64,000 bases of DNA from Oceanispirochaeta sp. (GTDB lineage: Bacteria > Spirochaetota > Spirochaetia > DSM-2461). The stretch covers positions 128,001 to 192,000 of the forward strand of contig CAXXOA010000001.1 of the NCBI GenBank assembly GCA_963666275.2, read 5' to 3'. The notes under the pieces are model-generated. The model was not told where the DNA came from, made no database searches, and saw only the letters and a program-made list of their open reading frames with translations. Below are positions 1-64,000 of this stretch, in pieces; within the stretch, counting starts at the first letter, position 1, and the number at the start of each line of letters is the position of its first letter. Both the position numbers and the translations under genes were made by a program.

Positions 1-518
1 TCATCTGATGCCGCATTCATTTCGGGATGAAAAAATGCAGCGGTGCTCTGTATCTTTCTATTTGAGAAGACCCTATTGTCCTTGAGAGACACTGCGATAG
101 GGGCAAGATCTGCCCATCCTTTGAATCCCAGCAGAAATCCCTTCTGGAAAAAATAGCGTTTTATGACTTTTTCCACTTCCCGGGTAAGAGGCTCTTCTGT
201 GATGAAAACAGGAGAAATGTGGGTGGACATATGATCTTTGCCGGGGGCTGCGATATCCCGGATGCGGGATTTCAGAAATGAAAGTTCTTCCCGGATGATT
301 TCAGCGGAAAGAGCGCCAGTCTTCTTAATATAGAAAATTTCGTTATTTTCAAAACCGTAGAGTTTGATATCCGGAGATAAAACAAATTTCTCATTTCGGA
401 TATTCATTACAGCTTTTATGTCGTAATGGCGCGTATCCACTTCATGATTCTGCTGTAAATCAAAGGATTGTTTCAATCTGCTGATTAATGTTTCAAAATA
501 GGAGTCAAAATCGGCCAT
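1..518 (-). CDS. hypothetical protein, 3' end runs off the window
   Basis: Manually read open frame from ATG at 518 (MADFDSYFETLISRLKQSFD...PGKDHMSTH...GFKGWADL...) with no stop before position 1; absent from the ORF track. Confidence 0.7.
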   Translation of the reverse strand, partial: MADFDSYFETLISRLKQSFDLQQNHEVDTRHYDIKAVMNIRNEKFVLSPDIKLYGFENNEIFYIKKTGALSAEIIREELSFLKSRIRDIAAPGKDHMSTHISPVFITEEPLTREVEKVIKRYFFQKGFLLGFKGWADLAPIAVSLKDNRVFSNRKIQSTAAFFHPEMNAASD

Positions 519-944
519 GACAGGGATGATAACACGGGTTTTTTCCCGGTTCAAATATGAGCAAATGACAAGTAATTGGCTTTAATAGGAATAAAATAAT
601 TATTTCTGTAAAAAAATATTTATTTTGTCTGAAAAAGATGTGAATACCAAAATAGGGAGTTCTTGTGTACTAGAATATCGGCCAGTTATTATTATGAGAG
701 GTAGAATGTGGTGGGTCCTGATTTTATTTATATGGAAAAATAACAAAAAAAATACTGTTAATCGATTAAATAAATATTTTATAATCTTTTTCAGCCCTTG
801 AAGGCCGTAAACCAGTCCGAACTCCGGGATCAGCCCTTCGGATACGAAAAACACCTGTTTCAAAGACTCATTTTGCTCAATCGGGAGAATCTATACCGGA
901 AAAGTGAGGAATCGCGGCTTTTTGACGGGGGAGGCTGTGATAAA

Positions 945-1070
945 AAATAGAAGGTTCAGAACCAACTGTACTTTTTTAGTTTTTCAAGGGACCGAGGGGG
1001 ACTCGCCATCCCTGGCCAGTTGCGCGGCAGGGATTCGCGCTGTAATACCGTTCTTATTGCTTATAAAATA
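945..1070 (-). repeat. degenerate tRNA-linked structured repeat unit downstream of tRNA-Cys
   Basis: 1020-1040 TTGCGCGGCAGGGATTCGCGC matches the tRNA-Met repeat core TTGCGCTCCAGGTATTCGCGC at 18/21; the unit ends in a degenerate copy of the tRNA-Cys 3' end plus an A-rich tail. Confidence 0.6.
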
Positions 1071-1100
1071 AAAAAGTCCAGCCTGAGCTGAACTTTTTTG
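1071..1100 (-). terminator. intrinsic terminator of tRNA-Cys
   Basis: AAAAAGTCCAGC-CTGA-GCTGAACTTTTT hairpin with A/T tracts. Confidence 0.7.
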
Positions 1101-1108
1101 TTTTTGAG

Positions 1109-1181
1109 AGGCGCCGAGCGGACTCGAACCGCTGAATGATGGATTTGCAATCCACTCCCTTAGCCGCTTGGGTACGGCGCC
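1109..1181 (-). tRNA. tRNA-Cys(GCA)
   Basis: GGCGCCG/CGGCGCC acceptor stem, anticodon loop TTGCAAA, GGTTCGAGTCC T-arm, U73 discriminator; CCA not encoded. Confidence 0.97.
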
Positions 1182-1282
1182 GTCTTGTGGGATGAAATAT
1201 AACAAATGCGGTGATGTTTGTCCAGCAGGATAGGCGAGTTTTTTTATAGACACATAATTTGTCTTGGCATATGATGATGCCC

Positions 1283-3139
1283 ATGACAGAGAAGGAACTG
1301 ATTCAGATTTTAACAGAGGCGAAAGATGCCTATTATAATACGGATTCTCCCGTTTTAAGCGACGAGGAATTTGACCGGCTGGAAGAGGAACTGAGGATTT
1401 TAAACCCCCGGAGCGACTATTTTGCTGTTGTAGGCAGTGAAACCGCCGGAGGAGGAAAAATCCGTCATGAGGTTCCCATGCTTTCCATGGGAAAGGCCAA
1501 GAATATGGGGGAAGTGAAAAAGTGGATTACCCGGCTGAAAATTTCTGAAGATACCAGGTGGACGATGCAGCCCAAAATTGACGGGCTCTCCGCTTCCTGC
1601 TTCTACTCGGGGGGGGAGCTCCAGTATGTGGCTACAAGGGGCGACGGGGTTGTGGGCCAGGATGTGACATCCATTGCCTCCTATATTGATGATATTCCAG
1701 AGACAATTGATACAACAAAAGAGGATATCGAAGTGCGGGGCGAGCTCTATCTGCCGAAAGACACATCCTACGATACAAAAGGAAAGCCCCTAAGGAATAA
1801 CTGCGTAGGCCTGATAAACAGAAACGAAAACAGAGAGGATCTGAAGTATGTCCGTTTCGTCAGCTATCAGACAGCCCGGACACGCCCTTCGGGAAGTGAA
1901 GCCGGCATAATTGACTGGCTGAAAAGTTCAGGTTTTCATACTGTGGAATACTTTTCTGTCCGGGGGCTGGCCGAAATCGAAAAGGTCTACGACGCCTATC
2001 TGGAAGAGAAGAGGGATCAGTGGCTGTATGAAACCGACGGCCTGATTCTGACAGTGGATGACAACTCTCTCCATGAGGAAATTGACAGCCGCTGGGTTGT
2101 GGATCACCATCATCACTACGCTCTGGCCATAAAACCTCCGGCGGCATCGAGAAAAACCCGCCTTACGGGAGTGGAGTGGCAGGTCAGCCGTCAGGGGGCT
2201 CTGGTACCCGTAGCGGTTTTTGAACCCATCCTATTAGGGGGAGCCACACTGAACAGAGCCTCCCTTCACAATTATGCCTTTGTTCAGTCCATGGGGCTTC
2301 AGCTGGGGGATGAACTGCTCATAGAGCGGGCGAATGATGTGATTCCCTATGTAAGAGAGAATCTCTCTTCAGGGAGAAGGGAGGGGGAGCTGTTTTTCTC
2401 AGATGTTGCCCCTGATGCCTGTCCCGTCTGCGGCAGCCCTGTGAAAGAGGAGGGGGTGCATCTGAAATGTTCCAATTCAGAATGCCCTGAAAAGGAGATT
2501 CAGACCATAATCTACTGGGTCAAAGAGTCGGGAATGGAGCAGGTCGCTGAAGCGACGATCCGTCAGCTCTATGAAAAGGGGATCGCCCGGTCTGTGGGAG
2601 AACTGTACAGTGTGAGCCGGGAGGATCTATCCGGCCTGGAAGGATTCGGAGAGAAAAAAATAGGCAACTTTCTGGAACAGCTCGAAAGGGTCCGGGAGCT
2701 GACGGCCCCTGAACTGATCAGCCGCCTGGGGATTCCTCTTGTGCAGCAGAAAGCTCTGAAAAAACTGGGAATCCAGAGCATGGAGGATTTTCAGAATTTT
2801 TCCGACGAAACCTATGTGATCGGTCAGAATATCATTGCCTGGAAAAAGAAAGAAGAGAATCAGAAGCTTCTGGAGGAGCTGCTGGAGGCCGTGTCCATAC
2901 AGGATGCCGGCTCCGGAGAGTCTCGGGGGCAGGTCTCTATGACAGGAAAAGGGCCTATCGGGCGCAAGGAGCTTCAGAAGATTATTGAAGACAGGGGCTA
3001 TGAGTTCTCTTCTACAGTGACAAAAACAACGGATATCCTTCTCTGTGAAGATCCGGAAGGCACCAGTTCCAAACTTCAGAAAGCCAGGAAAAACGGAACC
3101 ACCCTCATGTCCTATGAGGATTTTCTCTCCCGGGAGTAG
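1283..3139 (+). CDS. ligA: NAD-dependent DNA ligase (divergent)
   Basis: N-terminal YY..SD.EFD, PMLS, KxDG (QPKIDG), TRGDG, EVRGE, OB fold, C4 zinc finger, HhH, C-terminal BRCT; start chosen at MTEKE. Confidence 0.9.
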   Translation: MTEKELIQILTEAKDAYYNTDSPVLSDEEFDRLEEELRILNPRSDYFAVVGSETAGGGKIRHEVPMLSMGKAKNMGEVKKWITRLKISEDTRWTMQPKIDGLSASCFYSGGELQYVATRGDGVVGQDVTSIASYIDDIPETIDTTKEDIEVRGELYLPKDTSYDTKGKPLRNNCVGLINRNENREDLKYVRFVSYQTARTRPSGSEAGIIDWLKSSGFHTVEYFSVRGLAEIEKVYDAYLEEKRDQWLYETDGLILTVDDNSLHEEIDSRWVVDHHHHYALAIKPPAASRKTRLTGVEWQVSRQGALVPVAVFEPILLGGATLNRASLHNYAFVQSMGLQLGDELLIERANDVIPYVRENLSSGRREGELFFSDVAPDACPVCGSPVKEEGVHLKCSNSECPEKEIQTIIYWVKESGMEQVAEATIRQLYEKGIARSVGELYSVSREDLSGLEGFGEKKIGNFLEQLERVRELTAPELISRLGIPLVQQKALKKLGIQSMEDFQNFSDETYVIGQNIIAWKKKEENQKLLEELLEAVSIQDAGSGESRGQVSMTGKGPIGRKELQKIIEDRGYEFSSTVTKTTDILLCEDPEGTSSKLQKARKNGTTLMSYEDFLSRE

Positions 3140-3206
3140 GGGGGCTTAAACTCTCTGTAGAATCTCCCCCCCCCTTATCTCATGGAGGGATTGGGGGGGA
3201 TAATGA

Positions 3207-4487
3207 TCAGCGTTTGAGAATCTCTTCCACCCGTTGGATATCTTCCGGGCGGATCCTGTTTTTATACCGTTCCAGAAAAGAGGGGTAGAGGGTTTCTCCC
3301 CCGGCCAGAACATAATGGGAGCTTATCGCTCTATTGGCGTTCCGGGAGCTGCTCTGCTGCTCTTCGATCAGAGTTCTGTACCGCCTGTAGGCCATCATAA
3401 TGGAAGACTCTATCTCCTCGGCCTGACCGCTTATATCGGGACGGGGCGGTATGAGAATGCTGTCTCCGGGATGAAGAAAATCCGGATCCGGGTAACTTTC
3501 CCGGTTGGTCCTGTACAGGTAGGGCCACAGATGGATGTTTCCCCACATGTCCCTGGCAATCACACTGAAGGAATCTCCGCTGCTAATGCTGTAAGGCTCA
3601 GAAGGCAGAGGTGCTGCTGTTTGGCTCTGTACCGCTACCGCGGGGTTTTCTGGTTCTACAGGCTCAGCCGCGGCCGATACCGGAGGCTCTGATTCCTCCG
3701 CCGGGGCTGCCCTTTCCGGCGGTGCTTCCTCCCGGGCTGTGTCTACAGGGGGCTCCGCTCTTTCTTCTGAGACTGATTCTGTCTGCTGAACCACGGTCCT
3801 GACCTCTACGGGAGCTTCCGTTTCTGATGAGGTCCCTCTTGTTCCCCAGTAGATTCCTCCCAGAAGGAGGACTATCGCCAGCAGGGCTCCGGCAGTATAG
3901 TAAATGCCTTTGCGGCTCTCTTTTTGGGATGTGGATGAAACGGCGTCAGCCAGGGCCCGGGTTTCTTCGTCCTGCTCCCGGCTTACCACTGTCAGAGCCG
4001 GCTGGGTTCCTTCTTCCACAGGGGCAATCACAGAGGTGCCGTGCACCATCGTATGGGGCTGAGTCATGGCGGCTTCACCGGAACTCTTTTTCTGATAATC
4101 CAGCTCATACTTCATGGCTTTTATAAGCAGGCCTTCGTGTTCCTCTTCCTCATCCTTCAGAATCTCATCGTCCAGGATGACAGGCTGAAGATTGCTGTAC
4201 TCTGAATTGATCCGTACAGCCAGGGCGGAAGCGGGTGAAAACTTGACTCTGAAGTGAGACGGGATAGTCAGGGGTTCTCCGGTCTGGGGGTTCCTGCCTG
4301 TGGACTCTTCCACAAAGGTTTTTTTAAAGGTCCCGAACCCGTAAAGGGCCATCCTGTCTGAAACTTTCAGCTGTTCTGTTATAACTGTAAAAAGCTCCTG
4401 AATCAGGTCTCTTGTGGTATCATGATCGGTTTCGACTTTATCAAGGATTCTCTGGACCAGTTTCTCCGGCGTAAGGGCATTACTCAT
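3207..4487 (-). CDS. HU/IHF domain + transmembrane helix + LysM-like domain fusion protein
   Basis: N-terminal GFGTF...GRNPQTGE...VKFSP; one TM (GIYYTAGALLAIVLLLGGIYWG); Glu/Pro/Ala linker; YSISSGDSFSVIA...LW..LY..N...PD.L.PG LysM-like segment. Confidence 0.85.
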   Translation of the reverse strand: MSNALTPEKLVQRILDKVETDHDTTRDLIQELFTVITEQLKVSDRMALYGFGTFKKTFVEESTGRNPQTGEPLTIPSHFRVKFSPASALAVRINSEYSNLQPVILDDEILKDEEEEHEGLLIKAMKYELDYQKKSSGEAAMTQPHTMVHGTSVIAPVEEGTQPALTVVSREQDEETRALADAVSSTSQKESRKGIYYTAGALLAIVLLLGGIYWGTRGTSSETEAPVEVRTVVQQTESVSEERAEPPVDTAREEAPPERAAPAEESEPPVSAAAEPVEPENPAVAVQSQTAAPLPSEPYSISSGDSFSVIARDMWGNIHLWPYLYRTNRESYPDPDFLHPGDSILIPPRPDISGQAEEIESSIMMAYRRYRTLIEEQQSSSRNANRAISSHYVLAGGETLYPSFLERYKNRIRPEDIQRVEEILKR

Positions 4488-4755
4488 TGATCTGCTCCTT
4501 CAACTTGCTGGATGGTCTGAATTTCACTTTGCGTTTCTTCGGCAGGAGCATCTTTTTTTTCACAGCGGGATTGTAACTGATCCGGCCTTTTTGCAGATCA
4601 GTTTTGAAGGATCCGAAACCTGTCTGGCTGTAGCTCTTGTCTTCTTCCAGTATCAGAGTGATCTCTTCGAGAGTTGTATCAACTACGTTTTTTACGGTCT
4701 TCTGGGAGAGGGACAATCGTTCCGCAAGCTCCCTGACCAGCTCCTGTTTTGTCAT
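4480..4755 (-). CDS. HU family DNA-binding protein
   Basis: MTKQELV..LA, GFGSF, YNP, VKFRPS..LK; 91 aa. Confidence 0.9.
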   Translation of the reverse strand: MTKQELVRELAERLSLSQKTVKNVVDTTLEEITLILEEDKSYSQTGFGSFKTDLQKGRISYNPAVKKKMLLPKKRKVKFRPSSKLKEQINE

Positions 4756-4867
4756 ATCCTGTCTTTCAAAAGGGATAATTCTATATTTAATAAGGAGATC
4801 CCTTTTTTATTACAATACATCTTTCCCCGTGGAACTTCAATCACAAAAAAATCAGGAGAAAAAAAAT

Positions 4868-5287
4868 CTAGAAAGTCACACCGGAATAGAGGATTATGTT
4901 GGCGTAGGGCTGAATTTCACCGGTTCTGACAACTGCCTTTGTCTGAGCCGTCGCCTTTTTGAAATCCTCGTGGGAAACAAAAATCATAGCCGGTTTGTAT
5001 CCCGATTCCTTTTCGTAGTCCGCCAGAATCTCAAGGATCTCCTCCAGGCCTTCGGGATTCGCCTCCCGGATCTCCTCGGCAAGCAGGACTTTCTCTACGC
5101 AGAGTTCTTTCAATACCGCTCCCAGGACCTGGGCAAACCGGGGGAGCTCCGGCTGGACCGCCAGATCAATCCTTTTTGTGCTCTCCGGAATGGGAAGCCC
5201 CGCATCGGCAATGGTCAGTCCGTCGGTATGTCCCATCCTGGAAATAACGGCGGAGATTTCAGAATTCAGTAACAAGCCTCTTTTCAT
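4868..5287 (-). CDS. rbsD: D-ribose pyranase
   Basis: MK.G.LLN.EIS..ISRMGHTD.L.IADAGLPIP...RIDLA and VRTGE..PYANIILYSGVTF; true start at 5287 rather than 5560. Confidence 0.93.
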   Translation of the reverse strand: MKRGLLLNSEISAVISRMGHTDGLTIADAGLPIPESTKRIDLAVQPELPRFAQVLGAVLKELCVEKVLLAEEIREANPEGLEEILEILADYEKESGYKPAMIFVSHEDFKKATAQTKAVVRTGEIQPYANIILYSGVTF

Positions 5288-5470
5288 CGGTACTCCTGTT
5301 TCGGGGGATTTCTGATTGGAATTCCTCCTGTAGTTATAAGTATAACGCATTCTGTGAAAAAAAATCCCCGGGAAGTCCTTATCAATCTCCTTTCCCCCTA
5401 CCGATAATAGAAATATCCACATAATTAATGGGTCTGCCGGAATGTGAGCATCATAAGAAGGGAGACAATT

Positions 5471-5665
5471 ATGGATTTCGTTACCTATCTTGTTTATAAA
5501 GACTACATTCCCTTTCAAGTCGGACTGAATCTTCTGAGGAACTGTATAGCCGAAGAGCATCTGAATCAGGTGGTCGATGAGCTTGTATTAAGGAATATCC
5601 TCTCTTCCGAACAGGTGGAGGTTCTGCATCACGAATGGGAAGAGGTTGAGATAGAAGAGCAGTAG
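5471..5665 (+). CDS. small acidic hypothetical protein (64 aa)
   Basis: GGAGA RBS before ATG 5471; MDFVTYLVYKDYIPFQVGLNLLRNC... Confidence 0.65.
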   Translation: MDFVTYLVYKDYIPFQVGLNLLRNCIAEEHLNQVVDELVLRNILSSEQVEVLHHEWEEVEIEEQ

Positions 5666-5792
5666 AATTAAAAAAGTATATATTTTTGATCTGGCTATCC
5701 TGAAGTGCTTTTGGGAGAAAAATAACAGGGAATTTGAGATCCTTCCCGGGCTCTATTATCCTTAATAGTGATATTTCTGTAAGGAGTCCTGT

Positions 5793-6134
5793 ATGTCAGA
5801 TGTATTTAGTCCTGTTTACACTATTGTATGGCTGATTTTCACCGTCATTCTTGTGGTCGCCAACTGGAAAATCTTTGTCAAAGCGGGAAAGCCCGGCTGG
5901 GCCATTCTCATACCGATCTACAATGTGATTGTTATGCTGCAGATTGTGAAAAAGCCCTGGTGGTGGCTGCTGCTTATGTTCATTCCCGTTGTTAATGTAG
6001 TGATAGCGATTCTTATCATCTACAATTTCGTCACAGTCTTCGGCAAACCCGGCTGGCACGTTCTCCCGGCCCTTTTTCTCAGCATCATCTATTATCCCTA
6101 TATTGCATTTTCTGACGCCCGATACGTGGGATAA
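5793..6134 (+). CDS. small membrane protein, DUF5684-like
   Basis: WKIFVKAGKPGWA.LIPIYN motif, hydrophobic, AAGGAG RBS. Confidence 0.85.
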   Translation: MSDVFSPVYTIVWLIFTVILVVANWKIFVKAGKPGWAILIPIYNVIVMLQIVKKPWWWLLLMFIPVVNVVIAILIIYNFVTVFGKPGWHVLPALFLSIIYYPYIAFSDARYVG

Positions 6135-6146
6135 CATTTTGGGCAT

Positions 6147-6179
6147 AAAAAAAGAGCAAGCTGATTGCTTGCTCTTTAA
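6147..6179. terminator. bidirectional intrinsic terminator
   Basis: AAAGAGCAAGC-TGATT-GCTTGCTCTTT between the convergent CDS and tRNA-Asn. Confidence 0.8.
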
Positions 6180-6180
6180 G

Positions 6181-6253
6181 CTCCCCCGAACAGACTCGAA
6201 CTGCTGACATGGTGGTTAACAGCCACCCGCTCTACCGACTGAGCTACAGGGGA
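6181..6253 (-). tRNA. tRNA-Asn(GTT)
   Basis: TCCCCTG/CGGGGGA acceptor stem, CTGTTAA anticodon loop, GTTCGAGTC T-loop; TTGACA...TATATT promoter upstream. Confidence 0.97.
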
Positions 6254-6352
6254 AAGTTAATTCTTGAAGAAATATATCTGTTTTGAACTTTTATGTCAAC
6301 AGGGTTTCTGTATTAAATACCCGGGAGCATATCTGATGAATTAAGTGGGGAT

Positions 6353-6383
6353 AAAAAAACCGCTCCCGAAGGAGCGGTTTTTT
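6353..6383 (-). terminator. terminator of glutamine synthetase gene
   Basis: AAAAAAACCGCTCC-CGAA-GGAGCGGTTTTTT. Confidence 0.85.
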
Positions 6384-6413
6384 ATTAACTCTTTACCTTG
6401 TGGGAATATAATC

Positions 6414-8537
6414 CTACAGGTTGAAGAGCATATCCTCGTAGGAAGGATAAGGCCATCTGGCTTTATCTGTAATCTTTTCGAGGGTATCAGCGCAGGCTCT
6501 CAGCTCATCCATGGCAGGAATAACTTTTTCTCTGTAAGCCTTGGCCTGAACCAGAAGATCCTCTTCCAGTTCCAGAGCAGCTTCAATTTCTTTCAGCAGC
6601 ACGGCATTGGTTTTGATCATACATTCGACCTGACCGTTGATATTGTCCAGCAGAGATTCCTGTGCGGAAGTATCAGCAGTGGGCACAACAGCTTTAATAG
6701 AAGCAATGCCGTCGGCAATGGATTTTGCGTAGTCCATAACTGCGGGAAGGATCATTCTTCCGGCCATTTCATAGGCAACACCGGCTTCGATATTGATCTG
6801 CTTGCTGTAGTTTTCCAGGTAGGTATCGACACGGGAATCCAGCTCTTCCTTGCTGAGTACTTTGTATTTACCCATAAGGGCAACAGAGGATGCGTCGTTC
6901 ATAACAGGCAGGGCTTCTACAGTAGACTTCAGGTTGGGAAGTCCCCGTTTTGCAGCTTCTTCCAGCCAGTCGTCAGAATATCCGTTTCCGTTGAAAACAA
7001 TTTTGCTGTGCGCAGCATAGGTTTCTTTCACAATGGCCTGAATTTCGGCATTGATGTCAGAAGCTTTTTCCAGTCTGGAGGCAAACTCGTCCAGGATTTC
7101 CGCAACAGCTGTGTTCAGTACTACGTTGGGTCCGGCGATGGACTGGGTGGAACCGACCATTCTGAACTCAAACTTGTTACCTGTGAAGGCAAAGGGTGAG
7201 GTTCTGTTTCTGTCGGTCATATCCATGGGGAGGTCGGGAAGAGAAGTGGCTCCGATTACCATTTTCTTACCGTCTTTTGCTTCCACAGTTTTACCGGCAG
7301 CCAGTTTTTCCATGATGTCAGTCAGCTGATCACCCAGGAAGATGGAGATAACAGCGGGAGGAGCTTCATTGGCTCCCAGTCTGTGATCGTTTCCGGAGCT
7401 GGCAGCGGATGCTCTCAGCAGGGCTGAGTATTTATCTACCGCTTTGATGGTGGCAACACAGAAAAGCAGGAACTGGGCGTTCTGGTGAGGAGTATCGCCG
7501 GGGTTCAGTAGGTTGATGCCGTCGTCGGTAGCGATAGACCAGTTGTTGTGTTTACCGTTTCCGTTAACACCTGCAAAGGGCTTCTCATGAAGAAGACAGG
7601 CCAGACCGTGTCTGTCTGCAATCTTTTTCATCATTTCCATGGTGATCTGGTTCCAGTCAGTTGCCACGTTGGCTGAAGAGTAGATAGGAGCCAGCTCAAA
7701 CTGGTTGGGAGCCACTTCGTTGTGCTGTGTTTTTGCACTGATTCCCAGTCTCCACAGCTCTGTATTGAGTTCTCTCATGAAATCGGCGACTCTCTCTTTG
7801 ATAGCACCGAAGTAGTGGTCATCCAGTTCCTGTCCTTTGGCGGACATGGTTCCGAAAACAGCTCTTCCTGTCAGTTTCAGGTCAGGTCTTTTCAGGAAAT
7901 ATTCTTTGTCGATCAGGAAGTATTCCTGCTCGGGTCCTACAGAAGATACCACTTTTTTGGAAGTAGTATTTCCCATAAGTTTCAGAATCCTCATTGCCTG
8001 GTCGCTGACAGCGTCCATAGAGCGGAGAAGAGGAGTTTTCTTATCCAGAGCTTCTCCTGTATAGGATACGAAAGCTGTGGGAATTGTCAGTGTCAGTCCT
8101 GTGTTATCCACTTTCAGGAAGGCGGGTGATCCGGTATCCCATGCGGTATAACCACGGGCTTCAAAAGTCTGTCTCAGTCCGCCGTTGGGGAATGAAGACG
8201 CATCGGGTTCTCCCTGAATCAGTTCTTTACCGGAGAATTCCATCAGAACGGTTCCGTCGCCGACAGGGGCTATGAAAGAGTCGTGTTTCTCTGCGGTAAA
8301 ACCTGTAAGAGGCTGGAACCAGTGTGTGAAATGGGTAGCGCCCTTTTCAATGGCCCAGTCTTTCATGGCAGCTGCGATAACTTCTGCTACTTCCAGAGAA
8401 AGCTCGATTTCTCCGGTCTGTACTTTCTTGAATTCTTTGAAGACTGATTTAGGCAGTCTCTGTTTCATTACTGCTTCGGAGAAGCAGTACTCACCGTAAA
8501 TTGATTCCAGCGGTGTTTCTGAATAATTAATGCTCAA
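6414..8537 (-). CDS. glnA: glutamine synthetase type III
   Basis: [84 protein letters not shown] start at 8537 follows AAGGAG. Confidence 0.95.
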
Positions 8538-8587
8538 GACTTTCTCCTTGAATATAAATTGCTTGTATAATATTTGCATATAAATAA

Positions 8588-8604
8588 TGCATTTTCTATG
8601 CCAA
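8588..8604 (-). promoter_or_regulatory. sigma54 -24/-12 promoter of GSIII
   Basis: TTGGCATAGAAAATGCA (GG-N10-GC) about 50 nt upstream of the start. Confidence 0.8.
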
Positions 8605-8777
8605 AATTAGAAAAAGCTGCCTGTGTGAAAGTTAAGTCTATTTATTATATGAAAATAGTCTGTTTTGTTAAGTTTGCATAATAGAGTTGTATGATCAGGG
8701 AATTTCATAATATCACATTAATGTATAAAAATATTTAAAAAATCACACATTTGTAGGCAAATGCTTCTAAAAGGGAG

Positions 8778-8807
8778 AAAAAAAGGCCCGGTTCAACCGG
8801 ACCTTTT
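8778..8807 (-). terminator. terminator after glnK
   Basis: GC-rich hairpin (GGCCCGGTT-C-AACCGGACC) followed by a T tract on the minus strand. Confidence 0.7.
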
Positions 8808-8822
8808 CTCTGTAAATGGGGT

Positions 8823-9164
8823 TTAGCCGATAGCGGCTTCGCCTCTTTCTCCGCTTCTGATTCTGATGGAATCTTCAATGGGAAGTATAAAAATCTTTCC
8901 ATCTCCGATTTCACCGGAACGGGCTCCGCGGATAATGGCATCAACGGTGGGCTGTACAAACTTGTCAGTTACCGCGATTTCAATTCTGATTTTTTTCAGA
9001 AGGTTCACTTCCACATCTACACCACGGTAGGTTTCTGTATAACCCATCTGCTGACCGCATCCAAGAGCATTGGTTACAGAAATCTTGTGGATTTCATCTT
9101 TAAACAGTTCCTGTTTTACTGCATTCAGTTTTTCAGGCTGTATATAGGCAACAACTAATTTCAT
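8823..9164 (-). CDS. glnK: P-II nitrogen regulatory protein
   Basis: G.G.Q.G.TE.YRG T-loop, K.RIEI, TG-like SGEIGDGKIF, RIRSGE; adjacent to amtB. Confidence 0.93.
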   Translation of the reverse strand: MKLVVAYIQPEKLNAVKQELFKDEIHKISVTNALGCGQQMGYTETYRGVDVEVNLLKKIRIEIAVTDKFVQPTVDAIIRGARSGEIGDGKIFILPIEDSIRIRSGERGEAAIG

Positions 9165-9236
9165 TTAAAGGATCTCCTTGTTAGGTTTTTCCGGGGGCGA
9201 TTAAACCTGCCCCCTGGTTAGTTCTTCTTGTCCGAA

Positions 9237-10547
9237 TTACATATTCTGGAAAATCTGGAAACCTGAGTAGGATTCCATTCCGTGTTCTTCGATGTCCAGA
9301 CCTCTCATTTCTTCTTCTACAGATACTCTCAGTCCGACAGTTTTCTTGATAATCATGAACAGAAGACCGGTAGTTACGGTAACCCATACGAATACGGCTA
9401 CAATACCCAGTGCCTGAACACCAATCTGACCGCCTCTGGAAAGACCGGATCCGATCATATCGAGATCTCCGAAGATACCTACAGCAAGGGTACCCCATAC
9501 ACCGCAGATACCATGTACAGATACAGCACCGACGGGATCGTCAATGTGGAGAACCTTGTCGATAAACTCAACAGAAGCAACAACCAGGATACCGGCTACA
9601 AGACCGATGATGATGGCAGCACCGTTTCCAACAACCCAACAACCGGCAGTAATACCAACCAGACCTGCAAGAGCACCATTCAGTGACATGGATACATCGG
9701 GTTTTCCGAAAGCAATCCAGGTAGTGAACATAGCGCCGATAGCACCGGCAGCAGCAGCCAGGGTCGTGGTTACAGCAACAGCAGTCATGCTCAGGTCAGT
9801 ACCGGAGAGGGTGGAACCGGCATTGAATCCGTACCAGCCGAACCACAGGATGAATACACCCAGGGCTGCCAGAGGCATGTTGTGTCCCATAATAGCTTTA
9901 ACAGCAACTTTTCCATTTACTTTAACATATTTACCGGTCCGGGGTCCCAGGATGATCGCTCCCATAAGACCTGCCCATGCACCGACAGAGTGAACAACAG
10001 TAGAACCGGCAAAGTCATGGAATCCCATAGCACTGAGCCATCCGCCGTTCCATATCCAGTGACCGGAAATGGGGTAGATCAGACCGGAAATTACAACAGA
10101 GTAGATCAGGTAGGATGAAAATTTTGTTCTTTCAGCCATAGCACCGGAAACAATGGTAGCAGCTGTTGCCGCAAAAACAACCTGGAAGAACCAGTTCATT
10201 GTGTCGCCACTGGCCAGGAAGAAATCACTTGTTCCGATAAAACCGCCTGCAGATTCACCGTACATAAGACCCCAACCGATTGCCCAGTAAAGGATCGCTC
10301 CTGCGGAGAAGTCCATCAGGTTTTTCATAATGATGTTTCCAGCATTTTTAGAACGGGTAAGACCGGTTTCAACCATAGCGAAACCTGCCTGCATAAAGAA
10401 TACCAGAGCTCCGCTCAGGAGCAGCCAGATTGCATCAAAGGCCGCTGAATATAAATCCAGTGAATCAGTAATTTCATCAGCATGTACGCTGACGCTTAAG
10501 AGTAAAGCGAGGATTGTGAAGATCAACATCTTCTTGCTTTTTTTCAT
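9237..10547 (-). CDS. amtB: ammonium transporter
   Basis: FFMQAGFAMVE.G, SGAMAER, DFAGSTVVH, WFGWYGFNAG, IDDPVGA.SVH, EE..GLD..EHG. Confidence 0.96.
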   Translation of the reverse strand: MKKSKKMLIFTILALLLSVSVHADEITDSLDLYSAAFDAIWLLLSGALVFFMQAGFAMVETGLTRSKNAGNIIMKNLMDFSAGAILYWAIGWGLMYGESAGGFIGTSDFFLASGDTMNWFFQVVFAATAATIVSGAMAERTKFSSYLIYSVVISGLIYPISGHWIWNGGWLSAMGFHDFAGSTVVHSVGAWAGLMGAIILGPRTGKYVKVNGKVAVKAIMGHNMPLAALGVFILWFGWYGFNAGSTLSGTDLSMTAVAVTTTLAAAAGAIGAMFTTWIAFGKPDVSMSLNGALAGLVGITAGCWVVGNGAAIIIGLVAGILVVASVEFIDKVLHIDDPVGAVSVHGICGVWGTLAVGIFGDLDMIGSGLSRGGQIGVQALGIVAVFVWVTVTTGLLFMIIKKTVGLRVSVEEEMRGLDIEEHGMESYSGFQIFQNM

Positions 10548-10586
10548 TTAGGATACCTCTCCTGTTTTGTGTTCTGCCTATACTAT

Positions 10587-10603
10587 TGCAGGAGTTGTGC
10601 CAA
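10587..10603 (-). promoter_or_regulatory. sigma54 -24/-12 promoter of amtB-glnK
   Basis: TTGGCACAACTCCTGCA (GG-N10-GC) about 40 nt upstream of ATG. Confidence 0.85.
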
Positions 10604-10664
10604 AAATAGAAAAGATGTGAAAAGGGCGGTTTAAATACATATGTATAAATGAAATAAAAAAGAT

Positions 10665-10693
10665 AAAAAAAAGGGGGCCCCCGAGGGACCCCT
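10665..10693 (-). terminator. terminator after NifA-like gene
   Basis: AGGGGTCCC-TCGG-GGGCCCCC hairpin followed by a T run on the minus strand. Confidence 0.65.
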
Positions 10694-10753
10694 GTGCAAG
10701 TGTAACTTTTTGGAAAAGTAAAAATACCAAAATGTAGTTAAAACATTCCCTGA

Positions 10754-12361
10754 TTACATATTTGTACGATAATTCTTGTAGTCTATGTCGTATTTCTTGA
10801 CCCGCAGCCCCATTATCCTTTCGGTAATGCCCAGTTTACGGGCTGCTTTTGCCATATTTCCTCTATTGGACTTCAGTGCCTCACTGATCAGTTCCTTTTC
10901 AAGATTGTCCACAGCATCCTGAAGGGTTGTATGAAAGCCCGTATTGGAAGATTCCGCCGATTGAAGGCTGGGAGGAAGATGGTAGGCATGGATCACCTGG
11001 TCTGTACTGAGCAGGGCCGCCCGTTCAATACAGTTTTCCAATTCCCTTACGTTTCCGGGCCAGTGATAGCTCATGATAAGGTCGATGGCGGAACTGGAAA
11101 TCCTTCTGATATGTTTCCTGTTTTTCTTGCTGTACTTTTCGGTAAAAAAATCTGCCAGGAGCATCAGATCAGTTTTTCTTTCTCTGAGAGGGGGTATGTG
11201 TATGGGAAATACATTGAGTCTGTAGTACAGATCTTCCCTGAATGTATTGGCGATGATTTCCTCTTCCAGGTTCCTGTTGGTAGCGGCGATCACTCTTACA
11301 TTAATCTTTATGGTCTCTGAACCGCCGACCCGTTCAATCTCTCTTTCCTGAAGCACCCTCAGGAGTTTCACCTGGGTCATGGGTGTGAGTTCTCCGATTT
11401 CATCCAGAAAGATTGTTCCGCCGTCGGCCATTTCAAACCGTCCTTTCCGGGTGCTCATGGCACCGGTAAAGGCCCCTTTCTCATGTCCGAAGAGTTCGCT
11501 CTCAATTACACTTTCAGGAAGAGCCGCGCAGTTTACCTTTATAAAGGGTTTTTCCGCTCTCAGGCTGTTATAGTGAATCGCGTGAGCCACAAGTTCCTTT
11601 CCGGTTCCGCTTTCTCCTCTGATCAGTACAGTGGCTTCACTTCCCGAAACCTGGGATATAAGATCGAAGACTTCCTGCATGGCCGGTGAATTTCCCACCA
11701 TATTGTCGGGCTGGAATTTATCACGTAATTCCTGCTGCAGGCGGGAGTTCTCCTCCAGAAGCTTCATCTTTTCCTCTTCTGACCGCTGCCGGAGCTTTAC
11801 CGCCCGGGCGATCATACTGGAAACAATAGTCAGCAGCCTCACATCATCATCCAGGTCCATTTCCGCTTTCTGATGAGGACGGTCAACACTGAATGTACCG
11901 ATCACTTCGTTTCCGCTTTTAATGGGAACGCAGATGAAGGAGGTTTTCCTGTTCCGCCTGGCACCTGTTCTGTCCAGAAAGGAGGGTTCATTTTCTATGT
12001 TGGGGATAATCCGTGGCTGACCTGTCTCTACGACTTTACCCGTGATACCCTCACCGATTTTATAGCGCCCTTTCTGCATTTCCGAATCGGAAAGACCATA
12101 GGCCGCTTCAATGGAAAGCTCTCCTGTCTTCCGGTTCAGAAGGGTGATCGTACCCCTTTCCATACCGATGTTTTCAGCCATGGATTCAAGAAGGGGGTAG
12201 GTTACTTCTTTCAGGTCGATATCTTCGTCCAGGATCTGGCTGATTTCGAATAAAAGAGTGAGCTCTTTGATTTTTCTTCTGTAGTGCTTTGAGTTTAATG
12301 CTTCGGACATAGATGGATCATACATTTCTGTAGGAACCTGTGCAAGGGAAAAATGGTACAT
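10754..12361 (-). CDS. NifA-like sigma54 enhancer-binding protein (GAF-AAA+-HTH)
   Basis: GAF with GEGITGKV, Walker [30 protein letters not shown], Fis HTH; start may be 12325 or 12310. Confidence 0.92.
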
Positions 12362-12369
12362 TTGCGTAA

Positions 12370-13131
12370 TTAATAGGCTTCAAAGAGAAAAAAAGGACGG
12401 AAATGTGAAAAAAGAGCCTTTTCGGAGAGAAGAATGGAGGCCAGAAACAGCAGCAGGGTGACAAAATATATCATATCCCTCCGGCAACTCCGGTTTTCGG
12501 GAGGCGTAGCCTCTTCGGAGAAAAGCCTGCTCTCCATGGCATCCGAAAGATCCTCAGCTTTAACAAGGATTCCCTCCAGAAGCGGCGTCCCCAGAAGAAT
12601 CATATTCCTGACCGGGTTTTTCCGGTTCTGACCGCAGCGGGAGTGCATGGCTTCCCGTATTTCTCCTATCTGATCAATGATGAGCGGAATCATAGTGAGG
12701 GTCAAACCCAGGGTTGTACTGATATTCCGGACAGGAAGAAAGGGGATATATTTCAGGATATGATAGACTCCGGAACTGATGGAGAGCGGATCTGTTGTAT
12801 AGGTGAAAATCAGTGCTGCCCAGAGAATAAAGAAGAACCTGGCCGTTTTTGCGGCTCCATTGAGCCAGGATCCGGTTCCCAGACGGTTGAAAATAAGAAT
12901 AATCAGTCCCATGAAAAAGAAGAAAGCCCCTTCCTTCAGAAATGGTCTGATTCTCATGGCTGAACTTCTGTGAAGATAGACAAAAAGCGGGAGCAGGACG
13001 AAAAGACGGTAAAAGCTGACAGGAAGCAGAATCAGGCTGATTCCAAGGAGACCCGCCAGTTTCAGGGGCACAGACATTCTGTGTATCCGGCTGCTGCCAT
13101 GCTGATAGTGAAAAATCAGGGTTTCAGCCAT
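12370..13131 (-). CDS. ECF transporter T component (BioN-like)
   Basis: S.IHR, hydrophobic, AMHSR/AMESR coupling motifs; in operon with bioY. Confidence 0.85.
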
Positions 13132-13862
13132 GTCATACTCTCAAGGGTGCGCTCTTTTCCCCAGGGACGGCGGATGCCGTAGTCTTCAAGCCGGTCCAGC
13201 AGGGATTCGGGTTTGCCAATGGCACAGATTTCTCCCCGGTTGAGAATGACAAGCTGTGTCGCATGGGCCAGAACTTTTTCAAGGTCGTGGGAGATCAGTA
13301 TGATTGTCCTCCCTTTTCTGTGGAGCGAGACGATATCCTTGAGAATTTCCTGTACACCCGGATAGTCCAGGCCTGTAAAAGGTTCATCCAGAACAATAAT
13401 ACTGGGATCCATGATCAGCACTGCCGCCAGGACCGCCCGACGCTTCTCTCCTCCCGAAAGGGTGTGAGGGCGGCGGTCTTTCAGATGAGTCAGACCCAGT
13501 TCTTCTGTTATTTCGGCTGTCTTTCTTTTGATTGTCTCCCGGGGCCACTTCAGGTTTTCCGGGCCGAAGGCAATATCCGAAGAAACTGTCTGTCCTACGA
13601 TCTGGGCATCCGCATTCTGGAACACCAGGCCGATATTCTGACGGGCTCTGTTCAGGTCCTTATGGATATCCTCTCCCCGGAAGAGAACCTCTCCCTCCTG
13701 GGGTTTTATCAGGCCGTTCAGGTGGCGCATTAGCTGTGTTTTGCCCGAACCGTTCGGTCCGGCAATGACAGTGAATGAACCATCGGGGAATGTTACATTC
13801 ACATCGTTGAGAACTTTTTCGCCTTCCCGGTAGCTTCGACTGAGGCCTCTGACTTCCAGCAT
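13116..13862 (-). CDS. ECF transporter ATPase (BioM-like)
   Basis: GPNGSGKT, VFQNAD.Q, LSGGEKRR, LDEP. Confidence 0.9.
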   Translation of the reverse strand: MLEVRGLSRSYREGEKVLNDVNVTFPDGSFTVIAGPNGSGKTQLMRHLNGLIKPQEGEVLFRGEDIHKDLNRARQNIGLVFQNADAQIVGQTVSSDIAFGPENLKWPRETIKRKTAEITEELGLTHLKDRRPHTLSGGEKRRAVLAAVLIMDPSIIVLDEPFTGLDYPGVQEILKDIVSLHRKGRTIILISHDLEKVLAHATQLVILNRGEICAIGKPESLLDRLEDYGIRRPWGKERTLESMTWLKP

Positions 13863-13866
13863 GGGT

Positions 13867-14424
13867 TTATTCCGCCTCCAGGAACATCCGGAATCTCTCT
13901 TTCATGGTAAATCCCAGGGCAGCGGCGGCTGCGGCTTTCAGGATATCTCCCGGGATAAAGGGAATCAAACCGATCTGCAGGGCCCTGGTCCACTCCATGG
14001 AAAGTGAGTATTTGAGCCAGGGGAGTCCGGGGATATACACCATGACCGCCCCGATCAGTGCGGCTGCCGCCACCAGAATCCCTTTGAGGGCTAAGGGTGT
14101 TTTTTTGCTGCTTCTGTAGAGAAGACCCGCTGTGACTGAGGCGAGGAGATAGCCTATCAGGTACCCTCCTGTAGGTCCGGCAAGGACCGCAAACCCTCCG
14201 GCTCCTCCCGCAAAAACTGGAAGTCCCAGGACTCCCAGCAGAAGATACATGCCCACACTGTAAAGACCGATCAGTGCCCCGCCTAGGAGGCCGCTCAAAA
14301 GGACAAAAAAGGTGGTCAGTACAATAGGTACGGGCCCGATGGGAATAGCGATGTAGGCTCCCGCGGCAATCAGGGCTGTGAACACAGCGGTCAGGACTGT
14401 TGTTCTTATCTGTTTTTTATTCAT
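13867..14424 (-). CDS. bioY: biotin transporter S component
   Basis: IPIGPVPI.L, GLPVFAGG.GG...L.GPTGGYLIG, PFIPGD..K. Confidence 0.93.
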   Translation of the reverse strand: MNKKQIRTTVLTAVFTALIAAGAYIAIPIGPVPIVLTTFFVLLSGLLGGALIGLYSVGMYLLLGVLGLPVFAGGAGGFAVLAGPTGGYLIGYLLASVTAGLLYRSSKKTPLALKGILVAAAALIGAVMVYIPGLPWLKYSLSMEWTRALQIGLIPFIPGDILKAAAAAALGFTMKERFRMFLEAE

Positions 14425-15230
14425 ACAGTTCTCTCCATTTTTTTCTGTATTTTCTCTTTTACCGTTTCCGGTGGAAGCTTCAGTATTTCTTCCCAGATCT
14501 CACTGAACCGTCTGATAAACTCCTTCCGGAGGATCTTCCGGCCGGTGAGATCTGAAATTGAGAAGAGCGGCGGCTGTTCAGATTCCACTGCGGCAGGCCC
14601 GTTGTCATTCAGGTGGATTCCTATTCCCAGTATGTACCAGAGGATTCCTTTTCCCCGTACCCTGTAGTCTTCCAGAATCCCCCCCACTTTTTTTCCTTTC
14701 AGGAGGATATCCCCGGGAGGACAAAAGCTGAGGCCTTCCATCCCGCAGGCTTCCAGAGTTTCAAGGGCAGCCATGGCTCCCCTCAGGGGAATTATCTCAG
14801 CCTCTGAAAGGGGCAGGGCTCTGTTCAGAACACAGGACATATAGATGCCTCCTTCCGGAGAAGACCAGTTGTCACCGGTCCTGTTTTTACCGGCCATCTG
14901 ATGATCCGCCAGAATAATATAGTCTCTGCTGTTCTCTTCTCCCTGAAGAATCTTACGGCCTGCCTCATCCATCGTGGATTCAAGCTCCCTGTAGAAATGG
15001 ATTTTCTCATCCTTATAAAAATCCAGGGCAGAGAGATTGTCTTTGACCCCTGCAATCCGGTAGCCTCTGGGACCGGACTGTATCGGGTACCCTTCCTCCC
15101 TGAGAATTTTGATATGTTTCCAGACTGCTACCCGGCTTATCCCGATCCGACCGCTCAAAGACTCTCCCGAGACCCAGCCGTCTGTTTTCTGCAGAGCAGT
15201 CAGTACGGATGATCTTTTATTGTTAACCAT
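14421..15230 (-). CDS. birA: BirA-like HTH + biotin-protein ligase domain (degenerate motifs)
   Basis: SGE.L...GISRVAVWKHI..LR..GY HTH; STMD, KVGGIL, GIGIHLN; GRGR and KWPND motifs altered. Confidence 0.8.
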   Translation of the reverse strand: MVNNKRSSVLTALQKTDGWVSGESLSGRIGISRVAVWKHIKILREEGYPIQSGPRGYRIAGVKDNLSALDFYKDEKIHFYRELESTMDEAGRKILQGEENSRDYIILADHQMAGKNRTGDNWSSPEGGIYMSCVLNRALPLSEAEIIPLRGAMAALETLEACGMEGLSFCPPGDILLKGKKVGGILEDYRVRGKGILWYILGIGIHLNDNGPAAVESEQPPLFSISDLTGRKILRKEFIRRFSEIWEEILKLPPETVKEKIQKKMERTV

Positions 15231-15251
15231 CTATGAATCAGAAGGTTAACG
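15221..15251. promoter_or_regulatory. BirA operator
   Basis: TGTTAACC-N15-GGTTAACG inverted repeat resembling the BirA box, overlapping the birA start codon and a putative -10. Confidence 0.8.
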
Positions 15252-15315
15252 AAGGAGGCAAAAAAAATCAAGACTTCCCGGGAAATACGCGGAATTTTCC
15301 CGGGGGAGTCCTGCA

Positions 15316-17154
15316 TTAATCGCCGATTTTAAAGCTGTCGATCATCTCAGCCAGTTTTTCAATCCCTTTGCTGTTCTCCTCGCTCAGATGATGGACATCC
15401 TGCATGGATTCCATTATCTCCCGGGATCCCAGGCCTATCTCATTGATGCTTCCCGAAACATTGTGTGTTACATCCCTGATTGTTTTTATTGATTTTTTAA
15501 TTGTTCCCGAACTCCGGGTAATCTCTTCGGAGGATCCTTTGATATTCATGGTTACGCTGTTGAGCTGTTCCGACGAGTGGACAATTTCATTACTGGATGC
15601 GGAGAGTTCCTCCATGCTCCGGTTTATCTCATTCAATGCTCCAGTTAGATCGTTAAGACCTGCCGACATCTCCCTGACTGCTGAGTAGCTGTCAGAACTG
15701 GCACTCATGGCCGTTTCAATCTCCTGGGAGATTGTCTTGAGAGTGCTGTCAATCTGATAGGCGTTCTGTGACGTGGATTCTGCCAGGGTTCGAATCTCTT
15801 CGGCCACCACGGCAAATCCCTTGCCGGCTTCTCCCGCATGGGCGCTTTCGATGGCCGCATTCATGGAAAGAATATTTGTCTGGTCGGAAATATCGTTGAT
15901 GATCTTTGTAATTTCCATAATGCTTTTCACGCTTTTGGATACTTTTTCAATGATCCTGTGGGATTCCTGTACTTTTTCCTCCCCTTCGCTAAGGTTTTCC
16001 AGGAGGCGGGAGGAACTTTCTTTTCCCCGTCCGGTCAGGCTGGTGACATTGTTTACAGACGATGAGATCTGATGAATTGCCGCAAGGTTGGATTCAAAGT
16101 GTTTGAACTGGGCCCTTATATTTTCATCAAGCTGTTCTATCTGAAGAGAAATCTGACTGATCGATGTATCTGTTTTGTCAGAATCGCTCTGGAGAGATTC
16201 TATGAGCCGTTCCAGGCTTGCTATATTCCGGGTTATTTCCTCAAGAGCTGCCAGAGACTGGGCTGTTCCCGATGCCAGAGACTCTTTCAGGTTTCTGGTC
16301 TGATCGGAAACTGTCATAACCTCCCTGACAAAGAGAGTCAGTGAGGAGGATACATTATTCATATTCCGCCCCAGTTCCCGGATCTCATAGCTGCCTTTCA
16401 GATCTGTCTGTATAGAGAGATCCTTACGGGAGAGACTGTTCATGGACTCAACCAGATTGTTCATGCTTCCTGTTATCTTCCTGCTGAAAATCAGTATGTA
16501 AATAATGGAAATAACTGTTATAAGAGCTATCTGAAGGATCATCTGGAGCATGGTGATCCGGTAATGGAATTCTGTATATTCAATAATCGTCCCTTCCAGG
16601 GTCCGCAGATTGCCGTTGATAGTGGAAACCCACTGTCCGGCTTCTTTTATGGCTGTCTCCAGACTGTTTAAATTGTCTTTCCATCGGGGGATCTCAGAGT
16701 CTTTGTGGCTGTTGAAGAAACGGAATATCCCGCTGTATCCCAGAAGCGACAGAAATTCACTGTCCTGGAGCATCTGCTCCATGGCTGATTCCACCGGGGG
16801 GAGATAGGTTTCCGACATACCTGCTGCACTCAGGAAAGAGGAGATGGATCTTTCCACGCTGTCTGTAAGGTTCAAAGAGTCCGCCTGATCAGCCAGATCG
16901 GATATTCTGAGATTAAAATCTTCGACAGCCGAATTCCAGTCTCTCCGAAGGGTTTCCAGCTGGTTCCGTTCCACAAGGATGCTTAAAGTCCGGCTTTCCA
17001 GATTATTGCTGCTTGATGTTGCCAGGGTGGTCATCTGCATCAGTTTCTGTACTTCCCTTAGCGTGCCGAGCTGGAGAAATATCAGGGAGAAAGATATTGT
17101 AAAAAGCAGAATCACAATTAGTGTATTCAGTAATAATTGCGTTTTCAGTTTCAT
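15316..17154 (-). CDS. methyl-accepting chemotaxis protein
   Basis: Two TMs, [37 protein letters not shown]. Confidence 0.93.
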
Positions 17155-17464
17155 TTCAGTACCTGTATTATGATTTTTGTAATGATTCTTATCCTAGATG
17201 AGGTTTTATTATGTGTAAACGTAAAAAATTTGAAATAGGAAAAAATGCTTCAATAAATGAAAGAAATCATGACCTTTTTGTACAATAAGGTATAAAGAGC
17301 ATTTTCAGAAGGATGCTTCTCCCACACATTTTCTGTTTTTTGGCACTTATTAGATTATGAACTATCCTTGAATTCACAGGAGCTTCTGTGGTTCACAGTG
17401 TAAAACTTTGATAAATTCTTTAAAAAAATATCACTTTTAGTTCTAAAAGGTGTTACAGGTTTAT

Positions 17465-18667
17465 ATGAAAAAAATACGTGTTATTACAGTTTGTCTTTTC
17501 TTTCTCTCTTTTGCCCTGAATGCGGAAGTCCTGCGGGAACTTCAGGTGGAGGGACTGAATAAAACCAGGATCTCTACTGTGAAGGGGATCATCGGTTATG
17601 ATATCGGGGACCAGATCGATAAGGCCGGGAAAGAGGATATCCGGCAGAATCTCCTGAAGTCGGGACTCTTTATAAATGAAACAATTAAGGTGGATCTTAC
17701 AACAAGCGGTGACGATGCCTATCTGAGAATATCTCTTCATGACAGGATCACCCTTCTGCCCATTCCCATAGCCAGTGTGAGCGACGGCAGCTACAGCGGA
17801 GGCCTTTTTGTCATGGACAGGAATTTTCTGGGGCTGGGGCATCAGCTGTTTGCCGGGGGGATGATCAGTTCGGATGACAGAATGTTTATGCTGGGCTACA
17901 CAAATCCCTCGCTGAAAAGGAGTGCTTTTCAGGCGGGAGGCAGTATGAGTGCTTTTATGGCGGATGAAACAGTGACAGATATCAGCGGAAAGGATGATCT
18001 GGCCGAATATGAATACCAGACTGTGAGCGGAGGGATCTCTGCCGGCTGGGAATCCGGTTCCATACGCCTGGGGCTGCAGTCCAGGGTGTATTTTCTGGAT
18101 GTTTCTTTTTCCGATCAGGATGCTTTTGTGTTTCATCCCGAAGTATCAGCGGAATACAGCAACTTATATTATGATACCTACTTCGATAGGGGTGTGAAAG
18201 CGTCGCTCTCCTATGGGATTGACAGCTATACGGATGTATTTGATTTTACCCAGACGGCAGAGGCTCAAATCTCCTACCATCACCTGCTGCATCCGAAATG
18301 GCAGGTTCAGTTCAATGGAGATATGGCAATTTCAGAAGGAGATCCTCTTCAGTCTCTCTCCCTGGGCCAGGGCTCCTGCGGCTCCATTCTTCCTGATACT
18401 GTTCTGGCTGACCGGTTTGTACAGGGAAATCTCAAGCTGATGTATGCGGCTCTGGATTTTTCCTGGGGATACATTGCCGTTCCTATGGCCTATCAGGTGG
18501 GGATCCTGGATGGGATGAGCGGAGACAATGCGTTCTATCACGGGCCTTCAGCAGGAGTGTCTCTCTATCTGAAAAAGGTTGCGATTCCGGCTATGTCCAT
18601 TCAGTATGCTTCAAATATAGAGACAGGGAAGGGGCTTTTTTCCTTCAGTATAGGAATGGAGATGTAA
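17465..18667 (+). CDS. single-POTRA outer-membrane beta-barrel protein (Omp85-like)
   Basis: Signal peptide, V.GL.KTR...L..SGLF POTRA-like segment, DRNFLGLGH, alternating beta-strand pattern, C-terminal FSFSIGMEM. Confidence 0.7.
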   Translation: MKKIRVITVCLFFLSFALNAEVLRELQVEGLNKTRISTVKGIIGYDIGDQIDKAGKEDIRQNLLKSGLFINETIKVDLTTSGDDAYLRISLHDRITLLPIPIASVSDGSYSGGLFVMDRNFLGLGHQLFAGGMISSDDRMFMLGYTNPSLKRSAFQAGGSMSAFMADETVTDISGKDDLAEYEYQTVSGGISAGWESGSIRLGLQSRVYFLDVSFSDQDAFVFHPEVSAEYSNLYYDTYFDRGVKASLSYGIDSYTDVFDFTQTAEAQISYHHLLHPKWQVQFNGDMAISEGDPLQSLSLGQGSCGSILPDTVLADRFVQGNLKLMYAALDFSWGYIAVPMAYQVGILDGMSGDNAFYHGPSAGVSLYLKKVAIPAMSIQYASNIETGKGLFSFSIGMEM

Positions 18668-18696
18668 TTTTCCTTTCTAGTTGTGTATGAAAAAGA

Positions 18697-19131
18697 GGTT
18701 ATAAAAGCTAAAGGGACCCTTGCGGATCCCTTTGGTTTTCTCTTTTTAGCAGGGGTAGGACTCCTGTCCAGTCATTGGATCGTGCCGATTCCTTCCCAGC
18801 CGGCTTCATAGACTAAATCGACGTCCTGTCGATTTGCGCTCCAGGTATTCGCGCCGTCTATTCCGCTTCGAGTCCTACCCCGTAAATTGGTTATAAAAGC
18901 TAAAGGGACCCTTGCGGATCCCTTTGGTTTTTTCTTTTTAGCAGGGGTAGGACTCCTGTCCAGTCATCGGCATCGTGCCGATTCCTTCCCAGCCGGCTTC
19001 ATAGACTAAATCGACGTCCTGTCGATTTGCGCTCCAGGTATTCGCGCCGTCTATTCCGCTTCGAGTCCTACCCCGTAAATTGGTTATAAAAGCTAAAGGG
19101 ACCCTTGCGGATCCCTTTGGTTTTTTCTTTT
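18697..19131 (-). repeat. tandem tRNA-linked repeat array A (2 units of 192-193 bp, 3 terminator copies)
   Basis: GGTTATAAAAGCTAAAGGG recurs at 18697, 18889, 19082; each unit has the tRNA-Met 3' 17 nt and an inverted 15-nt copy. Confidence 0.95.
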
Positions 19132-19204
19132 TAGCAGGGGTAGGACTCGAACCTACGGCCTTCGGGTTATGAGCCCGACGAGCTGCCAACTGCTCCACCC
19201 TGCG
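19132..19204 (-). tRNA. initiator tRNA-fMet(CAT), copy 1
   Basis: CGCAGGGTGGAGCAGTTGG...GGG-CTCATAA-CCC...GGTTCGAGTCC; unpaired C1 and 3 G-C pairs in the anticodon stem; own TTGACG/TATATT promoter. Confidence 0.97.
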
Positions 19205-19577
19205 TCGTGTGTCACATGAATATATAGATAATAGGAATTCTCGTCAAGAGAAAGTTTGAAAAAAGTTTTTTCTGCTGATGAAAGAGAGATCTAAATGCAT
19301 ATTCAGATTAAAATTAAACAATAAAAAAAGTGCGACTCCCCTGCTTCAGGAAAGTGCACTGATTCTGTTCTGTGAAGACAGATTACTTGACTATCGTATC
19401 AACATACAGTCTGTGGAGGCATTGTTGCTTTCATCATCATTCATATCATCATTCTCTGAAAACACATGGGTGTCATAAGAAACAAGATTCCCATCTTCAA
19501 AATAATTATTTTTGCTGTTATGTGATGATGAAGAAAAACCCCGGTCCCTGAACGGAGCCGAAGGGCTCTCTGTTTTT

Positions 19578-20072
19578 ATTATAAAAAGCAAAAGGGACCC
19601 TTGCGGATCCCTTTGATTTTTTGTTTTTAGCAGGGGCTTATTTTATGGTTTCGGCAAAGGAATTGCAGACTCGCTTTTATTCGTCGGCATCGTGCCTCCT
19701 CATAAAAGCCGTCTCCGGGGTATTCGGCCATCCCTGGCCTCAGCGCTCCAGTGGAGATCGTTCCTCGGTGCCCTGCGGTACGACTCCTTTTCGCGCAAAC
19801 CCCTCCGCTTCGAGTCCTACCCCTGGGGTTGGTTCTAAAAGCAAAAGGGACCCTTGCGGATCCCTTTGTTTTTTTGTTTTTAGCAGGGGTAGGACTCCTG
19901 TCCAGTCATCGGCATCGTGCCGATTCCTTCCCAGCCGGCTTGATAGACTAAATCGACGTCCTGTCGATTTGCGCTCCAGGTATTCGCGCCGTCTATTCCG
20001 CTTCGAGTCCTACCCCGTAAATTGGTTATAAAAGCAAAAGGGACCCTTGCGGATCCCTTTGTTTTTTGTTTT
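19578..20072 (-). repeat. tandem tRNA-linked repeat array B (one ~250 bp variant unit, one ~190 bp unit, 3 terminator copies)
   Basis: AAAGGGACCCTTGCGGATCCCTTTG hairpin x3; unit 19881-20016 nearly identical to array A units; 19628-19825 has a different interior. Confidence 0.93.
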
Positions 20073-20145
20073 TAGCAGGGGTAGGACTCGAACCTACGGC
20101 CTTCGGGTTATGAGCCCGACGAGCTGCCAACTGCTCCACCCTGCG
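20073..20145 (-). tRNA. initiator tRNA-fMet(CAT), copy 2
   Basis: Identical to 19132-19204; own TTGACT promoter upstream. Confidence 0.97.
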
Positions 20146-20206
20146 TCGTGTCTGGAGAGGGTATAGGTTTCGGCATTTTTAGTCAAGGGTTCTGAGTTTT
20201 TTCTTT

Positions 20207-20908
20207 TCAGGACCGGAAAAACCGGTGGTCTTCGTCGATCGCTCCCTGCAGTACTTTTTTGGCATGAAAAAAGAGCACCACAAGGAGGGGGAGGCTCAGC
20301 CAGGCAAGGGGGCCGCCATAAAAGAGAAAGAAATCATACAGTCCATGGTAAAGAACCGCCAGAAAGAGCCCCAGAGGGATGAGGGGAAGATTATCCATTT
20401 TGGCTTTGCCTATGTAATATCCCATCAGGCCGGAAGTCAGGCCGTGAAGAGGCACGGCGGTAACCCCTCTTGTGAGAAGCACGGCAATGGAGTTGTAACT
20501 GTTCATGCTGTATATGATATTTTCCAGAAAGGCAAATCCCAGACCTGCTGCCATGGTGTATATGATTCCGTCGGTCACCTCATCGAACTCCGGATGAGGG
20601 TAGATATACCTTTTGACGACAAAGAGTTTACAGCTCTCTTCCACAAGGCCGGCTACAATAAAGGCCCGGAAGGCAATGAGCATTAGGGGAGACAGGCCGT
20701 AAGGGGTCATCCTGCCCAGCATCAGTTCAATGATGATAGCCGGTATGGTGGAGAGGATCCCCAGGAAGAATGCTTTCATGACGATGCGTCCGGGTTCCGG
20801 CCGGGGATCTCTTTTATAGAAATAGTTCAGAAGCAGGAGCGCAGGAATCAGAGCGAGGAGGAAACTGATTACCTGCGGGAGCAGGAGCAGGTAAAGGAGA
20901 AAAGTCAT
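20207..20908 (-). CDS. prsW: PrsW family intramembrane metalloprotease
   Basis: D..PEP, EExxK (EESCK), GLGFA..EN..Y, R..TAVP.H, HGLYD. Confidence 0.9.
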   Translation of the reverse strand: MTFLLYLLLLPQVISFLLALIPALLLLNYFYKRDPRPEPGRIVMKAFFLGILSTIPAIIIELMLGRMTPYGLSPLMLIAFRAFIVAGLVEESCKLFVVKRYIYPHPEFDEVTDGIIYTMAAGLGFAFLENIIYSMNSYNSIAVLLTRGVTAVPLHGLTSGLMGYYIGKAKMDNLPLIPLGLFLAVLYHGLYDFFLFYGGPLAWLSLPLLVVLFFHAKKVLQGAIDEDHRFFRS

Positions 20909-21969
20909 TGACTCTCCTTAAGGCACTGCTGCAGTATGCGTATGAATTCCCTGTTCTGGTCTTCCGTCCCAATGGTATAGCGGATCCACTTGTCCATGGT
21001 AAATGATCCCAGGGGGCGGATCGCCATGCCCTGATCAAGGAAGTAGTCAAATACACCCTGGCTGTCTATTCCTGTTTGAATACAGAGGAAGTTTGCCTGA
21101 GTCGGGTAGTAGAAAATGCCCATCGCATCCAGTTCTCTGTAAAGGTACTCCTTTCCCTTCCGGCAGAGTTCCATGGTCCTTTCGATAAAATTCCTGTCCT
21201 CCAGAGCGGCGACTCCTGCCGACTGGGCCAGTTTATTCACGTTGAAGGCCTGTTTTGTCCTGAGAATCTGATCGATGATCTCCGGATGAGCCATTCCGAA
21301 GCCGATTCTCAAACCGGCCAGACCGTAGATTTTGGAAAAGGTATGTGTGACGATGATTCTTTTATTTTCCATAATGAGTTCATCCCCGAAGGGGAAGTCT
21401 CCGGCTGTTACAAATTCACTGTAGGCTTCATCCAGGATAACGAGCACATGAGAGGGAAGGGCCTTCAGCAGTTCATCCAGTTCTGTCCTGTTCAGATAGG
21501 TTCCTGTGGGATTGTTCGGATTGGCAATAAAAAGAAGCTTTGTTTTACTGCAGACAGCTTCCCGCAGAGCTTTCGTGTCAAACCTGCCCTCTCTGAGAGG
21601 AACTTTTTTGACTGTACCGCCGAAAAGGAGCCCTGAAAAATTATATTCTGAAAAGGTTTCCACTGCGGTAACAACTTCATCCCCCTCTTCCAGATAGGTT
21701 CCGGAGATCATGGCCAGGATCTCATCAGAACCGTTCCCTGCAATAAAACACTCTTCGGGTAGTCCATAGTGCTTTGCCAGAGCCGACCGAAGATCTCCTG
21801 ACATCCCGTCGGGATAGCGGTGGAGATGATTCAGTTCCTGCGTTATGGCGGATAGGGCCCGGGGAGATGGTCCCAGGGGATTTTCATTGGAAGAGAGTTT
21901 GACAGCTCCCGGACGGGATTTACCCGGGCTGTACAGCTTTACGGATTCAAGAGTTCTGCGGATTTTCAT
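20905..21969 (-). CDS. hisC: histidinol-phosphate aminotransferase
   Basis: KLSSNENPLG, RYPD, GNGSDE, NPNNPTG, DEAY, TFSK.YGLAGLRIG. Confidence 0.9.
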   Translation of the reverse strand: MKIRRTLESVKLYSPGKSRPGAVKLSSNENPLGPSPRALSAITQELNHLHRYPDGMSGDLRSALAKHYGLPEECFIAGNGSDEILAMISGTYLEEGDEVVTAVETFSEYNFSGLLFGGTVKKVPLREGRFDTKALREAVCSKTKLLFIANPNNPTGTYLNRTELDELLKALPSHVLVILDEAYSEFVTAGDFPFGDELIMENKRIIVTHTFSKIYGLAGLRIGFGMAHPEIIDQILRTKQAFNVNKLAQSAGVAALEDRNFIERTMELCRKGKEYLYRELDAMGIFYYPTQANFLCIQTGIDSQGVFDYFLDQGMAIRPLGSFTMDKWIRYTIGTEDQNREFIRILQQCLKESQ

Positions 21970-21996
21970 ATGGTCTCCCGGATGGTCTGGATTATT

Positions 21997-23409
21997 TTAA
22001 GCCATTACATATTTATGCAGGATTTTTTTAAGGTCAATAGGGCTCACGGGTTTCCCCAGAAAATCATCAATTCCCGCATTGAGAATCTTTTCCTTGTCTT
22101 CCGCCAGTGCCAGAGCTGTCAGGGCTATAATGGGAACGGGGGTTTTCGTCTGTCCTTCGAGCTTCCGGATTTCTCTGGCCGTGTCATATCCATCCATAAT
22201 GGGCATCTGAATATCCATCAGTACAATATCCGGGGAATTTTCCCTGTAGAGCTGAAGCCCCTCTTTGCCGTTTTCCGCTGTGATCACCTGATATCCGGCT
22301 TTTTCCATGGTACGGACTGCAAGGAGCTGGTTGACCCTGTTGTCCTCCATCAGGAGAACCAGGGGGCCGTTCTGGTGGGAGTGTCTGATCTTTTCCTGTT
22401 CCAGTTCTTCCTTATGGGTTACGGGAAGCAGATCACTCTGTACCGGTCCGGGGGACTCCAGGGGTAGAAAAAACCGGAAGGTGCTTCCTTTATTCGCCTG
22501 GCTGCGAACGTCGATCATGCCTCCCATGCTGCTTGTTAAATAGGCGCATATGGCCAGTCCCAGTCCAGTCCCTCCGTATTTTCTTGTGGTGGAAGAGTCC
22601 ACCTGAGTAAAGGACCGGAACAGCAGATGCTGCCTGTTCAGAGGAATCCCTATCCCCGAGTCGGCGATGTAGAAGTAGAGGCGGGGAGGTTCTGTTTCCG
22701 GATCAAGACAGGTGGATATCTCTATGTACCCTTTTTTTGTGAACTTCAAGGCATTGCTCAGAAGATTCATAATGATCTGACGGATCCGGACAGGGTCTCC
22801 TATCATCTGCCGGGGTATATCCGGAGACGGGTTGTAACGGAATTCCAGCCCTTTGGATTTCACCTGGGGGGTAAAAATCCTGATAATGTCATCCATGAAA
22901 TTTTTATAGTCAAATGGAATGCTTTCAATCGTAAGTTTGCCTGATTCAATTTTCGAATAGTCCAGAATATCATTTATAACCCGCATCAGCGAATCAGCCG
23001 AAAGCCGGATGACTTCCATATACTCCCTGAGGACGGGGGACATCTCCTCTTCCATCGCCAGGTCTGTCATGCCGACAATCCCGTTCATGGGTGTCCGTAT
23101 CTCATGGGTCATGGAGGCGAGGAATGTACTGCTTGAATTTCTGTCTTCCGTCGTGGTCGCCCCTGATTTCTGAAGGCGCCACATAATGAGTCCTCCCCCC
23201 CCCTCATGGGAGATCTCCTCCAGCTGTATCTCTCCCTGTTTCGGAGTGAGAAGAGCATGAATGTGCCTGTCTTTCAGATCCTTTTTACTGATATTCAGCA
23301 GATCCTGAGCATTGGAGTTAGCTATTTTTATTATCCCTGCTTCGTCGGTAATCATCAGGGCTTCTTTCATTTTATCAAAGAGTTCTGTCAATTGATGAAT
23401 CTTGATCAA
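21997..23409 (-). CDS. cytoplasmic hybrid histidine kinase (PAS-like, HisKA, HATPase, REC)
   Basis: FLASMTHEIRTPMNG, NLLSNALKFT, DSGIG, GGTGLGL, receiver EDN..LMDIQMP..KP. Confidence 0.93.
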   Translation of the reverse strand: MIKIHQLTELFDKMKEALMITDEAGIIKIANSNAQDLLNISKKDLKDRHIHALLTPKQGEIQLEEISHEGGGGLIMWRLQKSGATTTEDRNSSSTFLASMTHEIRTPMNGIVGMTDLAMEEEMSPVLREYMEVIRLSADSLMRVINDILDYSKIESGKLTIESIPFDYKNFMDDIIRIFTPQVKSKGLEFRYNPSPDIPRQMIGDPVRIRQIIMNLLSNALKFTKKGYIEISTCLDPETEPPRLYFYIADSGIGIPLNRQHLLFRSFTQVDSSTTRKYGGTGLGLAICAYLTSSMGGMIDVRSQANKGSTFRFFLPLESPGPVQSDLLPVTHKEELEQEKIRHSHQNGPLVLLMEDNRVNQLLAVRTMEKAGYQVITAENGKEGLQLYRENSPDIVLMDIQMPIMDGYDTAREIRKLEGQTKTPVPIIALTALALAEDKEKILNAGIDDFLGKPVSPIDLKKILHKYVMA

Positions 23410-25595
23410 AAACTTCCTCCGTATTTGAATATCTGGTAGGTAAAATAGACCGCAGCCAGAGTATTGGACGGATCTGCCAGTTCCAGATTAAAATTTTCTA
23501 TTGCCTTTACCAGAGGCAGCCGGGTCCCCGAGAAATCGGCCTTATTCAGTTCCTCCCGGCACCAGATCCAGATGCCCGAATAATCCTTCTGACTGAAACA
23601 CTCATCCATCCAGGATCTTTTATTATGAAAAAACTGCATCTCTCTGGCTTCGTCCAGCAGAATTGCCATTCCTTCTCCGGGAACATCGTTGTTCTTCTGA
23701 TAAATCCATCCCAGCGGGGGATTCAGATTTATCTGCCGGGACGCCAGGGTTGTCATATTCTGAAAATAGGTTTCTCCCTGTCTGAGGCATCTTTCATCAA
23801 ACAGGATTTCAATCCAGTCTCCCTTAGGTTGTATTTTATGCAACGCGATCAGATAATTCAAATCAGATTTCAGAGACTTTCCCAATCCTTTGAGGAATCG
23901 TTCCCATATATCCCTGTAGTATTCGTTCACTCCGATCCTTGCCAGGGATTTGGCTGCATTGGAGGCCATCAGGTTGTCCGGATCACCAAGTAGTCTCAGA
24001 AGCAGTTCTTTTACCCGGTCATCAGGGTAGGCTCCCAGGGCAAAAAGAGCCTCTTCTCTGTTAAAACCCATGGGATCTTCCGCTTCTCTCATCAGTTCCG
24101 GGAGGAGATCGGGTCTCTTTTTTTCAAACAGGGTCTTGATGATCTCTCCCCGTTCATCCGAAAGGGGCTGAAGGAAGATCTGCCGGATCTCATCATCCGC
24201 CAGGGAGGACCCGGAATACCCCAGGGAGAGGAGAAGGGACTTCCGTTTCAGAGTGGAATTGTAGGTATTCAACCGGTTAATATCCCGGAAAGTCCGCAGA
24301 TGATCCACAGAAAGGAGCATCGTCCAGGCCTGCTTTAATGAAACGCTGCCGGCTTCTTCAAACCGGGATGCCGTTATGGTAATGATCAGGCTTAAAATAA
24401 CGCCGATGAAGAAGGTCAGACCGTAAACGTTCAGAAACGGGAGAGTTCCCAGTTCGGAAAAGTCCGCCAGGGCCCCCCCCAGGAAGCCGAGGATAAAGGC
24501 CAGGATTGAGGTGATAAAAACATCCATAGAGGTAAAACTTATGGAATCTGTTTCCGGTATGGACTGAATGAAGAGCCTGGAAGCCAGCAGAACCAGCATG
24601 TTCTGGGCCATCACGGACAGGAACCCCATAATGTAGAAAAACTCAACACTTCTGTCGGTATGAGCAGTCATCCAGATAATCCAGAGCACAGACGTGGCAA
24701 CCGCTGTGGGAAGAATGAAGGGACGGCTTCCGAGCCTGTCTGCGAAAGGACGGATAAGCTGGGCTCCTATGATGGCAGCCAGGGTGATGATGATGGAATA
24801 GAGGAACACCATAGGGGCGGAAAAGCCCGCGTATTTTCTCAGAAAGGGGATTGTCATGCCTCCCAGGATCTCGATGCCGACACTGCACCAGCGGATAATC
24901 AGGATCCTTCTCTCCCGGGGAGATTTCATATTCTCCAGGAAAAGGCTTCCCACATGACGGCCTTTCTTGTGCTCAATAATTTCCCGGCTGGGAATCTTTT
25001 TGAAGGCTGCAAAGGAGAATGTATTGGAAATGAAGCCCAGAACCTGGAGGAAGAGGATCTCTGTCAATTCGGAAAAGTAGCTTGTCATCGTTACCAGATA
25101 GCTGAAAATCCTTGAAAAAATTGCCACCGTGTTGAACCGGGTTGAGGAGGTCATGACAACCTCTCCCCTGGTTCTGCTTGTGGAGATCATCTGCTGGATA
25201 TTCTGCTGCACTGCGACGCCCAGGGTCCTTGAAATACAGAAAAGGGTGTAGATCGTCAGAATCAGGTAGACCGCTTTCTGACCGGAAAGGAACGGGAGGG
25301 CAAGGTAGCCCAGAGCGGTGGTCCCCCGGAAGAACCAGGCGGTTGTTCCGACGGATTTAATGGATTTACCGTTAAAAATCCTTGTATAGAAGAGCAGGGA
25401 CAAGCCTGTGATAAACATAACCGAAGAGATATAGCCCAGCTGGGTATTATTGGCACCGTAAAGTATGGCCATCAGGTAAACTGTTGTATTGCCCAGAAAA
25501 CTGAAGCCCATACCGTTCAAACCGGCAAATCTGTAAAAATACCGTCTTCCTGTCTCACGCTCAGCCTGAGACAGGTATTTTGTTTTCTTAATCAT
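23406..25595 (-). CDS. MFS-like transporter fused to C-terminal HEAT-repeat domain
   Basis: About 12 hydrophobic segments with ADRLGSR motif, then REEALFALG...ASNAAKSLARIG HEAT-like repeats. Confidence 0.75.
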   Translation of the reverse strand: MIKKTKYLSQAERETGRRYFYRFAGLNGMGFSFLGNTTVYLMAILYGANNTQLGYISSVMFITGLSLLFYTRIFNGKSIKSVGTTAWFFRGTTALGYLALPFLSGQKAVYLILTIYTLFCISRTLGVAVQQNIQQMISTSRTRGEVVMTSSTRFNTVAIFSRIFSYLVTMTSYFSELTEILFLQVLGFISNTFSFAAFKKIPSREIIEHKKGRHVGSLFLENMKSPRERRILIIRWCSVGIEILGGMTIPFLRKYAGFSAPMVFLYSIIITLAAIIGAQLIRPFADRLGSRPFILPTAVATSVLWIIWMTAHTDRSVEFFYIMGFLSVMAQNMLVLLASRLFIQSIPETDSISFTSMDVFITSILAFILGFLGGALADFSELGTLPFLNVYGLTFFIGVILSLIITITASRFEEAGSVSLKQAWTMLLSVDHLRTFRDINRLNTYNSTLKRKSLLLSLGYSGSSLADDEIRQIFLQPLSDERGEIIKTLFEKKRPDLLPELMREAEDPMGFNREEALFALGAYPDDRVKELLLRLLGDPDNLMASNAAKSLARIGVNEYYRDIWERFLKGLGKSLKSDLNYLIALHKIQPKGDWIEILFDERCLRQGETYFQNMTTLASRQINLNPPLGWIYQKNNDVPGEGMAILLDEAREMQFFHNKRSWMDECFSQKDYSGIWIWCREELNKADFSGTRLPLVKAIENFNLELADPSNTLAAVYFTYQIFKYGGSF

Positions 25596-25784
25596 TCCCT
25601 AATCCATGAAATTGATTGATAAATGGTTGTTTTACAACTATAGGTTGTCCTCACTTCCGGGTAAAGATCATTTTTATTAAAAAATTATGTAACCCCCTGT
25701 GGTGAGAACAGTTTTTCTATTGAGAGCGCAGCTTAAGGCTCTTAAACAGCTTTTTTTCTTTTTTGATGAATTTCTCCAATTCAA

Positions 25785-25822
25785 GCCCCCGGTTTTCCTC
25801 CTTTTCCGGGGGCACTTTTTTT
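25785..25822 (+). terminator. orphan terminator hairpin with CCTCCTT loop (candidate sRNA 3' end)
   Basis: GCCCCCGG-TTTTCCTCCTTTT-CCGGGGGC-ACTTTTTTT; no plus-strand CDS upstream. Confidence 0.6.
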
Positions 25823-26004
25823 ATAAGTCAAAATAAACGGCTGCCAACGGGGACTGATTGGAGATTCAGGCTGTTACAGGATTCTCCGATAGGCCATACA
25901 ATATTTTTACCGGATTCACTGCAGGGGGGGGCAATTTTTCTTTCATTTTTCTCTTTTTATTCTGTCCCACTCGGGAGGGATATTTTCTGTCATTAGAATG
26001 GGGC

Positions 26005-26041
26005 AAAAAAAGCCCCCGGGAAAAGGAGGAAACCCGGGGGC
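26005..26041 (-). terminator. terminator hairpin with CCTCCTT loop
   Basis: Minus strand GCCCCCGGG-TTTCCTCCTTTT-CCCGGGGGC-TTTTTTT; inverted near-copy of 25785-25813. Confidence 0.65.
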
Positions 26042-26150
26042 GAAGAAAAAAAAATGAAACTACAAACCCAAAAGAAATCTTTGCTATTTAACCCTAAAAC
26101 AGAACTCTCCCCGGGAGGGTTACACTTTTTTTTCAGTTTTTTTATTTTCT

Positions 26151-28115
26151 TCAGTCCGCGGCGGAGAAGAAATTCTGGAACTCATCATCGGCCTGACGGA
26201 TATAACCTGCCAGGCATTCGTCGCTGCAGGAGGCCATCTCCTCGAAGGTACAGCTGATATCCGTATTGATATCTTCACTGTGCCGGACATAGGTCGTCTG
26301 ATAGAGGGAAAGCTTTTTTGTCCTGTGTATTCCGATTTCAAGGAGTTTCCTGGCTCCCTGACGGATAAGTTTCAGTTTTTCCAGCAGGTCTTCATGGGAT
26401 TCGATGCTCCAGACCCCCAGGAATATAGGCTGGTTGTCATTGTTGATATCTCCCAGAAATTCCCCTCTCAGGCATTTGTTCCGGTCGCTTTTCAGGTAGG
26501 GGACAAAATCAAGATGTTCCGCCAGTTTTCTGTCGGTTGCAAGGAAGTCCCCAGTTGCGGGATTCAGGGTAAAGATAATCACATTTTCAAGGGCCTGGCC
26601 GTAGCTTTTGAACAGAGCTCCCAGGTAGTCTTTCCTTTCTATCGCCAGGAAGAGTTTATCCCTTTTTTCTTTGATGGCATCGGCTATTTCAAGGAGCCAC
26701 TGCCTCATCGCATCGTATTCACAGCGGTAGGTTTCCACTTCGCCTGCAAAGGCTGACCTGTCTACAGCTCCCTGCAGATAGGAGAGAACGGTCCTGTAGA
26801 TCATTCTTATGTTGTGAAATTTGCTGAATTTGAGTATAAGGTCAAAAAGGAAAATCTCCATTTTCCGGAGCTGCCAGATAGAGGCTATATAATCAGTCCT
26901 TTCAGCATCATCATTTTTTACAGGCTCCTCCCAGAGTATCTTGAACTCATTGAGCCTTCTGTCCATCTGAATATACCATTTATCCATGGGGCCGGAGACT
27001 TTGGTGAGTGTGATATACCAGGTGGTGCCTTCTCCCTCGACACTTTCAATCTGAATGTTCCGGGCACCGAAGGTGGAGTAGATCTGCCGGGTTCCAAGGC
27101 CCTCTCCCGTCTTTTTTCCTTTGGTGGTCACTCCCACAAAGGCGGGAATCCCTTCGGCATTCCTGACTAGCTTTTCCGGGGGGATCCCTTCGCCGTTGTC
27201 TTTCAGCATAAGGTGTACCAGGTCCTCTTTCCGGCTGATGCTGATCTCAATGACCCCTCTCCGCCCTGTTTCGCTGATCGACTCCAGGGAGTTGGAAACC
27301 ATATTGATCAGGGCTCTTCCCATATCCATGTAATATCCCCTCACCATGGGCATCCTTGAGCTGAGCTTCAGGTGAAGTTCGCAGGGGATGGTGGAGGCCT
27401 CAATGTAGGGAACGATCCTGTCCAGGATCACTTCCTGAATATTCACCTTATGGACTATCTGCATGGAGTCGCGGAAAGAGTTGAGCATATTGATAAGGGT
27501 GGTGGTTTCCCTGTTGATATCCTCGATGATCCTGTCTCCGTTGTCCACCGAAAGCATATCGACCATGCTGCTCATGAGCCGGAGGATCTTGCGGGCATCA
27601 TGTCTCGTCTTCCCGATCTCCTCATCGGATTTCTGAAAGCCCTTCTCTTCTGTGGACGTCTGGACAAGGATCGCCTCTTTTTCCGCATACAGATGGTTGT
27701 ATATCAGGTTCCTGTAGACAATCGGATCCTCTGAGAGAAACCCTTTGCTGTGGAAGAACTCTATGGTATCAATCTGTTTTTCCCATATGTAGACGTAGAC
27801 TCTGGACTTCTCGGGGATGCTGCGGGAGAGGTGCTCGATGAAGCTTGTTCCGATCCCTCTGCCCCGGCCGAAGGGACTGGTGACTATTTTATAAATCAGG
27901 AAGCTTTTCTTTTCCCGGTCCGAATAGACAATCATATACCCCAGGATTTCGCCTTCATCGATCCAGACGGCACTGAATTCCCTGTCTTTGCTTATTTCCG
28001 GGTCCTGTACGTAGGGGGAGGGGATAATGAATGTGTCGATATTCAGCAGAGGATTCTGCAGAACCTGATCCTCTATCTCCTGTGTGAGGGGCCGGATATG
28101 ATGGTGCTGACTCAT
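26151..28115 (-). CDS. GNAT acetyltransferase - histidine kinase - unknown C-terminal domain fusion
   Basis: GNAT motif A (RGRGIG) and FF...GF; H-box-like RHDARK; N-box NMVSNS, DNGEG, GEGLG; about 280 aa unassigned C-terminus. Confidence 0.8.
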   Translation of the reverse strand: MSQHHHIRPLTQEIEDQVLQNPLLNIDTFIIPSPYVQDPEISKDREFSAVWIDEGEILGYMIVYSDREKKSFLIYKIVTSPFGRGRGIGTSFIEHLSRSIPEKSRVYVYIWEKQIDTIEFFHSKGFLSEDPIVYRNLIYNHLYAEKEAILVQTSTEEKGFQKSDEEIGKTRHDARKILRLMSSMVDMLSVDNGDRIIEDINRETTTLINMLNSFRDSMQIVHKVNIQEVILDRIVPYIEASTIPCELHLKLSSRMPMVRGYYMDMGRALINMVSNSLESISETGRRGVIEISISRKEDLVHLMLKDNGEGIPPEKLVRNAEGIPAFVGVTTKGKKTGEGLGTRQIYSTFGARNIQIESVEGEGTTWYITLTKVSGPMDKWYIQMDRRLNEFKILWEEPVKNDDAERTDYIASIWQLRKMEIFLFDLILKFSKFHNIRMIYRTVLSYLQGAVDRSAFAGEVETYRCEYDAMRQWLLEIADAIKEKRDKLFLAIERKDYLGALFKSYGQALENVIIFTLNPATGDFLATDRKLAEHLDFVPYLKSDRNKCLRGEFLGDINNDNQPIFLGVWSIESHEDLLEKLKLIRQGARKLLEIGIHRTKKLSLYQTTYVRHSEDINTDISCTFEEMASCSDECLAGYIRQADDEFQNFFSAAD

Positions 28116-28681
28116 GGTTCCCCGGCCAGGTCCAGTTCGGCGGCGGCTTTCCGCATTCCCTCAATGGTCATGGTTATGAGTTCGGTCAGTTCCATTCCCA
28201 GCATTTCAGCGCCTTTTTCAATGATCCCTCTGTCGACTCCTGCAGAAAACTGTTTGGCTTTCCATTTCTTTCTGACCGATTTCGCTGTCATATCCAGAAT
28301 GCTTCTGGAAGGGCGTACCAGAGCCGTGGCTGTGATAAGTCCTGTCAGCTCGTCTGTGGCAAAAAGTACTTTTTCCATCTCCTCTACCGGTTCGACATCA
28401 CTGCAGATTCCCCAGCCATGAGAAACAACCGCATGAATATACTCTTCCGGCCATCCCCTCTCTTTCAGGATCTGTTCGCTCATCGTGCAGTGCCGGTCCG
28501 GGTACATCTCATAATCCAGATCGTGGAGTAGCCCTATGACGCCCCATTTTTCAGGATCTTCCCCTTTTATCTGCGCCGCATGCTTCATCACGGCTTCAAC
28601 TGCCAGGGCATGTTTATACAAACTGTCGGATTTGTTGAACTCTCTGAAAAGTTCCAGTGCCGCCTCTCTGTCAATTTTCAC
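28112..28681 (-). CDS. HD-domain (HDIG-like) hydrolase
   Basis: H.LAVEA.M, GLLHDLDYE, SH, DELTG, RPS, F.AGVDR. Confidence 0.88.
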   Translation of the reverse strand: MKIDREAALELFREFNKSDSLYKHALAVEAVMKHAAQIKGEDPEKWGVIGLLHDLDYEMYPDRHCTMSEQILKERGWPEEYIHAVVSHGWGICSDVEPVEEMEKVLFATDELTGLITATALVRPSRSILDMTAKSVRKKWKAKQFSAGVDRGIIEKGAEMLGMELTELITMTIEGMRKAAAELDLAGEP

Positions 28682-30392
28682 TGCTGTCCCCCTGTTTCTG
28701 ACGCATTTTCCTCTCCTTATCCAGAAGATCCTTTATCTGTTTATCTGTAAATCCGCCTTCGGTCTGCCAATCCTGAAGATTCAGATCCTCCAGCTTTACA
28801 AGAGGTTCTTTTTCAATATACAGGAGCATTTCATCAGTCAGGCTGTTCATCCTGTTTTTCTCTTCAGGGTTCATTATCTTTTTGTGAAAAGCCGGAAATC
28901 TGTTCTGCCTCTTGCTCTGGGCCGGGGCATCATTGAGCTTTATGAACACCCCGTCCTGCAGGCAGCCCTCAGGGCCCCAGTCCTTTTCAAACTGCATCAG
29001 CCGGGAGCGGAGCATCTCGCAGACCTCCTGTATGGCCGGATCCTCCCGGCTCTCTCCAAAGAGGATATTTGTCTGCTCCGAAGGATCTTCCTTCAGGTCA
29101 AAAAGCTCTTCGTAGCCGCCGTTGTAGTAGTAATTGTATTTGTAGAGCTTTGTTCTCAGAGAAATCCATCTTCTCAGCCCGGCAGAGTACTCCACGTATT
29201 GAACGGACCTGTCCTTCCGGACCTGATCCGCTCCCGCAAGAAGGCTTTCTCCGGGAAAGGTTGTGTTCTTATAGGATATGTTGATCCCCGCGGCATCCAT
29301 GATCGTGGGAAATACATCGTTCAGGTCGGCAAAGCTGTTCTCCACTTCTCCCGGAGGGATGGTTCCGGGAAAGCTGAGGATAAACGGGATCCGGGTACAG
29401 CTGTCATAGGGTAGCCCTTTTTCAAGGGCGCCGTGGTCTCCCAGCATCTCGCCATGATCGCTTGTAAACAGGATCAGTGTATTGTCTCTCTGGCCTGTTT
29501 TCTCCAGAGCATCCAGTATCCGGCCCAGGTTGTAATCCATCTGGCTGATAGAGGAGTAATAGAGCTGACGGTACCGTTTCTGAAGTTTATCCGACAGCCC
29601 TTCCGTTAGTTTCACATTTTCCATGGTCGGCTTGGAAAGAGGCGTGTTGGACCGGATCGGTTCGGGAAGTTCCACGTCCGTATAGATATCGGCAAACCGG
29701 GCGGAAGGATTCTGGGGAGGATGGGGGGAGAGCCAGCTGACCTTCATCAGCCAGGGATGACGTCCACCGTTCTCTTTCAGAAAGTTTATGGCCCTGTCGG
29801 CAACCCAGGTATCCCCTTTCAGTTCTTCGGGGATGATGGCCTGCTGGGGGATGTGAAAGAGGAGGTTCTCACAGCCGTGGAGATTCAGGATGTGCCCCCA
29901 TCCGGCTTCTTTCAGAGACAGGGCATAGTCATCCTGTTCCCTGTATTCGGGACAGCTCTCCATAAGGAGCATTCTGTCATAACCGTGATGCCTCCGGGGA
30001 GGGAGAAACTGGTTTTTTCCGATGGTGACCGTTTCATAGCCGTGGTCCGACAGAACTTTGGGAAAGGTATTGATCCACCCGGGCATGCTGTAGCCCTTGT
30101 TGTTTTCCGTATAGCCATGAACTTTTCCCGTCAGTCCGGTCAGAATGTTGTGTCTTGCGGGCATGCCGTCGGGAACAGGGGTATAGGCATGGGTATACAG
30201 ACGGCCCGATGCTGCGAGTCTGTCCAGGTTCGGGGTGTACATGTGGGGATTTCCCGCTGCGGCGATCGTATCAAAACGCATCTGATCCGTCAGGAGAAAG
30301 AGAATATTGGGACGGTTCTCATCGCGGCTTATCTCTGAATGCTTTTCGTCGTAGGGTATTGTAACAGTTCCGTTGTCTGCAGGGTTTGCCAT
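28671..30392 (-). CDS. sulfatase-family protein with Gly at the catalytic Cys/Ser position
   Basis: PNILFLLTDQ.R, TPNLDRLA, G-M-P-A-R..LTG, GK, PHPP, FTSDHG, ELFDL..DP.E..N; start at MANPAD after GGAGG. Confidence 0.88.
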   Translation of the reverse strand: MANPADNGTVTIPYDEKHSEISRDENRPNILFLLTDQMRFDTIAAAGNPHMYTPNLDRLAASGRLYTHAYTPVPDGMPARHNILTGLTGKVHGYTENNKGYSMPGWINTFPKVLSDHGYETVTIGKNQFLPPRRHHGYDRMLLMESCPEYREQDDYALSLKEAGWGHILNLHGCENLLFHIPQQAIIPEELKGDTWVADRAINFLKENGGRHPWLMKVSWLSPHPPQNPSARFADIYTDVELPEPIRSNTPLSKPTMENVKLTEGLSDKLQKRYRQLYYSSISQMDYNLGRILDALEKTGQRDNTLILFTSDHGEMLGDHGALEKGLPYDSCTRIPFILSFPGTIPPGEVENSFADLNDVFPTIMDAAGINISYKNTTFPGESLLAGADQVRKDRSVQYVEYSAGLRRWISLRTKLYKYNYYYNGGYEELFDLKEDPSEQTNILFGESREDPAIQEVCEMLRSRLMQFEKDWGPEGCLQDGVFIKLNDAPAQSKRQNRFPAFHKKIMNPEEKNRMNSLTDEMLLYIEKEPLVKLEDLNLQDWQTEGGFTDKQIKDLLDKERKMRQKQGDSSEN

Positions 30393-30591
30393 ATGATCCT
30401 CCCGGGAGTGTGCTGACTCTCCGTAATTGTAACGCCTTTTCGCCGGATCATTCAATCATTCCTCAGGAGCCTTAAAAATTCTCATAGAAACCCGGGAGAA
30501 ATTCCATTAGTATAAAGATTCTATTAGTATAATGATATTAATAAACCAGCATAAAAAAATAAATAAACGAAACGAAAAAAGGGAACTGATT

Positions 30592-32592
30592 ATGACAATA
30601 AGAGGGAAATCGATTGCATCTGTCGTTTTTACATCCATTGGGGGAACAGCCTTCCTGTGGCTATTCAATATTTTTTATGTTTTGAGAAACTGGTCTCTTT
30701 TAACAGAGGGCCTGGCCGTATTTGCTTCTGTGGTTATCGGCCTTATGATTGTTGTGTCTCTGGGGGTGGCAAGATTTCTGCGGCCTCTCCTTGAGGCACA
30801 AAAGCAGGTGGAATCTTCCGGAGTCCTGACAGAGGATACAGACAGGAAACTGGGAAGGATTATCAAGAAACTCCCTGTTGTCCTTACCGTCATAAACGGG
30901 GTTGCCTTTTTTCTGGGGCCCCTTGTCAAACATGTGATCTCGCGCATCGCCGTGGGTGAAAATCCATTCAATTTCGGCATGCTTACATCCATTCTCTATT
31001 CCGTTTCTATCGGTGTCTATGTGGCTTTTATCGAATCAAGGCTGATTGAGATGTACCTTCACCCCCTGAAAATGGCAAGGAAGAGAAATTTTCTGGATAA
31101 TGAAAACAGGAAGAAATGGCTGGTCCGGCAGCTGCTGCTCAGCTCAACAATCCTGGTTCTTGCTTTCGGATTGTTCTTTTCCGCAGGAAAAGGGTATCTG
31201 ACGGAGGAACTGCTGGCTCCTTCCAAAATGGATGCTTTATCGGGAGCATCTGAAGCGAATGATGCCCGTTCCGGCTACTGGGCGTCCGCACTGGAGGGCC
31301 GCTCTGTAAACCTGACTGAAAACAGCCCCTATATCCTGGCCAGGCAGGGGGAATATTATCTGAAAATGTTCATTCTGGGCCTGATTGTCACAGCCGCTTC
31401 TCTGCTGGCGGGATATCTGGAAAACCGCCCGCTTGAATCACGGCTGTATGAGATGAACAGACGCCTGAAGGAACTGGCCCGGGGGGAGGGGCATTCGGAA
31501 GAGAAGCTGGTGATCCTTCAGGATGATGAACTGGGGGAAGCTGTCCACTGGATAAACACCTTTATAGACAGGCAGGCCGAACTCATGAACACCATCAGAA
31601 ATTCCATCTCCAGTCTTGCCGCCATATCCAGTGAATTGTTTGAAATGGATCAGTTTGCCCAGTCCCTGGGGGAGGGGATGTCCCGGGGCGTTTCCCTGGT
31701 TCAGAAAAACCTGGAGATTCAGAGGACCGCTCTGGAAGGGGTCAAAAGCGATGTGGAGAGTTTAAGCTCCAATATCACCTTTACGGCCGGGAATATCCGG
31801 GAGCAGAACGATGCCATGAGCAGCAACTCCACCTCGGTTGAAGAGATGACAGCCAATATCGGTTCGGTTTCCAAAAACGCCCAGGGTGTTTATGACAGGA
31901 CTCAGAACCTGAAGATCAAAGCCGAAGACAGCAGCAGGGAGATGCTTGAAATGATGAACGGCATCCGTAACGTGGTAGCGTCGGCGGAAGAGGTGGCCCA
32001 GAGTGTGGGACAGATCGGAAAAATCGCGGCTCAGACAAACCTGCTGGCTATGAATGCGGCCATCGAGGCGGCTCATGCGGGAGATGTGGGGGCGGGATTC
32101 GCCGTGGTTGCCGCGGAGGTCAGGAAGCTGGCTGAGGATTCAGGAGTCACAACAAAGCGCATTTCCGAGCATATCGGCAGGATGAACGAACTGAGCGGAA
32201 GCGGTCTTGTTCAGGCTCAGAAAGCCCAGGAGAGTTTCGGGGAGATCAGTGAGGATGTTAAAAAAAATGCGGAGCTTATGGCTGAAATTTCCCAGGCCAT
32301 GAAGGAGCAGGAAGCGGGGAGTCATGAGATGCAGTCTTCCATGGAAAGGCTGGACAGCCTGAGCCGGGATGTCCTGAAGATTACCCGGGATCAGGAAGTC
32401 CAGAGCCAGCATATGGGGGAGAGTATGGGGCATCTGAACCGGGCTGCCAACGGCATCCAGGAACAGATGGACTCTCTTGTGGATCTGAACAATCAGGTGG
32501 AAACTTTCATTGCCTCATTGAATGAAATCATCAAACGGAATACATCCATGGTTGAGGATCTGAGACGGGTTTCCTCTCTGAGTCAGGAATAG
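30592..32592 (+). CDS. methyl-accepting chemotaxis protein with polytopic membrane N-terminus
   Basis: About 6 TMs, HAMP (DELG), QTNLLAMNAAIEAAHAG..G.GFAVVA.EVRKLAE. Confidence 0.92.
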   Translation: MTIRGKSIASVVFTSIGGTAFLWLFNIFYVLRNWSLLTEGLAVFASVVIGLMIVVSLGVARFLRPLLEAQKQVESSGVLTEDTDRKLGRIIKKLPVVLTVINGVAFFLGPLVKHVISRIAVGENPFNFGMLTSILYSVSIGVYVAFIESRLIEMYLHPLKMARKRNFLDNENRKKWLVRQLLLSSTILVLAFGLFFSAGKGYLTEELLAPSKMDALSGASEANDARSGYWASALEGRSVNLTENSPYILARQGEYYLKMFILGLIVTAASLLAGYLENRPLESRLYEMNRRLKELARGEGHSEEKLVILQDDELGEAVHWINTFIDRQAELMNTIRNSISSLAAISSELFEMDQFAQSLGEGMSRGVSLVQKNLEIQRTALEGVKSDVESLSSNITFTAGNIREQNDAMSSNSTSVEEMTANIGSVSKNAQGVYDRTQNLKIKAEDSSREMLEMMNGIRNVVASAEEVAQSVGQIGKIAAQTNLLAMNAAIEAAHAGDVGAGFAVVAAEVRKLAEDSGVTTKRISEHIGRMNELSGSGLVQAQKAQESFGEISEDVKKNAELMAEISQAMKEQEAGSHEMQSSMERLDSLSRDVLKITRDQEVQSQHMGESMGHLNRAANGIQEQMDSLVDLNNQVETFIASLNEIIKRNTSMVEDLRRVSSLSQE

Positions 32593-33434
32593 ACAAGTTC
32601 TGTAAAGGCTTTTCGCAGTGAACCCGTCAGGTCTCCTGGTGTTCCCGTACCGATCGGGCGGTTGTCTATTTTTACCACAGGAATGATCTCTGCTCCCGTG
32701 CCTGTCAGGAAGCACTCATCCGCCGTATACAGATCAAACCGGGTCAGGGTGGTCTCCGCAAAGGGGACTCCCTGTTTTTCTGCCAGTTCCAGTATGCTGC
32801 TGCGGGTAATGCCTTCCAGAATTCCAAGATGCGGGGCGGGTGTAAGGAGTTTTCCTTCCCGGATGATAAAGATATTATCGGCAGTACACTCTGTCACATA
32901 GCCGTCCCTGTTGAGCAGAACCGCCTCCAGGCATCCTGCCGCATGGGCTTCCATCTTGGCCATTATGTTGGTCAGATAGTTCAGGCTTTTGACCCGGGGA
33001 TCAAAGATATCCGGCGAGAGCCTTCTTGTCCCGGCTGTGACGACAGCTATGCCTTTGCGGTAGAAATCTTCCGGATACAGGGAAATCCCGTCCACAATGA
33101 TGATCACCGAAGGAACCGGACAGCTGCCCGGGTCTATTCCCAGAGATCCTTTCCCCCTTGTCACCACCAGGCGGATGTAGCCGTCTTCCCGTTCGTTGAG
33201 ATCTACGGTTTTCTGTACCAGCCGGCCCATCTCTTCCGGGGTCTCCCGGATCATCAGATTCAGGGCTCTGGCACTCTGATAGAGCCTTTTGATATGCTCC
33301 TCCAGTTTGAAGATCTTTCCGCCATAGAGCCTGATCCCTTCAAAAATACCGTCACCATAAAGCAGGCCATGGTCGAAAACGGATATTTTCGCGTCATCTT
33401 TTTCGTAGAATTCTCCGTCAATATACACTTTCAT
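32583..33434 (-). CDS. ilvE: branched-chain amino acid aminotransferase
   Basis: DHGLLYGDGIFEGIR, YIRLVVTRG, KSLNYL, L.GITR, ADECFLTGT.AE. Confidence 0.92.
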   Translation of the reverse strand: MKVYIDGEFYEKDDAKISVFDHGLLYGDGIFEGIRLYGGKIFKLEEHIKRLYQSARALNLMIRETPEEMGRLVQKTVDLNEREDGYIRLVVTRGKGSLGIDPGSCPVPSVIIIVDGISLYPEDFYRKGIAVVTAGTRRLSPDIFDPRVKSLNYLTNIMAKMEAHAAGCLEAVLLNRDGYVTECTADNIFIIREGKLLTPAPHLGILEGITRSSILELAEKQGVPFAETTLTRFDLYTADECFLTGTGAEIIPVVKIDNRPIGTGTPGDLTGSLRKAFTELVYS

Positions 33435-34240
33435 TTCTTTACCTCCCGGTTATGAAAAATGTCTCTCAGATAGGTGTATCCCTCTCCGAATGTTTCTGTC
33501 ATCTGGGGCTCAAACCGCTCCACGATTTTCATGATGTAGATATCATGCTTGATATAGTCTTCCGCCAGAGTGACAAAGCCCCGGTTCCGGCTCCAGGCCC
33601 CTTCCGGGCCGCTTTCCGAAATAGTTCCGGCCAGGGCGGATGCCGAGTCGGTGACAAGGGTAAATCCCCGGCCTCCCTTTTCCTGGTAGAGGGTGTCTTC
33701 AATGGGATGCTGGAAAAGATACTCCATTTCCGACGATACCGGGCCGAAGTGGACGACCGCCGTTCTGATCCCTTCGTCTCTTTTTTTGTTGACCAGCGGG
33801 GCCAGCTGCCTGAATTCCTCTTTCCACAGGGACAGCAGGATCGTGTTTTCGGCAGTGAGGATCATCCTTTCGGCTTTCTCCATCATCTGGTCCATATCTT
33901 TCAGGTTCCATATGAAAGAGAGGTTTTTGCTCTCCCGGGGCTTCCTGAGTTCAGAGGACAGGGCGCTGATCCTTTTGTTCATCTGATAGCGGTAGGCGCT
34001 GAGAAACTCTTCCGGTTCCTGGGGAACATAGCGCTTTTTTGACTGATCCTGAATCTCAAGGATCATCTGTTTGTCCAGGAGCTTTCTGACCACACCGTAG
34101 ATTTTGGATGTGGGAATCCCGGCCTGTCCGGCGGCTTCGTAGGCCGTGAGAGGATGATCTTCCAGAAGGGCCAGATAGGTCCGGGCTTCATAGTCGGAGA
34201 GACCGAGATTCATGAGCTCTGTATTAATATTAACTACCAT
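33431..34240 (-). CDS. TrmB family transcriptional regulator
   Basis: LGLS.YEA..YLALL...TAYE.A..AGIP.SKIY N-terminal wHTH. Confidence 0.88.
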   Translation of the reverse strand: MVVNINTELMNLGLSDYEARTYLALLEDHPLTAYEAAGQAGIPTSKIYGVVRKLLDKQMILEIQDQSKKRYVPQEPEEFLSAYRYQMNKRISALSSELRKPRESKNLSFIWNLKDMDQMMEKAERMILTAENTILLSLWKEEFRQLAPLVNKKRDEGIRTAVVHFGPVSSEMEYLFQHPIEDTLYQEKGGRGFTLVTDSASALAGTISESGPEGAWSRNRGFVTLAEDYIKHDIYIMKIVERFEPQMTETFGEGYTYLRDIFHNREVKK

Positions 34241-34277
34241 GGTAGTTAATATAGGGGCGTAAGAAGATTTTTGTCAA
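34227..34277 (-). promoter_or_regulatory. sigma70 promoter with 26-bp perfect palindromic operator over the trmB start
   Basis: TTGACA at 34277-34272, TATATT at 34253-34248; ATATTAACTACCATGGTAGTTAATAT at 34227-34252. Confidence 0.75.
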
Positions 34278-34294
34278 GAATTAAAAACACAAAA

Positions 34295-35005
34295 TCAGTC
34301 TGTCAGGGGGAAAAGATCCGCTTTTTCAGCTTCCAGTATCAGTCCCAGAGCCTTCTCGGGGGAAGTGGAATTGATGAGATCTCTTATAAGATCCGTATCG
34401 GTGGCGATCCGGCTGACCCGTGAAAGGATCCGGAGATGGATGACTTCGCTGTCTGTGATAATGAGAAAAAACAGGTGGGTGGGGTTTCCGTCAATAGCAT
34501 CGAAATCACAGCCTTCGCGGCAGATTCCCATAATGATTTCCGGTCCGGGGATAAGACTTTCCTCAGGACGTCTCAGATGGGGTATGGCGATAGACTGCCC
34601 TATGGCGGTAGAGCTGAGGCTCTCTCTGTGCATCAGCTTTTCAAGAAAAACCTGACGCCCCTGGGCTCCCAGTTCCAGAGGAGCAATCATACTGTTGAGG
34701 ATGGCCTCTTTGGATCCCGGTTTAAGGTCCAGGAGTATCCGCTCCTTTTTGATGAGTCTTGAAAGGGGGACCAGAGATCCCTCTTTTTCAATCAGACTGG
34801 ACAGATCATTCTTCGGCAGGACATTCATCCGGGAGATCAGCCAGTCGTCGATCATGGGTTTCATGAAGCGCCACTGACTGGCTACTTTGGCGCAGGGAAT
34901 CTCCTTTTTCTGGATCATCCGCAAGACGGTTTTCTCCGCTACCTTCAGGTATTCGGCTACCTCACTGAGAGTCATAATCTGGTTATCAAAAGAACTGTTT
35001 GTCAT
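34295..35005 (-). CDS. excisionase-type HTH fused to PTS EIIA domain
   Basis: MTL.EVAEYLKV.EKTV.RM...EIP..KV..QWRF, then RE...STAIG..IAIPH, FDAIDG.P..LFF; real start about 35005, the longer ORF overlaps the next gene. Confidence 0.88.
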   Translation of the reverse strand: MTNSSFDNQIMTLSEVAEYLKVAEKTVLRMIQKKEIPCAKVASQWRFMKPMIDDWLISRMNVLPKNDLSSLIEKEGSLVPLSRLIKKERILLDLKPGSKEAILNSMIAPLELGAQGRQVFLEKLMHRESLSSTAIGQSIAIPHLRRPEESLIPGPEIIMGICREGCDFDAIDGNPTHLFFLIITDSEVIHLRILSRVSRIATDTDLIRDLINSTSPEKALGLILEAEKADLFPLTD

Positions 35006-35167
35006 CAGGAGTACACTATAGTCTTTTTTATACCTCCATGGCAATGTATTCTTTCCTGCATCTTGCCGGGATCTCCGGAATTTAAACCCTCCCTGAGCGG
35101 AAGGACGCCGCCCTGATTGATTGACTAAGCTCCTGAAGCTGCTATAGCATGATCCCGGAGGAGAGCA

Positions 35168-35932
35168 GTGAAAGATTTTATCGTCAAGGTTGCCAGAGAG
35201 GCGGGAGAACTGGCGCTCTCCTACCGGAAAGATATCGATGCCATCCGTATGGTACGAAAAAGAACTGAAAAAGACCTGGTCACAGAGGCTGATCAGGCGG
35301 TGGAGGCCTATATCCGCAGACAGGTCGAAGAGCGCTATCCCGGCCATGCCTTTACGGGAGAAGAACAGGGTTCCACGGGAGAGAGCGATTACCGCTGGAT
35401 TGTGGATCCCATCGACGGAACCATTTCCTTTTTTCACGGCCAGCATTTTTTCAGTGTCTCCATTGCACTTGTGCACAAGGGTGAAACCACTCTGGCGGCA
35501 GTCTACGCTCCTGCTCTGGATGAACTTTTTTTTGCAGAAAAGGGGAAGGGCGCCTTTCTGAACGGTAACAGGATCTCTGTTTCCTCAACCCGGGAGGTAA
35601 AAGATGCTGTGGCTGCGACCGGGTTCTGCTGTATCCGTGACGGAAAAGAGACAGACAGCATGGAGATCTTTGCCCGGATGGTTCCGGTTCTCAGAGATTT
35701 CAGACGCAGCGGTTCCGCTGCATTGGATCTGTGTCATGTCGCCTGCGGCAGGCTGGATGCCTACTGGGAGAGATGTCTGAATATCTACGATGTGGCTGCG
35801 GGATTGCTGATCGTGGAAGAAGCCGGCGGGACTGTTACAGACTACAGGGGGAACCGGGAGCAAATTCCTTCGGAAATTGCCGCCACTAACGGTCTGATAC
35901 AGAAAGAATTTCTGAAGTCCCTCTATGCCTGA
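35168..35932 (+). CDS. suhB: inositol monophosphatase family protein
   Basis: DLVTEAD, GEE, WIVDPIDGT, RRSGSAALDL, DVAAG.LIVEEAGG. Confidence 0.85.
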   Translation: MKDFIVKVAREAGELALSYRKDIDAIRMVRKRTEKDLVTEADQAVEAYIRRQVEERYPGHAFTGEEQGSTGESDYRWIVDPIDGTISFFHGQHFFSVSIALVHKGETTLAAVYAPALDELFFAEKGKGAFLNGNRISVSSTREVKDAVAATGFCCIRDGKETDSMEIFARMVPVLRDFRRSGSAALDLCHVACGRLDAYWERCLNIYDVAAGLLIVEEAGGTVTDYRGNREQIPSEIAATNGLIQKEFLKSLYA

Positions 35933-35954
35933 TTTCCTTCAGGACAGATTTTCC

Positions 35955-36698
35955 TCAGGCAATCAGAATCTCCACACCTGCTTTTTCCAGAAGGGTTCTG
36001 ATCTCCCCGGGAATGTCTTCGTCGGTTATAAGGCAATCCACTTCTTCCGCCCGGCAGTAACGGGAAAGGGCCACTTTGCCGAACTTGCTTGAATCGGTCA
36101 GAATATAGGTTCGGGGGCTGCGGCTAATGATTTCATGGTTGATTTCAGCCCGCATCATGTCCCGGCCTGTAAAGCCGGTTTCCGGTGTAAAACCGTCGAT
36201 TCCTATAAAGGCTTTGGAAAAATTGAGAGCATTCAGGCAGAGTTTGACAAGGTTTCCCACCATACATTCACTTTCGGGCTGATAGATACCGCCCAGGAGA
36301 ATCACCTTTCCCTCCGCTTCCTTCCCGATCTGACGGGCAATGAAGGTATTGGATGTTATAATTGTGGTTCCCGGAATCTTTGCCACTTCCTTGGCAAACA
36401 GGGCATTGATCGAACCCGATTCTATATAGATGATCTCCCCTTCCGAAACATTTTCAGCCGCTTTCCGGGCAATTTGAAGTTTTTTTTCATAGTTGATACC
36501 CATGCGGTGGGAAATATCATCGCTTTCATCCAGTACGGCCCCGCCGTGAACTCTTCTGAGAAAGCCATTATTTTCAAGCATTGTAAGATCCTGTCTCACC
36601 GTGGCCTGGGAAACCCCAAGCTGCTGAGCCAGGGCATTGACGGAGACTTTCCTTCCGTCAGACATGATGCTCAGGATCTGTTTATGTCTTTCATTCAT
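35955..36698 (-). CDS. DeoR/GlpR family regulator
   Basis: R...IL...VS..LA..LGVS.ATVRQDL..LE..G.L.RVHGGA, DSSKFG. Confidence 0.93.
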   Translation of the reverse strand: MNERHKQILSIMSDGRKVSVNALAQQLGVSQATVRQDLTMLENNGFLRRVHGGAVLDESDDISHRMGINYEKKLQIARKAAENVSEGEIIYIESGSINALFAKEVAKIPGTTIITSNTFIARQIGKEAEGKVILLGGIYQPESECMVGNLVKLCLNALNFSKAFIGIDGFTPETGFTGRDMMRAEINHEIISRSPRTYILTDSSKFGKVALSRYCRAEEVDCLITDEDIPGEIRTLLEKAGVEILIA

Positions 36699-36736
36699 AT
36701 TATTACTATTCCTATATTCTTTTTGTTATGTCTCTA

Positions 36737-37216
36737 TCATATCTGTATTGTCTCTTTCTGAGAAGTATTCAGGTAGTCTCTTATCACATCAACGGCAAAA
36801 TCATGATCTTCTTCATCTGTCAGGCCCGATACAGTAAGAGATCCGATGATCCCTCCGGAAGAGAGGAGGATGGGAAAGGCTCCGCCCCAGGGTCTGTACT
36901 CCGTGGGATCCAGGAAATAACTCTCCACATTCTTGCCCCTGCTTTTCATATGACGGGACACATAGAGAGAACTGTGCTGGAAATAGGCACAGATCTTCTG
37001 CTTCCCTTCAATCCAGCGGCTGTTGTCCCGGGTGGTTCCCTCAAGAAAAGCTGTAAACAGAAGCTGTCCGTTTCTATGGATCCCGATAGCTAGAGGAAGG
37101 GATTCTTCGGTTGCCTTTTCTACGGCTGATCTGCCCAGTTCCCAGGCAATGGTGTTGTTGAATTGCGGAAAAGTCAGTTCTTTCTCCTCCTGAAGGAGAG
37201 TAGGGAGGTCTTTCAT
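36737..37216 (-). CDS. GlcG/HbpS-like (DUF336/UPF0303) small protein
   Basis: AWELG, DN..W..K, SS, GGAFPI, VSGL..EEDH. Confidence 0.85.
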   Translation of the reverse strand: MKDLPTLLQEEKELTFPQFNNTIAWELGRSAVEKATEESLPLAIGIHRNGQLLFTAFLEGTTRDNSRWIEGKQKICAYFQHSSLYVSRHMKSRGKNVESYFLDPTEYRPWGGAFPILLSSGGIIGSLTVSGLTDEEDHDFAVDVIRDYLNTSQKETIQI

Positions 37217-37237
37217 GGAAAAACCTTGTCATGCTGT

Positions 37238-37268
37238 TTCAAATGAAGAAAAATGATATTCATATGAA
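37238..37268. promoter_or_regulatory. paired TTCATATGAA-type operator
   Basis: TTCAAATGAA at 37238 and TTCATATGAA at 37259 (21 bp apart), upstream of the UPF0303-DeoR genes. Confidence 0.65.
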
Positions 37269-37289
37269 AATATTATGGAGGGAATTTTT

Positions 37290-38792
37290 CTATCTGTCAA
37301 TAAAATCTCCCAGGCCGGCCCTGCTTATATGATCACCTGCCCGGAGCCCCTGGGCGGCGATTGTCAGAGCGGGATTGACAGCTCCGGAGGTGGGAAAGAA
37401 ACTGGCATCCACCACAAACAGATTGGGATGGTCCCAGCTCCGGCCGAAAGGATCCAGCGGTGCTTCTTCGGCGGTTCTGCCGAAGCGGATGGTTCCGCAC
37501 TGATGCTGAACCGCCCGGATATCCCTTTTATCAACAAAGATCAGAGGGTATCCGGCTTTTCTCATCATCCGGGAGGCTGCTGAAATCAGCTGCCTGTGGG
37601 CTTCTGTATTCCTGTGTTCTACAGAAAGCTGAATCCGGTTGTCCTCCCTGAGGATGATTCTGTTTTCCCTTTCAGGGGGATCTTCGGTCATCAGCCAGAG
37701 ATCAATGCTTCTGGGAGCAATGACGCCGGCCAGGGATTTCAGTATTCCTCCCGATCGGGTCTTCAGCATTTCCCTCTGAATCTTTCCTCTGAGCTGGATA
37801 TTGCCCCAGCCTCTTTCATAGAAGTCATTCAGCCCCAGGGTTTTCTGAAATACAGTCGGGTTTTTTTTCAGAGGGGATAGGGCCAGCATGACCGAATTGA
37901 TATGGCTCATATAGTTCCGGCCCACCAGGTCGGTCGTATTGGCCGCCCCGGATTTATGCTTTTCATCCCGGGACCGGAGCAGGAGGGCGGCCGAATTGAC
38001 TGCCCCAGCGGACACCACTACCAGACGTGCCTTCTGATCGTATTCTTTCCCTTCATGCAGAATCCTGGCTCCCTCTATCAGGTTTTTCTTTCCGGCATAA
38101 AGGAGTTTTACCGCATAGGCCCCTGTGAGCAGTGTCAGGTTGGAGTCTGTTTTCAGATACAGCGGCCGGAGGAACCGGTTCTCTCCATCCCCTTTGGCCC
38201 GTACCATGCAGGGAAATCCGTCGCAGGGACTGCCCTTTCTGCACTTTCCCCCGGGCCCCTGATCAATGGCGATGGGGAGATGAAAAGGGTGAAGCCCCTG
38301 TTTTTCAAGATCTACCGCCAGATCGGTTATAACCTGTTCATGCGAAGCGGCGGTGAAAGGGTATTCCTTCCGGGGCGGCTCTGTGGGATCCTCTCCGGAT
38401 TTTCCCCTGACCCCCAGGAGTTCTTCGGCTTTTTCATACCAGGGGGCGAAGTCGCTGTAGTTCACAGGCCAGTTTCTGAAGTCTGATTCCCGCAGCCTGA
38501 AGGCGGTTCCTCCGAAGAACTTGCTGTTTCCCCCCACGTTGTAGTACATCCTGGGCGTAAAGGACTGCCCCTGCCTGTCGATCCAGATCTCCCGGCTGGC
38601 ATAGCGTCTGTTCTCTACAATCTCATGAACATCCCAGTTCTCTTTTTCCTGCTTTATGAAATCTCCCCGTTCGACCATCAGGACTGAGAGTCCCGAATCC
38701 TTCAGGGCGTAGGCGAGAGCACTTCCGCCCATGCCGGAACCTATGATCAGAACGTCGTAGGTGAAATTTTTATTCCAAATATTTGAATTCAT
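37290..38792 (-). CDS. GMC family FAD oxidoreductase
   Basis: DVLIIGSGMGG, VGGNSKF.G...R, C..FPC, SAGAVNSA.LLLRS, HQCGT, VNPALT. Confidence 0.9.
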   Translation of the reverse strand: MNSNIWNKNFTYDVLIIGSGMGGSALAYALKDSGLSVLMVERGDFIKQEKENWDVHEIVENRRYASREIWIDRQGQSFTPRMYYNVGGNSKFFGGTAFRLRESDFRNWPVNYSDFAPWYEKAEELLGVRGKSGEDPTEPPRKEYPFTAASHEQVITDLAVDLEKQGLHPFHLPIAIDQGPGGKCRKGSPCDGFPCMVRAKGDGENRFLRPLYLKTDSNLTLLTGAYAVKLLYAGKKNLIEGARILHEGKEYDQKARLVVVSAGAVNSAALLLRSRDEKHKSGAANTTDLVGRNYMSHINSVMLALSPLKKNPTVFQKTLGLNDFYERGWGNIQLRGKIQREMLKTRSGGILKSLAGVIAPRSIDLWLMTEDPPERENRIILREDNRIQLSVEHRNTEAHRQLISAASRMMRKAGYPLIFVDKRDIRAVQHQCGTIRFGRTAEEAPLDPFGRSWDHPNLFVVDASFFPTSGAVNPALTIAAQGLRAGDHISRAGLGDFIDR

Positions 38793-38813
38793 AAGTATAA
38801 TTGTATTATATTG

Positions 38814-38845
38814 TCCATATGAAATCAAAAAAACTTTCGAATGAA
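38814..38845. promoter_or_regulatory. paired TTCATATGAA-type operator in the GMC / epimerase divergon
   Basis: TCCATATGAA at 38814 and TTCGAATGAA at 38836. Confidence 0.6.
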
Positions 38846-38862
38846 AGTTAAAAGAGGTTTAT

Positions 38863-39639
38863 ATGGATAAAAGAAGTATAGGTAATGTTACTGATAAAGT
38901 AAAAATCGCTGCCGGGCTTTTCTGGGCGGATTACGGAAATCTGGCGGGGACTGTTAAGGAACTGGAAGAAGCCGGGGCGGACTGGATCCATCTGGAAATG
39001 CGGGACGGACAGTATATGAACTTCAATGCTCCCAGGGGGGGGCTGGATATCCTTATGGGGATCCGTCCCCATACGTCTCTGGAAATTGAGGTGCAGCTGC
39101 AGATGGTCAGGCCGACTTTCGACCTTTACAGGCAATTGAAAGAGGCGGGGGCCGATCTGATCACGATTCCTCTGGAAACGGCTATGGAAAACACAATGCA
39201 GGATATCACCTTTATCAAAGATGCTCTGGGGCTGAAAGCGGGCGTCTGGGGCTGGCAGGGTATGCCTCTGAATTTTTTCTATCAGTACATCCCTTTTGTG
39301 GATATTATTGAATACGAGAGCCGGGCCCGGTTCTGGGTGGATGAAAAGGGAAAGACTCCCCATCTGATCGATCCCATCATGGTGGAAAGCATCGGGGAAC
39401 TGAAAGAGATGATCCGGAAAGCCGGAAGGGAAGGGGAGGTGGACCTGATGGAAGACGGGGGGATCAACGCAAAGAATTCCGCCCCCTTCGCCAGGGCCGG
39501 AATGACTGTGGGGGAGTACTCTTCGGCTCTGCTGAAAGGACCTGACGGTGAAGGTCCGGGAAACCGCTATGTTCCGGGATCCGGCAGGATCACTAGAGCC
39601 GTAAAAGAACTGCGGTCCGCACTGGACCGGGCTGTCTGA
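38863..39639 (+). CDS. divergent ribulose-phosphate 3-epimerase family protein
   Basis: AD...L...V..LE.AGADWIH.E..DG..N, AGAD.IT, G.KAG, DGGIN; metal-binding residues altered. Confidence 0.75.
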   Translation: MDKRSIGNVTDKVKIAAGLFWADYGNLAGTVKELEEAGADWIHLEMRDGQYMNFNAPRGGLDILMGIRPHTSLEIEVQLQMVRPTFDLYRQLKEAGADLITIPLETAMENTMQDITFIKDALGLKAGVWGWQGMPLNFFYQYIPFVDIIEYESRARFWVDEKGKTPHLIDPIMVESIGELKEMIRKAGREGEVDLMEDGGINAKNSAPFARAGMTVGEYSSALLKGPDGEGPGNRYVPGSGRITRAVKELRSALDRAV

Positions 39640-39694
39640 AACAGGCCGGCGGAAAAGGGAAAATACATAATCTGTTCTGAAGGAGAATTGGTAA

Positions 39695-40828
39695 ATGGAT
39701 AAAATCGGCGTAGCTATGGCAGGTTTCGGAGGAATCGGCAGAATCCATCTGCTGGCGTACAGGGAGATTCCTCACTTCTATCCGGGAAAGCTTCCGGAAA
39801 TACGGATGACCGGAGTTCTCAGGTCTGGAAAAAGCGCTTCGGTAGAAACAGCCCGGGAAAACGGGTTTGACAGAGGCTACGGCAGTTTCCGGGAAATCCT
39901 GGAGGATCCCGAAGTGGACGTGATTGATCTTGTCACTCCCAACTATCTCCATAAGGATCAGATTATAGCCGCTCTTGAAGGGGGTAAGCACATTCTCTGC
40001 GAAAAACCCCTGGCCCTGAACGCCGCCGAAACGGATGAAATCCTCAGGGCCGCGGAAAAATCCCGGGGAAAAATCGGGATGATTTTCAATTACCGCTTTG
40101 TTCCGGCCATTATGAAAGCCCGGGAACTCATTGACCAGGGCCGTCTGGGAGAGGTCTACTCCTTCCGGGGAGAGTATTTTCATACAGGTTATCAGGACCC
40201 CTCCCGTCCATACAGCTGGCGGATGGATTTTGACAGGTCCGGCGGAGGGGCTCTGGCGGATCTGGGCGTCCATGTTCTGGATCTGCTGAGCTATCTTCTG
40301 GGGGACTTCAAAAGTGTCAGAGCCGATCTGGAAATCTACATAAAAGAGCGGCCCGTCCCGGGACGTGAAGGCGGGATGGCCTCTGTTTCTGTGGACGATG
40401 CGGCCTGGCTTCAGTGCCGGCTGACAGAGGGGGGCCGGGGAAGCGTGGAAGTCTCCCGTTTTGCCACGGGGACTCTGGATGATCTGAATATAACGGTTTA
40501 TGGCAGCAGGGGGTCTTTTCAGTTCCGTCTGATGGATCCGGGCTTTCTCTACTGGTTCGATCAGGACCGGAAGGAGGAGGGGTGGAAACGGCTGGAAACC
40601 CTGCAGCACTACCCGGAGGCGAAAATTCCCAATCCCCGGTCAGTGATCGGCTGGAACCGTTTCCATGCGGAGAACCAGTACAGATTTCTCAAATCAGTTG
40701 TAGAGGGAACTCCCTTCTCCCCGGGAGTGGAAGAGGGAGCCCGGGCCCAGTATGTCCTTGATGCGGCCTACCGGAGTGCTCTTTCGGGCAGGGAGGAGGA
40801 GGTTCAGCAGATCTCTTCTGCCTCGTAG
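39695..40828 (+). CDS. Gfo/Idh/MocA family oxidoreductase
   Basis: GFGGIG..H, TPN..H, GKHILCEKP, NYRF.P, GGGAL.DLG.H..D. Confidence 0.92.
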   Translation: MDKIGVAMAGFGGIGRIHLLAYREIPHFYPGKLPEIRMTGVLRSGKSASVETARENGFDRGYGSFREILEDPEVDVIDLVTPNYLHKDQIIAALEGGKHILCEKPLALNAAETDEILRAAEKSRGKIGMIFNYRFVPAIMKARELIDQGRLGEVYSFRGEYFHTGYQDPSRPYSWRMDFDRSGGGALADLGVHVLDLLSYLLGDFKSVRADLEIYIKERPVPGREGGMASVSVDDAAWLQCRLTEGGRGSVEVSRFATGTLDDLNITVYGSRGSFQFRLMDPGFLYWFDQDRKEEGWKRLETLQHYPEAKIPNPRSVIGWNRFHAENQYRFLKSVVEGTPFSPGVEEGARAQYVLDAAYRSALSGREEEVQQISSAS

Positions 40829-41112
40829 TCAAAGACCAGAACCCCTTCAAGAAGGGGACCGGCATAGGCAGAAAACGCTTTATGGTCCGGATGGACAAGG
40901 TAGGAATCCCTCTCTTTTGTTCCGGCGAAAGAGAGGACATAACCGTCGGTGAACCCCAGGTTCAGATTCTCGGGGCTTATGTTCACACCCCACTCAAATC
41001 CGAGTATTTCCGGTATCATCCCCTTAAGGGCGGCAAATCTTGCATGCAGCTCCTCCAGTTTCTCTTTTTCCGCATTCTCCGAATAGTTGAATAGAACAAT
41101 ATGACGTATCAC
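40804..41112 (-). CDS. Dabb family (stress-responsive A/B barrel) protein
   Basis: IRHIVLF, IPEI..FEWG.N.SPE, Y..HP.H, VFDY. Confidence 0.88.
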   Translation of the reverse strand: MIRHIVLFNYSENAEKEKLEELHARFAALKGMIPEILGFEWGVNISPENLNLGFTDGYVLSFAGTKERDSYLVHPDHKAFSAYAGPLLEGVLVFDYEAEEIC

Positions 41113-41193
41113 TGTATTTTTTTCTCCTTTTCCTATGACAGTATAATCTAAGTAATCGCATCAATAATATCTGTGTATACGACAATAATAATC

Positions 41194-41224
41194 TTCATAT
41201 GAAAAATAAAAGTTTACAAGTGAA
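41194..41224. promoter_or_regulatory. TTCATATGAA operator upstream of the sugar ABC operon
   Basis: Perfect TTCATATGAA at 41194; weaker TACAAGTGAA 21 bp downstream. Confidence 0.6.
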
Positions 41225-41298
41225 AATTGCGATGATAAGATTATTATAAAATCACTGATTTATCCACGTTCTTTTTCGCGTGCGATAAAGGAGGAAAA

Positions 41299-42588
41299 AT
41301 GAAAAAGGTTTCTATCAGTCTGTTGGCAGTGCTGCTTATGTCATCTCTGATGCTTTTTGCAGGCGGTCAGAAAGAGGGCGGAGCCGGCGAAGAAGCTATT
41401 GACGGAAGCAATGTAGAAGTTCTGCACTGGTGGACCTCAGGCAGCGAAGCGGCTGCTTTGAATGTATTGAAAGAAGATCTTGAGAAAAAAGGAATCACCT
41501 GGACCGATTCTCCCGTAGCCGGAGGCGGTGGAGATCAGGCAATGACAGTTCTTCGTTCCAGAGCGACAGCAGGGAATCCTCCCGTCGCTGTTCAGATGCT
41601 GGGATTTGATATTATCGACTGGGCCGAGCTGGGGTTCCTGGCTGACCTGAATGATGTGGCTAAAGAAGAAAACTGGGATGCCGTTGTTCCTGACGCTCTC
41701 AAATTTTTCTCCAAATACAATGGTGTTTGGGTTGCCGCTCCTGTGAATGTTCACTCTACCAACTGGGTATGGGCCAACAAAGAGATCATGGACAGTCTGA
41801 ATATTTCCGAACCCAAAAACTGGGACGAATTTATGGCTGCCATGGAAAAAGTAAAAGCCGCCGGATACACAGCCCTGGCTCATGGCGGACAGGCCTGGCA
41901 GGACGGAACCATGTTCGACGGTGTTGTTGTTTCTACAGGCGGACCTGAATTCTACAAGAAAACCATGATTGATCTGGACGATGCGGCGCTTCGTTCCGAC
42001 ACAATGGTGGAAGTTTTCAGCAGAATGCGTCAGCTGAGATCCTTTGTGGATGACAACTTCAGCGGAAGGGACTGGAACCTGGCTTCTGCCATGGTTATCG
42101 AAGGAAAGGCCGCTTTCCAGATTATGGGTGACTGGGCAAAAGGCGAGTTTAAAAACGCCGGTCTGGAACCGGGAAAAGACTTCTATTTCTTCCGTGTCCC
42201 CGGATCACAGGGCACTGTTACTTTCAACTCCGACCAGTTTGTTATGTTCGATGTGGATCCTGCCTACCAGGATGCCCAGAAAGAGCTTGCAAAATCCATT
42301 ATGCAGCCCAGTTTTCAGATTGCCTTCAACCTGGTTAAGGGATCTGTTCCCGCCAGAACCGACATCTCTGATGCGGAGTTTGATGCGGCCGGTAAAAAAG
42401 GTATGAAAGACCTGGCTGAAGCCTCCAGAAACGGTACCCTTTTCGGTTCCATGGCTCACGGACACGCTGTCCCCGCCGGACTGAAACAGGCTATGTTTGA
42501 TGTCATTACCGCTCATTTCAATGATGAATCCTACAGCGACGAACAGGCCGCCCAGGATTTGGCAGATGCGGTTGCTGCTGCAAAATAA
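41299..42588 (+). CDS. sugar ABC transporter substrate-binding protein (glucose/mannose GtsA-like)
   Basis: [42 protein letters not shown]. Confidence 0.9.
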
Positions 42589-42612
42589 TAGTACTATAAT
42601 TTAATGAATCCC

Positions 42613-42652
42613 ACCGGCCGTTTTGAAGCTTCTTTTTTGAAACGGCCGGTTC
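42613..42652 (+). terminator. stem-loop after the SBP gene (stabiliser/attenuator)
   Basis: ACCGGCCGTTT...AAACGGCCGGT inverted repeat. Confidence 0.6.
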
Positions 42653-42680
42653 ATCACTTTTAAAAAAAAGGAACAAAAAT

Positions 42681-43565
42681 ATGACACCACACAGCAAGTG
42701 GCGATTGACGAAGGATGATGTAACCGCCCGGTTCGTGCTGATGCCGACCCTTATTCTTACCTTTGTATTTGTTTATGCCTTCATCATTTTTACCATCTAT
42801 ATTTCATTTACCAACTCACGTTTAATGCCCTCTTACGACTGGGTAGGATTTCAGAATTATGTTAAAATGTTCAAACTTCCCCACTGGCATACAGCTCTGA
42901 AGAATTTTGCGATCTTCAGTGTTCTCTATATAACTATCTCCACCTTTCTGGGGCTTTTCCTGGCCATCCTGGTGGACTGGAGCAAACTGGGGGAACGGCT
43001 GTTCCGCCCTATCTACCTTTATCCCATGGCTATCTCCTTTATCGTTACCGGTACCGCATGGAAGTGGTTCCTGGATCCCGGAATCGGTCTGGAACAGATC
43101 ATGCATACCTGGGGTTTTACAAACTTTACATTCAACTGGATAAAAAGTGCCGATTATGCCATCTATACCATTGTGATCGCCGCGGTCTGGCAGGTGACCG
43201 GTTATGTGATGACCATGTTCCTGGCGGGGCTGAGGGCTGTCAATCATGCCACCATAGAGTCGGCGGTTGTCGACGGTGCGGGTATGTGGACACTTTACCG
43301 GAGGATTATCATCCCTCAGCTGGGGCCTTCTTTCACATCAGTCTTTGTTATTCTGGGGCATATGGCGATCAAGTCCTATGACCTTGTCATTGCATTGACC
43401 AACGGAGGGCCGGGCAGGGCGACAGAGCTGCCGTCAACATTCATGTACTCCTATACTTTTACACGAAATCAGATGGGTGTCGGAGCCGGTTCTGCAGTAT
43501 TTATGCTGGTACTCTTCGCCATCATTATCATTCCCTACATCAGAACCATAGTGAAGGATCAGTAA
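42681..43565 (+). CDS. sugar ABC permease
   Basis: YPMAISFIVTG.AWKW, ESA.VDGA EAA-like motif, T.GGPG. Confidence 0.92.
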   Translation: MTPHSKWRLTKDDVTARFVLMPTLILTFVFVYAFIIFTIYISFTNSRLMPSYDWVGFQNYVKMFKLPHWHTALKNFAIFSVLYITISTFLGLFLAILVDWSKLGERLFRPIYLYPMAISFIVTGTAWKWFLDPGIGLEQIMHTWGFTNFTFNWIKSADYAIYTIVIAAVWQVTGYVMTMFLAGLRAVNHATIESAVVDGAGMWTLYRRIIIPQLGPSFTSVFVILGHMAIKSYDLVIALTNGGPGRATELPSTFMYSYTFTRNQMGVGAGSAVFMLVLFAIIIIPYIRTIVKDQ

Positions 43566-43567
43566 CG

Positions 43568-44440
43568 ATGACGATTAAAGATACAATGCGAATGAAAAAA
43601 CAGACAGGGTATGTGGTAACTGTGCTGATGGTACTGTTTGCCGTCTTTTTTCTGACTCCCCTGTATGTGATGGTTGTGAATTCCTTTAAACCTCTGGCAG
43701 AGATCCGCGGGGGCAATATGCTTGCCCTTCCCGAGGATTTTCAGATCATTCCCTGGCAGAAAGCCTGGTCGGAAGCTCAGATCGGTGTGCAGGCCACGGG
43801 TTTGAGACCCTATTTTTTCAACTCTATTAAAATGGTTATTCCCGCGGTTTTCTTCTCCACGCTGCTGGGGTCTCTCAGCGGATTTGTCCTGTCCAAATGG
43901 CATTATCCCGGGGATAAATTCCTTTTCGGCCTGATCCTCTTCGGATGTTTCATTCCCTTTCAGATCGTTCTGATACCCACCGCCCGTGTCCTGGGATCTC
44001 TGCATCTGGCAGGAACCACTTCGGGTCTTGTGCTGGTCCATACTGTCTACGGTCTGGGATTTACCACCCTGTTCTTCAAAAATACCTACGACAGTTTTCC
44101 CGCAGAGCTGGTTCAGTCCGCCCAGGTGGACGGGGCGCATTTTTTCAAGATTTTCATGGATATCATCCTGCCCAATTCCACTCCTATCATTGTGGTGTCG
44201 GTCATCTGGCAGACGACAAATATCTGGAATGACTTCCTCTTCGGTGTGTCCTTCGGAGATGCCGCCTCTCAGCCTATGACTGTGGCTCTGAACAACCTTG
44301 TCAGCTCCTCGACCGGTGTGAAGGAGTACAATGTTCACTTTGCCGGTGCTCTGATGGCTGCCCTCCCGACTCTGGCGATCTACCTGGTTTCGGGTAGGTA
44401 CTTTGTCAGGGGACTCATGTCTGGTTCTGTAAAAGGTTAA
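43568..44440 (+). CDS. sugar ABC permease
   Basis: PLYVM...SFK, FIPFQ, EL..SA.VDGA, IWNDFLFG, GL..G.VKG. Confidence 0.92.
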   Translation: MTIKDTMRMKKQTGYVVTVLMVLFAVFFLTPLYVMVVNSFKPLAEIRGGNMLALPEDFQIIPWQKAWSEAQIGVQATGLRPYFFNSIKMVIPAVFFSTLLGSLSGFVLSKWHYPGDKFLFGLILFGCFIPFQIVLIPTARVLGSLHLAGTTSGLVLVHTVYGLGFTTLFFKNTYDSFPAELVQSAQVDGAHFFKIFMDIILPNSTPIIVVSVIWQTTNIWNDFLFGVSFGDAASQPMTVALNNLVSSSTGVKEYNVHFAGALMAALPTLAIYLVSGRYFVRGLMSGSVKG

Positions 44441-44452
44441 AAGGGGTTTCAA

Positions 44453-45415
44453 ATGGAAAAGCTTCTCTGCGGTGTCGACCTGGGAGGCACCAAACTGGCG
44501 GCCGCTCTCTTCTCTCAGGAGGGGAGTCTGGTCGCCAGTGAAATTGTCTACGATCATCATAAATCCACCAGTGATGAGATTCTCCTTGCGGTGGTGGATC
44601 TGCTGAATACTCTTCTCAGGAACAACTCCTGTACTCCCGGGGATCTACTGGGAATAGGTGTGGCTCTGGCGGGACATGTCAATTTTAAAGAAGGGAAAAT
44701 TATCACCACAAGCAACTTTCCCATAACCATACGGGATTTTCCTCTGGTGGATAAACTGAAAAGCCATTTTCCCGGCCTCAAAATTGTTATGGACAACGAT
44801 GCCAATGCCCAGGCCTACGGGGAGTTCAAATACGGTGCTGCCAGAGGGTATAACTCATCTGTTTTTGTCACGGTCAGTACAGGAATCGGCGGAGGCATTA
44901 TCCTGGACGGAAAAATGGTCCGGGGCCGCAGCGGTACCGCCGGAGAAGTGGGGCACTCCATCATTGACTACAACTCGGATATAAAGTGCACCTGCGGTAA
45001 CTACGGCTGTTCCATGGCCCTGGCGTCGGGGCTTTTTTTTCCCAGCCTCTACAGAATGCATCTCCGCAAGGGGATGAAAAGTACCATTGGAGTCACCGAA
45101 GAGAGCGCCGCCGGCATGGACGGCAAAAAGATTGAAGACGGAATGAAAGCGGGAGATCCTATCTGCCGGAAAATCGTGGAAGATTCCGCCACAGCCGTGG
45201 GAGTCTCTCTCTTTAATATCCATCAGATGCTCAATCCCGAACTGGTTGTTCTGGGGGGAGGGCTCATGGCCTTCGGTGAAGAGTACTTCCAAAGCATCCG
45301 CCGGGAATTCCTCTCTCATACCCATGAAATGATGATTCAGGAGATGGAGATCAAGCTGGCCGAGACGGGGGCGAATGCGGGGCTTCTGGGAGCGGCGGCG
45401 CTGCTTCTGGAATAG
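44453..45415 (+). CDS. ROK family sugar kinase
   Basis: GVDLGGTK, NDANA.A.GE, TGIGGG, AGEVGH, C.CG..GC, GGG, AG.LGAA; no N-terminal HTH. Confidence 0.9.
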   Translation: MEKLLCGVDLGGTKLAAALFSQEGSLVASEIVYDHHKSTSDEILLAVVDLLNTLLRNNSCTPGDLLGIGVALAGHVNFKEGKIITTSNFPITIRDFPLVDKLKSHFPGLKIVMDNDANAQAYGEFKYGAARGYNSSVFVTVSTGIGGGIILDGKMVRGRSGTAGEVGHSIIDYNSDIKCTCGNYGCSMALASGLFFPSLYRMHLRKGMKSTIGVTEESAAGMDGKKIEDGMKAGDPICRKIVEDSATAVGVSLFNIHQMLNPELVVLGGGLMAFGEEYFQSIRREFLSHTHEMMIQEMEIKLAETGANAGLLGAAALLLE

Positions 45416-45418
45416 GCT

Positions 45419-46375
45419 TTACAGTAATTCTGCAGGATTTCCTGTCATTTCGAGCCCTGCCTGTCTGCCCTGTCCCTGAAACAGGACCTTTCCGGCAGGG
45501 TCTTTCATAATCACCGACACGGGGGTATCCACCCTCTCTCGGATTGTACGGGCCATATCTCCCTGAACGGGAGCCTGCAGGGTCCCGCCTGATCCATCCA
45601 GATCTGCTTTGACCTCGATGGCAAAATCCTTGGCCCTGATGTTCAGACTCAGTTCCTTCCTGTTCAGGTTTTCAAGGATCACCCGGCTTTTGAGATAGCT
45701 GGCAAAGCGGTGATACCTTCCCCCTGTGTAGAGAAAGCCCAGATGTCCTGTAAACTCTCTCCCCAACCAGGGAACCCGGGCCACCGAGAGCATAAAACTC
45801 GTTCCTGCTTCCTCAAACAGATTGCAGTGGATCCATATCCACGAGGAGGGCATGGAGTGACCCCAGTCCTTTTCAACGTATCCTCTTCCCTTGTCTAGGA
45901 GATACCTGGTTCCGTTCCAGCAAATCTCACCGTCCACTCTGTGGTCGGCTGAAACCACCCCATGATAGCACTCCAGAAAAGGGGCGTATCTATAGGGGCC
46001 CATGATCCCGGGTGACCCGAGTGTCACAGGAAAGGGAACTGTCCCTGTAAAAATGAGCTCCCCCGACAGAGTGTGGCTGTCCCGGGTTTCTCTGAGTTCT
46101 ATTCCCCTGCTGCTAAACCGGTTTGCTCCCAGAGAAATATCGAATTCTTTTTTACTGTATCCGAAGTCACGGGTTGCGAAACGGATGTAGGCTGTTTTAT
46201 GCTCTGCGCTGTCAATGATCTGAATAAATCCATGGGAGTCCTTTCCCAGTGACACTCCCGGTATCAGAGCCAGAGTCTGTCCTGACTGGGGATTGGTGGA
46301 TTTTATATACCAGCCTTCAAAGTAGGAGCTTTTTTTAAGCGATCCCTGGAAGGCGGAGGGAGTCAGAAAACCCAT
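45419..46375 (-). CDS. tocopherol cyclase family protein
   Basis: YFEGWY.K, IMGP....PFLECYHG, GY.EKDWG.S.P..W.W. Confidence 0.85.
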   Translation of the reverse strand: MGFLTPSAFQGSLKKSSYFEGWYIKSTNPQSGQTLALIPGVSLGKDSHGFIQIIDSAEHKTAYIRFATRDFGYSKKEFDISLGANRFSSRGIELRETRDSHTLSGELIFTGTVPFPVTLGSPGIMGPYRYAPFLECYHGVVSADHRVDGEICWNGTRYLLDKGRGYVEKDWGHSMPSSWIWIHCNLFEEAGTSFMLSVARVPWLGREFTGHLGFLYTGGRYHRFASYLKSRVILENLNRKELSLNIRAKDFAIEVKADLDGSGGTLQAPVQGDMARTIRERVDTPVSVIMKDPAGKVLFQGQGRQAGLEMTGNPAELL

Positions 46376-46401
46376 TCAGATCTCTCCTGTTTATTTTCCG
46401 G

Positions 46402-47433
46402 TCAGAGACTGGTCAGATCCATGATACTTTCTCTGATTATCAGTTTACCCCCGAAGACGACTTTTGCGGGAGGGGCTTCCGGATCTACCAGAATTCTATC
46501 CATAAGCAGCTGTATGGCCATACGGCCCATTCTATTTTTACACACATCTATGGTTGTGAGGCCCGGCGTCGACATGGATGCGATAGGCAGGTTGTCGAAT
46601 CCCGCCAGAGATACATCTTCGGGGACTCTTATTCCCGCCTCGTTAAAGGCTTTCATACAGCCGCTGGCAATGATGTCATTGGCGCAGAACAGGGCCCGGG
46701 GAAGCTTTTTTCCCTTTTGAATGAAAAGCCTCATATCGTCACAGGCTCCGTTAAAGGTAGAGTCCACTTCGATAATCCGGGACGGTTTGAACTCCAGCCC
46801 ATGGCGGCCCAGCCCTTCTCTGAAGGCTTTTTCTCTGAGCTTGAAGTTGGGGGTCGGCTGGGTACTGCTTATCATGCCGATTTCCCTGTGACCCAATTCG
46901 ATGAAGTGGAGGAGAATCTGGTTCACCGAATCCTCATTGTTCATGTCGATAAAGTCGAAACGCAGTTCCTGATAGAAACTGTCCAGAAAGACAATCGGTT
47001 TCTCCAGGCCCGCAAAAGCCTGAATGTCCTGAAAGCTGAGTTCGGTTCCAAGGATAACAAAACCGGTGTCCTCACTTGAACGGATGGTATGGGCAATCTC
47101 CTCGATGGGAGTTGTTTTATAGGTCATGATCTTCAGGCTCATATTTTTGGATTTAGCTTCCTGACTCATACCCCGTATATAGTCGGCAATGAAGACATCG
47201 TGGTCTCGGTTGAGAGTATGTCCATGCCGGGTTATCTGAAGGAAGCTGATGGATCCGATAGAATCCTGTCCCGGCTGTTTTGTCGAGGGGCCTTCGTATG
47301 CCAGGTCTTCGATGAGGGTGAGTATCCTCTCTCTTGTCTTCTTTCCCACACCGGGCTTGTTATTTATGACGAGAGATACCGTTGCAGGAGACACTCCTGC
47401 TTTTGCAGCGATATCTTTTATGGTTACGCTCAT
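46402..47433 (-). CDS. LacI family regulator
   Basis: VTIKDIA..AGVS.ATVS.V.N, A.FCAND..A, VPEDVS..GFDN, LTT, L.IRES. Confidence 0.93.
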   Translation of the reverse strand: MSVTIKDIAAKAGVSPATVSLVINNKPGVGKKTRERILTLIEDLAYEGPSTKQPGQDSIGSISFLQITRHGHTLNRDHDVFIADYIRGMSQEAKSKNMSLKIMTYKTTPIEEIAHTIRSSEDTGFVILGTELSFQDIQAFAGLEKPIVFLDSFYQELRFDFIDMNNEDSVNQILLHFIELGHREIGMISSTQPTPNFKLREKAFREGLGRHGLEFKPSRIIEVDSTFNGACDDMRLFIQKGKKLPRALFCANDIIASGCMKAFNEAGIRVPEDVSLAGFDNLPIASMSTPGLTTIDVCKNRMGRMAIQLLMDRILVDPEAPPAKVVFGGKLIIRESIMDLTSL

Positions 47434-47485
47434 GATGTTTCCTTGATTACTACTGTATCTTTCTTTTTCAAGTATGACAAGAAAA

Positions 47486-47627
47486 ACTAAACATTACTAA
47501 AATAAACTAAATAATAAACGGATTTTATCTGATTTAAAATAGGTTATTTCGCGCTAACCCTACATGTATGGTGAAATTTACTAAAAAATACTAAATAAAT
47601 TGACAGCTGTTCAATCGATGTTACAAT
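47486..47627 (+). promoter_or_regulatory. ACTAAA direct repeats at 10-bp spacing and sigma70 promoter
   Basis: ACTAAA at 47486, 47496, 47506 and 47580, 47590; TTGACA at 47600, TGnTACAAT at 47619-47627. Confidence 0.65.
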
Positions 47628-47659
47628 AAAATTAATCACCACAAAAAAAGGAGTTTCTT

Positions 47660-48685
47660 ATGGATTGGAAAAAAAGTGTTGTGCTGTTCCTGGTCCTGAC
47701 AATGGCGTTTTCAGCTGTCTTCGCAGGTGGACAGTCTGAACCGGCCGGACCCAAACCTGAATCGGAATGGAAGATCGCTCTGGTTCCCAAGGACAGTACG
47801 AATGCCTGGTTTGTACGGATGGAAGTGGGAGTGAAAGAGTTTGCCGCAGATACCGGGCTGAATGCTTTTCAGAAGGGCCCGGCTAAAACTGATGCGGCTA
47901 TGCAGGTTCAGGTTATACAGGATCTGATCGCCCAGGGCGTGGATGCTCTGTGTGTTGTCCCTGTTGATCCGGCAGCACTGGAACCGGTTCTGGCTGAAGC
48001 CCTGGATAAAGGGATTGTGGTTGTGACCCACGAAGCCTCTTTTCAGGAAAATACCATGTACGACATAGAAGCATTCAACAATGCCGACTATGGCGCCTTC
48101 ATTATGGATAACCTGGCTAAGGCCATGGGAGAAGACGGTGTGTATACCACTATGGTAGGACATGTTACCAATGCGTCCCATAACGAGTGGGCCGACGGGG
48201 GCGTTGCTCATCAGCAGACTGCCTATCCCAATATGACACTTCTGGCGGAGGAACCCCGGGTTGAGTCGGAAGACAATATGGAAAGGGCTTACGAAAAAGC
48301 AAAAGAGCTTTTCAAAAAGTATCCCAACCTGAAAGGAATCATGGGGACCTCTTCCAAGGATGCTCCCGGTGTTTCCCGGGCCATAGAAGAGCTGGGTCTC
48401 AAAGATAAGGTCTTTGTTGCAGGAACCGGTCTTGTTTCAGAATGCGGTCCCTTCCTGGAAAGCGGAATCCTTCAGTATATAACTCTCTGGGATCCGAAAG
48501 ATGCCGGCTATGCCATGTGTTCTCTGGCCACCAAAATACTGCGGGGTGAAGAGATCGGTAACGGACTGGATCTGGGACTTCCCGGATACGACAATATGCA
48601 GTTTGCCCCGGGATCGGATAAAGTGCTGATCGGATCCGGTTGGATTGTCATGAATAAGGACAATATGCTCGACTATAACTTCTGA
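47660..48685 (+). CDS. monosaccharide ABC substrate-binding protein (RhaS/LsrB-like)
   Basis: IALVPK....WF..M..GV, DA..Q...I.DLIAQGVDA, WDP..AGY. Confidence 0.88.
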   Translation: MDWKKSVVLFLVLTMAFSAVFAGGQSEPAGPKPESEWKIALVPKDSTNAWFVRMEVGVKEFAADTGLNAFQKGPAKTDAAMQVQVIQDLIAQGVDALCVVPVDPAALEPVLAEALDKGIVVVTHEASFQENTMYDIEAFNNADYGAFIMDNLAKAMGEDGVYTTMVGHVTNASHNEWADGGVAHQQTAYPNMTLLAEEPRVESEDNMERAYEKAKELFKKYPNLKGIMGTSSKDAPGVSRAIEELGLKDKVFVAGTGLVSECGPFLESGILQYITLWDPKDAGYAMCSLATKILRGEEIGNGLDLGLPGYDNMQFAPGSDKVLIGSGWIVMNKDNMLDYNF

Positions 48686-48749
48686 TTATTGCAGACATCA
48701 TCGACTGCCTCTCTCCGGAGAGGCGGTTTTTTTAAAAAGGAAGGTCTCT

Positions 48750-50258
48750 ATGTCTGACTATATTCTGCAGGTCGAAAATATCAAAAAATCTTTTGGGGGG
48801 GTAAAAGCCCTGAAAGGTGTCTCTCTGGCAATCAGAAAGGGAGAAATCCACTCTCTTGCCGGTGAGAACGGCTGCGGGAAATCTACGCTGATTAAGATTA
48901 TTTCCGGCTTTTACGAAGCCGATGAAGGCCTCATCAATCTTGATGGGAAAGAATTTAAAAAGATTCATCCTATGGATGCTATTCACAGGGGTGTTCAGGT
49001 TATCTATCAGGACTTTTCGGTATTCCCGAATTTAACAGTTATGGAAAATCTGGCGTTCAATATGGAACTGATGAACCGCCATAAAATTGTCAATTATAAA
49101 AGGATGAGGGAGATCGCGGAGACAGCCGTTTCCCGGATCAACTTCAACATAGATCTGGATGAAAGGGTAGAGAATCTGCCTGTTGCGGATAAGCAGCTCA
49201 TCGCTATCAGCAGGGCTCTTCTGTATGACGCCAGGCTGATTATCATGGATGAGCCGACAACGGCCCTTACGAAAAAAGAGGTGAAATCTCTTTTCGGAGT
49301 CATAAAGAATCTTCAGCAGCAGGGCATTGCCATACTGTTTGTTTCCCATAAACTGGATGAGGTCTTTGAGATCTCCGAAGGGTTTACAATTCTGAGAAAC
49401 GGAGAAAATGTTGTAACAGGACGAACCTCCGAGCTGGATAACAGAAAATTTGCCTATTATATGACCGGACGGGAGTTTAAGGAGGAATCCTTTCATGCGG
49501 CTTCAGCGGGGAAGGATCCTCTTCTGGAGGCAAAGAATCTTTCCCTTTCGGGGGCTTATGAAAATATAAGTTTTGCCCTCAGACCGGGAGAGATCCTGGG
49601 GATTACAGGCCTCCTCGGTTCAGGGCGAACCGAGCTGGTTCAGACCCTCTTCGGAATGAAATTTCCCGATTCGGGAGTGCTTCTCGTTGAGGGGCGGGAG
49701 AAAGAACTCTCCTGTGTGAAAGACGCCGTAGACAGCGGGATCGGATACGTTCCGGAAGACCGTCTTACGGAAGGTCTCTTTCTCCCCCAGTCTATTACCT
49801 TGAATACAATCGTCGCCAAAATTGACAAACTCACTGGAAAATCCGGTTTCCTCCAGACGGAAAAAATCGATTCAGAGGTTTCCCGCTGGATTAAAGAACT
49901 TGCTGTGGCTGCCAGTGATGCGGACCAGCCTGTACAGACCCTGTCCGGGGGTAATCAGCAGAAAATCGTGCTGGCCCGATGGCTGGCAAATGATCTGAAG
50001 GTTCTGATCCTCAACGGGCCCACAGTGGGAGTGGATATCGGGTCTAAATATGATATTCATGCTCTGTTGAGAAATCTGGCGGAACAGGGCATGGGCCTTA
50101 TCGTCATCTCCGATGATCTGCCGGAGATCCTGTCCACCTGCAGCCGGGTCCTGGTCATGCGGGACGGACAGGCCGTCGGGGAGCTGGATCCGGGGGTGGC
50201 CACGGAAGAGGACCTGAACCGAGTCATAACCGGAGATCTTCAGGGGGCCGTGAAATGA
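48750..50258 (+). CDS. monosaccharide ABC ATPase (two NBDs)
   Basis: GENGCGKSTL, MDEPT, YVPEDR, LSGGNQQK, PT.GVD.G.K. Confidence 0.93.
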   Translation: MSDYILQVENIKKSFGGVKALKGVSLAIRKGEIHSLAGENGCGKSTLIKIISGFYEADEGLINLDGKEFKKIHPMDAIHRGVQVIYQDFSVFPNLTVMENLAFNMELMNRHKIVNYKRMREIAETAVSRINFNIDLDERVENLPVADKQLIAISRALLYDARLIIMDEPTTALTKKEVKSLFGVIKNLQQQGIAILFVSHKLDEVFEISEGFTILRNGENVVTGRTSELDNRKFAYYMTGREFKEESFHAASAGKDPLLEAKNLSLSGAYENISFALRPGEILGITGLLGSGRTELVQTLFGMKFPDSGVLLVEGREKELSCVKDAVDSGIGYVPEDRLTEGLFLPQSITLNTIVAKIDKLTGKSGFLQTEKIDSEVSRWIKELAVAASDADQPVQTLSGGNQQKIVLARWLANDLKVLILNGPTVGVDIGSKYDIHALLRNLAEQGMGLIVISDDLPEILSTCSRVLVMRDGQAVGELDPGVATEEDLNRVITGDLQGAVK

Positions 50259-51286
50259 ATATTAGTATAAAAAAAATGAGAAAAAGCACTGAACCCTATG
50301 TGCTGGCCGCCATCATACTGCTGAGTTTTCTCATACAGTTCCGGAGCGGGCAGTTTTTTACAGGGAATAACCTGGTAGATCTCAGCCGGTCGATCATTGT
50401 CCCCGCCCTTTTTGCCATCGGGGCGCAGATTGTCATTGTCTCCGGGGGGATCGATGTGTCCTTTCCGGCTATAGCCTCCCTGTCCATGTATATTACCACC
50501 CGGGTTCTTCTGAATGTCGATTATGCCGGTCCTGTGGTTCTCCCCTATCTGATGGGAGCCGTTTTCGGCGTGATTATGGGCCTTTTCAACGGATTCCTGA
50601 TCGGGTTTTTCCGCTTTCCCACCCTGGTCGTGACTCTGGGAACATCCAGCCTTTATATCGGCATTATGCAGGGGGTCCTGGCAGCACACGAACTGCCTGT
50701 CCCTCCGGCCATGTTTGAACATGGCAAGGCCAGGCTCTTTTCGGCCTACAACGCCGGCCTGGGGCTGAGCTCGGATATGCCTGTGACAATATTCATTCTG
50801 ATCTTTTTCCTGGCCCTTACCTTTTTCCTGCTGAAGTTCACCATGCTGGGCCGGGGGATCTATGCTCTGGGAGGAGATGAAGTTTCTGCTCAGAGAGCGG
50901 GATTCAATATCCTGGGAATCAAACTGTTTATCTACTCCTATGTGGGGCTGATTGCCGGGATCGCCGGAATCGCCCGGGCTTGTATGATGAGAAACTGTCA
51001 TCCCACAAACCTTCTGGGAATTGAAATGATTGTGATTGCCGCGGTTGTCCTGGGGGGAACCCGGGTCACAGGGGGGCTGGGAACTCTGACAGGGACCATG
51101 CTGGGGATGGCTCTGATGACGATTATGTCCAACAGTCTGATTCTGCTGGGGATCTCCACATACTGGCAGAAAGTCTTTACCGGTATGATCATTCTCATCG
51201 GGACCGGGGTTTCGGCCTCCCAGGTTATGACTTCAAAGAAAAAGAAGAAGTCCCATAAACCGGAACGCAAGGAGGCTCTGTCGTGA
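50255..51286 (+). CDS. monosaccharide ABC permease
   Basis: GGIDVS, PTL.VTLG, GR.IYA.GG, IAAVVLGG...GG.G. Confidence 0.9.
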   Translation: MNISIKKMRKSTEPYVLAAIILLSFLIQFRSGQFFTGNNLVDLSRSIIVPALFAIGAQIVIVSGGIDVSFPAIASLSMYITTRVLLNVDYAGPVVLPYLMGAVFGVIMGLFNGFLIGFFRFPTLVVTLGTSSLYIGIMQGVLAAHELPVPPAMFEHGKARLFSAYNAGLGLSSDMPVTIFILIFFLALTFFLLKFTMLGRGIYALGGDEVSAQRAGFNILGIKLFIYSYVGLIAGIAGIARACMMRNCHPTNLLGIEMIVIAAVVLGGTRVTGGLGTLTGTMLGMALMTIMSNSLILLGISTYWQKVFTGMIILIGTGVSASQVMTSKKKKKSHKPERKEALS

Positions 51287-52296
51287 TTCGGAAAATGAAA
51301 ATCACAACCAATTCCAACAACTTCCGTCTCTTTATGATGCTCATTGCGGTATTTTCCCTAATGAGTCTGATGGAACCGGAGATATTCCTGCGGTCCTGGA
51401 ACCTCGTGTCCATGCTGAAGCAGTTTCCCGAATACGGTCTGATGGCCGTAGGGATCAGCCTTGCCATGATGACAGGTGGTATCGATCTGGCGGTGGTGGG
51501 AACAGCCAACCTTTCGGCCATTGTGACCGCCCGGTTTCTGATAGCCATGGTGCCCAAAGGCTCGCCGGACGGTTATGTCCTTCTAATGGTTTTACTGGGC
51601 ATTCTGATTGCCCTGCTTGTGGGAGCCTGTGCGGGAATCTTCAACGGAATACTGATTTCCCGATTTAATATTCCCCCCATCCTGGCGACCCTGGGAACCC
51701 AGCAGCTCTTTACGGGATTTGCCATTGTGATTACAAAGGGGAGGCCCATCAGCGGTCTGCCTATCCTGTTTTCAAAGATCGGGAATAAAACCCTCCTGGG
51801 ATTTCTTCCCGTACCGTTTCTGGTGTATACAGCGGCGGCCATTGCGATAGGGATCCTGCTCTCCCGGACAAGATTCGGAAAGCAGATTTACCTGATCGGT
51901 ACCAATCCCACAGCGTCCCTTTTCGCGGGAATGAACAATACCCTGATCATCATTAAAACCTATATGATTTCGGGGATCCTCTCTTCGGTGGCCGGACTCA
52001 TTATGATGGCCCGTGTTAACTCGGCCAAAGCGGACTACGGATCATCCTATACTCTGCAGTGTGTGCTTATCGCCGTTCTGGGAGGGGTTCATCCGGAAGG
52101 GGGCTTCGGAAAAATTACCGGAGTCACCATGGCGATCCTGATCCTTCAGATACTCTCTTCAGGGCTGAATATGTTTGAAAATGTCAGCAATTTCTACAGG
52201 GATGTTATCTGGGGCGGTGTACTGATTCTTGTTCTTATCATGAATTATGTCATCTCCCGGAGGAATACAAGAAAAGCCCTGCAGGCAGGCAGATAA
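51283..52296 (+). CDS. monosaccharide ABC permease
   Basis: TGGIDL, PPILATLG, G..IY.IG.N, AVLGG....GG.G. Confidence 0.9.
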   Translation: MIRKMKITTNSNNFRLFMMLIAVFSLMSLMEPEIFLRSWNLVSMLKQFPEYGLMAVGISLAMMTGGIDLAVVGTANLSAIVTARFLIAMVPKGSPDGYVLLMVLLGILIALLVGACAGIFNGILISRFNIPPILATLGTQQLFTGFAIVITKGRPISGLPILFSKIGNKTLLGFLPVPFLVYTAAAIAIGILLSRTRFGKQIYLIGTNPTASLFAGMNNTLIIIKTYMISGILSSVAGLIMMARVNSAKADYGSSYTLQCVLIAVLGGVHPEGGFGKITGVTMAILILQILSSGLNMFENVSNFYRDVIWGGVLILVLIMNYVISRRNTRKALQAGR

Positions 52297-52309
52297 AAAA
52301 GGAGTTTCT

Positions 52310-52624
52310 ATGCAGAGAGTAGGTTTTAAGATGCGCCTCCATCCCGGTATGGCAGAGGAGTATAAAAAAAGGCATGACCAAATCTGGCCGGACCTGAAGG
52401 AAGAGCTGCGCCGGGCCGGTCTGAGAGAGTTCAGTATATTCCTGGATGATGACGGGATCACCCTGTTCGCCTTTCATCTTCTTACACCCGACCGGACCGA
52501 TGAAGGGCAGCCGGGGGGGGAGGTACAGCGGAAGTGGTGGGCGTATATGGAGCCCCTGATGGAGTGCAACGAGGATTCTTCACCCAGAATCTGGCCGCTG
52601 AAAGAAGTTTTTTATATGGAATAA
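52310..52624 (+). CDS. rhaM: L-rhamnose mutarotase family protein
   Basis: MQR.GF.M.L.PG..EEYK.RH..IWP, SIFL, KWW.YM, L.EVFY; ATG at 52310 after AGGAG. Confidence 0.85.
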   Translation: MQRVGFKMRLHPGMAEEYKKRHDQIWPDLKEELRRAGLREFSIFLDDDGITLFAFHLLTPDRTDEGQPGGEVQRKWWAYMEPLMECNEDSSPRIWPLKEVFYME

Positions 52625-52639
52625 CAGAAGGAGGAATCA

Positions 52640-53614
52640 ATGATAAAATATGCAGTCATTCTGGGGAATCTGGGAAATACCTGTGACCGTTTTCTTTCCA
52701 GCGGCTATAAGGATGTGGAGTCGAAAGAGAGCCTTATCAGGCAGGCTTCGGAAATTGACGGAGTGAAAGGGATTGAACTTGTGGGAACATGGGATGTCTC
52801 TCCGGACAATGTCAATGAGATGAAGCAGATGCTGGACCACTACAGACTGGAGTGTGTTTCTATCATTCCGGATCATTTCAGCCAGAAGCAGTGGGGACGG
52901 GGGACCCTTTCGGCCAAAGATGAAGCAACCCGGAAGGCTGCTATGGATTACACCCGTGAGTGTGTGGATATGGCCCGCAAGCTGAATTGCGGTGTCCTCA
53001 ATATCTGGCCGGGCCAGGACGGTTTTGATTACTCCCTTCAGAGCGATCTGGTTCAGGAGCGCCGTTGGCTTAAAGAGAATCTTTATACCCTGGCGGAAGA
53101 AGCTCCGGATATACGGTTTTCTCTGGAATATAAACCCAAGGAACCGCGGAATTTCTGTTTCATGGCCAGGGCTTCGGATACCCTTCTGATGGCCAAGGAA
53201 ATAGGCCTGGAAAATGTGGGTGTCACCATAGATACGGGTCACTCTTTTGTGGCGGGAGAGAATGTCTCCGAAGCGGCCGTCATATTGCAGGAGTACGGAA
53301 AAAAACTATTCCATATGCATTTCAATGACAATTATAATAGTTGGGATGATGATATGATTGTGGGGAGCGTCCATTTTCCCCTCTATGTGGAACTCCTTTT
53401 CTGGCTGAAGGAAACGGGATACCAGGGCTGGTACTCTATGGATCAGTATCCCTATCGGGAAGACGGGAAGGGAGCCATTGAAGCCAGTATTAAATACCTT
53501 CAGATGATTGACAGGATCCTGACGGAAGAGAAGCGTTCGGAGATAAAGGAACTTCTGAAAGACGGGAATGCCGTGAAAGCCCAGAACTGGCTGAGGCAGA
53601 CCTTTTTCAAATAA
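52640..53614 (+). CDS. xylose-isomerase-like TIM-barrel sugar isomerase
   Basis: IWPGQDGFDY, LEYKPKEPR, GVTID.GH, H.HFNDN...WDDD. Confidence 0.85.
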   Translation: MIKYAVILGNLGNTCDRFLSSGYKDVESKESLIRQASEIDGVKGIELVGTWDVSPDNVNEMKQMLDHYRLECVSIIPDHFSQKQWGRGTLSAKDEATRKAAMDYTRECVDMARKLNCGVLNIWPGQDGFDYSLQSDLVQERRWLKENLYTLAEEAPDIRFSLEYKPKEPRNFCFMARASDTLLMAKEIGLENVGVTIDTGHSFVAGENVSEAAVILQEYGKKLFHMHFNDNYNSWDDDMIVGSVHFPLYVELLFWLKETGYQGWYSMDQYPYREDGKGAIEASIKYLQMIDRILTEEKRSEIKELLKDGNAVKAQNWLRQTFFK

Positions 53615-53670
53615 GATCCCATTCAACAGAACAGAATAAAAACGGTCTCCCCCGGCAAAAAGGGGAGACC

Positions 53671-54123
53671 CTAAACGAGATGATCCCCGATGAATTTTCT
53701 GTCTTCTTCTGAAAAGTCAGAAACAAAGCCCCTGGCCCCCAGCCAGTAGAAAGCTTCTTTATCGGTCAGGAAGAACCGGGGCATGATGTGGGGTGTTTCG
53801 GCAAAGACCCGCTCCCACTGATTTTTTACCATTCCCTTGCCACCTGAAATGTGTTCCACAGACCAGGCTGTGCAGCGGCAGTTCTGTTTTTCCGCCCACA
53901 GGGTAAAATCCAGGACCAGATGTTCCGCCTCCGGGCTCATGATCGCTGTATTCAGGGCGACAAAGAGAAGTCCCCAGGGTTCTGTTCCCGATTTCAGGAC
54001 AAGGGTTTCCATGTCCGATAGGAATCGCAGAAAGCTCTCCATATTATTGGGGCCGGCCAGAATGGCAACCACAACCCTGTTGGTAATTGAGAGGTGGTAC
54101 TCACCATGGGCCAGGAATATCAT
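53671..54123 (-). CDS. hypothetical protein
   Basis: 150-aa ORF directly downstream of the RmlD-like gene, ends at a hairpin (53643-53670). Confidence 0.65.
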   Translation of the reverse strand: MIFLAHGEYHLSITNRVVVAILAGPNNMESFLRFLSDMETLVLKSGTEPWGLLFVALNTAIMSPEAEHLVLDFTLWAEKQNCRCTAWSVEHISGGKGMVKNQWERVFAETPHIMPRFFLTDKEAFYWLGARGFVSDFSEEDRKFIGDHLV

Positions 54124-54143
54124 ATCTTATATTCTAACGGAGA

Positions 54144-55013
54144 TTAGCCCATTTTCAAATTATATTCCCTGACGCAGCGGCTTATGCCCTCCATGGTTTC
54201 GGAGAACTTTATGTCTCCGGACTGGATCAGAGAGGTATCCAGCCTGGCATCCCGGGGATGATCTGAGTATTTTTCCCTGTCCGGTATAATCAGTTCCCCG
54301 ATCCGGTTTCCCAGTCCCATCTCTCTGAGGATATGACAGACTACGTCGTATCTGTTATTGTCATTTTTTGCTCCCGTATGATAGAGGCCGGGAGCCAGGT
54401 CCAGGATCCTGTCAAACTGATCTATGAGCTCATTCACATAGGTCAGTCCCCTGTATTCGTTGACAGGAACTTTGAAGGGTTCCCCTTTCATCACGGACTT
54501 CACTGTATCCCAGAAAATATTGTTCACTACCGGCCGGTTCCTGTCGGGAACTCCGAACATCCAGGTAAACCGGAGAATGATCAGGTTTTCAAGAACTTCC
54601 CGGATCTTTCCTTCGGCTTCGTATTTGTTTTTACCGTACATTGTGTCGGGATCGGGGATATCCGTCTCCTTATAGGGGCCGCTTTCCCTGTTGCCGTTAA
54701 ATACCTGCTCTGTGCTGAGAAAGATCATCCGGGAACCGTACTCTCTGCAGGCCCTGGCAATATTGACGGCTCCGTCCACATTGATGGCATGGCATTTTTC
54801 CGGGTTCTTATTACAGAAATCCGTCAGGGCGATGGCCGCAGCATGGATCACGTAGTCGGGTTTGAAAAGCTTGAAGGCGTTCATGACTTTGTCTTCTTCC
54901 AGGATATCCAGTTCCTGTACATCCGTGGACAGTATGGAGAATTTCCCCTGATAGGTTTCCCGGAGCCGGGTACCTATAAAACCATTGCCGCCTGTAAGCA
55001 GAACTCTTTTCAT
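54144..55013 (-). CDS. RmlD-like extended SDR (NAD(P)-dependent sugar reductase/epimerase)
   Basis: TGGNGFIG, PD.VIHAAA, STEQVF.G, YG.NK, R.TW. Confidence 0.88.
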   Translation of the reverse strand: MKRVLLTGGNGFIGTRLRETYQGKFSILSTDVQELDILEEDKVMNAFKLFKPDYVIHAAAIALTDFCNKNPEKCHAINVDGAVNIARACREYGSRMIFLSTEQVFNGNRESGPYKETDIPDPDTMYGKNKYEAEGKIREVLENLIILRFTWMFGVPDRNRPVVNNIFWDTVKSVMKGEPFKVPVNEYRGLTYVNELIDQFDRILDLAPGLYHTGAKNDNNRYDVVCHILREMGLGNRIGELIIPDREKYSDHPRDARLDTSLIQSGDIKFSETMEGISRCVREYNLKMG

Positions 55014-55093
55014 GTTTCACTCCTATTGGCTATTAAAATTTTTCATATTTTCGATTATTATACATTATCTGAAGATATAGCGATAGATGTAAT

Positions 55094-55124
55094 TTCATAT
55101 GATAATATATAATTATCATATGAA
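55094..55124. promoter_or_regulatory. paired TTCATATGAA-type operator in the SDR / GRE divergon
   Basis: TTCATATGAT at 55094 and ATCATATGAA at 55115 (21 bp apart). Confidence 0.65.
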
Positions 55125-55154
55125 GAATATACCCTTTTAAAGGAGCCGGCCGTT

Positions 55155-57524
55155 ATGGAACAGTTAGATCATCTCATGTCTCTCTCTCTGGATGAGGAGA
55201 TCCTGAACTATAAGAAAAAAATTATGGAGGAGGAGCGGATTGTTTCGGTCGATCAGGCCCTCAGTATAACCCGTTCCTACAGGGAAAATCCCCATGATTC
55301 TGTGGTCCTGCAAAGGGCGAAGGCCTTTGCTCTGTCTCTGAAAGAACTGCCTATCCGGATAGATCCGGAAGAAAAGCTGGTTGGAAACAGAACACCCGGG
55401 ATCCGAAGCGGCGTGATCTTTCCGGAAGCCGGACTGTCCTGGCTTGAGAAGGAGTTTGATATTCTGGATACAAGGGACCAGGACAAATTCCAGAAATCCG
55501 AGAAAGAACGTAAAGCCCTATTTGAAGAGCTGATTCCCTTCTGGCAGGGCAGAACTCTGGAGGACTATATCGGCCGGGAGCAGGGCGGTCCCATTAAAGA
55601 GATTGGCCGGGTTGTTAAAATCAATCAGAAGGACCATGCCCAGGGGCATATTGCTCCGGACTGTGTGAGCTGGCTTCATAACGGACCAGCTGAACTGGCG
55701 GCCAAAGCCCGGAAGCTTAAACTGGCGGCTCCCCGGGATAAACAGGACTTCTATGAAGCCCTGGAGACAGCCCTGGACGGGGCATCTTCTTTTATCCTGC
55801 GCTATGGAGACCTGGCGGAAGAGCTGAGTTCCCGGGAGGAGTATAGAAAGGCATCTGATGAGATGAGGGAGATCAGCAGAATCTGCCGGAAGCTGGCCGT
55901 GGAACCAGCCGGAACTTTTCATGAGGCCCTTCAGTCCCTCTGGTTTCTGTTTGTTCTGCTTCAGGCCGAATCCAATGCGTCCTCCTTCTCTCCGGGAAGG
56001 CTGGATCAGTACCTCTACCCCTATCTGGAAAAAGACCTTGCTTCGGGTGTTCTGACACTTGAGGCTGCGCAGATCCTTCTGGAGCACCTCTGGCTGAGCT
56101 TTAATAAAATTGTCTATCTCCGGAACTCCGAAGGGGCCCGGTATTTTGCAGGATTCCCCATAGGATTCAATGTGGCCGTAGGCGGGCAGGACAGGGAGGG
56201 GCGGGATGCGTCGAACCTCCTGTCCTGGATGTGTCTGAAAGCCCAGGAGCATATCGGGCTGCCCCAGCCCAATCTCTCTGTCCGGCTCCACAGGAACAGC
56301 CCCGATGATTTTGTGGACTACTGCTCCTTTGTGATAGGCAAAGGCAGCGGTATGCCCCAGATCTTCAATGACGAAAGTATCATTCCCTCCCTTGAAAACG
56401 TGGGGATCAGTCACGATGACGCCATGAATTACGCGGTGGTAGGCTGTGTTGAACTGACAACTCCCGGGAACAATCTGGGCTGGAGCGATGCGGCCATGTT
56501 CAATCTTGTAAAGGCGCTGGAGATGACCCTGAACAACGGCGTCTGCCTTCAGACGGGAGAACAGATCGGTCCGGGCTTCGGGTCTCTGGAAGAGTATAAA
56601 ACCTTTGAGGACCTGGAAGAGGCCTTCCGGAAACAGATGGACTACTACATTGATAGAATGATCGGTATCTGTGATTTTGTTGACCGGGCCCATGCGCAGA
56701 TCCTTCCCTCTCCCTTTCTCTCTTCGGTGATCGATAACTGCATGGAAAAGGGACTGGACGTTACCGCCGGAGGAGCCCTGTATAACCTGTCGGGGATCCA
56801 GCTGATTCAGGTGGCCAATGTGGCAGACTCTCTGGCTGTAATAAAAAAGCTTATCTTTGAGGATAAGTCTCTTACTCCCCGGGAGCTCATGGAGGCACTG
56901 AAATCCGACTGGGAGGGAAAGGAAAAACTCAGACAGAGGGTCCTCCATCACGTTCCCAAATACGGTAATGATGTGGAGTGGGTCGATCAGCTGGGAAACA
57001 AGTGGGTTACCTACTTTGCGGCTAGACTGAAAGAGTTCCGCAATGCCCGGGGCGGCCCCTATCACACGGGTCTGTATACGGTTTCAGCCCATGTGCCCAT
57101 GGGGAAGAATGTGGGAGCCTCTCCGGATGGCCGGTATTCCGGATCCCCCCTGGCTGACGGGGGAATCTCCGCCATGTACGGAAGGGACGAAAAAGGTCCC
57201 ACAGCCCTGTTGAAATCTGTCAGCCGGGTCAGTTCTCTTCCTGCCAGCAACGGCACCCTGCTGAACATGAAATTCCTTCCGGACTTCTTCCGTTCTGCCG
57301 AAGACAGAAAGAAATTTTCGGCCTTGCTGAAGAGTTTTGTCCGGTTGAAAATCCATCATGTCCAGTTCAATGTGGTCCGGAAAGAGGATCTCCTGGCAGC
57401 CCAGGAGAATCCGGAAGACTACAGGGGACTTACAATAAGGGTGGCCGGTTATACCGCCTATTTTACAGAACTGGCCAGGGACCTGCAGGATGAAATCATC
57501 GCCCGGACCGGTTACGGAGCCTGA
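55155..57524 (+). CDS. pflD: glycyl radical enzyme, PflD-like
   Basis: Cys loop VVGCVE, glycyl loop IRVAGYTAYF; K.NQ.D..QGHI, ESNASS.S.GR.DQY, RYFAGFP, YTVSAHVP.G as recalled for the PflD clade; single Cys, so not PFL. Confidence 0.8.
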   Translation: MEQLDHLMSLSLDEEILNYKKKIMEEERIVSVDQALSITRSYRENPHDSVVLQRAKAFALSLKELPIRIDPEEKLVGNRTPGIRSGVIFPEAGLSWLEKEFDILDTRDQDKFQKSEKERKALFEELIPFWQGRTLEDYIGREQGGPIKEIGRVVKINQKDHAQGHIAPDCVSWLHNGPAELAAKARKLKLAAPRDKQDFYEALETALDGASSFILRYGDLAEELSSREEYRKASDEMREISRICRKLAVEPAGTFHEALQSLWFLFVLLQAESNASSFSPGRLDQYLYPYLEKDLASGVLTLEAAQILLEHLWLSFNKIVYLRNSEGARYFAGFPIGFNVAVGGQDREGRDASNLLSWMCLKAQEHIGLPQPNLSVRLHRNSPDDFVDYCSFVIGKGSGMPQIFNDESIIPSLENVGISHDDAMNYAVVGCVELTTPGNNLGWSDAAMFNLVKALEMTLNNGVCLQTGEQIGPGFGSLEEYKTFEDLEEAFRKQMDYYIDRMIGICDFVDRAHAQILPSPFLSSVIDNCMEKGLDVTAGGALYNLSGIQLIQVANVADSLAVIKKLIFEDKSLTPRELMEALKSDWEGKEKLRQRVLHHVPKYGNDVEWVDQLGNKWVTYFAARLKEFRNARGGPYHTGLYTVSAHVPMGKNVGASPDGRYSGSPLADGGISAMYGRDEKGPTALLKSVSRVSSLPASNGTLLNMKFLPDFFRSAEDRKKFSALLKSFVRLKIHHVQFNVVRKEDLLAAQENPEDYRGLTIRVAGYTAYFTELARDLQDEIIARTGYGA

Positions 57525-57535
57525 AAGGACTGAGT

Positions 57536-58435
57536 ATGAATGCTGTAATTTTTGATATCAAACGCTTTGCTGTCCATGACGGTCCGGGAATCCGGAGCTC
57601 GGTTTTTTTAAAGGGCTGCCCCCTGAACTGCAAGTGGTGTCATAATCCCGAAGGAATTTCCGGAGCCATTCAGCTCTGGTATTTCAAAGGGCGCTGCCTT
57701 AAATGCGGTGACTGTGTAAAGGTCTGCCCGGAAGGGGCTTTGAGTCTGGATAAGAAAACAGGCATCTCCATTGACAGGAATCTCTGCACCGACTGCGGAG
57801 CCTGCACCAAAGCCTGCCCCACAGGTGCCCTGACGTTTATAGGGTCTGAAGTTTCCATAGATACAGTCGTGGAGGAACTCCTGCTGGACAGGGTTTTCTA
57901 TGAGGAGTCGGGTGGGGGAATTACCCTGACAGGAGGAGAGCCTCTGGCTCAGGGGAAAGCCGCTCTTGAGATCCTCAGGCGAATGAAAAAAGAGGGGATC
58001 GCCACGGCTGTTGAAACCAGCCTGCAGATTCCCCCAGAGACCCTGAAAGCAGCGACGGAGGTCACGGACTTTTTTATGTGTGATCTGAAAATCATGGATC
58101 CGGAAAGGCATAAAAAAGCTATAGGCCGGAATAATATCAGGATCCTTGAAAATCTGAAATGGCTTGCTGCTTCAGAGGCTCAGATCCTGGTGAGAGTACC
58201 TCTTATTCCGGGATTTACAGACAGCCGGGAGAATCTGAACGGCATCGCTGAGTTTCTGGACTCCCTTGAAAGGGCTCTTCCTGTGGAACTGATGAACTTC
58301 AATCCCCTGGCAAAGGAAAAGTTCCGGGTCCTGGGGCGGCCCTATGAACCGGCGGGAGCGGATTCTCCCTACAGCCCAGAGGATATGGATGAGTTCCGGG
58401 ATATTTTCCTATCCATGGGACTGGAAGTGAAGTAA
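57536..58435 (+). CDS. glycyl radical enzyme activating enzyme (radical SAM + ferredoxin insert)
   Basis: HDGPGIR..VFLKGCPLNCKWCHNPE, two CxxCxxCxxxCP motifs, GG.T..GGE. Confidence 0.93.
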   Translation: MNAVIFDIKRFAVHDGPGIRSSVFLKGCPLNCKWCHNPEGISGAIQLWYFKGRCLKCGDCVKVCPEGALSLDKKTGISIDRNLCTDCGACTKACPTGALTFIGSEVSIDTVVEELLLDRVFYEESGGGITLTGGEPLAQGKAALEILRRMKKEGIATAVETSLQIPPETLKAATEVTDFFMCDLKIMDPERHKKAIGRNNIRILENLKWLAASEAQILVRVPLIPGFTDSRENLNGIAEFLDSLERALPVELMNFNPLAKEKFRVLGRPYEPAGADSPYSPEDMDEFRDIFLSMGLEVK

Positions 58436-58448
58436 GGAGAAATAAGCA

Positions 58449-60224
58449 TCAGATGTTGGCTTCCTGAACCAGGCAGTTTCGTCCGGAGCCTTTGGCTTTA
58501 TACAGAATGGTATCGCAGATCCTGAACAGGTCTTTATTCAGGGTCTCTTTATCACAGAATGTGGTGTAGACTCCCAGGCTGATTGTCAGATAGTCCGAAA
58601 CAGCGGACGTTTTATGGGGGATCATCAGGTCCTCCACTTCCCGGCGCAGTTTTTCTGCAATGATTCCCGCTCCTTCCGGCGGTGTTTCAGACAGCAGGCA
58701 GGTAAACTCCTCTCCGCCGTAACGGGCCGCCAGATCATCGGGTCTGCGTACGATCCTTTTTATAAGCTGCCCCAGCGTCTGAAGGACTTCGTCTCCCTGT
58801 ACGTGTCCGTAGGAATCATTGTAGTTTTTAAAGAAATCCACATCCATCAGAATCAGCGAAAGAGGGTTCCCCGAACGGGAATGGCGTTTTATCTCCATCC
58901 TCAGTTTTTCATCCAGATAGCGCCGATTGGCCAGTTTTGTCAGGGGATCCTGTCTGGTTAAGGTGACAAGCTCCGTGTTGATGGACTCTATCTCTCTTGT
59001 GGAAGTTTCCACAAGCCGGTGGAGCACCCGCATGGTTCTGAACTGTCTGGATTCCTCGGGATAAGTTCTTGATACTTCCGGTGCGTCATGGGCTGTTCCC
59101 TCCAGGTGGCTCTCTGAAAGAGACAGGGCTGTCTGGGTCTGACTGAACATGTAGGTCTGGGAATTTTCATGGCTGTAGTACTCTCCATAGCAGTAGCTTC
59201 CCGCGGAATGGGAAATCTGTTTCACAGCAGAAAGATCCATGGATATATCCGCCCCGAGGACCCATTTTCTGGAGACGCAGGCATAGAGAAAAATGGCCTG
59301 TGGTTGGAGGGCTCTGATCTCGTGACGGAGTTTTTCCGCCCCCAGGCTGATTAATCCGGCATTGCAGTAGCAGAACTGAACCTTTTCGCCCTTCTCGAAA
59401 TTGTGAATATAATCAAAGGTCCCGTCGGGATGGATTTTCATGGGATGAATGGCCACATTCAGCCCTTTCCTGTCTATCATCAGGGGAAACTCCGCTCCGG
59501 CCAGGGGGAGATCCCGGGCAATTTCCTCGCCCAGGTAGTAGCTGTAAAGATCATAGGGCGTCTGGTTTTCGATGGATATGACATGGTTTCCTTCGGCTTC
59601 GGTTATTTCCAGTTTTTTCCCGATAGGAATCCAGCTGAGATTGAAGGCATGCCCCGCTCTGAGATCAGACCCGCTCAGGGAGGCTCCTACGGCTCCGTGT
59701 TCGGTAATCTGCTCCCTGGTAAAGACGAAAGTCCTCTGGCCTATGCCGTTATCCCCCGCCTGACCTCCGGCAATCAGCACATCTCCCAGGCTGTCTTTTA
59801 TACCGGCCAGGAGGGGCTCGCTGTTGATGAACTTTTCCTCTTTCAGTCCGCAGCCGAAGAGTATTACCGCCTTTATCCTGTCCTGAGAGAGTTCCTTCCC
59901 CATCAGGGTTCCTGCCGCATAAAGGTTGTCATTCTGATCCACAAGATATGTTTTCACTCTGGTTGTATCAAAAAAACAGAAGCTCAGGACAATGCTGTTC
60001 TCCGAAAATCGTCCCTCCAGGATCTCTCCTGCGGTACTCATACCCATTACAGGAGCTAGGGGAAAGATTTCATTCAGCTCCTGCTGGAGTTTTCTTATTA
60101 TTTTCTGGTTGAGAACACCGGAAAAAACCTGAATCAGAGTATTTTCAGCCTTCCAGCCGGGGTATTGCTCTCTTACTTCCCGGATATTGGCTTTTGTCCT
60201 GTATACGATATTCCGGCATACCAT
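58449..60224 (-). CDS. FIST-domain diguanylate cyclase
   Basis: G.STAGEI, GG.AGD, C..R, YGE FIST motifs; D.LT.L.NRR, D.D.FK.YND.YGH..GD, RPDD I-site, GGEEF. Confidence 0.92.
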   Translation of the reverse strand: MVCRNIVYRTKANIREVREQYPGWKAENTLIQVFSGVLNQKIIRKLQQELNEIFPLAPVMGMSTAGEILEGRFSENSIVLSFCFFDTTRVKTYLVDQNDNLYAAGTLMGKELSQDRIKAVILFGCGLKEEKFINSEPLLAGIKDSLGDVLIAGGQAGDNGIGQRTFVFTREQITEHGAVGASLSGSDLRAGHAFNLSWIPIGKKLEITEAEGNHVISIENQTPYDLYSYYLGEEIARDLPLAGAEFPLMIDRKGLNVAIHPMKIHPDGTFDYIHNFEKGEKVQFCYCNAGLISLGAEKLRHEIRALQPQAIFLYACVSRKWVLGADISMDLSAVKQISHSAGSYCYGEYYSHENSQTYMFSQTQTALSLSESHLEGTAHDAPEVSRTYPEESRQFRTMRVLHRLVETSTREIESINTELVTLTRQDPLTKLANRRYLDEKLRMEIKRHSRSGNPLSLILMDVDFFKNYNDSYGHVQGDEVLQTLGQLIKRIVRRPDDLAARYGGEEFTCLLSETPPEGAGIIAEKLRREVEDLMIPHKTSAVSDYLTISLGVYTTFCDKETLNKDLFRICDTILYKAKGSGRNCLVQEANI

Positions 60225-60378
60225 TTTCTGTTTATTACCTCACTACTAAGTGTAGAGTATGCCTGAGGGGATTGCCATGTCCGGAAAGGATAACTCAGGG
60301 GACTGAACAGCTTTTTTCCTTTTTCAGATTTCACCTCATACGTTTTTCCACTATAATCAAATTTTACAGGAGGCTGGA

Positions 60379-61191
60379 ATGCTCGATTTTATGAAACAGT
60401 TCGGACCTGTTACACAGGCTCTTATTGCAACTCTCTTTACCTGGGGTGTGACTGCTCTGGGTGCCGCCATGGTCTTTTTCTTTAAGACAATAAAAAAATC
60501 TGTTCTGGACACTATGCTGGGATTTGCTGCCGGTGTGATGATCGCAGCCAGTTTCTGGTCACTCCTGGCTCCCTCAATCGACCTTGCCGAAAGTATGGGG
60601 ATTATCCCCTGGGTCCCTGCCGTGGTGGGATTCCTTCTGGGCGGGGTCTTTCTGAGGCTGGTAGACCGGGTGCTTCCCCATCTTCATCTGGGAGAACCCA
60701 TTGAGAATGCAGAAGGCGTACACACCACCTGGAGAAAGAGCCTCCTTCTGGTTCTGGCGATTACACTGCATAATATTCCCGAAGGTCTGGCCGTGGGAGT
60801 GGCATTCGGTGCCGTCGCGGCGGGTATTCCCTCGGCGTCCCTGGCGGGGGCTGTTGCCCTGGCTCTGGGTATCGGTATTCAGAATTTCCCCGAAGGCGCA
60901 GCCGTATCGGTTCCTCTCAGAAGGGAGGGGCTTTCCCGGACCAAATCCTTTGTGTACGGTCAGTTTTCCGGTATGGTCGAGCCTATTGCGGGTGTTCTGG
61001 GAGCCGCCATGGTACTTGTCATGAGACCGATCCTTCCCTATGCCCTCTCTTTTGCCGCGGGGGCCATGATCTTTGTCGTGGTGGAAGAGGCTATCCCCGA
61101 ATCACAGAACTCGGGAAATACCCATGTGGCGACCCTGGGTGCCATGCTGGGGTTTGCCGTTATGATGACACTGGATGTGGCCCTGGGGTAA
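60379..61191 (+). CDS. ZIP family metal transporter (ZupT/GufA)
   Basis: [30 protein letters not shown]. Confidence 0.92.
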
Positions 61192-61197
61192 GTGCTC

Positions 61198-61815
61198 TTA
61201 TACCTTAATTAAAAGATATACTCCCAGACAGGCAAATACCGGGGAAGCAAAATATTTCTGTAAATGTGTTTTTTTTCCTCTTTTCAATGCTTTGACAATC
61301 TTTTCAGAAAGAGTTGCATAAAGCAGATCAAATAGAAATCCTGTTAGTACAAGAATTAAACCCAGAAGGAAAAACTGGTGAATCAGTGGTATTGACTGGG
61401 AGTAGAGAAACTGGGGCAAAAGAATGCTGCAGAATATTAAAGCTTTTGGATTCAGAATGTTGGTAATGAAGCCATGAAAAATGAATCTTTCTTTTTGGGA
61501 TTCAATTGTGGTTTCAGACTTCTCAAGACGGGCACTTATAGAAAATTGATAAGCCATCCAGAAGAGATACAGAGCTCCTGCTATTCTCACAAAATTATAT
61601 AAGACTGAAACACGGTCAAAGAGGGTCGCCATCCCAAGTCCCGAAGCGAAAACATGAATGAAACGGGCACAGCCAATTCCTATGGCAGTGGATATCCCAG
61701 GTCCTCTACCTCTTTCAGATGAAACTGTCATTACAAGGACCATATCCGGTCCCGGTGTAAGATAGGCTGTAATTAAAGCGGTAAGAAAAAGAAAAAGGGA
61801 CTTCCATTCGATCAT
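61198..61815 (-). CDS. LysE/RhtB family exporter
   Basis: TPGPD, GA.YL, GF.TN.LNPK. Confidence 0.9.
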   Translation of the reverse strand: MIEWKSLFLFLTALITAYLTPGPDMVLVMTVSSERGRGPGISTAIGIGCARFIHVFASGLGMATLFDRVSVLYNFVRIAGALYLFWMAYQFSISARLEKSETTIESQKERFIFHGFITNILNPKALIFCSILLPQFLYSQSIPLIHQFFLLGLILVLTGFLFDLLYATLSEKIVKALKRGKKTHLQKYFASPVFACLGVYLLIKV

Positions 61816-61937
61816 TTTATTTTTTTCACTCCATTCCAGAAACTAATCAAATTATAGCTGTCCTGGAAAGAAATATCCTTGCTATCTTTTCTTCTGGAGT
61901 TTAAAGTTTGAGAAGAAAACACTAACAAATACATAAT

Positions 61938-62435
61938 ATGGAGAAGAATATGCCACAAGAATCTGTTGATGAGGTTGATGTGACTCTTTTGAGATTTCTC
62001 CAGGAAAATGGGAGGGCTTCTAATGTTCAGATTGCAGACCATCTGAACTTAAGTGAAACTCCAAGTTGGAGACGATTGAAAAGACTTGAAACGGAAAAAA
62101 TTATAGAAGGATATCATGCCACCTTGAACAGGGAGAAACTGGGATTTGATATTCTTGCTTTTGTACAGATCATGTTTTCTGTACACACAGACGATACACC
62201 CAGCCGGTTTGAGGACGCTGTCCAGGAAATACCGGAGATTCTATCCTGTTTTAATGTTACAGGTGATGCGGACTACATGCTTGTTATAGTTGCCGAAAAT
62301 CTCAAATCCTATGAAGCCCTCCTGCGCAAAAAGATCCGCTGTCTGCCGGGAGTCAGATCCCTCAAAACAATCATTAGTATGAGAGAAGTGAAGCATTCAC
62401 AGAATTTACCTCTCTATCCAATCATCTCACCTTAA
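61938..62435 (+). CDS. Lrp/AsnC family regulator
   Basis: D..D..LL..LQ.NGR, LS.TP..RR.KRLE...II.GY, VTG..DY. Confidence 0.92.
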   Translation: MEKNMPQESVDEVDVTLLRFLQENGRASNVQIADHLNLSETPSWRRLKRLETEKIIEGYHATLNREKLGFDILAFVQIMFSVHTDDTPSRFEDAVQEIPEILSCFNVTGDADYMLVIVAENLKSYEALLRKKIRCLPGVRSLKTIISMREVKHSQNLPLYPIISP

Positions 62436-62520
62436 TCACCCAGGCAGGAGAGAACAAAAGAGAGCCGAAACGGTAACGTTTTTCCCAGGAAAGAAGACTG
62501 AAGTGCGGCTGGCTGATTGC

Positions 62521-64000
62521 CTAAAGCTTCTGCTCTGTCCTGGCGATGATATCGTTCTGGGTTTCCAGGGAGAGATTGGTAAAGAACGCTGAATACCCGG
62601 CCACCCTGACCACCAGGTCATGGTACTCTTCGGGCTTCTCCTGAGCTGCCAGGAGGGTTTCTTTATCCACAATGTTGTACTGGATATGCCAGCCTTTCAG
62701 ATCATCGAAGAAGCTGTGAAGCATGCCTGCCAGTTTCTCTTTTTTCTCCCGGTTTACAAGGACTGCGGGTGAGAGTTTCTGGTTCAGAAGGACTCCACCC
62801 AGGATCTTTTCTGTGGGCAGTTTGCTTATGCTTTTCATTACCGCTGTAGGGCCTTTCAGGTCCGCTCCCGAAGAGGGAGAGGCTCCTTCCGCCAGGGGCT
62901 GCCAGGCTTTTCTTCCGTCAGGAGTGGCGGGGACCACAGATCCGGCGGGAACATTCCCGGAAATGCTGGAGGTTCCCGCATAGTACCGGCATCCTATGGA
63001 ACCGCTTCCCCGGCGGATCGTATATTTGTCACTGATTTCATCTATGTAGCTGTTATAGGCCTGGACCAGAAGCTGATCCACATAATCTTCGTCGTTGCCG
63101 TATTTGGGAGCGTAGTTTTTCAGAATCAGCCGGAGTTTTTCTCCTGCCGGGCCGGCAAAGTCCGATGCCATGGCTTCCATCAGCTCCTGAGGACTGATCC
63201 TCTTCTCTTCAAAGACAAGTTTTTTAATGGCAGCCAGAGAGTCTCCCAGATTGGCGATCCCCACCTGTAGTCCCGATTCAAAATCGTATTTGCTGCCCCC
63301 CTCGTGGATGGTCAGTCCGGTCTCCAGGCAGTTGTCGGTAAAGGCGGAACAGAGAATGTCCGGGGCTTCATCCCGGAGAACAATGTCTATGGCTGCATCG
63401 ATGGCGATTCCCGCCCGGGCATAGAATCTGACCTGATCATCCCAGGCTTCCATGACCTGTGAGAAGTCGGTAAAGTCGGTGAGCTTTCCTTTCCCTTTAT
63501 GAAACTGCCGACCGCTTACAGGGTCTACCCCGTCATTGATGGCCGCCAGAAAAACCCTCATAAAATTGAGAAAGTGCTTGCCCGTACAGCGGTAACCCCA
63601 TTTGCCGGGAACAGCCGTTTCGATACAGCCGATAGCCGAATAGTCCCAGGCGTCCTCTTCTTCCACGCCCAGTTTCCTGAAGGAGGGAATTACGATGCTG
63701 TCGTTATTGAAGGCAGGCATACCGAAGCCCAGCTGAATCACATTGATGCATTCCTGCAGAAACTCCGGGCTGATTCCCGGATGAAAGCGGACGGACAGGT
63801 TGGGCTGGGTGAGCTTTGTCTCTCCCACAGATTTCAGAATGAGAAAACTCAGATCATTGACCGCATCCGAACCGTCTCTGAGCTGGCCACCGATAGTCAC
63901 ATTCTGATAAAGAGGTCCTCCCGCAGAAAAACGGGTGTGCGACCAGGAGCGGATTTTTTTGATACTCACCAGTTTGAGCCAGGTATTTTCCAGAACTTCC
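62521..64000 (-). CDS. ybiW: glycyl radical enzyme, YbiW-like (5' part outside window)
   Basis: RS..H...SAG.PLYQNVTIGGQ, AIGCIETAV.GKWGYRCTG, YAGTSSIS, VRVAGYSAFF; frame stays open to the window edge. Confidence 0.8.
   Translation of the reverse strand, partial: EVLENTWLKLVSIKKIRSWSHTRFSAGGPLYQNVTIGGQLRDGSDAVNDLSFLILKSVGETKLTQPNLSVRFHPGISPEFLQECINVIQLGFGMPAFNNDSIVIPSFRKLGVEEEDAWDYSAIGCIETAVPGKWGYRCTGKHFLNFMRVFLAAINDGVDPVSGRQFHKGKGKLTDFTDFSQVMEAWDDQVRFYARAGIAIDAAIDIVLRDEAPDILCSAFTDNCLETGLTIHEGGSKYDFESGLQVGIANLGDSLAAIKKLVFEEKRISPQELMEAMASDFAGPAGEKLRLILKNYAPKYGNDEDYVDQLLVQAYNSYIDEISDKYTIRRGSGSIGCRYYAGTSSISGNVPAGSVVPATPDGRKAWQPLAEGASPSSGADLKGPTAVMKSISKLPTEKILGGVLLNQKLSPAVLVNREKKEKLAGMLHSFFDDLKGWHIQYNIVDKETLLAAQEKPEEYHDLVVRVAGYSAFFTNLSLETQNDIIARTEQKL

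Follow-up and report, generated by a model that had tools for sequence, protein, structure and literature searches.

A spirochaete family of tRNA-linked repeats with antisense arms matched to their host tRNA genes

The repeats that follow two identical tRNA-fMet genes of Oceanispirochaeta sp. belong to a spirochaete family of tRNA-linked repeats (TLRs), in which units standing behind many types of tRNA gene carry a mirror arm matched to the host. The TLR layout itself is already known from E. coli. The units are likely selfish DNA copied in at the tRNA T-loop by an enzyme for which the landing site is the likely template of the arm and of the duplicated tail and trailer; taken as a whole, we hold this reading to be narrowly probable. 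Its directly observed parts are the layout, the host-matched arm, a nearly fixed junction at C56, a trailer specific to each locus, the presence and absence of units between relatives, and an insertion of unit length outside tRNA genes. Coordinates, unless stated otherwise, are those of the window, i.e., the whole stretch of 64,000 nt that was analyzed (positions 128,001 to 192,000 of contig CAXXOA010000001.1, assembly GCA_963666275.2).

Both tRNA-Met(CAT) genes are 73 nt long, lie on the minus strand, and do not encode CCA. We take them to be of the initiator type, as the first pair is mismatched and three G-C pairs close the anticodon stem (read from the sequence); the other two CAT tRNA genes of the genome differ from this pair. 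As the initial annotation had described, each gene is followed by a terminator, a unit, a terminator, a second unit, and a terminator, and one terminator hairpin is present in six copies across the array (18697–20145). Three of the four units are near-identical and form 193-nt periods that differ from each other at 2 to 6 of 193 nt. Each of these comprises a 15-nt arm antisense to tRNA positions 54–68, a core of approximately 105 nt, and a 17-nt tail copy of positions 57–73, again without CCA; all three arms and all three tail copies were found exactly where the annotation had placed them (Table 1). The uniformity that it had ascribed to the units holds for these three and fails for the second unit behind gene 1 (19628–19825), which has a 17-nt arm that had not been listed, only a 9-nt remnant of the tail, and two inserts, a 33-nt mini-element within the core and another of 31 nt within the tail. 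These inserts disrupt what is otherwise an ordinary unit, whose core is of a different lineage from those of the other window units. The two internal hairpins exist but had been written on the plus strand; seen from the tRNA strand, their loops are AGGAC and ACGAT, and the last unit has a damaged second hairpin (18774–18789). Open reading frames over the repeats are apparently short chance frames, and a search of Rfam over positions 18400–20400 matched the tRNAs alone.

Table 1. Features of the tRNA-fMet arrays and of the decayed tRNA-Cys member (window coordinates)
Feature	Position	Strand	Evidence
tRNA-fMet gene 1 (host/target)	20073..20145	-	tRNA call and sequence
Terminator-like hairpin copy 1 (locus-specific trailer)	20037..20060	-	hairpin search
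Unit 1 antisense arm, complementary to tRNA positions 54-68	20002..20016	-	sequence match
Unit 1 folded core; hairpins 19950-19970 (AGGAC loop) and 19908-19924 (ACGAT loop)	19897..20006	-	covariance model 118.8 bits, near-identical to seed
Unit 1 forward copy of tRNA positions 57-73	19881..19897	-	sequence match
Terminator-like hairpin copy 2	19844..19867	-	hairpin search
Unit 2 antisense arm, 17 nt, positions 54-70	19809..19825	-	sequence match
Unit 2 core, different lineage; mini-element 19754-19786, tail insert 19637-19667	19637..19808	-	covariance model 36.2 bits
Unit 2 tail-copy remnant, 9 nt	19628..19636	-	sequence match
Terminator-like hairpin copy 3	19591..19614	-	hairpin search
Sigma-70-like promoter match before tRNA-fMet gene 2	19219..19247	-	consensus only, 10/12; 2 found vs 1.8 expected
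tRNA-fMet gene 2 (host/target)	19132..19204	-	tRNA call and sequence
Terminator-like hairpin copy 4	19095..19118	-	hairpin search
Unit 3 antisense arm	19060..19074	-	sequence match
Unit 3 folded core	18955..19064	-	covariance model seed sequence
Unit 3 forward tail copy	18939..18955	-	sequence match
Terminator-like hairpin copy 5	18902..18925	-	hairpin search
Unit 4 antisense arm	18867..18881	-	sequence match
Unit 4 folded core, second hairpin damaged	18763..18871	-	covariance model and fold
Unit 4 forward tail copy	18747..18763	-	sequence match
Terminator-like hairpin copy 6, array end	18710..18733	-	hairpin search
Decayed family member behind tRNA-Cys (1108-1181)	993..1056	-	covariance model 19.7 bits, E 0.0006 in 68 kb

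The annotation had named an assembly artefact as one outcome that would undo its reading, and on present evidence such an artefact is rejected. In two runs of one sample, which may itself be the source of the assembly, the unit unitig had depths of 25.8 and 15.2, approximately twice the unique depth (11–14 and 5–6 for the adjoining unique pieces; 7.5 and 8.0 for the upstream flank unitig). The unique junctions of the array are tiled by unitigs, with no single piece spanning it, and homologous units are present in relatives. Other small repeats occur in the same region. The mini-element of unit 2 is one of a kind of 33–39 nt with conserved ends, also seen in a 16S-23S rRNA spacer and in another repeat array (G000 C1 ~2461030–2461063 and C2 ~1940261–1940293, respectively), and positions 19548–19563 (minus strand) hold one copy of a short REP-like repeat that occurs dozens of times genome-wide, often in tandem.

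In the predicted fold of the three alike units, the arm is paired to the tail over 12 bp and the core is branched (z -5.2 to -6.7; equal stability in 0 of 200 shuffles). This bears out the long stem proposed in the annotation, and one 193-nt period is predicted to fold as a closed dumbbell. The proposed check by covariation also came out in favor of a conserved fold. A covariance model was built on the core alone from 16 seeds; when 50 sequences, including a few seeds, were aligned to it, 93% of cells were paired, compared to 30–41% in slid controls, the alignment itself being fitted to the model, and double changes were found at 16 of 17 pairs. Changes in the stems were double in 294 and single in 16 of 820 cells. 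The seed alignment shows two further stems, and the two conserved loops share the pattern CA(N)1-3GA(N)G. Many RNAs show more single-sided stem changes; their rarity here would fit hairpins formed at the DNA level or correction by template switching. In 150 of 159 cases the tRNA strand of the core gives the better fold, a preference that would suit an RNA role and that base composition may explain.

A folded core of approximately 110 nt stands behind 8 tRNA/tmRNA genes of the genome, as found by BLAST and by a model-free search for arms and tails over all 62 tRNA/tmRNA genes, so the further loci that the annotation proposed to look for do exist. Beyond tRNA-fMet, the hosts are tRNA-Gly(CCC), a second tRNA-CAT, tmRNA, tRNA-Asp (two units), tRNA-Gly(GCC), and tRNA-Leu(CAG), and each arm matches its own gene. 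The core model finds 11 copies in the genome, in addition to the decayed one behind the tRNA-Cys gene of the window. It matches 34 of 38 genomes of the same family, 19 of 41 genomes of a second family, and, under stricter filters, 9 of 141 genomes drawn across the phylum; the named carriers, e.g., Oceanispirochaeta, Alkalispirochaeta, and Salinispira, all belong to Spirochaetia/Spirochaetales. In other phyla, a pattern search of genome contigs gave 79 matches, of which the non-spirochaete ones scored at most 20 bits with the model and the two inspected were coding sequence. Three exact-pattern scans of viral contigs, which divergent cores would escape, gave five matches, none of them a unit (four had no model score and one was judged coding by eye).

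A total of 190 cores was collected after removal of duplicates, partial hits, and three chance matches; they are a part of all hits, i.e., the best loci of each search together with 60 chosen regions of other genomes, and are biased toward tRNA-Met through the first query. A tRNA/tmRNA gene lies on the same strand within 1 kb upstream of 161 of these cores, and 29 types of such genes are represented, each arm fitting its own tRNA, so that the special link to initiator tRNA claimed at the outset was not borne out. The remaining cores are mostly from cut loci, inner copies of arrays, or tRNA fragments, with three beside IS-like ends and others in a MITE of one genome, discussed below. Copy number ranges from 1 to more than 20 per genome, many copies are truncated or damaged, and both numbers and sites change quickly between genomes. 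A single tRNA gene is followed by two units in the window and by up to ten in G020, where a tandem array with a 180-bp period lies behind tRNA-Met (L337, C1 ~565300–567100). Kinship among the 110-nt cores was judged by counting nearest neighbors instead of by a tree: the nearest core stood at the same tRNA in another genome in 15 of 65 cases (~7% expected) and in the same genome in 12 of 65 (~6% expected). By these counts, cores are kept in some lineages.

Several further observations were made around these loci. The decayed tRNA-Cys unit (960–1100, minus strand) carries a degenerate copy of the tail, together with a second hairpin of the terminator type. Behind the tmRNA unit (G000 C1 ~1548200–1548350; L187) lie short direct repeats, resembling integrase arm sites, and a RES-Xre toxin-antitoxin pair, which suggests a separate island. 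A second tRNA-Gly(GCC) gene (G000 C2 975024–974880, minus strand) has a 15-nt tail copy 138 nt downstream, with an unrelated insert between and no model match. An atypical tRNA call (Leu-GAG, 75 nt; G000 C1 1764491–1764690) is followed approximately 100 nt downstream by a second T-arm-like sequence, and a palindromic repeat array of another family lies away from any tRNA gene (G000 C2 ~1940100–1940600).

The antisense arm tracks the local tRNA. Among 134 distinct pairs, namely those of the 161 loci with a findable anchor, the mean unbroken antisense run between the arm and the local tRNA was 10.6 nt, compared to 4.9 nt for shuffled pairs, and the maximum of 3000 shuffles was 5.7 nt. In an earlier subset, in which 73 of 101 pairs were kept (11 had no anchor and 17 were mis-anchored or duplicate rows), the variable tRNA positions 57, 59, and 63 agreed in 66, 64, and 56 of 73 pairs, with 36, 33, and 23 expected. 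The arm loci are related, so these counts are not of independent events; kinship is nevertheless insufficient as a cause, because arms match different tRNAs inside one genome. Furthermore, where four relatives carry one-base variants of tRNA-fMet, the arm carries the matching variant.

The template of the arm is likely to be the tRNA gene. Arms are ragged in length (3–19 nt), and in 6 of 134 pairs the arm extends at least 4 nt (4–8 nt) into the 5′ strand of the T-stem, with 1.3 expected (P = 0.0002); in five of these six the tail copy does not extend so far, and the gene is thus the likely source. At nine listed positions where the tail copy and the tRNA differ, the arm sides with the tRNA in five and with the tail copy in three, and at one locus (L045) the arm fits the tail copy and not the present tRNA. 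These cases indicated that arms are not continually re-copied.

Other evidence bears on which part of a unit travels. Of 51 tail copies, 32 begin at C56 and 9 at G57 (41 of 51 together), and an exact copy of tRNA positions 59–72 is present in 74 of 111 first units. By automatic assignment, with a few cases visibly misplaced, these 111 comprise 37 without an exact tail copy, 31 with a tail and an unrelated trailer, 17 with a duplicated trailer, 8 that stop at a repeated arm, 15 with a partial or divergent second core, and 3 unclassified. In 31 of 75 loci, the trailer that separates tRNA and arm recurs behind the final copy with an identity of at least 75%, whereas trailers taken from different tRNAs within a genome resemble each other no more than background (0.54 vs 0.53). 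Inside tRNA operons the trailer can be a plain spacer lacking a terminator. Different cores stand behind one trailer within single arrays, as in units 1 and 2 of the window and in the tRNA-Asp units. In a relative of the same genus (L009), the syntenic site has the trailer and an arm without a core; several relatives have no unit, and relatives lack units at tRNA-fMet. As the terminator is specific to the locus, probably only the core travels, the landing site being the template for tail, trailer, and arm. Collectively, these observations point to the core as the mobile part, with flanks that would be written locally. Import of whole units also fits, given the unrelated trailers in 31 of 74 classifiable arrays. 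An array of a different kind was seen in L079 (G016 C1 ~1746600–1747200), where the spaces between four cores behind tRNA-Met are filled by palindromes made of a foreign tRNA-like tail and contain no terminators.

A core has also inserted outside tRNA genes, in one lineage. In genome G024, approximately 22 of 34 model hits form one class scoring above 50 bits; none of the 19 copies inspected is at a tRNA 3′ end, and 14 of them were matched to a complete MITE bounded by terminal inverted repeats (TIRs). The MITE has an empty allele of 161 bp and a filled allele of 286 bp, and the extra 125 bp are one core together with a mini hairpin that has an arm complementary to flanking bases of the MITE itself. 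The units themselves are not MITEs, a candidate that was rejected, for their inverted ends vary with each tRNA instead of being fixed, element-encoded TIRs, and the core is a passenger in the G024 MITE. This MITE family has approximately 140 copies in G024 (TIR counts 140 and 140; L057, L060–L077, L293–L322), with interiors of 140, 161, and 286 bp. It is also found in G020, G011, and G016, the core having been captured by a subset, and no autonomous parent was found among 30 TIR loci.

The annotation had described a non-autonomous, tRNA-targeting element without a nearby enzyme, and the search for an enzyme supports this. Among 123 downstream ORFs (at least 110 aa, at most two per locus, within 0.5–1.5 kb on the downstream side only), no partner gene was recurring or of recombinase type, and there was no tyrosine integrase, Y1 HUH nuclease, or reverse transcriptase; the ORFs belong to scattered families and include four unrelated types of DDE transposase. 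Genome-wide, there are 10 integrase, 7 Y1-transposase, and 12 reverse-transcriptase matches, each more than 130 kb away from any unit. Many of the twelve reverse-transcriptase matches are near-identical, and they are clustered (G000 C1 1038–1061 kb, C2 1177 kb, and C3 188–275 kb).

Copying from the landing site could proceed in three steps. First, a newly made DNA strand that extends beyond the tRNA gene and the trailer would fold back and copy the T-arm backwards, giving the antisense arm. Second, at the universal letters of the T-loop, the strand would switch to a donor core. Third, at the end of the core, it would return to C56, and tail and trailer would be copied again. Arrays could then arise from repeated copy-in or from unequal recombination between tail copies. 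We propose that the host tolerates such insertions because the tRNA gene and its terminator are left intact, and RNA made by read-through, with its CsrA-type loops, could be a side effect or take on a co-opted role. Counted against copy-in are that no enzyme was found, that no circular or excised form was seen, that arms are not continually re-copied, that the unrelated trailers also fit import of whole units, that some lineages keep their cores, that the tRNA strand mostly gives the better fold, and that the MITE case comes from one lineage.

A role of the RNA could instead be the main reason why units are kept. Read-through RNA would be cut at the tRNA-like tail, and its GGA loops would titrate CsrA in step with tRNA synthesis, in the manner of E. 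coli RrA, RrB, and RrF; this is compatible with mobility, and we regard it as unlikely. Among 188 distinct cores, counting only loops that match the pattern, the first loop contains GGA in 156 of 176 cases and the second in 89 of 158, and PMC8668096 gives the CsrA consensus as RUACARGGAUGU. Both conserved loops thus resemble CsrA sites, which points to a possible second role of the units, and unit loops are candidate RNA antagonists of CsrA in spirochaetes. The same source reports no csrB or csrC homologues in Leptospira and one CsrA-related ncRNA in L. biflexa. The csrA gene is present in this genome and in 8 of 8 more distant unit-bearing genomes tested, and 20 csrA-less spirochaete genomes yielded no tRNA-linked unit (three weak model hits, none at a tRNA; matches to a loose pattern were chance or tRNA matches). 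The strong covariation of the core would also suit this role, as would the precedent of RrB, a TLR with the same CAGGACG hairpin, which PMC8144298 describes as transcribed and as binding CsrA through GGA loops.

Other results argue against keeping as RNA. The second loop lacks GGA in 44% of cases, being mostly of a CACGA type, and this includes the window units, of which the three alike ones have one GGA loop each. Most sampled spirochaetes that carry csrA also lack the family, as shown by the 9 carriers among 141 genomes, so its absence from csrA-less genomes says little. Units turn over fast, and many copies are damaged. In PMC8144298, the 19 E. coli TLRs in tRNA operons score below 0.01 as CsrA binders. 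Finally, an RNA role leaves the re-matching of the arm to each tRNA unexplained.

Units may alternatively be inserted whole, as a circle of approximately 190 bp (tail, trailer, arm, and core) placed at tRNA 3′ ends by a tyrosine integrase acting in trans, possibly on a folded single strand that rebuilds the att site. Tyrosine-integrase islands are recognized by a tRNA followed by a displaced 3′ fragment (PMC4383910), the 193-nt period would form the closed dumbbell, 10 integrase-family matches exist in the genome, and the unrelated trailers would fit. A trailer borne by the element should, however, be shared among the tRNAs of a genome, which is not seen, and a single lineage of integrase would not suit 29 tRNA/tmRNA types whose arms are matched. 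With no integrase among the downstream ORFs scanned and no core in the three pattern scans of viral contigs, insertion of such circles seems quite improbable.

It is very improbable, in our judgment, that no dedicated enzyme is involved and that units arise passively, by template switching in replication and by recombination at tRNA ends, aided by the core hairpins and by microhomology in the T-loop. The lack of a partner gene, the ragged arm lengths, and the ragged array ends (the 8 that stop at an arm and the 15 with a partial core) would all be expected of such a process, but the junction is sharp, at C56 or G57, and conservation of two loop motifs and of a multi-stem fold across families suggests recognition by a protein. 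Least credible of all is the annotation's suggestion that the unit RNA would mimic a tRNA or regulate initiator tRNA in antisense. If a read-through transcript is folded at equilibrium, its first arm is predicted to pair with the T-arm/acceptor strand of the tRNA and break the cloverleaf, but a terminator sits between the tRNA and the arm, the arm of a free unit would be occupied by a tail copy that lacks T54-T55 and has no T-loop, the predicted stem ending at position 68 and leaving 5 nt unpaired, so that mimicry of an acceptor and T-arm domain is rejected on the modeled fold, and the family is not restricted to initiator tRNA, has arms down to 3–8 nt, and is missing at tRNA-fMet in relatives.

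We therefore return to copy-in at the T-loop as the preferred reading. If an enzyme does the copying, the units would represent a site-specific insertion system that is retargeted by copying its target. The spirochaete family offers natural experiments for such questions, with arms that track one-base tRNA variants, with empty, arm-only, and filled sites, and with a dated MITE insertion, and the spread of TLRs becomes testable as to which parts derive from the donor and which from the target. A broader proposal, which we advance tentatively and consider rather doubtful, is that TLRs across bacteria are a class of minimal mobile DNA, in which a core of approximately 110 nt writes a guide arm from the tRNA of its landing site by way of a host or foreign enzyme, with CsrA-type loops co-opted in spirochaetes as decoys coupled to growth rate.

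Several known systems share features with the units. The ends of IS200/IS605, PATEs, and REP/RAYT are, like the units, gene-less hairpin DNA that could choose its site by base pairing, but they insert without target duplication. The spirochaete units show a duplication of 17 to approximately 90 bp, and the downstream ORFs scanned beside them include no Y1 nuclease. Tyrosine-integrase islands at tRNA/tmRNA genes (Islander, PMC4383910) are marked by a tRNA and a displaced 3′ fragment, with crossovers in the T-loop or at the junction of T-stem and acceptor. The units are similar in having a restored gene with a displaced 3′ fragment, a crossover in the T-loop region, and tandem arrays; unlike islands, which span 2–200 kb and have an integrase, they are approximately 190 bp long with no integrase, a host-matched arm, and a duplicated trailer of the host locus. 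The displaced fragment was found as in an island, but no integrase was found in or beside the units, and an integrase island was rejected as the identity of the unit.

The closest likeness is to the TLRs of E. coli. These are said to have been known since 1978, from work by Egan and Landy, and were reportedly also treated by Rudd in 1999, both as cited in PMC8144298. In the literature within reach, largely without subscription papers, nothing was found on an antisense arm or on spirochaete units, and the term "tRNA-linked repeats" appeared only in PMC8144298 and an editorial. In E. coli there are 22 copies at ten loci, including the 178-bp repeats of tyrT-tyrV and RtT/rttR (Rfam RF00391); TLRs have no genes and number one to five at a locus. 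PMC8144298 defines them by a 3′ end of 18–19 bp identical to that of the upstream tRNA or rRNA, with no known function; expressed RtT-family RNAs are reported from Actinobacillus in PMC4986893. On sequence grounds, the spirochaete units are TLRs by this definition, and their core is not detectably homologous to the E. coli core. RF00391 had no match in the genome at E up to 10, none in the window included, so membership in the RtT family was rejected; the spirochaete model gives at most 11 bits on E. coli TLRs, with weak hits at the right places and only a CGGCCCG-AGG-like motif shared.

Like the spirochaete units, RrA, RrB, and RrF lie between two terminators and have a closing stem onto the repeated 3′ end, wobble-rich in their case, and a CAGGACG hairpin before the tail copy. 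According to PMC8144298, RrA, RrB, and RrF are processed, fixed, and conserved in Enterobacterales, and bind Hfq and CsrA; the spirochaete units instead turn over among many tRNA genes. On the DNA of E. coli K-12, the comparison with tyrT repeats made in the annotation was upheld in layout, but the antisense copy is not, as had been thought, an addition over E. coli: an arm of at least 8 nt stands behind 4 of 9 tRNA genes examined (tyrV, tyrT, lysQ, and argV), and lysT, lysZ, argQ, argZ, and proK have none of that length. The rtT and rrB units close arm-on-tail, whereas the lysQ fragment does not. The tail of E. coli TLRs is the last 17–19 nt of the gene and starts in the T-loop (58–59), where that of the spirochaete units mostly starts at C56. 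The K-12 proK array ends in a duplicated terminator and a truncated core, an ending common to many spirochaete arrays, and in both groups the repeats stand just behind a tRNA or stable-RNA gene, on the same strand, in tandem, and without genes of their own.

Follow-up and report, generated by a model that had tools for sequence, protein, structure and literature searches.

Organization of the locus

The window, a stretch of 64,000 nucleotides from an Oceanispirochaeta sp. genome (contig CAXXOA010000001.1, positions 128,001 to 192,000), carries between positions 35955 and 64000 genes for a DeoR repressor, a GMC flavoprotein, an epimerase-like protein, a Gfo/Idh/MocA oxidoreductase, a GtsABC-like transporter, a ROK kinase, an RmlD-like protein and two glycyl radical enzymes (GREs) (Table 1). 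This inventory matches that of an earlier note, which also rightly saw no PTS permease or aldolase in the region. The same note counted one activase. The cluster contains two, since the GRE2 gene reaches 908 bp beyond the window, where an activase of its own accompanies it. The sequence past 64000, which the note wanted inspected for fsa and a second activase, holds this activase together with a second DeoR gene, and no PTS-fsa module.

The 35955–64000 genes are predicted to form one YciT-type regulon that extends past the window end. It is not the continuous system previously described: about 13 kb are unrelated passengers, and a member, the HbpS/GlcG-like gene (present in 8 of 37 related stretches), had been missed. 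Among the passenger genes tested, LysE and AsnC occur in 0/37 related stretches and the others in 1/37, and no passenger gene has a site within the top 75 operator scores of the whole-genome scan.

Linkage to YbiW-like genes was counted in 37 relatives at distances of up to 12 kb; these relatives are kin and not independent of one another. YciT-like genes are found in 34, ROK genes in 29 and ABC genes in 25 of these stretches, and FSA, Frw-PTS and GldA in none. The core genes appear again across many Spirochaetia families with their order reshuffled, a recurrence that, judged from the related loci compared, is more than chance. One related locus (L165) forms a tight operon of binding protein, two permeases, HbpS, YbiW, ROK and DeoR. 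Two genomes (G012 and G017) have YbiW with only a DeoR close by.

Table 1. Features of the cluster, in window coordinates; positions above 64000 lie beyond the window.
Feature	Position	Strand	Remarks
DeoR1, YciT-like repressor	35955..36698	-	NF040887 (YciT) best NCBIfam match, 251 bits
HbpS/GlcG-like heme-binding-family protein	36737..37216	-	PF03928
Predicted operator core (1 mismatch), before HbpS-DeoR1	37258..37269	.	genome rank 3, 18.7 bits
GMC flavoprotein, FAD glucose/fructose dehydrogenase large-subunit type	37290..38792	-	Cys-rich motif; 500 aa from ATG 38792
Predicted operator TTTCGAATGAAA, divergent GMC/RPE promoter	38835..38846	.	genome rank 1, 24.5 bits
Divergent RPE-fold enzyme	38863..39639	+	H43, E45, Q78, D198 at metal-ligand positions
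Gfo/Idh/MocA oxidoreductase, levoglucosan/scyllo-inositol dehydrogenase subfamily	39695..40828	+	
Predicted operator core (1 mismatch), before binding-protein gene	41193..41204	.	rank 13, 15.9 bits
GtsA/glucose-type sugar-binding protein	41299..42588	+	4r2b 544 bits, 5dvf 377 bits
Two CUT1 ABC permeases	42681-43565, 43568-44440	+	
ROK kinase, predicted 1,5-anhydrohexitol kinase	44453..45415	+	Met for E/D of CxCGxxGCx(E/D)
Passenger stretch A	45419-54123		tocopherol-cyclase-like, LacI, RhaS-type ABC transporter, rhamnose mutarotase, xylose-isomerase-like, 150-aa ORF
RmlD-like extended SDR	54144..55013	-	YxxxK in sequence
Predicted operator core (1 mismatch), divergent RmlD/GRE1 promoter	55093..55104	.	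rank 20, 15.3 bits
GRE1, PflD-sister glycyl radical enzyme	55155..57524	+	C431-V-E433, G765
Activase 1, radical SAM with ferredoxin insert	57536..58435	+	TIGR02494 above cut-off
Passenger stretch B	58449-62435		GGDEF, ZIP, LysE, AsnC genes
GRE2, YbiW-clade glycyl radical enzyme	62521..64908 (in window 62521..64000)	-	C428-I-E430, G771
Activase 2	64911-65798 (G000:C1:192911-193798)	-	TIGR02494 above cut-off
Predicted operator near activase 2/DeoR2	65835-65846		rank 7, 18.0 bits
DeoR2, second YciT-like repressor	65929-66672	+	YciT best family match, 207 bits

A predicted operator of the YciT type

Both DeoR proteins score under the NF040887 cut-off of 450 bits, yet YciT is still the best match of each; DeoR1 and DeoR2 are 46% and 37% identical to E. 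coli YciT, respectively. A shared operator of the YciT type is predicted before the cluster operons. The palindromic matrix was trained only on sites of 27 relatives. In a scan of the 5.27 Mb genome, the five intergenic cluster sites take ranks 1, 3, 7, 13, and 20, a ranking that is partly circular because this window itself supplied the seed for the operator; the independent test is provided by the E. coli matches. The 12-bp core of the top site, TTTCGAATGAAA, is identical to the E. coli ybiY/fsaA site. According to passages of two sources, YciT represses ybiU/V/W and fsaA (PMC8464067; bioRxiv 10.1101/2025.05.13.653802), and one of them places ChIP-exo peaks at 858455–858488 and 862873–862900 in NC_000913.2 (PMC8464067). 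The three best predicted sites in the E. coli ybi stretch score 24.9, 22.1, and 20.3 bits and lie before ybiY/fsaA, ybiU, and ybiV. If the genome-version offset for NC_000913.2 coordinates, which we take to be 777, holds, the peaks and predicted sites are about 150 and 100 bp apart. The palindrome is absent from the E. coli pflD stretch (maximum 5.5 bits).

Two glycyl radical enzymes

Phylogeny groups GRE2 with YbiW and GRE1 with PflD, as had been proposed, and both proteins carry the catalytic Cys-x-Glu and the glycyl-motif Gly. GRE2 shares 53.6% identity with E. coli YbiW, scores about 925 bits to 6xs4/8id7, and nests with YbiW in a quick tree (SH-aLRT 93) and in a FastTree phylogeny of 143 GREs (0.99). 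Most active-site strand motifs are kept in the comparison of GRE2 with YbiW, which differ near the pocket (HTRFSAGG and TGKHF vs HSKASAGS and TGMSF). Activase 2 is 41.5% identical to E. coli YbiY. GRE2 would very likely convert AG6P to 1-deoxyfructose-6-P.

GRE1 and PflD form one clade, with a support of 1.0 among the 143 GREs and 84 in the quick tree. GRE1 falls below the NF007437 cut-off (733 vs 1109) and does not keep the DKGQGH, GLHD, and QGIG motifs. The entire GRE1 clade carries DHAQGH/GWSDA/Q, in contrast to DKGQGH/GLHDI/G in both solved PflDs; the changes from E. coli PflD to GRE1 are K152 to H161, H432 to S444, and G526 to Q552. GRE1 is filed as a PflD sister subfamily rather than as PflD proper. 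These three changed residues make its substrate uncertain: the chances are roughly even that it is AM6P, the alternative being another stereoisomer.

YbiW is carried by 44 of the 301 Spirochaetia genomes surveyed. The GRE1 clade occurs in 32 of the 301, and 28 of these 32 carry YbiW. The RmlD-like gene is found in 23 genomes of the survey, every one with both GREs (one GRE1 is cut by a contig end), and its product may make or interconvert the GRE1 substrate.

Transport and phosphorylation

As in GtsABC-type import, the sugar-binding protein closely matches 4r2b and 5dvf, presumably both glucose binders; its structure matches also include 2b3b, a named glucose-binding protein. The cluster has no ABC ATPase, and MalK/UgpC-type ATPases are encoded elsewhere in the genome.

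The ROK kinase retains the DxGGT, ND, and ExGH motifs and the Zn-binding cysteines of ROK glucokinases, NagK, and NanK. It departs from the ROK glucokinase signature CxCGxxGCx(E/D) (PMC5458393) and is not a standard member of that group. The residue after GCx is M, I, or F in 39/39 family rows (at least 33% identity), while four of the five other motif-bearing ROKs of the genome, and all three solved glucokinases in the comparison, have E. It appears to correspond to the NagK acid that, in a passage of PMC10031466, binds the 1-OH. Throughout the family, the acid predicted to contact the sugar 1-OH is missing.

The idea that ABC import and a ROK kinase take the place of the PTS is supported by the linkage of both to YbiW, where PTS genes never appear, and by the genome itself (G000, 97% complete), in which four sugar-PTS EIIC families (PF02378, PF03609, PF03611, and PF13303) are unmatched. 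PTS EI is present. Elsewhere, a PF02378 EIIC exceeds the cut-off in 14 of the 44 YbiW genomes, and the one in G018 lies some 15 kb away from YbiW.

The GMC, Gfo, and RPE-like proteins

Gfo belongs to the same family as the Sinorhizobium 1,5-anhydro-D-fructose reductase (2glx, 4koa) but is not its ortholog. It is instead levoglucosan-dehydrogenase-like, with 215 bits over its full length to 6a3f against 94 bits to 2glx over residues 48–206 only. The levoglucosan dehydrogenase family NF052479 is its best match yet stays below cut-off (243 vs 650 bits).

The RPE-like protein represents a family that numbers at least 609 members, in which H43, E45, Q78, and D198 are invariant (76/76 aligned). Its predicted model is an RPE barrel (TM 0.77 by query, pLDDT 94). 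It shares with RPE and allulose-6-phosphate 3-epimerase (1tqj, 2fli, 3ct7) the barrel, the His and Asp ligand positions, the DGG and SS motifs, and the phosphate-loop Ser; it differs in about 25% identity, Asp to Glu45, His to Gln78, and invariant residues of its own. Phosphate-site motifs are thus kept with changed metal ligands, and the His-Asp-His-Asp metal and catalytic set of a standard RPE/AlsE 3-epimerase is not found.

The RPE-like gene is missing from 22 of the 44 YbiW genomes, and three genomes without any PFL-like GRE (G034, G067, and G140) carry it. By this distribution the epimerase–Gfo–GMC tier is an optional one, found even where GREs are lacking, so that channelling 1,5-anhydrofructose straight into both GREs, as the earlier note had it, is only one reading. 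The likeliest role, put forward tentatively, is an optional C2/C3 oxidation–reduction–epimerisation tier that would widen the anhydro-sugar range.

Proposed pathway

The genes probably run a PTS-free anhydroglycolysis under one predicted YciT-type regulon, which would be a variant not described before, with substrates that we infer. 1,5-Anhydroglucitol, and probably a second 1,5-anhydrohexitol as well, would enter through the ABC transporter, and the ROK kinase would place an ATP phosphate on C6. Ring opening by the two oxygen-sensitive GREs would then yield a 1-deoxyketose 6-phosphate, GRE2 acting on AG6P and GRE1 on AM6P or another stereoisomer produced or interconverted by the RmlD-like reductase, and GMC, Gfo, and the RPE-like protein could feed in further anhydro-sugars.

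No canonical FSA was detected in the genome: Tyr131 is missing from all three of its TAL_FSA members, and an FsaA query finds no match at E<=1e-25. GldA has no tblastn match in it either. An FSA/TalC-type match is absent in 35 of the 44 YbiW genomes, so 1-deoxyfructose-6-P would have to be processed in some other way, by default through a transaldolase-family or other aldolase-type enzyme with a housekeeping role.

The RPE-like protein could be that enzyme. Within the same regulon it would act downstream, partnered by Gfo, GMC, or a Zn-dehydrogenase, and stand in for FsaA/B and GldA through a retro-aldol or epimerisation step based on metal-enediolate chemistry. The missing FSA and GldA, the altered metal ligands beside an intact phosphate site, and the position of the gene behind the best operator all suit this role, as does a Zn-ADH gene that 14 of the 27 longer metagenome loci carry, mostly just ahead of the RPE-like gene, an echo of gldA-fsaB. 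However, of the 22 YbiW genomes that lack the RPE-like gene, 20 have no FSA/TalC-type match either, so the two are not complementary, and three genomes with the gene have no GRE to supply the substrate, which leaves this role improbable.

Still less probable is that the tier provides an oxygen-tolerant, non-radical route parallel to the GREs, through C2/C3 oxidation, an enediolate, ring-oxygen elimination to a 1-deoxy-2,3-diulose phosphate, and reduction. The tier does accompany a 66–68% identical binding protein in the GRE-less G034 and G140, and Gfo is nearest to levoglucosan dehydrogenase, which according to PMC7676230 starts an oxidation–elimination–hydration–reduction route. But the GRE-less loci have no operator, and their ROK, like that of most Chloroflexota-type loci, keeps an acid at the 1-OH position and reads HDAK for NDAN, which points to a reducing sugar there and not a 1,5-anhydro sugar.

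That the blocks are unrelated neighbours, a glucose ABC/glucokinase and a rare-sugar unit beside two GREs fed otherwise, is equally improbable: the glucose-type binding protein, the passengers between blocks, and the near-solitary YbiW genes of G012 and G017 would fit, but the common operator, tight operons such as L165 with linkage retained despite reshuffling, the ROK motif change, and the lack of EIIC argue against it.

Beyond the PTS-free pathway, a wider Spirochaete/Chloroflexota anhydro-sugar network is conceivable though unlikely in full. It would combine a YciT operator conserved to E. coli, a 1-deoxy-sugar ROK family, a PflD-sister GRE acting on another 1,5-anhydrohexitol phosphate, and an RPE-fold family of more than 600 members whose substrate is a 1-deoxy or anhydro ketose phosphate and whose new C–O/C–C chemistry replaces FSA or the radical step.

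1,5-Anhydro-sugars are breakdown products of starch and glycogen. If the pathway is correct, a kinase-fed version in 44 of 301 Spirochaetia genomes, with Chloroflexota-type relatives, would extend their turnover to environmental anaerobes. Assayable targets include the ROK family with its substrate-diagnostic substitution, the PflD-sister GRE with its altered pocket, the orphan RPE-fold family, and the candidate YciT operator with its likely natural inducer.

Comparison with known systems

Anhydroglycolysis was reportedly described by Ma et al. (JACS 2024) in PTS-using gut bacteria. In E. coli, passages of two papers assign ybiY-ybiW/fsaA, ybiV, ybiU, and the repressor YciT to its 1,5-anhydroglucitol branch (PMC13450708, PMC12441222). 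The cluster shares with this system a YbiW-clade GRE with activase, the CxE motif, a YciT-like DeoR, and the 12-bp palindrome core before operons. It differs in having ABC and ROK genes for the PTS and no canonical FSA, in adding the GMC, Gfo, RPE-like, RmlD-like, and HbpS-like genes, and in placing a PflD-like GRE behind the same predicted operator. The ybiU gene was not found in the genome, and YbiV-like matches are only unlinked.

The 1,5-anhydromannitol branch of E. coli comprises ptsA-fsaB-gldA and frwCB-pflDC-frwD. GRE1 keeps the SNASS, GFP, and YTVSAH motifs of PflD, whereas it is only 41.5% identical to the E. coli protein and the cluster is without Frw PTS, FsaB, and GldA. A separate RPE homolog is encoded elsewhere in the Oceanispirochaeta genome.

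Overall organization of the gene cluster

The cluster is a real, conserved and PTS-independent variant of anhydroglycolysis acting on presumed substrates. Anhydroglycolysis in E. coli is described as involving PTS uptake and aldolase cleavage (PMC13450708, PMC12441222). By contrast, the source genome, G000, has no detected EIIC and carries ABC and ROK genes in the same predicted regulon as its YbiW-like gene. The ABC transporter and the ROK kinase would replace the PTS and supply anhydro-sugar phosphates to the glycyl radical enzymes (GREs). Literature searches found no prior account of an ABC/ROK version of the pathway.

G000 is 5.27 Mb in size and 97% complete. The nearest named relatives of the cluster genes are from Spirochaetota, Oceanispirochaeta among them. 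All genes listed by the earlier note are present. Its count of one activase holds within the window, but a second activase lies just past the end. GRE2 runs beyond the window and is preceded by activase 2 and the divergent DeoR2. The note had also pointed to the sequence beyond 64000 as a possible place for fsa; a PTS-fsa module is not found there, and the DNA contains activase 2, DeoR2 and an ABC cluster with a psicose epimerase.

Locations of the features. Bare numbers are window positions, continued past 64000 (window, G000:C1:128001-192000); C, contig; L, locus from a relative
Feature	Location	Remark
HTH_17–EIIA_2 fusion	34295-35476	
DeoR1	35955-36698	YciT-like
GMC oxidoreductase	37290-38792	
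RPE-like	38863-39639	
Gfo/Idh/MocA	39695-40828	
RmlD-like	54144-55013	
GRE1	55155-57524(+)	PflD-like
GRE2	62521-64908(-)	YbiW-like
DeoR2	65929-66672	YciT-like
LacI-ABC-SDR-ADH-psicose 3-epimerase-FGGY cluster	66980-75823	
Copy of DeoR2 3' end	75861-75989 (G000:C1:203861-203989)	131 bp, 91.6% identical
Further GREs, G000	C3:56302, C2:422003, C3:145544, C2:88070	first two related
Transaldolase-family proteins, G000	C2:1887831, C2:2196024, C1:223083	
GH31 gene	G000:C2:1806631-1807578	
GRE1 ortholog, G005	G005:C61:4742-7102	internal TAG stop
Ribose-type ABC/ROK unit, G003	L005:15702 to L006:1226	
Carotenoid-like ORFs, G004	L002:17843 to L003:1667	
GH4 glycosidase	L043:12106-14675, L045:8417-9802	
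Shikimate-dehydrogenase-like	L016:17592-18455, L161:7400-8263; also L162, L163, L174	
~610-aa DVGGT protein	L016:9514-11346; also L018, L161, L164, L171, L174, L177	no match in G000

Several genes in the region appear to be passengers. A block of LacI, RhaS-type ABC, RhaM and isomerase genes recurs only in the related genome G003, and G004 is the only relative to share the tocopherol-cyclase-like, 150-aa, GGDEF and ZIP genes. Where G000 has the rhamnose-type block, G004 has three ORFs between ROK and RmlD that are carotenoid desaturase/synthase-like by eye. The psicose 3-epimerase cluster is flanked by a copy of the DeoR2 3' end, which suggests that it inserted into or beside DeoR2.

Probable uptake without a PTS permease

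G000 contains enzyme I, and searches with four EIIC Pfam families give no match in this genome. Among 301 Spirochaetia genomes, each at least 90% complete, 44 contain a YbiW-like gene with at least 50% identity to GRE2. The surroundings were compared for 37 of the 43 besides G000, many on short contigs. Within 12 kb of the YbiW-like gene, a YciT-like DeoR is found in 34 of these relatives, a ROK gene in 29 and ABC genes in 25. Homologs of FsaA/B, FrwB/C and GldA are found within this distance in none of the 37, many contigs being short. The transporter is either GtsABC-type or ribose-type. Some of the loci are compact operons; in L165, for example, a binding protein, two permeases, HbpS, YbiW, ROK and DeoR are grouped in this way.

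These counts favor the proposal of the earlier note that ABC import and ROK phosphorylation stand in for the PTS. On the other side, PF02378 EIIC occurs somewhere in the genome in 14 of the 44 YbiW genomes, in one case (G018) about 15 kb from YbiW.

Two further observations concern transport genes. Directly upstream of RmlD/GRE1, G003 has a second ABC transporter, of the ribose type and with a predicted operator, together with another ROK (62%); the unit is absent from G000. The HTH_17–EIIA_2 fusion protein, encoded in a genome with enzyme I and without detected EIIC, is likely regulatory.

Glycyl radical enzymes

GRE2 shares 53.6% identity with E. coli YbiW, and its matches to 6xs4 and to two YbiW structures, 8id7 and 8yjn, score about 925 bits. 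GRE2 and E. coli YbiW cluster together with an SH-aLRT of 93 in a quick IQ-TREE tree of 38 rows and a support of 0.99 in a FastTree tree of 143 rows. The latter comprises 127 of 150 GRE representatives, those of 720–900 aa, and 16 chosen rows. The top structure match of GRE1 is E. coli PflD (634 bits, 41.5% identity), and the two form one clade with support of 1.0 in the FastTree tree. Each enzyme has one Cys-x-Glu and one glycyl motif, as described for YbiW and PflD (PMC13450708).

The assignment of the GREs as YbiW- and PflD-like thus stands at the level of clades, but the motifs of GRE1 differ from those of PflD. All 13 spirochaete GRE1 rows and three Chloroflexota-type rows contain GWSDA and Gln, versus GLHDI and Gly in both E. 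coli PflD and 8id0. DHAQGH replaces DKGQGH in all these rows but that of G005, which has DHPQGH. Such positions line the pocket in other GREs and presumably do so here. Because of these clade-wide changes, GRE1 is a sister of PflD with only a putative role as a 1,5-anhydromannitol-6-phosphate lyase. Of the 301 genomes, 32 carry a member of the GRE1 clade, and 28 of these also have YbiW. The G005 ortholog contains an internal stop, and G000 encodes four more GREs.

ROK kinase

ROK proteins share the signature CxCGxxGCx(E/D), whose acid is one of the sugar-coordinating residues (PMC5458393). In NagK, the aspartate D187 engages the 1-OH (PMC10031466); mapping via E. coli NagK E186 would place it at the E/D position. 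The ROK in the window has Met at this position, and M, I or F is found in 39 of 39 rows with at least 33% identity, a few being the same locus twice. G000 has five other ROKs with the motif, and four of them keep E or D, as do nine of 12 parsed distant rows. Loss of the acid is the expected change, since a 1,5-anhydrohexitol has no 1-OH. The enzyme is predicted, from these residues, to be a kinase tuned to a sugar without an anomeric hydroxyl.

In seven of the 37 relatives, GRE1 and its activase are followed by a protein of about 610 aa that matches no Pfam family but has a DVGGT motif resembling that of ROKs. In G016, G020, G275 and G248 (L024, L020, L175 and L180), a different ROK without the Zn cysteines adjoins this activase, and the ExGH histidine is Trp in three of the four.

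Predicted YciT-type regulon

YciT is the best family match of both DeoR1 and DeoR2, with scores below the YciT cut-off. E. coli YciT is reported to repress ybiU, ybiV, ybiW and fsaA, with log2 changes of 7.0, 2.2, 3.5 and 1.8, respectively, upon yciT deletion (PMC8464067), and to bind the ybiYW promoter (bioRxiv 10.1101/2025.05.13.653802).

Intergenic DNA of the window contains a palindrome, TTTC-RWWY-GAAA. Perfect matches number two in the 45 kb of the cluster (0.1 expected) and 12 genome-wide, and the E. coli ybiY/fsaA spacer also has a perfect match. An operator matrix trained on 27 sites, all from relatives, gives these genome-wide ranks to the sites before the cluster genes: GMC/RPE 1, HbpS-DeoR1 3, activase 2/DeoR2 7, binding protein 13 and RmlD/GRE1 20. 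In the 12-kb E. coli ybi region, the three top matches of the matrix lie before ybiY/fsaA, ybiU and ybiV; the maximum in the pflD region is 5.5 bits. Because the palindrome seed was read from the window itself, only the E. coli matches count as independent. The blocks of the cluster are predicted to constitute one regulon.

A site of at least 15 bits occurs in 27 of the 37 related stretches, many of them in the training set, versus 10.5% of random 25-kb stretches. Upstream of the RPE-like gene, at least 14 bits are reached at six of 22 non-training loci, with L012 counted among the training loci. If the coordinate offset applied between genome versions is correct, the predicted E. coli sites are some 100–150 bp away from the published ChIP-exo peaks. 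A reporter study likewise maps the ybiY site closer to the gene, by about 100 bases (10.1101/2025.05.13.653802). Twenty other high-scoring sites in G000 are mostly intragenic or before unrelated genes and reveal no outlying member such as an aldolase. In five relatives, the strict pattern has six matches at five places outside the cluster.

Accessory enzymes

The RmlD-like gene (at least 45% identity) is present in 23 of the 301 genomes, and all 23 have both GREs, full-length in 22 and truncated at a contig end in one. The 15 YbiW genomes without detected GRE1 all lack it. This co-occurrence makes a role connected with the GRE1 substrate likely. The protein scores 185 bits against 9gpi/9gsc, a Trichomonas vaginalis RmlD by PDB title, versus at most 112 bits against bacterial RmlDs, hinting that the T. 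vaginalis protein may belong to the same family. A shikimate-dehydrogenase-like gene beside RmlD/YbiW in relatives is a candidate for the missing reductase.

The RPE-like protein has the RPE barrel fold with altered invariant ligand residues. Its relatives number at least 609, among them some labelled as Chloroflexota. Its gene occurs in 28 of the 301 genomes, 22 of them with YbiW, usually next to Gfo, GMC and ROK, and is missing from 22 of the 44 YbiW genomes. Of 73 metagenome loci, the 27 of at least 6 kb contain Gfo (25), Zn-ADH (14), GMC (13), ROK (12), GRE1-like (5) and YbiW-like (1) genes. G034, G067 and G140 have the RPE-like gene with no PFL-like GRE and no operator before it; the ROK of G034 and G140 keeps the acid at the signature position and has HDAK for NDAN. 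The RPE-like, Gfo and GMC genes are most simply read as a mobile module for redox and epimerisation steps at C2/C3 that has been drawn into the regulon.

The suggestion that the Gfo/Idh/MocA protein is a 1,5-anhydrofructose reductase is rejected, as it is closer to levoglucosan and scyllo-inositol dehydrogenases. GMC resembles the large subunits of FAD glucose and fructose dehydrogenases. In some relatives a GH4 glycosidase adjoins the three genes, at L043 followed by a DUF4432 gene. GH4 catalysis proceeds via 3-keto intermediates.

Aldolase and substrate source

G000 contains three TAL_FSA members, none close to the cluster and all lacking Tyr131 of the fructose-6-phosphate aldolase (FSA) type, and no match to GldA. 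An FSA/TalC-type match is found in only nine of the 44 YbiW genomes. The three G000 proteins have Gln at FSA Q59 and Met/Phe at Y131, and by these residues seem to fit neither classic type. The RPE-like gene is rejected as a simple FSA stand-in: across the 301 genomes, the two distributions are not complementary. GH31 enzymes are described as able to release 1,5-anhydrofructose (PMC12441222), and G000 has a single GH31 gene, which lies apart from the cluster.
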